In this document: positions 1 through 26,116 of the stretch, piece by piece
Layout of the letters: each line of letters begins with the position of its first letter
Position numbering within the stretch: the stretch's first letter is position 1
Virus record (IMG/VR): IMGVR_UViG_3300022895_000025
Coordinates: 1-26,116 of that record
Length of the DNA: 26,116 nucleotides
Reading direction: 5' to 3' (one strand)
DNA from: a virus
Lineage: Duplodnaviria; Caudoviricetes
Position numbers and translations under genes: made by a program
The notes under the pieces: generated by a model
Databases searched by the model: none
What the model saw: the letters and a program-made list of their open reading frames with translations, nothing else
Told to the model about the DNA's origin: nothing

Positions 1-2
1 TG

Positions 3-50
3 GGTCAGATCATTGGAATGCCAGTCGGTGACATGCTTTTTATGTTATAG
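3..50 (+). CDS. Possible 3' end of a flanking host gene (partial; ...GQIIGMPVGDMLFML*)
   Basis: Open frame from the window edge to TAG at 48-50, converging on the minus-strand genes. Too short to identify. Confidence 0.35.
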   Translation, partial: GQIIGMPVGDMLFML

Positions 51-121
51 ATGGATAGAAACCTCAAATTGACGGATAGAAATCAGAAAGTGACGGATTG
101 AGCCATAAAAGTGACGGATAC
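50..121. repeat. Degenerate tandem repeat with 21-bp period (core GAYGGAT)
   Basis: Cores at 50 (gatggata), 71 (gacggata), 92 (gacggatt) and 113 (gacggata), exactly 21 bp apart, between convergent genes. Resembles intergenic repeats I recall from Lysinibacillus chromosomes. Confidence 0.8.
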
Positions 122-134
122 CACTAACCGTGCT

Positions 135-506
135 TTACTTTTCCTCATTTTGATCGCGTTTGGCTTGGCGTGAAATACGAAGTAAATCAAACCCCAACAA
201 CACAACAATCATATAGAAAAGGGGGCTCGTAAACGATAAACCGATTTGCGACTGGCCACCAAGCAAGGTTAAAACAATCCATAACCCAACTGTATACAGA
301 GTCAAGCCAATATAGGCCTTTTTAGACATTCTTTTATATCTACCTTTATCTTGGGCTAGCTGTATGATAACTAGTACGACTAATATGAGAAGAATAATTT
401 TTTTAGTCAAAACCGCTGCAATAGTTGTGTCAGGGAAGAAATCATTAACGAATAATAATGTGAAAAAAACTAGAATACAGAAATTTAAGATCGTCGAGAG
501 CTTCAT
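135..506 (-). CDS. Small 4-TM membrane protein, function unknown
   Basis: 123 aa with four hydrophobic segments; RBS AAGGAG upstream of the ATG. Confidence 0.85.
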   Translation of the reverse strand: MKLSTILNFCILVFFTLLFVNDFFPDTTIAAVLTKKIILLILVVLVIIQLAQDKGRYKRMSKKAYIGLTLYTVGLWIVLTLLGGQSQIGLSFTSPLFYMIVVLLGFDLLRISRQAKRDQNEEK

Positions 507-539
507 GCTATATCTCCTTAGTTGCCAGAATTCCTTTCT

Positions 540-548
540 ATTGTAACA
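540..548 (-). promoter_or_regulatory. Putative sigma-A extended -10 (TGTTACAAT) for the 123-aa membrane gene
   Basis: TGnTACAAT on the minus strand about 35 nt upstream of the start codon; weak -35. Confidence 0.4.
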
Positions 549-616
549 TGGTTCTATTAGATGGAAATGAATTTATGTTATATGGAAGAGAAATTTATGT
601 ATGGAGTAAGAATAAT

Positions 617-844
617 TTAATTTTTGTTTAATGAATCATGGTATCTTTTGAGCATCGTTGCAAATTGTTCGCGTGTTAAGAAATTTTGAGGACTAGAGCC
701 ATCAGTTATCCCTTTATTTCTTAACCATTCCCATGCAGTATTATGTATTTTAGCAGCTTTTCTAGAAGGAATAATAGCTTGTTTTGTTTTTAATGTTTCT
801 TCAAGTTCTTTGATTTTATTAAGTAATTCTGCATATTGTGACAT
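617..844 (-). CDS. Putative in-frame internal-start product of the endolysin (75-aa C-terminal fragment MSQYAELL...)
   Basis: AAAGGAGAG-TTGACG-ATG at Met153, in the linker between the catalytic and binding domains. Confidence 0.55.
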   Translation of the reverse strand: MSQYAELLNKIKELEETLKTKQAIIPSRKAAKIHNTAWEWLRNKGITDGSSPQNFLTREQFATMLKRYHDSLNKN

Positions 845-1300
845 CGTCAACTCTCCTTTGCTAATTAAATTAGTATTTGCTTCATTCGTTAATGAAATAT
901 ATTTCATAGGATCTATTGCATTTGGCTGACCTTTATCCCATTTTCCGTTATGTATTTCATAATGGAGATGTATACCAAATGCTCTACCGCTATTACCCAT
1001 TATCCCAATTTGTTGGCCTTGCTTCACACTTTGGCCAACACGAACACAATAAGAATCTAAATGTGCATAATTCGTTTCGTATGTTTTGCCGTTAACGATA
1101 TGTTTAATCATCACTACTTTTCCATAGCTACTTAACACCTGTGCGCGACTAATGACCCCAGCAGCACTGGCGTAAATTGGAACTTTTCCTGTTGAAGCAA
1201 GATCGACACCTTGATGCCACTCATTGCCGTATCCGATATTTCTCCACCCAAATTTGCTCGTTAATCTTGCATTTTTTACTGGACAAATAAAATCTAGCAT
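617..1300 (-). CDS. Endolysin: N-terminal M23 metallopeptidase plus C-terminal SLH-like cell-wall binding motif
   Basis: M23 motifs HQGVD (HxxxD), YAHL and HLHYE (HxH); C-terminal AWEWLRNKGITDG...LTREQFATML is SLH-like; TAATG overlap with the holin. Confidence 0.9.
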   Translation of the reverse strand: MLDFICPVKNARLTSKFGWRNIGYGNEWHQGVDLASTGKVPIYASAAGVISRAQVLSSYGKVVMIKHIVNGKTYETNYAHLDSYCVRVGQSVKQGQQIGIMGNSGRAFGIHLHYEIHNGKWDKGQPNAIDPMKYISLTNEANTNLISKGELTMSQYAELLNKIKELEETLKTKQAIIPSRKAAKIHNTAWEWLRNKGITDGSSPQNFLTREQFATMLKRYHDSLNKN

Positions 1301-1581
1301 TATTGATCATCTCGTTTCGGTTTTTGATACATTAAAGCGTGTGATGAATCACTTAAGTTAGCAGTAGTTGGATCTAAAACGGCATTATATGTACTTACAG
1401 CCATTAAGGCTATTACATATGGATTTGAAGCGGCGTTGACGAGTAAGGTCTTTACACTAGACCAGGTGGTTAAATCGGCTCCTGTAATACCATAGTAGGC
1501 AAATAGGGGGGTGATAATAGATAATCCGACTGTAATCCAAAATTGAGGATTATGGATGCGAACTTTCCAATTGATTTTCAT
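1300..1581 (-). CDS. Holin, phi LC3 family
   Basis: MKINWKVRIHNPQFW N-terminus, two hydrophobic segments and a DPTT..LSDS..A..Y..P C-terminal signature. ATG at 1581 fits the AAAGGA RBS better than TTG at 1590. Confidence 0.9.
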   Translation of the reverse strand: MKINWKVRIHNPQFWITVGLSIITPLFAYYGITGADLTTWSSVKTLLVNAASNPYVIALMAVSTYNAVLDPTTANLSDSSHALMYQKPKRDDQ

Positions 1582-1598
1582 AAAGATCAAATCCTTTC

Positions 1599-2012
1599 TT
1601 AGAGACCTAATTTAAATAATATCCAAGCGCTAATAACTACTGTTGGCAGTAAAATCCACCAAATAAGATACTTATATAAAATTTCATTGAAGGAAATTGT
1701 TCCCTTGCTTGTTTCAGTTTTTAAATCTTCCTCGATTCCATCAACACGGTTTCTAATATTTTTTACATTATTTTGTAATTCATCCTGAGACAAATTCAAT
1801 TTAGTTAGGTTTAAATTTATGTTATTAAAAGTTTTATCCATTTTATTTAATTGTATTTGCTGATGTTTATTCATTTCTTGCTGTTGTTCAGATACAATTG
1901 TTAAGCGGTAAAGTAACTCTTTATCTTTTTCTAAGTTAGTGAGTTTATTACCTTGATTTTTTAACTCTGTTTCTATACTTGCTAATCGTTCTCCAATTTT
2001 TTCATTCTCCAA
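1599..2012 (-). CDS. Lysis-cassette membrane protein (XhlA/BhlA-like coiled coil with C-terminal TM)
   Basis: 137 aa, heptad-rich, single C-terminal TM (YLIWWILLPTVVISAWILF); lies directly before the holin; TTG start with GGTGAT RBS. Confidence 0.65.
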   Translation of the reverse strand: MENEKIGERLASIETELKNQGNKLTNLEKDKELLYRLTIVSEQQQEMNKHQQIQLNKMDKTFNNINLNLTKLNLSQDELQNNVKNIRNRVDGIEEDLKTETSKGTISFNEILYKYLIWWILLPTVVISAWILFKLGL

Positions 2013-2035
2013 TGTATCACCAACTTTTATTAAAA

Positions 2036-2074
2036 TAATAAAAGAGTAGGGGAGAATGAACTCACGCCTACTCT
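2036..2074 (-). terminator. Intrinsic terminator-like hairpin between the fibre genes and the lysis cassette
   Basis: AGAGTAGG (2043-2050) pairs with CCTACTCT (2067-2074), with an inner GAG/CTC, followed by a T-rich run on the minus strand. Confidence 0.6.
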
Positions 2075-2164
2075 AATTGAAATAATTAATTATGTACTTT
2101 ATAAAATTTATTCACTATGTAATTTCTTGTATATCAGTGTAGTTTTAAATAGAGCATCATCTTC

Positions 2165-5146
2165 TTACTGCAAAAGCACTCTAGTCCCTGATTTAAACCT
2201 CATTACTGGGAATATATTATACTGATATGTAAGGTCCTTGATAGGTGTAGTACTACTTCCAGTCTTTCCATAATAAGTTGCTTGCCTGCTGTCGCTATAA
2301 GACTTACTTGCAGCCCAAGCTCTAGTAGCTCCAGAGTTCCATATAGCATAGCTATTCATATAACTCTTGGCATTATTTTTTTCCATTAACTGCTGAGTAG
2401 GAAGACTAATTGTTGTATTTAATCTTATTGCTGGAGCTGTACTTGTTCTTTCTAGCTCCCAAGTAACATTTTCTTCTACAGCAGCCCTTTCTGCTTCTTC
2501 CATAATCGTATTGTAAAAAGTATTATTTAACCAGTAGGCAATATTTGTAGTAATTTGAGGATTGAATTGTGAACCTGTACCAGTATCGAACGCCCTTATA
2601 CCAATACTTTCTCTCCTCATAACGTATCTGTTAGACAAAAAAATATATTCAGATCCATCAGGTAGTGATAGTCTATCTCCAGTTGAACAGTTATCTATAA
2701 GAGAAAGAACACCAGTAATATCATATGTGAAAGTGTATGCTTTGGTCTTATATTTATAATATAAAGTAACATTACCATTGTTATCGACTATAAACCAATC
2801 ACCATTTAATTTGTCACCGTTGCCCATTTCAAACCAATTAACAGTATTGATGCCTCTTGTCCATCTATTGTCAATCACCTTATCTTCTTTAGCCACATCA
2901 TATATGTTTATCAAACCTGTATTTCCGTCTATCGTCAACAACGGTTTAGATGGTGGTTCAATCATGTCAACGGTTGTTTTAAATACTATAACTCCTTCTG
3001 CTCCATGTGCCATTTTTATATACAATGTATAATCTTCATCGGCTATAGAGCTAGGTATATAAACAGTTCTAGTGGTTGAATCTAATAATTGAACAACGGC
3101 TCCTAAACTTCCGTTATTGAAATCTGATATTGTTTTAATCCCTTTTAAAATACTTACTATATCTGGCATTTCATCATCAGGGTTCCACTCAAAGATAAAT
3201 CTTTTATCTATTCCCCAAATATCAAAAGGAATTGATATTTCTTTTGATAATTGATTGGGCCTCACATTAAAAACATATTCGAATTGGTAATCATCTTCTA
3301 ATACATAATATAATGTATGTTCTCCTACTTCCGTTACAGTGAAAGAATTGCCTGTTATAATAATTCCATTCTTGTCAAACCACGCAATATTTTTTCTTCC
3401 TACATCCCATTTTTTTAAAGTAGCATTATAGTAATCCGGGCTATACGTAACAGTGGCTAAACCATCTAGTATAGAAATACTAACTACAGGAGTTTCTATG
3501 TTATTCTGAGTTGTAAAAAATGTAAATAAATGTTCGCCACCTAATATATCTTTTACATATAATGTATGTTCTCCTACTTCTGTTACATTGAACTCATACC
3601 CTGTGAAAGAATTACCTTCAGTTCTAAAATATTCTACATTTCTTTCACCGACATCCCACTTTTTAATAACAAAATCAGAGTCATTTTGAGTACTATCAAA
3701 TACTATCTTTGTTACTCCAAATTTCGTGGAAACATCAGGGGGTAGGACAATGAAGAAGTTAGTAACAAAATCCCTATTTCTATATTTATAATAATAAGTA
3801 TTGATGCCAGAATTATTAACAAAGAATATATTTTCCTTTAGAATATGACCGTTTTCATTAAACCAATCAGTATCTCTATCGCCTTCCTCCCATTTCTTCA
3901 AAGACACTAGCGCCTCGACTTCTGAGGTGTATTCAACATTAACAGTAAATACTCCTTTGACAGAAATAGTCGGTGGGGTATGAGGGTGGATCTGCCCTTG
4001 ACTAACATCTATAGTAGTAATATAATCATGGCCATTATCTTCCTTCCAATAAATAGTATACTTTCCTATTGAAGTGATTGGATAACGCCCATCAATAATT
4101 ACAAATCCATTTTCATCGAAATAGGACTTATCCTTTACTCCAGCTGCTATCTTAATAATATTTATTGGTATAGGAGATTCAAACTCTATTGTTAACAATC
4201 CGTCAAATACTTGAATATCCGGTATATGTGTTTGAGGCATATCTTGAGTAATATTAAAATAAACCAAATACTCATTACCATCACTTATCTTATAATACAA
4301 TGTATGTCTTCCTGCTTTATCTATAAGAAATGTTTTAGTATCCAACAAATTACCATAATTTTGAAAGTATTCAATATTATTGATTTCATTATATTCCCAC
4401 TTTTGCAAGGATAGTAATGTTGTGGGATCATGGTTAACAGTAACTTCATTATCTATTACTGTGATGAGAGGTGGTATAGTAGGTGAATTAGGATTGAATT
4501 GGTTTTGCACTAATTTGTACTTAGTATCTGCTGGGTCGTAGTATATCATCTTACCATCAGAATTCAATCCTAAACCATGTACCATTTCTGTAGCTAAATT
4601 AGTGTTAATATGAGTACTATATGAAGGTGGAAGGTATTCTTCTAAAATTTTATTGTTAGAATCTGTTATAGCTACTCCATTAGCAGTATCTAATATATCT
4701 TTCTTAATCAGATTACTATACAATCCGTACGCTTCATTAAGCTGACCTATTACTTGTCTTACATAGTTCATCTCTGCTGAATCTTTTTTGTAGACAACTA
4801 AAGAAAATGCAGGCAGAATCTTGTTTGAATTGGTAATCTTGATAGTTGGTGAAGCGCTAAAAATAGTGTCTACCTTTAACATTTCATCTGGTAATTGTAC
4901 TCTTACCAATTTCTCGTTATTGACTGTTACTATATTGCTGTTATTGAACGTCGTAGTAAATACTTGAGAGGCATTCCCACTATTTCTAAATACTATAGTT
5001 AAACTATTAAAAAGGCTCATGTCTAATGGATAGTTATTCTTAATTAATCTAAAAAGATATGAAGCCCTCTCTGATTGCGCAAAAGAATAATCGCTAATTT
5101 TAACTTTACCGTCTATATCCAAATTAAGCTTAACTTCTTGGGTCAT
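2165..5146 (-). CDS. Tail fibre/receptor-binding protein 3 (993 aa): divergent BppU-like N-terminus, about 7 copies of an ~80-aa repeat, C-terminal DUF6273-like domain
   Basis: Start reassigned to ATG 5146 (MTQEVKL; RBS AAAGGAG). Shares the ANG(V/I)A..DS..KI...P....H...VHG motif with the two upstream fibres. Repeats match KKW..G.R...(W/Y)F...G....F.V...G.HTLY; C-terminal NIAYWLNNTFYN...IFPVM. Confidence 0.75.
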   Translation of the reverse strand: MTQEVKLNLDIDGKVKISDYSFAQSERASYLFRLIKNNYPLDMSLFNSLTIVFRNSGNASQVFTTTFNNSNIVTVNNEKLVRVQLPDEMLKVDTIFSASPTIKITNSNKILPAFSLVVYKKDSAEMNYVRQVIGQLNEAYGLYSNLIKKDILDTANGVAITDSNNKILEEYLPPSYSTHINTNLATEMVHGLGLNSDGKMIYYDPADTKYKLVQNQFNPNSPTIPPLITVIDNEVTVNHDPTTLLSLQKWEYNEINNIEYFQNYGNLLDTKTFLIDKAGRHTLYYKISDGNEYLVYFNITQDMPQTHIPDIQVFDGLLTIEFESPIPINIIKIAAGVKDKSYFDENGFVIIDGRYPITSIGKYTIYWKEDNGHDYITTIDVSQGQIHPHTPPTISVKGVFTVNVEYTSEVEALVSLKKWEEGDRDTDWFNENGHILKENIFFVNNSGINTYYYKYRNRDFVTNFFIVLPPDVSTKFGVTKIVFDSTQNDSDFVIKKWDVGERNVEYFRTEGNSFTGYEFNVTEVGEHTLYVKDILGGEHLFTFFTTQNNIETPVVSISILDGLATVTYSPDYYNATLKKWDVGRKNIAWFDKNGIIITGNSFTVTEVGEHTLYYVLEDDYQFEYVFNVRPNQLSKEISIPFDIWGIDKRFIFEWNPDDEMPDIVSILKGIKTISDFNNGSLGAVVQLLDSTTRTVYIPSSIADEDYTLYIKMAHGAEGVIVFKTTVDMIEPPSKPLLTIDGNTGLINIYDVAKEDKVIDNRWTRGINTVNWFEMGNGDKLNGDWFIVDNNGNVTLYYKYKTKAYTFTYDITGVLSLIDNCSTGDRLSLPDGSEYIFLSNRYVMRRESIGIRAFDTGTGSQFNPQITTNIAYWLNNTFYNTIMEEAERAAVEENVTWELERTSTAPAIRLNTTISLPTQQLMEKNNAKSYMNSYAIWNSGATRAWAASKSYSDSRQATYYGKTGSSTTPIKDLTYQYNIFPVMRFKSGTRVLLQ

Positions 5147-5169
5147 ATTAAATCTCCTTTCTTTTATAT

Positions 5170-5197
5170 AAAAAAAGAGGGGAGATGCCCCTCTTTT
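5170..5197 (-). terminator. Intrinsic terminator after fibre 2
   Basis: AAAAGAGGGG (5173-5182) pairs with CCCCTCTTTT (5188-5197); 5-nt loop; T7 tail on the minus strand. Confidence 0.8.
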
Positions 5198-8100
5198 AAA
5201 AATCACTATATGTATATCTATTTGTTGGTAATCTTTGTTCTAACATGGTTTTTAATGTAGAATTAGATCTGCCGTAACAATTAATGACTCCTGTGTTTGA
5301 AACAGAGATAAATATATGTTGAGGTCTCATGAATTCACAATCTTTATTGTACACGTATACTTTTATTGCTGTCGATTGCAATGGCATAAAGCCGTAAATT
5401 TTTTCAACTGTAACAGGAATATGAACTTCTGTAGATGGAAAGTTCATCCACATATCAAATGTAAAATTGTCATTATTACCTAACTCTCTTAAAGTTCTAC
5501 CGTCAATTTTTGTAGGTAAATCCCAACGGCCTGGGGGCACCGCATTTTTATGTAGGAAGCTTACCATAGCGATAGCATCTTCATCATCATATGCATAGTA
5601 CACAATATGGTCTTTGACTATCACATGAAGTTCTGACCTTAGTCCGTTAGAGTTTTCTAAACCGAAAGTCCATTTACCTTCTACTGTTAAATCATCGTAG
5701 TTAAATGGAATACCACCGAACATTGTTTTCATATTTTTAGGTATTCTATCTACTGATGGGTTATACTTTTCGGAATAAGGGACATAGGTACTACTATCGA
5801 AAGGCTTCCATTTGACAATATCGGCAGAATTATCTGTTGCGTAAAATCTAATAGAATATCCTCCTTCATTGCTAGCATAACCCACAGTATCTCTAAAGAA
5901 TCGTGGTTTAGCAAGAACACCTATTAATTCCCAAGTGTCTATCCAGAAGTCATTGTTTCTATCACTTACGTAACCTGCATTAATAGTTTGGAATTTACCT
6001 TTTAATTCATTAAGAATAGCATTGTCAGCGGTATTATCGACAGCATAAACTACAAACTCTAAAAGGTTTTTACTTCGGCCTAGCTGTATTAAAGGTGATA
6101 CATCTGTGAATTGTATTTTCTCACCAGGAACAAATGGGTTGAAGGATGCTCTAAATCTATGAGCGTTTATCAGCAATTCTATCCCTGTCAAGTCTGTGAT
6201 TTTTCCTAACTTATCGGTATCAAAATCTTCTATAGAATACATCTCTGCAACTGTGATTTTAGAAGAATTATCGTTACCTTTCCCTAAAATAGAATTTAAT
6301 ATCTTTCTTAACTCAAGGTCTGGAATATGTGCAAACAAAGTGTTTTCTATATTATTCTCTACTTCTACTAGCTCTGCTAAATCCAACTGTATAAATGGTC
6401 TGATACCACTAATCATATCAGCTCTATAGGACGATAAGTGCATATTGTTCCCTAAACGTGTACTATTTCTCAAATATGAAAAAGCGGAAATGGTAGACTC
6501 ATTAGTTACAAGCCAATAACTATCATCGTCTCTGAATTTACTCATAGCGATTTCTTTATATCCAGATACCCACATATCATATGTCATGCTAAAGTACTCT
6601 GTGGACACTGTAATAGGATTTCGATTAGTGCCAACTTTCAAAGGGTATGTTTTTGGTTTACTTTTATCTCTCAAATACATAGCTCTCTTAAAGTTAGCTA
6701 GTGTTTTACCGATACCATAATCTAAGTTGAATGGTAATATGTCACTTACTTGAGAAAAGTCCCCTTTGAATGGTATTTTTGACATAGCGAATATCCCATT
6801 GCCCATATGTACCCACTCAAAACCTCCGACATTAGCATAGGCTCCAGTTTCTAATGTATTAACTGCCACCTCAGAGAAGGAAACTCTTCCAACTTGAGTA
6901 TTAGGAGTTAGGTAAATAGAAGGGTTGATATTCATTATAGTGTCGTTTCTCCAATTATCAATATATGAGTAATCTTGATTATCATTAGAGAAGCTTAAAG
7001 CGGCTGATGCATAATGTTCATTGCCATAAGTTATTAGCCAAGAATTAGATGATGATTTGAAGTGTTGCAAAATATCCCTCTTGTTTTCTATGTCACTTTT
7101 AGACATAAGACCTACTTTAGCTTCCACATCCGGAGCATAAGGGTGTACATTACTAGTGCGATCTTCTCTAGTGTCCCAAATCTTAGTTACTATGTTAACT
7201 CGGTCATTGCTTGGTAGGGAATTAAAGAAATCGACATTTAACCAATATCCGATGTTATCTTTTCTAAAAGGATTAAACATAGGGAATAGGGTGTCTAATT
7301 TATCAAAAGCCTTCATGGCGACAGGGTCTCTTGCAACCAATTTACGGTTAGCTTTATCTATTAAAATCCAATTGATACCTGCGAATTTAACTACTTCACC
7401 CTCGTTAAAGTTTTCAATAAGTTCTTTGATTTCGCTAGTATCTTGATCATATTCTACTTTAAAGTTAGGGTCTACATACACTACTGCCCTAGAATCTGAT
7501 ATTGAAGTTACACTGTCTGCATTTTTATATTGGAAGATGTCGAATGGAGACTGTCTCAAAGAGTCTTCATTAGTATTTGGATAAGCGAAAATATTTAAGG
7601 GGTCGCTAGAGTCTTTCGTCATTGTATAAGAATACATTTCACGACTTTCAGGCTTTGTATACTTTAAGATACTCTTATATTTTAACCATTCTGATAAAGT
7701 TAATAGACCCACCTTAGCATCTACAGTATATCCATCCTCTGCTACTTCCGTTCCATTCTTCCACTGCATCCTTCTTAAAGCATTTTTGAACGAAGTTTCT
7801 AGTCCATTATAGAATTTAACATTCAACAAATATGCTAGGTGAGTAGCCTTGTCTATTGCAAAATTTCTTGTTCTGTTTTGTCTAGGCACATCCTCATCAT
7901 AACCATGCATATAGCTAGTCTTTATTTTATCTGCGTACCAAAGCATTCCAGTAGAGGGCTCTAATACCTGCCAATCATATCCACTAATATTGACTATAGA
8001 ACCTTGTTCTAAATCCTTAATAGGTTTCTTTGGTTTAGATATTGGCAATTGTGATTCCATAACTGAAAATACTACTACATACTCTCGACCATCTTGCAGT

Positions 8101-8969
8101 TTGTAATAGAATGTATAGGTGCCAGCCTCTGTTACTGTGAATGTATTTCCTGTAAAGGTGAATCCATTACTTTGAAACCAAGGTATAGCTCTATCTCCTA
8201 GATCCCATTTCTTAAGAACCGGAACATCACCATCTGGATATACGATAGTTACCATACCATCTTCTATCACAATGTTGGGAGGTGTGTGTGTAGGGAGAGT
8301 ACCTTCTCCTATTGGGTTATCAGAGAATATGACATTATTCCAAGCGTCATCTTTATCTTTAACCATAGCTACGCCATTAGGTGTGATTCTAATGTCATGA
8401 ACACCTTCTTCACTTCTAGCATAAGCAGCTAAGTGATTTTTCAGGAAGTCTGGTGTCTGACTTTCTACAATTTTTTTATTACTATCTAAAGATGCTATGC
8501 CATTTAGAGCACCAATCTCACTAAGATTAATACCTTGCGTTAATTTTAACTGAAATGCCTCAATTTCTTTATTTAGGTCATCTATGATTGAAATGAAACT
8601 TAAATCCTCTTGAGATAAATTATCATAAAATCTAACTTTTATAGGAGTAGGGGAGACCCTATCAGTGTCTTTTATTAAAGTTAGATATATTGTATAAATA
8701 CCGACCTCAACCATATGTATTTGGGAAAATTGAAAAACAATCCAATTTACACCGTTTATTTTTTCCTTTTTTGCAAAATCAATTAGTTTAACTTTACTAG
8801 GCATCTCTATTGTTACTTCTGCTTTGTCAAATTGAGTTATGTCGAAAGCTATACCATTATCATGTATCCTAAATTTTAGTATAGCTGTATCTCCACGCCT
8901 GAATCGGGGAGGGGAAATGCTAGGTACGAATTTTAAGTCCATATCAATTAGGTATTCATTGTGTGCCAA
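5196..8969 (-). CDS. Tail fibre/receptor-binding protein 2 (1257 aa): BppU-like N-terminus, one ~80-aa repeat, 3 DUF6273-like domains, internalin-like LRR cap, BspA-like LRR end
   Basis: FRRGDTAILKFRIHDNG N-terminus (BppU/DUF2479-like); three units with G..V...G..W, two of them with AKVGL; IPDLELRKILNSILGK...ITDLTGIELL; LPTKIDG...VHIPVTVEKI...YGRSNS. TTG start with GGAGGGAG RBS. Confidence 0.75.
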   Translation of the reverse strand: MAHNEYLIDMDLKFVPSISPPRFRRGDTAILKFRIHDNGIAFDITQFDKAEVTIEMPSKVKLIDFAKKEKINGVNWIVFQFSQIHMVEVGIYTIYLTLIKDTDRVSPTPIKVRFYDNLSQEDLSFISIIDDLNKEIEAFQLKLTQGINLSEIGALNGIASLDSNKKIVESQTPDFLKNHLAAYARSEEGVHDIRITPNGVAMVKDKDDAWNNVIFSDNPIGEGTLPTHTPPNIVIEDGMVTIVYPDGDVPVLKKWDLGDRAIPWFQSNGFTFTGNTFTVTEAGTYTFYYKLQDGREYVVVFSVMESQLPISKPKKPIKDLEQGSIVNISGYDWQVLEPSTGMLWYADKIKTSYMHGYDEDVPRQNRTRNFAIDKATHLAYLLNVKFYNGLETSFKNALRRMQWKNGTEVAEDGYTVDAKVGLLTLSEWLKYKSILKYTKPESREMYSYTMTKDSSDPLNIFAYPNTNEDSLRQSPFDIFQYKNADSVTSISDSRAVVYVDPNFKVEYDQDTSEIKELIENFNEGEVVKFAGINWILIDKANRKLVARDPVAMKAFDKLDTLFPMFNPFRKDNIGYWLNVDFFNSLPSNDRVNIVTKIWDTREDRTSNVHPYAPDVEAKVGLMSKSDIENKRDILQHFKSSSNSWLITYGNEHYASAALSFSNDNQDYSYIDNWRNDTIMNINPSIYLTPNTQVGRVSFSEVAVNTLETGAYANVGGFEWVHMGNGIFAMSKIPFKGDFSQVSDILPFNLDYGIGKTLANFKRAMYLRDKSKPKTYPLKVGTNRNPITVSTEYFSMTYDMWVSGYKEIAMSKFRDDDSYWLVTNESTISAFSYLRNSTRLGNNMHLSSYRADMISGIRPFIQLDLAELVEVENNIENTLFAHIPDLELRKILNSILGKGNDNSSKITVAEMYSIEDFDTDKLGKITDLTGIELLINAHRFRASFNPFVPGEKIQFTDVSPLIQLGRSKNLLEFVVYAVDNTADNAILNELKGKFQTINAGYVSDRNNDFWIDTWELIGVLAKPRFFRDTVGYASNEGGYSIRFYATDNSADIVKWKPFDSSTYVPYSEKYNPSVDRIPKNMKTMFGGIPFNYDDLTVEGKWTFGLENSNGLRSELHVIVKDHIVYYAYDDEDAIAMVSFLHKNAVPPGRWDLPTKIDGRTLRELGNNDNFTFDMWMNFPSTEVHIPVTVEKIYGFMPLQSTAIKVYVYNKDCEFMRPQHIFISVSNTGVINCYGRSNSTLKTMLEQRLPTNRYTYSDF

Positions 8970-8983
8970 GAAACTCCCTCCTT

Positions 8984-11761
8984 TTATAGTTTTGTTGCTT
9001 TTATTAAGAACGAATAATCTTCTGTTGTATCTTTAAGTAATCCAGTATCTGGGTCTGACTCTAGAACTTCACCTTTTTCAGTAATCAATCTTAATACTGA
9101 GCCATTCGTGTCAAATGTTATCTTCTTCACTTTCCTACCGATTTGCAACTTTACAAATTGAGAGCTAGGTATTGTATTCTTATTTCCTATACCTAGAGTT
9201 CCATTGTTAGAACCATTTACATACACATTTCCATTTGTACTCAATAACGCTTGATCTTGTCCCCAGTAAATAAAGTCAACAGGAGGATCGTTTGTTGGGT
9301 ATCCAGTAGTAGCTTGGATAGTTCCTGCTTTAGTACCCCAAAATAATGCTCCACCTATACCGTAAATCTTACCATCTGTCATGTAGAAATAAGAATTACT
9401 ATCATCTTGAGCCATTACCTTTATTACGGTTCCTTTTGCGTTAATTAACGAAGCCTCTTTTGGTGTGCTAAATACATATGGATATGAGAACGGTACACCT
9501 AGAGCAGAATTGTCATTCCATCCACAAGCGTAGAGCTTTCCATCTGTTCCATAGAAGAATGACCTAGATGAAGTTCCTTCATATCTAGTGTATGATAGAT
9601 TTTTTGCTAACTGCACAGGAGTTACAACCTTGTCTTCTGTACTATTACCGAATGTGGAAGAAGTATCACCTACTCCGTACCATTTAGAATCGCTTTTCTT
9701 AAAGTAGTAATTCCAACTTGTAAAGTTGGCGTCTATTGCATATGTAGAATCTTCATATAGGGTTGGTTGCCATAAGATAGTACCGTAAGGATATTTAAAG
9801 CCAAATCCTACGTCCCATGCTTGACCCCATACATATGTGTTACCAGTTTCTGATAATGCTGCTCCACCTGTGCCATTTCGGAACATTCTCTTTATTTTTT
9901 CTGTGAAAGGAACTTTGTAGAATTTATACGGTACTACATTTACATTTTCCGGTAATCCCATCCAACCTTTTGTGTTCGAATAGTAACTAGAAACATAAAC
10001 ATCACCGTTTTCGAATACAACAAATTTGTTATTTTCTCCTAAAGCATCTATGATTTTTCCTCTAGGAGTTATCGAGAATGTAACACTATTTCCTAGCACA
10101 TCGGTAACTATTATATTATGTTTCGTTAATGAAGAAATCTCATATAAAACGTAATCATCACTTTCATCAATTAGCGTAGAACCATGAGGGTATTTGATCT
10201 CTTTGATTGCCTGAGTACTCAGTATTCTAGCATTTATCTCGTATTTGTTAGTAACGGGATTAAATGAGTCAGAATACTCACAGTCATAGGCTCCTACTTT
10301 ATCAATCGAAGTGATATATAAATCTTTCATAACATCATTGCCAAATTCGTCCTTAGCATATACGAACATGATTCCATTTTCTTTGATGACAGCACTATAT
10401 GTGTTCGTTGTCATCTTTGTACCTAAGTTTAAGTTGGTACGGAAGTCTTGAATCGTTTTATTCGTTGCACTAGTATCTGAATCAGCACAGAAATAATACC
10501 TCTTATCTGTAATTTTATTAGAATCTATTATAACAATAGTCAACTCTTTATCAGAATTAGTCCAAGTTTGATTATTTGGAGTCAATGTAAAGTTAATTGT
10601 TGGGGGCGCGTTATTTACACGATCTAAGTCTTCTTCTCTGACAGTTAAGAAGTAAATTTTCTCTCTACCATCTGCGAATTTTAAATAGATAGTAAATTCT
10701 CCTGCTTCAGTAACTAGAAATGAGTCAGTAAAGAGTGTGCCTGAATTTCGGAAATAAGTAATATCAAAATGTCCTTTTGCATATTTGGAAAAGAAGATAG
10801 GAGTATCGTTTAGCACTGTCACTTTACCACTAGAAATGGTAATCTTAGTGTCTGGGTCTTTCAAATTCTCTGTTGTTACAGCGAATTTATAGATATACTC
10901 GTTACCACCATCATCTTTGTAATAAATAGCCCATACTCCAATTTTATCTACAGGGAAGCTATCAGTAGTGAATGATGTGCCATCAGCCTTTACTTCTTGT
11001 AAGGATTTATCACCATATATATAACTTCTTACAGTAACTGCTCCTCCCCCATAAAATTTTAAATTTGCTATGCCATTTGATGTTGTAACAGATAGTCTTA
11101 GTTTATCATTTAAGTCTGGATGACCAACGTATTCTTCACCGCCATCTTTAGTTCTATATTTAGCAACGAAGTTTTCATCAATATATAAACCGTGTACCCA
11201 GTTCTTAAAAACACTATCTTTCGTATGATTTTCTAAAAATGAAGGCATATGAGATATGTCTATTTTGCCATCAGAGTTCAACTTAGCTATTCCGTTAGCA
11301 ACGCCTTTTTTATTTTTTTGAATAATGTCGTTAACTATGCTTTCGAGATAATCCGACTGATTTTGTAAGTCCTGTATGAGTTCTATGTATGCTAACTCAG
11401 AAGTTCCTATAGTATCAAAGAAGCCTACTAAAATTTCTTGCAGAGAAACTCTTCCTGTATTATCTTCGAATGATAAAATAACTTTATATACTCCAAGTTC
11501 AACTATTTCGTCCTTATTGAATATGTGTTGAATATAATCTACGCCATTTATATTGACTTTTTGACAAGGCCGTTTTATGTAACCGCCTTGAGGGAAGGTG
11601 ATAGTGACTTCACCTTTAGAAAATGAAGATATATCATATGTTTTTTTATTATCATATATAAGGAAATTGATAATAGCAGTGTCTTTTCTTCTGAACGTTG
11701 GTACTGATGAATAATATTTAAATTTTATATCAGCTTTAACAATCCAACTATTACTAAACAC
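8984..11761 (-). CDS. Tail fibre/receptor-binding protein 1 (925 aa): BppU-like N-terminus, 2-3 ~80-aa/Ig-like repeats, C-terminal RCC1/BLIP-II-like beta-propeller
   Basis: FRRKDTAIINFLIYDN N-terminus paralogous to fibre 2; RCC1-like blades ALSETGNTYVWG, FYGTDGKLYACGWN...LG, FYMTDGKIYGIG and LLSTNGNVYVNGSN..LGIG. GTG start with AAGGAG RBS. Confidence 0.78.
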   Translation of the reverse strand: MFSNSWIVKADIKFKYYSSVPTFRRKDTAIINFLIYDNKKTYDISSFSKGEVTITFPQGGYIKRPCQKVNINGVDYIQHIFNKDEIVELGVYKVILSFEDNTGRVSLQEILVGFFDTIGTSELAYIELIQDLQNQSDYLESIVNDIIQKNKKGVANGIAKLNSDGKIDISHMPSFLENHTKDSVFKNWVHGLYIDENFVAKYRTKDGGEEYVGHPDLNDKLRLSVTTSNGIANLKFYGGGAVTVRSYIYGDKSLQEVKADGTSFTTDSFPVDKIGVWAIYYKDDGGNEYIYKFAVTTENLKDPDTKITISSGKVTVLNDTPIFFSKYAKGHFDITYFRNSGTLFTDSFLVTEAGEFTIYLKFADGREKIYFLTVREEDLDRVNNAPPTINFTLTPNNQTWTNSDKELTIVIIDSNKITDKRYYFCADSDTSATNKTIQDFRTNLNLGTKMTTNTYSAVIKENGIMFVYAKDEFGNDVMKDLYITSIDKVGAYDCEYSDSFNPVTNKYEINARILSTQAIKEIKYPHGSTLIDESDDYVLYEISSLTKHNIIVTDVLGNSVTFSITPRGKIIDALGENNKFVVFENGDVYVSSYYSNTKGWMGLPENVNVVPYKFYKVPFTEKIKRMFRNGTGGAALSETGNTYVWGQAWDVGFGFKYPYGTILWQPTLYEDSTYAIDANFTSWNYYFKKSDSKWYGVGDTSSTFGNSTEDKVVTPVQLAKNLSYTRYEGTSSRSFFYGTDGKLYACGWNDNSALGVPFSYPYVFSTPKEASLINAKGTVIKVMAQDDSNSYFYMTDGKIYGIGGALFWGTKAGTIQATTGYPTNDPPVDFIYWGQDQALLSTNGNVYVNGSNNGTLGIGNKNTIPSSQFVKLQIGRKVKKITFDTNGSVLRLITEKGEVLESDPDTGLLKDTTEDYSFLIKATKL

Positions 11762-11782
11762 TTAACCACTCCTTTTCTAATT

Positions 11783-12229
11783 TTATTTCTTTGTATAGTA
11801 ATCAATGGCTTTTTCAAATTCTATACACCAATTATCAAAGAATGTCGCTGCATTTCCCTCTAATTCAATTTCGTCATTATGAAGGATAAATTCTCCGATA
11901 GAAATAATTGCATCCTTCATATATTCTGAACATTCCAGATAATAAAACTCTTCATCTAATGTTGACATATCTTCCATAGCTTTATCGAAGAATTTTGGTT
12001 TCCATTTAATAGCACCTTTATCTGTCATAATTGGGTTACCGCTAGCGTCCAATTCTGCGTATTTATTTATAATAATCTGCAATTCTGGCATTAGCTTTTC
12101 TGAAAGATAAGTACCGAGCTCTCTAACAATTCTTGTCCTCATTCTAGAAAGCTTGGTACCTTGTATTTTCACTCCATGTAAGAAATCAGCAAAATAGTTT
12201 ATTTCATAATTTCGTATTTTGATATTCAT
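11783..12229 (-). CDS. Small tail-region protein, DUF1617-like
   Basis: 148 aa; the F..FL....L.G..SRMRTR...KYAELD..GNP pattern is typical of the small gene after Tal in Firmicute siphophages. Confidence 0.6.
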   Translation of the reverse strand: MNIKIRNYEINYFADFLHGVKIQGTKLSRMRTRIVRELGTYLSEKLMPELQIIINKYAELDASGNPIMTDKGAIKWKPKFFDKAMEDMSTLDEEFYYLECSEYMKDAIISIGEFILHNDEIELEGNAATFFDNWCIEFEKAIDYYTKK

Positions 12230-12240
12230 ATGTATCCTCC

Positions 12241-15108
12241 TTAGTATAGTCCACTCACAGTAGCTCCACTAAAATCTACATGACCAAAAAATCTAGTTGT
12301 GTATCCGCTACTGCCTATTGTTACAGCAGACCCTATATATACTTCTGGAGCAGATATATTCATAGACCATCCTGTAGAAACTATTCTAGCTGTATTATTA
12401 AAAATAATTTGTTTTTCTGCACCATAATATTTTTCACCTAAATAGATATTATTGCCTACTTTTAAATCAGTATCTATGTCAATACTTCCTGATGTTACAT
12501 TTCCTATATTTGAGGATAAAGAGCTTAAAGAATCCACTTGAATTTTATTAGCCCTTATAAATCCAGATGTTATTTGGTCAGTATCAATATTGATAGCTTT
12601 CATAGTTTCAGCGCTTAATGATCCTGTGACTAAACCTTGAAATGTACCAGAAGCCGCAGACAAACTCCCAGTAAATACCCCATCTACACCATTTAATGTG
12701 CCAGTAAAGGTACCACCTGCTGCTACTAAATCACCAGAAAACGTACCGCCAACATTCTTAATATTTCCAGTAGCCCATTCTAAACGTCCTGCAAACCAGG
12801 CATCACCATTATTACTTATTTGGAATGTTAAACCTCCAGAAGCATTATAACCTTTGATGCCAGTACCATCTATTACTACACCTCTATTTGTACTAGTGGA
12901 TGTTCGGATAGATAAGCTTCCTATAATTTCTACTAATCCAGTAGCCGCTTCAACATTAAATGTTCTTACGCCATTACTATTAAAAGTACGAATACCTTTT
13001 CCATCAATCTGTACACCACGGCTAGGATTGTCTGTAGTCCTAATATCGAAAGCACCATCATGAATTCTTAGCCCATATTTGTATTGAGAAGGGGAGTCAG
13101 GCTCTTGATATTTTCCTAATTCGATCTTTTTCACTCCGTTGGCATCATATACAGTCTGGGTAGTTCCATCAATAGTAAAAAGTCCATTATCGCTTTCAAT
13201 TACTAACTTATTGCCTAATATCATTCTACCGTACAGCCTATTGGCAAATACGCCATTTTTATTAATGGCAACTTCTACAGAATTACCTGCGTTTTTTGTT
13301 ATAGCTAGTATACCGTTATTAATTACAAGAAAAGCTTTCTCATCTTGTAAATCCTTACTATAAAATCCACGTTCAGTCATTGTATTTGAATTTGCCGTAC
13401 CACCAAGTAGTACATTTCTAGCAGTATCAAAATTAGAATTAATCATATGAGTAACTAGATTATTTGCATTTACAGCTAAATCAAGTTTGTATTTATTCAT
13501 ATTAACGGTAGTGGAGGTATTGTGAGATGAATAAATCATATTAACTAATTTTGAATTGTCATCTTGTAAATCTTTATCATTAGCTATAATTAGCGAAACA
13601 TCATTATTATCAAAGTCATAACTAATTTCTATAACTTTAGAGGATATACTAATATCTAAGGAATTTGAGATTAATTTAACTGTATCTCCTAAATTAATTT
13701 TATCTCTATCTCCTACATACTCCAGATCGTTTAAAAAATTTGTGATTTTAAATGACATTGTAATAGCGGGTTCATTAACAACTTTAAAATACTTTGTTGA
13801 AGCATCTAATAAATCTTGTTCTTCAACAATAGTGTCATCAGAAAAATCTTTGCATATTATGTATTTATTTAATTCTAGTAGTTCACTTTTTGTAAAATTA
13901 TTTTCTACATCTAATAAATTGTATAAAGTTGCAATAGATGTTTCTATTTTTTTTATTTCGTTTTCTTTAGAGTCAATTTGAGTCTTTTTAGAATTAATTT
14001 CTACATTTTTATTATTTATTTTATTAATAATTGTTTGCCATTCTGATTTAGAAGTTGCTTCATCTAAATAAGTAGCATTAATAATATCTAATTCATTATG
14101 AAGCATCTTCAGTTCAGTGTCATACACACTCAACTCTTGATTTAATGTAATCAATTCTGCTTTTTTAGTCGAAAGTGAAGTTGATAAATCTTTAAAATTA
14201 TTTGCATTTTGGTTCAATAATTTATTGTATTTTAATAAAGCAATACACAATACATCACTCATATATTCAGAATGTTGGATAACATTATAATTATCATCAC
14301 ATTTGAAAGGATACATATACCAACTAAAATCCTCTAAAAAATTTGAACCAGTAGGGGAGAGTGAGCGAAATTCAATACCTTCATTACCATAGCAATACAT
14401 GCGTGTGACAATTTCATCTATGTTAATGTCTACATTATATGACTCTAAAAATTTTCCCTTTTTTAATTTCCATCCTCTGTTCAATCCATTTTTTTCTGGT
14501 TGATAGAATGAAACTTTTTGATTAACTGTGTCAAAAAAAATAATAGCATTAAATTTTTGAGCTACATCAAATAAACATTGCAATACAGTTGAGTTATCAG
14601 TTTCGTATGATCGCTTTAATGAATTCGAATTATTAACATCAAACTCTACATCAATATGTTCAATTCCCCAATCAGTCTCTTCTAAAAAATCAAAGACTAA
14701 TTGACTTAATGTGTATGATGTCGCTTCATATAATTTAATTAACTTATTATTTAAAAGGTATCCAGAGCTTAACAAATTATATGTAATAGTTTCTTCATCA
14801 TTTGACATCGACTTGCCTTGATTCATTACTACAAAATATTCTTTTGAACCTTTGAATTGAAATTCAACTAAATAGTAAAGCTTAATTTCAGTAATAAGCG
14901 GATTTTCAATTAAGGAATGATTTCTCTCAATATGAGAAGGTATAGAAAAGGAAAGCTCATTAATAGCCCCTAATTTTAGATTTAATTTTAAATCGTAAAT
15001 ATCTTTTAATTTAAAAATTCGACTTTTATCAGGCTTACAAAGATACATATTCGGTGTAAACTCTTTTTTAGATAAGATATCATCAATATACACTGACAGG
15101 ATGTTCAT
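12241..15108 (-). CDS. Tail-associated (Tal)/baseplate hub-spike protein, prophage endopeptidase tail family
   Basis: Follows Dit; N-terminal LGAINELSF and IVTRMYCYG..GI...SPTG.NFLEDFS motifs, INLGDTV, a central coiled coil and C-terminal GxFxGxL beta-spike repeats. Confidence 0.85.
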   Translation of the reverse strand: MNILSVYIDDILSKKEFTPNMYLCKPDKSRIFKLKDIYDLKLNLKLGAINELSFSIPSHIERNHSLIENPLITEIKLYYLVEFQFKGSKEYFVVMNQGKSMSNDEETITYNLLSSGYLLNNKLIKLYEATSYTLSQLVFDFLEETDWGIEHIDVEFDVNNSNSLKRSYETDNSTVLQCLFDVAQKFNAIIFFDTVNQKVSFYQPEKNGLNRGWKLKKGKFLESYNVDINIDEIVTRMYCYGNEGIEFRSLSPTGSNFLEDFSWYMYPFKCDDNYNVIQHSEYMSDVLCIALLKYNKLLNQNANNFKDLSTSLSTKKAELITLNQELSVYDTELKMLHNELDIINATYLDEATSKSEWQTIINKINNKNVEINSKKTQIDSKENEIKKIETSIATLYNLLDVENNFTKSELLELNKYIICKDFSDDTIVEEQDLLDASTKYFKVVNEPAITMSFKITNFLNDLEYVGDRDKINLGDTVKLISNSLDISISSKVIEISYDFDNNDVSLIIANDKDLQDDNSKLVNMIYSSHNTSTTVNMNKYKLDLAVNANNLVTHMINSNFDTARNVLLGGTANSNTMTERGFYSKDLQDEKAFLVINNGILAITKNAGNSVEVAINKNGVFANRLYGRMILGNKLVIESDNGLFTIDGTTQTVYDANGVKKIELGKYQEPDSPSQYKYGLRIHDGAFDIRTTDNPSRGVQIDGKGIRTFNSNGVRTFNVEAATGLVEIIGSLSIRTSTSTNRGVVIDGTGIKGYNASGGLTFQISNNGDAWFAGRLEWATGNIKNVGGTFSGDLVAAGGTFTGTLNGVDGVFTGSLSAASGTFQGLVTGSLSAETMKAINIDTDQITSGFIRANKIQVDSLSSLSSNIGNVTSGSIDIDTDLKVGNNIYLGEKYYGAEKQIIFNNTARIVSTGWSMNISAPEVYIGSAVTIGSSGYTTRFFGHVDFSGATVSGLY

Positions 15109-15121
15109 TTATTTATCTCCT

Positions 15122-15907
15122 TTAATAGTATAATGGTCTATCTTCATTTAAATATTTATATTCAAGGTAAAATTCGCAGTCAAAATTGCCTTTAAAAATA
15201 AGACTTACGGATGAATTTTTATCAACATCTAACCAAATATCATTATGATTGTTATGTAAATATCTATTATGCGATTTTTGTAGACTACTAACAATTTCTT
15301 CATTTTCACAATTAATTAGGATAACTTCCTTATTATATAGATTAGTTAATTTGAATTCTTGTCCATTACCTTGATTAATAATAGATATATCTCCATCACC
15401 AATTTTTGAAATTTTTAGTTGAGGTCGTATAGTTATATCTCCCTCGTTGTAAAAATACACTTCATATTTGTCTCGTACAGTCAAATCATGCCTAATGAGA
15501 GGAGAGTAGCTATATGGTGAGTCACATCTGATATTTAAAGTTACATACCCATTCTGACATCCGTTATGAAGAAGATTGCTGTTGCCCTCGATAATGGCAT
15601 AAAAAATACGATTTGGGTTAGATTCTAAAATTAATGGTTTATAATAGTCTGTAAACATCCATCTAGCTATCTCTCTTAAATTGTTTCTATCTTCCCATTG
15701 TTCAATAAAAAAAGATAAAGAAAAAGAGAGCGGATTATTCTCCACTCCCATAAAATAAGGTCTATCTTTTCCGTTTATCTTTTTCTCTCTGATGGAACGT
15801 TGTGGTAAAAAAATATCTTTATAAAGTCCACCATCTTCATTAATCATTACAACACCCATGTCTTCACTAGACACCCCGTCAAATGTGAAATTTAGGGATT
15901 GGTGCAT
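15122..15907 (-). CDS. Distal tail protein (Dit)
   Basis: FTFDGVSSEDMG start, GYVTLNIRCDSPY and NEGDITIRP motifs; TAATG-coupled to the tape measure. Confidence 0.88.
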   Translation of the reverse strand: MHQSLNFTFDGVSSEDMGVVMINEDGGLYKDIFLPQRSIREKKINGKDRPYFMGVENNPLSFSLSFFIEQWEDRNNLREIARWMFTDYYKPLILESNPNRIFYAIIEGNSNLLHNGCQNGYVTLNIRCDSPYSYSPLIRHDLTVRDKYEVYFYNEGDITIRPQLKISKIGDGDISIINQGNGQEFKLTNLYNKEVILINCENEEIVSSLQKSHNRYLHNNHNDIWLDVDKNSSVSLIFKGNFDCEFYLEYKYLNEDRPLYY

Positions 15908-18900
15908 TAAAATCTACCTCCTTTTTCTCGTTTTATTCTATTAACAATGGTTTTACCAAATGTATCAGCCTGTTCTTTATTAGCCCCTATAATATCACCA
16001 AATTGAATATGAATAATTTCTTCATTTGTGATAGGAGATATTTTTTGAGGAGGATTAAACTTAGATAGAAAAGGGGATAAACTCGACATAACTTTTTCCA
16101 TAATATTAATAGAATCAAATAGACCTTTTGTATCGGCTTTGTTCAATATAACTTCATCAGGATGGGCAATAATGGCTTTTCCTCCTTTACCATCAATACC
16201 TTCACCGGTCCAATTCATGAAGCCGCCAGTGTCAAGAGAAGCAATCTTTTTCTTCAATAATTCTCGTGTTGTAGGATTATCAATCATACTTAGATTGGAA
16301 TTAAAGAATGATTTTAATTGATCAATTTGAGCTGACGTATATGTATTTTTAACAGAATCAAAAGTCACATTTTCAGAAATATCTGAGCGATTATTTCTTC
16401 CTTGCATAGCAACATAATCTGCTTTACTTTTAAGGGCAGTTCTAGTGTTGGCATTTAAGGACGGATCGGGAACGAGCTTTTCATAAATGAATTTACCTAA
16501 CATAACTTGCATATCACCTTTAGATAAGCTGGAAGGTTGATTGTTGCTTCCGTTGTTGGTACCTTCATGTTTATTGCCAGAAATACTGTTAATAAACTGT
16601 TCAATAAAACTATTGTACTTGTCTCCTAAAATAGCTTTATTACTATTAAAATAGTCGTACAACGAGTCTTTATCAGCTTGAGTAAGTATCTTCATAGATT
16701 CATCAAAACTGGCACCATCTTTCGAAAAACGAGTACTATCATTATCTCGACCCTCTTTTGCTAGTTTTTCTGCCATTTTACGAACGCTATCTTTATCTTT
16801 CCCAGAAGCATTAGGTAGAACTTTATCATATAAAAATTTACCTAATAGAACTTGTAAGTCACCATTAGATAGACTACCTTTTGATGTTTCTATCCCATTT
16901 TCTGTATTAGGATTGAAATTGAGTGAACCGTTATCTGTTGAAATTTGACTATTATTAAATTCATTAATAAGTTCTAATGCATTTCTTAAATTATCAATTA
17001 CATTTTGTCTAATTGATGTTCCAACAGATTGCATAGTACCATCCAAGGTATCTTCTAAAAGAGGCATTGTATTAATCATGTTTTCAATATACATTTTAAA
17101 ATCAGCATCTACATTTTCAAAATGTTTTGATAAAATAGCTTCTCTTATTTGAGCAAATTTCCGCTCATCATTTAGCAAGTCATTATAATGTTTTTCCCAA
17201 TATTCGGTTTCCCGATTAATCTTGTTGATTAAATTTTCATGCTCCGCCTCTTGAAGCTCTATTTTTCCGTTTATTTCCTCTTCTTTAGTCTCTAGTAAGT
17301 CATTTAAGCCCTGCTGTTGGAGTTCAATGTCACGGTCGTGTCGTTTTTCTGCAATGTCTTTATCAATTTTATCCAGCTGTTCTTGTAATTGCTTCCGTTT
17401 TTGTTTAGCTTCATTTGAGTTATCAAGCAGAAGAAGATTATATTTTGCTTGTAAGTTATCACGCTCTTTTTCCATGTCATCAATCTGCATGTTATAATCA
17501 CGCTCAGATTCTTGACGGTCAATTAAACGTAGTTTATCTTCAACATTTTTACGGAATAAATCCATTTCATCTTGAAGATTTTTCATGATTTTCTCATGTC
17601 TTTCATTTTCACGCTTAATTTCATCGTCAAGCATCTTAATATGTTCATCTCTGCGTTCTTGGATATATTCCTTATAGGCATTAATGACATTATCAGCAAT
17701 GTTTTTAAGTTGAGATTTATTAGCTTCTTCTATTTGTTTTGTGTAATCCTTAATGGAGAGGGTAGCATTCAGGTAAGCCAAATGTTCATCTTCTAATAGC
17801 TTTTTCACTTCTTTGATACGTTCAGCAGTAATATCACGTTGCTTTAATTCTTCCATCAAGGCATCTCTTGTTACTAAATGCTGTTGAGCTTTTTTTTCAA
17901 ATTGTTCTAGTATAATTTTAGTGTATTTAACATAATCAGCAGAACCCTCATCAAACATTTTACGAATCAATTCAGCTCGATTTATTTCGGATTCTATAGC
18001 ATTTATTTTCTCATCTGATTGGGTTTTGATATTGATTAAAATATCAAAATCACTATCTTGAATATCTACTTGTAACTCTTTAATACCAATCGTTAGCTCT
18101 TCAATTCGTTTTTTTGCAGATTGTAAAGCATCGCCAAAAAGTTTGTTTCCATTTACCAAACTTTTTAATTGAGTTAGTTCATAAAGATTGGCATTTTGTT
18201 TTTCCTTCATCGCATTACTGATATTCACAAGAGTTTTTACATATCTTGCAGAAGATGTATCTAATTCTTCAATTTTCGCTTTTTCATAGGCAATAACATT
18301 ATCCTGTATTTGACGTTGTTCTTCATACTTTGACATGTAGGATTCAACTTTTTTAGTACCTACGTCCCAAATGGTAAAATCTATCTCACTATTGACATTG
18401 TTCAGTTCATGTAGACGTTGCGTATACTCATCAATGACCTTTTTTGAGGCAGTACCACTCTTAATAACGCCTTCAAGATAAGCAATTTCATTTTGGTTAA
18501 TTTTCTTTTTATCATTTAAAGCAGCTGTTTGTTTGTCTAATTCTTTACGATAGGATTCTGATGTAACAGTGAGCTTCCTTAATCTGTTATCACTAGTTTC
18601 CAATAAGTTATCAATCGTTGTCTTTTTGTTTTCAAAAGAGGAAAGATAGCTATCTATAATGCCGCGCTCAAGATCTTCTACTAAATCTTTTTGGTTTAAA
18701 ATTTGTTGCTGTAAACTTACTAATTCAGATCTAGTTTGATCAATAGCTTGTTGTGTCGTGTCAACTGCAGATGATGTAGATGATGTGGCTCCATTTTTTG
18801 CATCAGTATAGTAACTTGTTGGATCTACGCGTTGTCCGTTAGCATTCTTCACTTCGTAATGTAAATGTGGACCTGTCACTCTACCAGAAGCACCAATATT

Positions 18901-21900
18901 ACCTATTTGCGTCCCCGCATCAACGTAATCACCAATTTTAGCTATAGCTTTATCTAGATGGGCATAAAGATGTTTGAAATTGTTTGCATCTTGTACAACA
19001 ACGATATTTCCATAAGAGCCGTCATAGCCATTTTTAATAGCATCACCACTAGCTATTATTTTGCCTGCAACATTCGCATCTAAGCGAGTTCCTTTAGACC
19101 CTGAAATATCCATGCCTAAATGATTATCCGATTTGCCGGAAATCGGGTCTTTACGCCCTCCGTATGCGCTAGTAATTTTGCCAGTCCAACCGTTTAGATT
19201 AGTAGATGGAGAAGAAGAGGTGGACTTGCTTGTAATATTACCTGTTTGCTGAATTTTTCCTGAGGCAATCTGATTTTTTAAAGAAGCCTCTTGCTGTTGC
19301 ATCACACTAAGTTTTTCTTTTTCAAACTGAATTTGAGTTTCTAAAGCTCTTCGATACTCACTAGAATGTTCAGGAAGCTTAGACAGCAATTTTTGTTGTT
19401 TTTCAATTCCGAGATTTAACTCTTCTAGTTTTTGTTTGTATTTATCGGTTATGTATATTGATTGCGTTGTTGATTTATTAGCATTATTGTTTGCTTTTTG
19501 GGAATAGTCTTTAGCATCAATAAATTTATCAATTGAAGATATATTACTATCTAATTGTTTTTGATAGCTATTCAACTCATTTGTTAAATCTTCAACTTTA
19601 ATATCATTAGCAGCTTTGACCATTGAAGCTCGCATTGCTGCAAGGCCTTCAGCATCAGTCATTTTGGCGCCTTTATTTTGATTGTCGATAAATTGTTGTA
19701 AATACAAATTCGATGTTAAGAGAGCTTGGATTTCACTTTTCTTAATTTCAATTCTATCTTTTGTGGCTTTAGCAGCATCCACTGTCATTTGTTGCTCAGT
19801 AGTTAATTTACCTTCTCGTGCTAACTTATAAGCTTTTAATAATGTTTCATTTGCGTGGTTTTCAGCTTGAATGGCATTAATCTTTTCCTCACTTAACTTG
19901 ATTGCTTTACCGTCTTGGTCAAGTAGTATTGGATAAAGAGTATTTAAACTATTTAAAACTAAATCTCGAGAATTCAAAGTATCTACAAGATATTGTTCTT
20001 CAGCAGTTAATTTGCTTTTTTGATTTAGATTTCGAATCTCTTCTTCAGTAAATCCATTTAATCGATTTGTTAACATTTCATAATTAAATAAAAGATCAGA
20101 AGTATCATTTACTCTTTTCTGTGAAACTCCTGCTAGCTTTTCGTGAGTAGTCGTAAGATTCTCAACTTCATTTTTGTAGCCTTCTACTTTTGCTTTTGCT
20201 TCAGCAAATGTTAAATTGTTAACCTTCATTTCAACAGATAAATCTTTTTGTTTTTGAGTAGTATCTTCGTAATGTTGCTTTAAAGAACCCATAATACTAC
20301 TTACTTCTTTTTCACTTAAACCAAGCTTGGACAAATCAGTAGAAATACTGTTCATATTATCTTTAGTTTTATTTGCCATGGATTCAAAAGTTTCAGAAGT
20401 AGCATTCTCCATATTCTGGAACGAACCTACTATTTCATTGATAACGGAACTGGCGTTTTCATTTGAAAATAATGATGTTAAAGAATCCTGTAAATTGTCT
20501 AGGTCGTTTACATCGGCGGAAGCAATTAGCTGGGCAGCAAAACCTTCTGCATTGTTTTTAACACTATCCGTTAATCTATTATTCTCGTTGATAACATCAG
20601 CCATATTAGTAATATAGTCATTCTTTTGCGCTAATATTTCTCGTTTTAATTCTGCATCAGATTTGATAATAATATCTATTTGACCTTTTGCGATAGTACT
20701 TAATTCTTTATAATAATTTACTAGAGTTGTGTTACCATCTTTTTCAGCTTTTGATTGTAAATTATCTATTTCTTTAATTTTCTTTTCAAAATCTTCAGCA
20801 GATTTAAGGAGAGGTTTAAAATTATCATCATAAAATTTAACCTCCCCTACAATGAAGGAGCTGTTTGCTTGATGGCTAAGAATTCTTGCAGCTGAATCTA
20901 TGTTTGAATTGTGTGAGTCCTCAAGGTCAGAAATTGACTTTTTCCGAGTATCAATATCATCATTTCGCTTGTCTTGGGCTGCTATATTAGCAATTTCTGT
21001 TTCAATAGTTTGCTGTTCTTTAAGGAGTCCAATTTTCACTCTCAAAGCATCAGCTGAACCAATAATCTTATTCCCGAATTCGTCTTCTTGAGCGACGATG
21101 TTAGGTAGTATCTCACCAAGTCTATTAGAAATTTCTTGATATTCCGTCATAACAGAAGGGTCTGTATTTCCTAGCGCCATAGCATTTTCTAGTTGTGAAT
21201 ATTTTTCTAGCTGACTGTCAATTTCACTGGCATTCGAAGTATAAGATTTCAATATTTCTTGTTCTTCAGTTTTTAGTTCTTCTATCTTTTGTTTGGTTTT
21301 CTCTCTGTCTTCAATTATTTTATCGATAACAAAACCACCAACACTTAAACCGATTCCAACTAAATTGAATCCGAGTAATGCTCTACCACCAATGGCTGTA
21401 CCAGTGCCTAAAATATCTTGGCCAAGTGTTTTAAATGTAGAGGCGAGGCCAATACCATTCATAATGGAAGAGGCGAATGATGTAGAACTTTGAGCTGCTT
21501 CAGCCGTATTTTTCCCAAATGTCACTATACTTTGGTTCATCTTGTCAATTTGGTTTGAAATATCGGAAATGCCAGCTATATTTAAGCCTTCACCAAGTTG
21601 GATGTTGGTTAGTTGGGTATTTAAATCGGTAATTTGAGAAGCTAATTGTTCGAAGTTGGTAGTATTTGCATAGGCTTTTTGGAGTTCGTAGATATTATAT
21701 AAATTAGATTCTAAAGCTTGCAAATTTTGCTGCGTTTCTTGGATTCCATAGAGTTTAAAGTGATTTGTAGTGATTGTTTCCATTTCAACTTTCAATTGAG
21801 ACACTAAATTATTTAGAGATTGGAGATCGCCAGTAGGAATTCTGGCCAACTGTTTATAAGCGTCTTTAACATTTATGTTTAAATCATCAAACGTTTCATT

Positions 21901-22221
21901 AAGAGTATCTATAGATTTTAAAGAATCAGTAATTTGCTGCTTGAAATCTTTGAAAATGGAAAGGGGAGCGGATGATTCAGTTCCCACATTTTGCAGTTTC
22001 ACATTAAAAGCTTCTAATTGTTGTTCTAAAGCTTTTATTTGTTTTCCATATTCATTAAATATTTGAGCATTTGGTCCTTTAACGTCTAAATTAATAGTTA
22101 GATTGGGGATGTTTTTTAATTTTTTTAAGTATGTAGATATATTTTGTTTCGAGATTTTGTCGTTGATTCCTAGAGCGACTAGAAGCTCTGTTGGTTTTTT
22201 TTGTTCACCACCAGTACTCAA
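15907..22221 (-). CDS. Tape measure protein with internal M23 peptidase domain (architecture like SPbeta YomI/CwlP)
   Basis: 2104 aa, mostly coiled coil; hydrophobic Gly-rich segment at about 21320-21460; M23 motifs HLGMD and HLHYE at about 18810-19195; C-terminal LDTGG...HPDEVILN; precedes Dit. Confidence 0.92.
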   Translation of the reverse strand: MSTGGEQKKPTELLVALGINDKISKQNISTYLKKLKNIPNLTINLDVKGPNAQIFNEYGKQIKALEQQLEAFNVKLQNVGTESSAPLSIFKDFKQQITDSLKSIDTLNETFDDLNINVKDAYKQLARIPTGDLQSLNNLVSQLKVEMETITTNHFKLYGIQETQQNLQALESNLYNIYELQKAYANTTNFEQLASQITDLNTQLTNIQLGEGLNIAGISDISNQIDKMNQSIVTFGKNTAEAAQSSTSFASSIMNGIGLASTFKTLGQDILGTGTAIGGRALLGFNLVGIGLSVGGFVIDKIIEDREKTKQKIEELKTEEQEILKSYTSNASEIDSQLEKYSQLENAMALGNTDPSVMTEYQEISNRLGEILPNIVAQEDEFGNKIIGSADALRVKIGLLKEQQTIETEIANIAAQDKRNDDIDTRKKSISDLEDSHNSNIDSAARILSHQANSSFIVGEVKFYDDNFKPLLKSAEDFEKKIKEIDNLQSKAEKDGNTTLVNYYKELSTIAKGQIDIIIKSDAELKREILAQKNDYITNMADVINENNRLTDSVKNNAEGFAAQLIASADVNDLDNLQDSLTSLFSNENASSVINEIVGSFQNMENATSETFESMANKTKDNMNSISTDLSKLGLSEKEVSSIMGSLKQHYEDTTQKQKDLSVEMKVNNLTFAEAKAKVEGYKNEVENLTTTHEKLAGVSQKRVNDTSDLLFNYEMLTNRLNGFTEEEIRNLNQKSKLTAEEQYLVDTLNSRDLVLNSLNTLYPILLDQDGKAIKLSEEKINAIQAENHANETLLKAYKLAREGKLTTEQQMTVDAAKATKDRIEIKKSEIQALLTSNLYLQQFIDNQNKGAKMTDAEGLAAMRASMVKAANDIKVEDLTNELNSYQKQLDSNISSIDKFIDAKDYSQKANNNANKSTTQSIYITDKYKQKLEELNLGIEKQQKLLSKLPEHSSEYRRALETQIQFEKEKLSVMQQQEASLKNQIASGKIQQTGNITSKSTSSSPSTNLNGWTGKITSAYGGRKDPISGKSDNHLGMDISGSKGTRLDANVAGKIIASGDAIKNGYDGSYGNIVVVQDANNFKHLYAHLDKAIAKIGDYVDAGTQIGNIGASGRVTGPHLHYEVKNANGQRVDPTSYYTDAKNGATSSTSSAVDTTQQAIDQTRSELVSLQQQILNQKDLVEDLERGIIDSYLSSFENKKTTIDNLLETSDNRLRKLTVTSESYRKELDKQTAALNDKKKINQNEIAYLEGVIKSGTASKKVIDEYTQRLHELNNVNSEIDFTIWDVGTKKVESYMSKYEEQRQIQDNVIAYEKAKIEELDTSSARYVKTLVNISNAMKEKQNANLYELTQLKSLVNGNKLFGDALQSAKKRIEELTIGIKELQVDIQDSDFDILINIKTQSDEKINAIESEINRAELIRKMFDEGSADYVKYTKIILEQFEKKAQQHLVTRDALMEELKQRDITAERIKEVKKLLEDEHLAYLNATLSIKDYTKQIEEANKSQLKNIADNVINAYKEYIQERRDEHIKMLDDEIKRENERHEKIMKNLQDEMDLFRKNVEDKLRLIDRQESERDYNMQIDDMEKERDNLQAKYNLLLLDNSNEAKQKRKQLQEQLDKIDKDIAEKRHDRDIELQQQGLNDLLETKEEEINGKIELQEAEHENLINKINRETEYWEKHYNDLLNDERKFAQIREAILSKHFENVDADFKMYIENMINTMPLLEDTLDGTMQSVGTSIRQNVIDNLRNALELINEFNNSQISTDNGSLNFNPNTENGIETSKGSLSNGDLQVLLGKFLYDKVLPNASGKDKDSVRKMAEKLAKEGRDNDSTRFSKDGASFDESMKILTQADKDSLYDYFNSNKAILGDKYNSFIEQFINSISGNKHEGTNNGSNNQPSSLSKGDMQVMLGKFIYEKLVPDPSLNANTRTALKSKADYVAMQGRNNRSDISENVTFDSVKNTYTSAQIDQLKSFFNSNLSMIDNPTTRELLKKKIASLDTGGFMNWTGEGIDGKGGKAIIAHPDEVILNKADTKGLFDSINIMEKVMSSLSPFLSKFNPPQKISPITNEEIIHIQFGDIIGANKEQADTFGKTIVNRIKREKGGRF

Positions 22222-22251
22222 TCAATTTTCCCTCCTCATTAAATCAAATGA

Positions 22252-22291
22252 AAAATCAGCTACTAAGTTATTTAAGAGGGTAGCAGATTTT
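22252..22291 (-). terminator. Imperfect terminator-like hairpin upstream of the tape measure gene
   Basis: AAAATC-a-GCTAC pairs with GTAGC-a-GATTTT, with a 16-nt loop and a T-rich tail on the minus strand. Confidence 0.4.
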
Positions 22292-22419
22292 AATTTGTTT
22301 ATTTATTTTTTATATGACAATAAATTTCCTAAAATATTCAAATACCCTCCCAATAAGGTAGGGGAGTAGTTCAAAATTCTAATTTTCTTTTAGCATGATA
22401 TATTGAAATTAACAGGTTG

Positions 22420-22887
22420 TCATTTATGATTGAATTCTTCTTCTAACGTTAAGTATTTAATACTTAAATTCAGTCGTTTATTAATTTCATCTAAAACATT
22501 AGAAATTTCTTGGATTGTGAACATTTTCAGTAGGAACATCTCATACCAACCAATATCAACTAGTTCATTCATAGTAGAAAAATGAAGTTCAACTGATTTA
22601 TCTTTTAATTCAGCCTGTAAGTCGGTGAAATGTTTAATAATTAAAAATAAAATATAATTATTTAATTCATCATCATTGTTGAAAAAATCTAGCTTTTGCT
22701 GCTCTACATAGGACATCGTATTGGATAAATCATTGATTAAAATAGTTATTTTACGCTTACTAAATTTAGGGTAGTAATAAATAAATTTCCCTTGGTCTTT
22801 ATCAATGAAAAATTTTTGCTTTTTATTTAATTCTTCAGCATTCTTATGTATATCTGTCAAAGTTAATTTCGTCTCACGTTTTGTCAT
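22420..22887 (-). CDS. Putative tail assembly chaperone
   Basis: 155 aa, helical, between the tail tube and tape measure genes; RBS AAAGGAG. Confidence 0.6.
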   Translation of the reverse strand: MTKRETKLTLTDIHKNAEELNKKQKFFIDKDQGKFIYYYPKFSKRKITILINDLSNTMSYVEQQKLDFFNNDDELNNYILFLIIKHFTDLQAELKDKSVELHFSTMNELVDIGWYEMFLLKMFTIQEISNVLDEINKRLNLSIKYLTLEEEFNHK

Positions 22888-22911
22888 AGTACACTCCTTT
22901 ACTGATTTAAA

Positions 22912-22944
22912 AGTGAAAAGGGTAGAAAAAATCCTACCCTTTTT
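22912..22944 (-). terminator. Intrinsic terminator after the major tail gene
   Basis: AAAAGGGTAG (22916-22925) pairs with CTACCCTTTT (22934-22943). Confidence 0.8.
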
Positions 22945-22952
22945 AAATTAAT

Positions 22953-23951
22953 TTATACGATATCTACAATAATTTTTTCGCTGTAAGTACCATCTGTTAC
23001 TTCAATAATTGTTTGATCATTGACTTTTGGAGAAGATCCTAAAGTAACGACTCCATCTGCATTGACAGTTGCAACGGATGGAGACTTAGATGTCCAAGTT
23101 AAATCTTTGTTTTGTAGCAACACATTGCTATAGCCTGCCCCACGAATACCTAACACTGAAATTAGTTGTGAGTCTCCAGCGACTGTAGAATCAAGAACTA
23201 CATGAGATGGATTGGCAGCAAGTGCAGTAAATTGTACTTTTTCCTCAGATAAATTACGCAATTTAATATAAGCATAATTACCTTTTTTATCGGCAAGTGA
23301 ACTACCGGCTAGGGAAGAAGAAGCTACACCTTCATGTGTCATAGAAATTTCTACAGCACCATTCGGTTTGAAGTTGGGTACTTCAATAATTACTTCCCCA
23401 GTTTTTCCATTATTAGATCGAATATCTACGTTTAATTCCATACGAACCGCTTTAGGGAATGAGTCAGCTGAAATTTCAATTGTATCCATCATTTCCTGAA
23501 CGGCGTAGATAACCTGGATCTCTTTACCAGCTAATGCAGGGACACTAATTTCCTTACCAGTTGGCGTATATTGTGTGAACGTACCGTTTAGCTGCTCCAC
23601 ATGTACCTTACCTAGAGGAGTTTCAGCTAATGTACCTTTACCAGTAGCATCAAGTAAAATAATTTCATCTGTATAGTATTCAGCTAATTGATGATTGATT
23701 TCTGTACCATTTTGTAAAGCAATATATGCAGTATCAAAAGCAGCATCTTCAATAGAGAATGTTAATTCCTTTTGGTAGTTTAGCTCGTACACCTTTTTAG
23801 AGCCTTTACCAGCATGAATTGCCTGTGTTTGAATAGCTTGAGTCATAGATGAGTTAAGTAATGTTTTACCATTTAAAATTAATTCATCCGTTAAACGGTC
23901 AAATAAACGAACATTTGCTACTGAAGTTAAAAATTGATTTTGTTGTGACAT
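22953..23951 (-). CDS. Major tail (tube) protein with C-terminal Ig-like (Big_2) domain
   Basis: Position in the operon, downstream terminator and the LTWTSKSPSVATVNADGVVT Big_2 signature. ATG 23951 (MSQQ) fits the RBS better than 23963. Confidence 0.85.
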   Translation of the reverse strand: MSQQNQFLTSVANVRLFDRLTDELILNGKTLLNSSMTQAIQTQAIHAGKGSKKVYELNYQKELTFSIEDAAFDTAYIALQNGTEINHQLAEYYTDEIILLDATGKGTLAETPLGKVHVEQLNGTFTQYTPTGKEISVPALAGKEIQVIYAVQEMMDTIEISADSFPKAVRMELNVDIRSNNGKTGEVIIEVPNFKPNGAVEISMTHEGVASSSLAGSSLADKKGNYAYIKLRNLSEEKVQFTALAANPSHVVLDSTVAGDSQLISVLGIRGAGYSNVLLQNKDLTWTSKSPSVATVNADGVVTLGSSPKVNDQTIIEVTDGTYSEKIIVDIV

Positions 23952-23984
23952 ATAAATTACCATCCTTTTAGTTATAATTTTTAT

Positions 23985-24740
23985 TTAACTAGGTTCAAGA
24001 CCTAGTTTTTTCATTTGTTGATCAAATGCTGATTTTGTAATAATGACATCTTCGTTTTTCTTTGGTTCGTCAATAAAGCCTAACCAATGGGGGAGATCTT
24101 GGTCATTTTTAAATTCAATCATCCCAGAGTAGCGTGCGTTAAGAATGGCATCGCTACTTACCATATAGTCCATGCGTGATAATCCTTTATGGAATTGGTA
24201 TAAAGTTAAATGTTCAATTTCATGGTAGGGTAAACCAGATTTACAATGATAGGCAATTATTTGTTGCTCTAAATCTGCTTGTCTAGTTTTTCTTTTCGCC
24301 ATAAATGCACGTGCTTCTTGTATGGCTTTTTTTGTACCAGGATCAATAAAATCATCATCTAAGTCAATAAGATTTTGTTCACTAATAATGGTCTTGACTT
24401 TATCGAAATCTCGCTCATACAAAGTAATACCATCGATCTTCATAAAAACAATGCCTTTTTCATTCATCGAAATTTGAATATCCTCGGTTTTAAAAACTAA
24501 ACGGTATAATGAAATTAATTTCTCTACTATTTCATGCCCACCATCGTTTTGTGAAACGGAAATTAAAAAGAGTAAGTAGGACATTCTAATTATTTCTGGT
24601 TGTTGAAAATCGTTCTTAGGTAAAAGTAAACACTGCACAGCATCATAAAATTCATCTACATCCTTCATCTTTACAGGATAAATATTCAAACCTTTATAAT
24701 TAAGAGGTTTTCCAAAAGCCTTTTTGGTGGTGATGTTCAT
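23985..24740 (-). CDS. Putative tail assembly chaperone (gpGT-like C-terminus)
   Basis: 251 aa; the EIEHLTLYQF motif resembles chaperone C-termini; ATGA overlap with the upstream gene. Confidence 0.55.
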   Translation of the reverse strand: MNITTKKAFGKPLNYKGLNIYPVKMKDVDEFYDAVQCLLLPKNDFQQPEIIRMSYLLFLISVSQNDGGHEIVEKLISLYRLVFKTEDIQISMNEKGIVFMKIDGITLYERDFDKVKTIISEQNLIDLDDDFIDPGTKKAIQEARAFMAKRKTRQADLEQQIIAYHCKSGLPYHEIEHLTLYQFHKGLSRMDYMVSSDAILNARYSGMIEFKNDQDLPHWLGFIDEPKKNEDVIITKSAFDQQMKKLGLEPS

Positions 24741-25279
24741 GATCTATAACCTGTAGGTTGTTGTCCTGAGGGCATAATGTAACTCCAGCGATAACCAACA
24801 AAACCTTTTGGTAAATTGGTGATGGGGAGTCCACTATGGAATCTTAAATCCCCAAATTCTTCAATATCCTCTTGAAACAACACCTCATTTAGCACTTCAC
24901 CAAGCCAATCAATACGAAAATCAATATTATTGACAGAATCAGGTGTATAAATATCAAAAATATATTGCTGAGTGCTTGAGTAGGGATTATCCGTAAATTG
25001 ATTGATGTTTTTAAGATAATTTTTTTGGGGCAACCGAGGTCCTGTATATAAACAAATTCTACAAAAGTTTGTTTCTAGCGATAAATCACTAGGTTTATCA
25101 CCAATAACGATTAAATTTTTAAGTATATGTTCTTTCTCAGGTAATTGAGAGACATCCAATTTTGATTCGTCTAGTGGATCATCGAATTGATCTTTTGGTA
25201 TGTAGTACAGCAAACGTAGAAGCTTTTCATTATTTATTAATGAGTGATAAAATTCAGTTATGTTTTTTACAATGTTCAT
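24737..25279 (-). CDS. Putative tail terminator/completion protein
   Basis: 180 aa, first gene of the tail block; LLRLLYY...FDIY...GYRWSY alpha/beta pattern. Confidence 0.55.
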   Translation of the reverse strand: MNIVKNITEFYHSLINNEKLLRLLYYIPKDQFDDPLDESKLDVSQLPEKEHILKNLIVIGDKPSDLSLETNFCRICLYTGPRLPQKNYLKNINQFTDNPYSSTQQYIFDIYTPDSVNNIDFRIDWLGEVLNEVLFQEDIEEFGDLRFHSGLPITNLPKGFVGYRWSYIMPSGQQPTGYRS

Positions 25280-25314
25280 TCTCCTTTATCGCCTCCTAAA
25301 GAAGAGTGTAATTT

Positions 25315-25464
25315 TGAAGGTTTCATCATTAAAAATACTTCACATTCATTTATACATACAATAGACATCACCTTCTTTCATTTATTTATAAGGATTCATA
25401 CTAGCTTATTTAAACTGTGTGTATTAAAAGTCTAAGCAACTTAATGATGAAGATGAAACCTTCA
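25315..25464. repeat. Long-range inverted repeat in the tail-operon leader
   Basis: TGAAGGTTTCATC (25315-25327) is the exact reverse complement of GATGAAACCTTCA (25452-25464). It extends by ATTAA/TTAAT across a 6-nt bulge. Confidence 0.75.
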
Positions 25465-25467
25465 TGA

Positions 25468-25498
25468 TAGGTCTGTATAAGGAAGAAATACAGACCTA
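25468..25498. promoter_or_regulatory. Perfect 11-bp inverted repeat (hairpin or operator)
   Basis: TAGGTCTGTAT-N9-ATACAGACCTA, with no U-tract after it on the minus strand. Confidence 0.6.
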
Positions 25499-25540
25499 CT
25501 AGAAAATTTCATTTTTAATATGTATTTTAAATTAATTCGC

Positions 25541-26020
25541 TTATTGAACGGACTCTTCATCTAAATCCTCAATGCCAAGTGCAAGAGCTTCAAAATATGA
25601 GGTATTTGAAAATGTATTATGTCTGTTAGATCCTTTTTTTATTTCTTTCTGTTTATAATGGGAGAGTACGTAATTATCTTGTAATTGATGCGGTGTACTT
25701 TGATTTTTAAGTAATTTTGCTAATTCTCTCCGCCTTTTATTTCGCTTTTTAGCTTCCTTAATATATTTTAAATTTTCTTCTTCTAATAAAAGCTCTTCTC
25801 TAGTAAAATATCCTTTGGTCATATAATACCCAAGCATATCCAATAAAACGATCGTATGATGAGCTTGTGAGGTAATATTTAAATATATTTCTAAAGAGAT
25901 CTCTTCGCCTCCATAAACGATTTTCTCATTTTCTAATATTGATTGTATGTATTGAACTCGCTCTTCTATTGGAAGCTCTAGATTTAATTCAATTATCGTT
26001 TGTGGTAATTGTATTTTCAT
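25541..26020 (-). CDS. Hypothetical protein of probable phage origin; candidate regulator
   Basis: 159 aa, RBS GAAGGAG, basic patch AKKRNKRRR and an acidic C-terminus; no structural motifs recognised. Confidence 0.8.
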   Translation of the reverse strand: MKIQLPQTIIELNLELPIEERVQYIQSILENEKIVYGGEEISLEIYLNITSQAHHTIVLLDMLGYYMTKGYFTREELLLEEENLKYIKEAKKRNKRRRELAKLLKNQSTPHQLQDNYVLSHYKQKEIKKGSNRHNTFSNTSYFEALALGIEDLDEESVQ

Positions 26021-26116
26021 ATTAATTCTCCTTCTACTTATTAGGGTGACTAGTGTAGGTTATAATCCAAGTTTTTCGCCCAAACGTATGATGTATTTAT
26101 TTTTTACATTTTACAT

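Follow-up and report, generated by a model that had tools for sequence, protein, structure and literature searches.

A chromosomal head-less tail-plus-lysis cluster of SPbeta/LC76P1-type ancestry in Lysinibacillus as a candidate F-type tailocin

The window analysed here, 26,116 bp long, is the whole of the IMG/VR record IMGVR_UViG_3300022895_000025, a contig flagged as viral. All its large open reading frames lie on the minus strand, to which the coordinates below refer. They are free of interruption at the positions given in a preliminary description of this DNA, which had reported intact tail and lysis genes. The comparisons draw on 49 Lysinibacillus species genomes (G001–G049), with regulators and architecture compared in subsets. 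The sequence is also present in 19 soil "RNA" libraries; these must contain DNA, because contigs of up to 234 kb occur in the same libraries.

The first gene of the tail operon (24737..25279) encodes a 180-aa protein whose AF2 model (pLDDT 66.5) appears to fold like a tail terminator. The VIA Z-scores are middling, 7.5 for the Mu terminator and 7.3 for both lambda gpU and T5 p142, and the top Foldseek rows are also terminator or neck proteins (E 0.02–0.07), so that the original reading of this gene as terminator-like agrees with its best structural matches. The second gene (23985..24740, 251 aa) had been called a chaperone, which turned out to be unsupported. The protein matches phrog_4051 and has an Atlas feature score of 0.97 to clusters with PF27211 YomV_2nd in 25–40% of their members; as a lead, it may be a YomV-like virion protein. 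The tail tube protein (22953..23963, 336 aa) is recognised by phrog_2729 (virion structural protein, 1.1e-31) and a weak tail_tube_6XGR match, and carries a C-terminal Ig-like domain (Big_2). A 155-aa protein (22420..22887; phrog_7383, function unknown) may be the tail assembly chaperone, judging by its position; no frameshift extension of its gene was seen when looked for. The tape measure (15907..22221, 2104 aa; phrog_4211, 2.1e-114) has an internal Peptidase_M23 domain at residues 1033–1134.

The tail tip starts with a 261-aa Dit, the distal tail protein (15122..15907; DUF6558 N- and C-terminal domains, phrog_33 Dit 2.7e-23, TIGR01633), followed by the 955-aa tail-associated lysin Tal (12241..15108; YOMG_N 3.7e-22, Prophage_tail 2e-15, phrog_6211 4e-171). 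A conserved 148-aa accessory protein (11783..12229; phrog_1401 3.1e-17) shows 55% identity to LC76P1_00149 of Lysinibacillus phage LC76P1. Three large distal tail or fibre-like proteins come next. The first (8984..11761, 925 aa) seems to form an RCC1-like beta-propeller, with matches to RCC1 and to WD40_RLD (1e-25, under the Pfam cut-off) and 48% identity to LC76P1_00148. The second (5196..8969, 1257 aa) is 51% identical over its full length to LC76P1_00147, and its N-terminal ~300 residues resemble those of the LC76P1 homologue of the 925-aa protein. The third (2165..5206, 1013 aa) shows 38% identity to LC76P1 locus genes; it has no family match among the domain and PHROG profile results and no homologue in G001–G005, and its size and position suggest a distal tail or fibre-like protein.

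The operon ends with a lysis cassette. The 137-aa protein encoded at 1599..2012 is XhlA-like by a sub-threshold PF10779 match (E 1.7e-4; 22.1 bits, where the cut-off is 34.7) and by phrog_32303, and is conserved in G001–G005 with 64–96% identity. It is followed by a 96-aa holin (1300..1590; Phage_holin_1 1.3e-21, TIGR01598 7.7e-12) and a 227-aa endolysin with an M23 peptidase and a C-terminal domain (617..1300; Peptidase_M23 3.3e-27, phrog_3578 endolysin 3.2e-36). In G004 and G005 a 248-aa enzyme takes the place of the endolysin, with only the C-terminal part in common.

Upstream of the terminator gene lies a 261-bp leader (25280..25540), with a conserved hairpin straight after the 159-aa gene, an inverted GAAACCTTCA motif pair and an RBS-proximal hairpin. 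A structured leader of about 260 bp had been proposed, and the fold bears this out: its z-score is -3.1, 1 of 200 shuffles is as good, and the hairpin shows 2 compensatory pairs among 6 sequences. No Rfam family was found in the leader, no sigma-70-type promoter on the operon strand of the homologous L025 stretch, and the GAAACCTTCA motif is absent from LC76P1. The leader probably holds a late promoter or control region. The 159-aa gene (25541..26020) appears to be specific to the element: Lysinibacillus homologues alone were found (17 clusters, 62–93% identity), with no phage homologue and no Atlas match. Its model (pLDDT 53.6) is too poor for a structure search, and its dN/dS is 0.14.

It had been stated that nothing but this orphan gene precedes the operon. 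That is literally so in the window and reflects the end of the contig, which lies 96 bp beyond the start of the 159-aa gene and cuts the next one: positions 26097..26116 hold the last codons and stop of a 167-aa gene, whose translation end, ...KCKK*, is the same as in the G001 protein and whose remainder lies beyond the contig end. Its product is a putative sigma-like HTH protein, by a sub-threshold match; a homologue occurs in LC76P1 and in phages that annotate it as a sigma factor. Because the whole contig ends inside this gene, the absence of head genes cannot be read from the window alone.

The window could, on its face, be the truncated contig of a large siphophage of the ordinary kind, temperate or lytic, with its heads past 26116, since it is a complete 26-kb viral-flagged record that breaks so close to the 159-aa gene, and contigs from other libraries continue past 26112. 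This reading is highly improbable. Positions 1..612 are host DNA outside the element, whose distal boundary they mark, and contain a 123-aa gene (135–506), whose product is 100% identical between the window and G001 and which is also present at the empty sites of G010, G019, G006, G027 and G042; when the G010 empty site is aligned with G001, the alignment resumes 5 bases past the endolysin stop. The far end thus runs into host DNA, as had been suspected. At the other end, the window stops in the sigma-like gene, beyond which every chromosome read has regulators and host genes, and the 159-aa gene lacks a phage homologue.

Locus L025 shows this upstream arrangement over 10 kb: MFS, MCP, GNAT, flotillin and NfeD genes, then small ORFs, an MrpR_N_CB/phrog_5830 gene, a phrog_5732 gene, the sigma-like gene and the 159-aa gene. 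In the cluster as a whole, small LexA-boxed genes come first, followed by an MrpR/YopR-type repressor gene, a YopQ-like gene, the sigma-like HTH gene, the 159-aa gene, leader and terminator, and onward the YomV-like gene, tube, M23 tape measure (some 2,000–2,200 aa), Dit, Tal, fibres and XhlA-like/holin/endolysin genes. The repressor has structure matches to MrpR/YopR (E 1.5e-11) and 9rd5 (4.5e-19). A Cheo box, CGAACAGACGTTCG, lies upstream of a 154-aa gene in 5/5 genomes, and the encoded protein is acidic (pI 4.67). On the downstream side the 123-aa gene is followed by a 258-aa gene and a phosphonate ABC transporter.

The question of heads just upstream was settled with eight Lysinibacillus loci and the 49-genome scan, where regulators and then host genes, without heads, precede the operon. 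In LC76P1 the terminator homologue is immediately preceded by TerL, portal, two more genes, one capsid-like gene and then four small ones. Across the 49 genomes TerL was detected in three, portal in three and capsid in two. Every one of these matches falls in G006, G026 or G049, adjoining the distant tube genes there, and these three are the very genomes with true prophages of this lineage. None of the 13 carriers of the cluster has a terminase, portal or capsid gene by these queries, which are specific to this lineage and do not reach the heads of unrelated prophages. In each of the five copies that were read throughout, the loss of the head module is clean, with its edge at the terminator gene. 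The element showed no functions for replication or packaging and no integrase, the family profile results contained no sheath genes, and no direct repeats of ≥10 bp were found at its ends. The claim that there is no integrase needs the qualification that a repressor of integrase fold is encoded just outside the window.

The cluster occurs in 13 of the 49 Lysinibacillus species, is 25–39 kb in size and sits between NfeD/flotillin and the 123-aa host gene; in 13/13 carriers the tube gene has flotillin to one side and the 258-aa gene to the other. The chromosomal position is conserved, a point that had been put forward for testing. Architecture is identical in G001–G005, and the additional genes of longer versions are all of tail or fibre types. 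Tube identity across the carriers is 88–96%. At least four Tal types, all with open frames, are found among the 13, and the tail-tip/fibre cassette has been exchanged between them. A short empty site is seen in 28 of 34 evaluable non-carriers, near relatives of G001 included. The flotillin tree requires at least 8 gains or losses of the cluster; because the tube tree conflicts with it for G001 (AU p = 1e-4), inheritance is not purely vertical, and there are signs of recombination.

Such patchiness might be expected of a cryptic prophage remnant heading to decay, whose tail and lysis genes are kept by chance or recency and make nothing useful. G031 retains only a deleted remnant, the 154-aa and repressor genes are split in the frameshifted copy at IMG/VR locus L024, and the site is a hotspot that holds another 17–21 kb insert in G003, G021, G026 and G042. 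We nevertheless consider decay quite unlikely. The 6-kb tape-measure frames (1901–2208 aa) and 3–4-kb Tal frames are free of stops in 13/13 carriers although dS between carriers is ~1, regulators and lysis genes are retained together, and the head module was removed cleanly. Purifying selection acts on the element genes just as strongly as on the host genes at either side (dN/dS 0.04–0.14 vs. 0.02–0.13; dS 0.77–1.46 vs. 0.81–1.46), with dN/dS well below 1, the value that had been put forward for testing. Low dN/dS is usual in live phages too.

A functional tail module could also serve another role, supplying tails for capsids of a satellite or unrelated prophage, or acting chiefly as an SOS-triggered lysis device with killing secondary. 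The terminator-like and YomV-like proteins are kept head-proximal under purifying selection, the Tal cassette is common to real prophages (over residues 1–768, the Tal of the prophage in G026 shows 78% identity), and unrelated head genes lay outside the lineage-specific search. This explanation is unlikely, given that the connector-position genes of LC76P1 are missing before the terminator, that the element lacks replication, packaging and integrase functions, and that the known clusters of head-less tails with lysis genes of their own, as reported for efagins, pyocins and Listeria monocins, are bacteriocins.

Among the closest known systems is phage LC76P1 (165 kb, OP172811.1), with a collinear tail and lysis module of 33–64% protein identity from terminator to endolysin and a homologue of the sigma-like gene. 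Unlike the cluster, it is a complete virus, whose terminase, portal and capsid-like genes immediately precede the homologue of the terminator gene; it shows no MrpR-like match among the matches listed and no 159-aa homologue. The proposed affinity to Bacillus subtilis phage SPbeta and its relatives is supported by a YomG-type Tal N-terminus, the YomV-like protein, a long peptidase-domain tape measure and an MrpR/YopR-family repressor beside a YopQ-like gene, and their SOS-controlled small antirepressor offers a precedent. SPbeta (134 kb), however, is a complete inducible phage with heads, serine recombinase and arbitrium signalling, none of which was seen in the element. The PBSX-type defective phages of Bacillus are chromosomal, SOS-linked killing particles of Bacillales with an XhlA/holin/lysin cassette; their tails are contractile and their heads package host DNA, whereas the Lysinibacillus cluster is without sheath and head genes and its XhlA-like match is sub-threshold.

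F-type pyocins are induced by DNA damage, have variable fibres and belong to a Gram-negative, lambda-like lineage; their tape measure is not known to have an M23 domain. No sequence relation between them and the cluster was seen. In Pseudomonas aeruginosa they are reported to combine a terminator cap with a tube, a tape measure, a tail tip and fibres and to have no head, as is the case for the cluster (bioRxiv 10.64898/2026.02.24.707460). The efagins of Enterococcus faecalis are reported to be chromosomal head-less tail-like particles with intact frames, a conserved neighbourhood and a separate, variable region for targeting; one of the variants of this region is probably phage-derived by recombination. 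The likeness is one of description: the efagin cluster measures 14.6 kb and belongs to the core genome of a single species, whereas the Lysinibacillus cluster is 25–39 kb and sporadic across the genus. Listeria monocins differ in phage ancestry (no Listeria phage is among the 101 phage records matching Tal), and the cluster differs from them in its MrpR-type repressor and LexA-boxed gene and in occurring in only 13/49 species of its genus. The tail predicted from the 2,104-aa tape measure is several times longer than theirs. Like the cluster, they are reported from a Gram-positive host, in whose chromosome genes for a non-contractile tail without a head sit together with regulators and lysis genes of their own (PMC11830787; PMC6872733).

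Taken together, locus context, the lack of heads in 13/13 carriers and low dN/dS support the proposal that the head-less tail cluster is a candidate tailocin. We think it rather probable that the window is a tail-plus-lysis cluster on the chromosome that descends from a large siphophage of the SPbeta/LC76P1 type and yields non-contractile tails of ~300 nm, with release predicted by its own holin and endolysin after SOS induction. In the proposed mechanism, DNA damage would cause LexA to leave the conserved Cheo box, so that the acidic 154-aa gene is expressed together with the small ORFs that follow it. Among their products may be an antirepressor of the MrpR/YopR-type repressor, like the SOS-controlled small antirepressor Sar, which is reported to act against an MrpR-type repressor in SPbeta-like phages (bioRxiv 10.1101/2025.11.27.690993; PMC10516654). 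After derepression, the sigma-like HTH protein, perhaps with the 159-aa protein, would be free to activate the tail operon at the leader. Tails would assemble on the 2,104-aa tape measure, and the XhlA-like protein, holin and M23 endolysin would lyse the producer. Released particles might then bind related cells via their variable fibres and kill them by cell-wall digestion (tape-measure M23, Tal) and membrane breaching. The cluster is a well-supported new F-type tailocin candidate, and its parent phage lineage has so far not been described as giving rise to tail-like bacteriocins.

All 16 sizeable open reading frames of the window, a complete 26,116-bp record carrying a viral flag, lie on the minus strand, so that "upstream" of the tail operon means the right edge of the window. 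First in operon order comes a 159-aa protein on the minus strand for which no Pfam, NCBIfam or PHROG family, no phage homologue and no Atlas match was found, and whose AF2 model is of low confidence (pLDDT 53.6). A 261-bp leader follows, and then a 180-aa protein (24737-25279, minus strand). The best VIA matches of its AF2 model (pLDDT 66.5) are tail terminators, with Z-scores of 7.5 for Mu, 7.3 for lambda gpU and 7.3 for T5 p142, and the top Foldseek rows are also terminator or neck proteins. As these Z-scores are middling, the protein is named terminator-like. The next gene encodes a 251-aa protein (23985-24740, minus strand), and the third tail gene a tube-like protein of 336 aa. A 155-aa protein occupies the chaperone position between the tube-like gene and the tape measure; no alternative extended frame of the chaperone-frameshift kind is seen between the 155-aa gene and the tape measure. 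The tape measure has 2,104 aa with an M23 domain at residues 1033-1134. It is directly followed by Dit, by Tal with YOMG_N and Prophage_tail domains, by a 148-aa protein, by three large distal proteins of 925, 1257 and 1013 aa, and by a lysis cassette consisting of an XhlA-like protein (a sub-threshold match), a holin and an M23 endolysin. The gene set of a non-contractile tail is thus complete, comprising terminator, tube, tape measure, Dit/Tal and fibres, and neither the 16 window ORFs nor 21 extra ORFs of a second genome (G002) match any sheath family. Tail length follows the tape measure at about 0.15 nm per residue, a rule that predicts a tail of roughly 300 nm here. Family searches bear out the gene list of the preliminary description, except that its "chaperone" label does not suit the 251-aa protein, which resembles Atlas clusters carrying YomV_2nd (score 0.97; a lead). 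Precomputed labels name PF27256 for each of the 17 homologues that the 180-aa protein has, and PF27211 (YomV_2nd) in connection with the 251-aa protein; neither family was reported on these proteins by the Pfam version searched here.

Beyond the 159-aa gene the window holds just 96 bases, which close with the last codons (…KCKK*) of another gene, so the absence of upstream head genes cannot be inferred from the window alone. The 180-aa gene is present in 23 IMG/VR contigs and in eight Lysinibacillus genome loci; in Lysinibacillus sp. ZYM-1 (G001, locus L025) it is 99% identical to that of the window. In the 10 kb upstream in this genome, going outward from the operon, the 159-aa gene is followed by a gene for a 167-aa sigma-like HTH protein and then, on the opposite strand, by genes for a 438-aa phrog_5732/DndB-like protein, a 328-aa protein of MrpR_N_CB/integrase fold and a 154-aa protein, and by three small ORFs. 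Beyond these lie host genes (NfeD-like, flotillin, GNAT, MCP and MFS). Downstream of the endolysin there are a 123-aa gene, a 258-aa gene, a phosphonate ABC transporter and other host genes. The whole locus was read from host flank to host flank in five genomes (G001-G005). They have one architecture in common, with an element of ~30-39 kb; the ~17 additional genes of the longer versions all belong to tail, Dit, PAAR-like or fibre types, with no head gene among them. No capsid, portal or terminase gene was found in these loci, nor did the terminase, portal and capsid-like proteins of the related complete Lysinibacillus phage LC76P1, used as queries, give any match in the five genomes.

Alignment of the G001 element with the empty site of G010 places its start 68 bp past NfeD and its end 4 bp past the endolysin stop, which makes it about 29.7 kb long. 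The two junctions have no word of 10 bp or more in common, as att-type repeats would. The 123-aa gene is found at empty sites; it is therefore host DNA, as is window segment 1-612. The same hotspot accommodates a second, unrelated insert of 17-21 kb between the 123-aa and 258-aa genes in four genomes: G003 (oriented region ~58.8-77.7 kb, L043-L044), G021, G026 and G042 (L054, L055-L056 and L057). These second inserts have genes in common, for instance that of a 403-aa protein at 95-97% identity.

The search for head genes was extended to 49 Lysinibacillus species genomes. The tube gene occurs in 16 of them, at 88-96% identity in 13, the carriers, and at 41-47% in G006, G026 and G049. Lineage-specific queries matched a portal in 3/49 genomes, a terminase in 3/49 and a capsid-like protein in 2/49. 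Every one of these matches falls in G006, G026 or G049, a few kb upstream of the distant tube gene and away from the flotillin site. In the 13 carriers, genome-wide, the lineage-specific terminase, portal and capsid score 0/13. The queries do work, since they detect real prophages of the lineage in the three other genomes; being this lineage's own, they reach its heads and not those of unrelated prophages. The lack of head genes upstream of the tail operon, as claimed in the preliminary description, is therefore upheld by both the five loci and the 13 carriers, within the reach of lineage-specific queries. The prophages in question appear complete (G026:C31:416754-442420; G006:C1:3345264-3381798; G049:C107:95911-126188) and possess terminase, portal, tube, tape measure and Tal, with a capsid in two of the three.

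Of 50,697 phage records, none was matched in a megablast search with 25 kb of the window. The nearest sequenced phage is LC76P1 (165 kb); protein identities between its collinear tail and lysis module and the window are 33-64%. There the terminase large subunit and the portal come first, followed by two genes, then a capsid-like virion protein and four small genes, and finally the homologue of the 180-aa protein. A real phage of the lineage thus has its head module directly upstream of the terminator, where it had been expected. The markers of the SPbeta lineage include a YomG-type Tal (PF24049, 3.7e-22) and a YopQ-like neighbour (phrog_5732, 6.5e-78); identity to Bacillus phages is low, at 24-33%. 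General family searches with the element ORFs returned neither the SprA serine recombinase nor arbitrium aimR/aimP. A tblastn search with Tal matched 101 phage records, 59 of Bacillus, 22 of Lactococcus and others besides, and none of them was a Listeria or Pseudomonas phage. Judged from these sequence relationships, the source of the module is the SPbeta/Tsamsa/LC76P1 group of large siphophages. The affinity to SPbeta suggested at the outset holds through the YOMG_N Tal, the YomV-like protein (a lead) and an MrpR/YopR repressor with its YopQ-like neighbour.

That repressor is the 328-aa protein, which aligns near full length to the solved SPbeta MrpR/YopR (PDB 8bj6/8a0a; E 1.5e-11) and also matches structure 9rd5 (E 4.5e-19). 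MrpR is described as the master repressor of SPbeta, a protein with a recombinase fold that has lost recombinase activity (PMC10516654). In SPbeta-like phages, according to a preprint, a small DNA-mimicking antirepressor, Sar, inactivates the MrpR-type repressor, and LexA boxes precede the sar gene (bioRxiv 10.1101/2025.11.27.690993). The 154-aa protein of the cluster is acidic (pI 4.67). The sequence CGAACAGACGTTCG is located 55-90 bp upstream of its gene in 5/5 genomes, with a different last base in one; no other GAAC-N4-GTTC site lies outside ORFs across the 58-78 kb covered in each genome. We take it to fit the Bacillus Cheo-box (LexA) consensus. An SOS link of the cluster is predicted, and we infer that the antirepressor is either the 154-aa protein or one of the small ORFs behind its gene. 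The 167-aa protein was considered as a member of the sigma-70 family. It gave only region-4/ECF-type matches, all sub-threshold (Sigma70_r4_2, 18.9 bits vs. a cut-off of 25.7; TIGR02937, 15.9 vs. 42.9), and no region 2, and is best called a sigma-like HTH regulator on these scores. Its homologues occur in LC76P1 and in phages where they are annotated as "sigma factor".

Sigma-70-like promoters in both directions lie between the YopQ-like and sigma-like genes; none was found in the leader on the operon strand, and L025 8300-10100 holds no intrinsic-terminator pattern. In the leader, the hairpin immediately behind the 159-aa gene shows 2 compensatory pairs across 6 sequences. The leader also contains GAAACCTTCA as an inverted pair, which occurs nowhere else in the element. 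No Rfam family, and hence no known RNA in the leader, was matched anywhere in the window. A late promoter common to the cluster and LC76P1 is unsupported: ATGAAACCTTCA gave 0 matches in LC76P1 with up to one mismatch vs. 4+4 for the reversed control. Three species (L029 9560-10010, L030 and L032) carry an extra leader insert of 60-200 bp with the inverted repeats AAGTGAAACTCA…TTGTTAGTTGAAG, which is duplicated in L029. As for expression, 19 soil metatranscriptome runs contain 73-98% of the sampled words of the window sequence. In four of them (X1, X2, X3 and X5; window 6117-26116) word depths are ~5-69 and contigs reach 192-234 kb. Libraries labelled metatranscriptomic evidently have much genomic DNA inside, and contigs of such length show presence of the sequence, not transcription, and yield no transcript ends. 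The same four runs extend past the end of the window, with two alternative continuations beyond base 26112 that indicate co-occurring strains.

In 13/13 carriers flotillin and the 258-aa gene, 30-59 kb apart, flank the tube gene; the corresponding gap in non-carriers is 0.8-2.8 kb in 28/34 evaluable genomes (spacing derived by hand from match coordinates). Neither the tape-measure frame (1,901-2,208 aa) nor the Tal frame (944-1,272 aa) is interrupted by a stop in any of the 13. By the Nei-Gojobori method, applied to G001-G005 and the window, dN/dS is 0.04-0.14 for twelve conserved element genes and 0.02-0.13 for eleven flanking host genes, and dS is alike (0.77-1.46 vs. 0.81-1.46); with dS close to saturation, all these figures are rough. 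A domesticated particle had been proposed in the preliminary description, which looked to a conserved chromosomal position and dN/dS below 1; the site is indeed the same in every carrier, and the element genes lie well below 1, subject to that roughness.

Other patterns argue against a simple domestication story. The cluster is present in only 13/49 species, and its carriers are so scattered on the flotillin tree that at least 8 gains or losses are needed (10-14 in the first 10 of 200 shuffled labelings). The site is empty in near relatives of G001. G031, the sister to carrier G015, retains a remnant with an internal deletion (L059, G031:C1:1405900-1414200). Its lysis genes, 148-aa gene and some small ORFs survive together with two fibre genes, one of them whole and the other cut, but the regulators are lost, as is the tail core, terminator through Tal. 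In one IMG/VR contig (2728369720_000004, L024 ~200-1800) the 154-aa and MrpR-like genes are each matched in two pieces, which suggests frameshifts in that copy. The tube and flotillin trees agree on the clades (G004, G005, G018) and (G017, G024, G041); in the tube tree G001 groups with G015, and an AU test rejects G001+G002 (p = 1e-4). The history of the element accordingly combines descent with loss and with exchange by recombination.

Protein identity between G001-G005 and the window is 64-99% at the conserved ends of the element. The middle of the element (tape measure, Dit, Tal and fibres) shows 30-56% or no match, the exception being the G002 tape measure at 84%. At least four Tal types exist among the 13 carriers. 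The Tal of G046 is of the window's type (91%), and over residues 1-768 the Tal of the true G026 prophage shares 78% identity with that of the window. On these comparisons the window is a mosaic: G001 is nearest for its ends, G002 for its tube and tape measure, and G046 for its Tal. No homologue of its three fibres was found in G001-G005; of all sequences compared, LC76P1 alone matched them. The lysis cassette is kept in all five genomes, with the endolysin catalytic domain replaced in G004 and G005. The endolysin there is a 248-aa protein (G004 oriented 53313-54059; G005 oriented 45668-46414) that has the C-terminal ~80 residues in common with the window's M23 endolysin, i.e., a domain swap.

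By its architecture the cluster is a candidate F-type tailocin: its non-contractile tail genes, with no head genes beside them, are accompanied by dedicated regulators and lysis genes, its targeting region is variable, and an SOS link is predicted. Unlike it, the monocins of Listeria are A118-like and the F-pyocins of Pseudomonas lambda-like; judged by Tal alone, they are not homologous to it. In the literature found, tail-like bacteriocins of Gram-positives are few (monocins, diffocins, efagins and a Brevibacillus particle). No published description of a Lysinibacillus or SPbeta-lineage tailocin was found in a search whose coverage leaves out most subscription journals. We consider the chances evenly balanced that the cluster represents a family of giant F-type tailocins that was domesticated independently: SOS-fired, ~300 nm long and head-less, with an SPbeta-type tail, a tape measure that bears an M23 wall-cutting enzyme, and a receptor-binding cassette that is re-armed time and again through recombination with live large siphophages infecting the same hosts. 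If so, the particles would exceed all known tail-like bacteriocins in length by a wide margin and be the first to derive from an SPbeta-type lineage. A further independent lineage would show that siphophages of 130-170 kb, with tape measures of >2,000 aa, are reducible to a weapon, and would connect the recently described MrpR/Sar SOS switch with a non-viral element. The family would also provide a natural collection of targeting cassettes that can be exchanged, given that the 13 species contain at least four Tal types. Mosquito-control and soil strains in wide use belong to Lysinibacillus, and strain-specific killing particles could affect competition among production or field strains of the genus.
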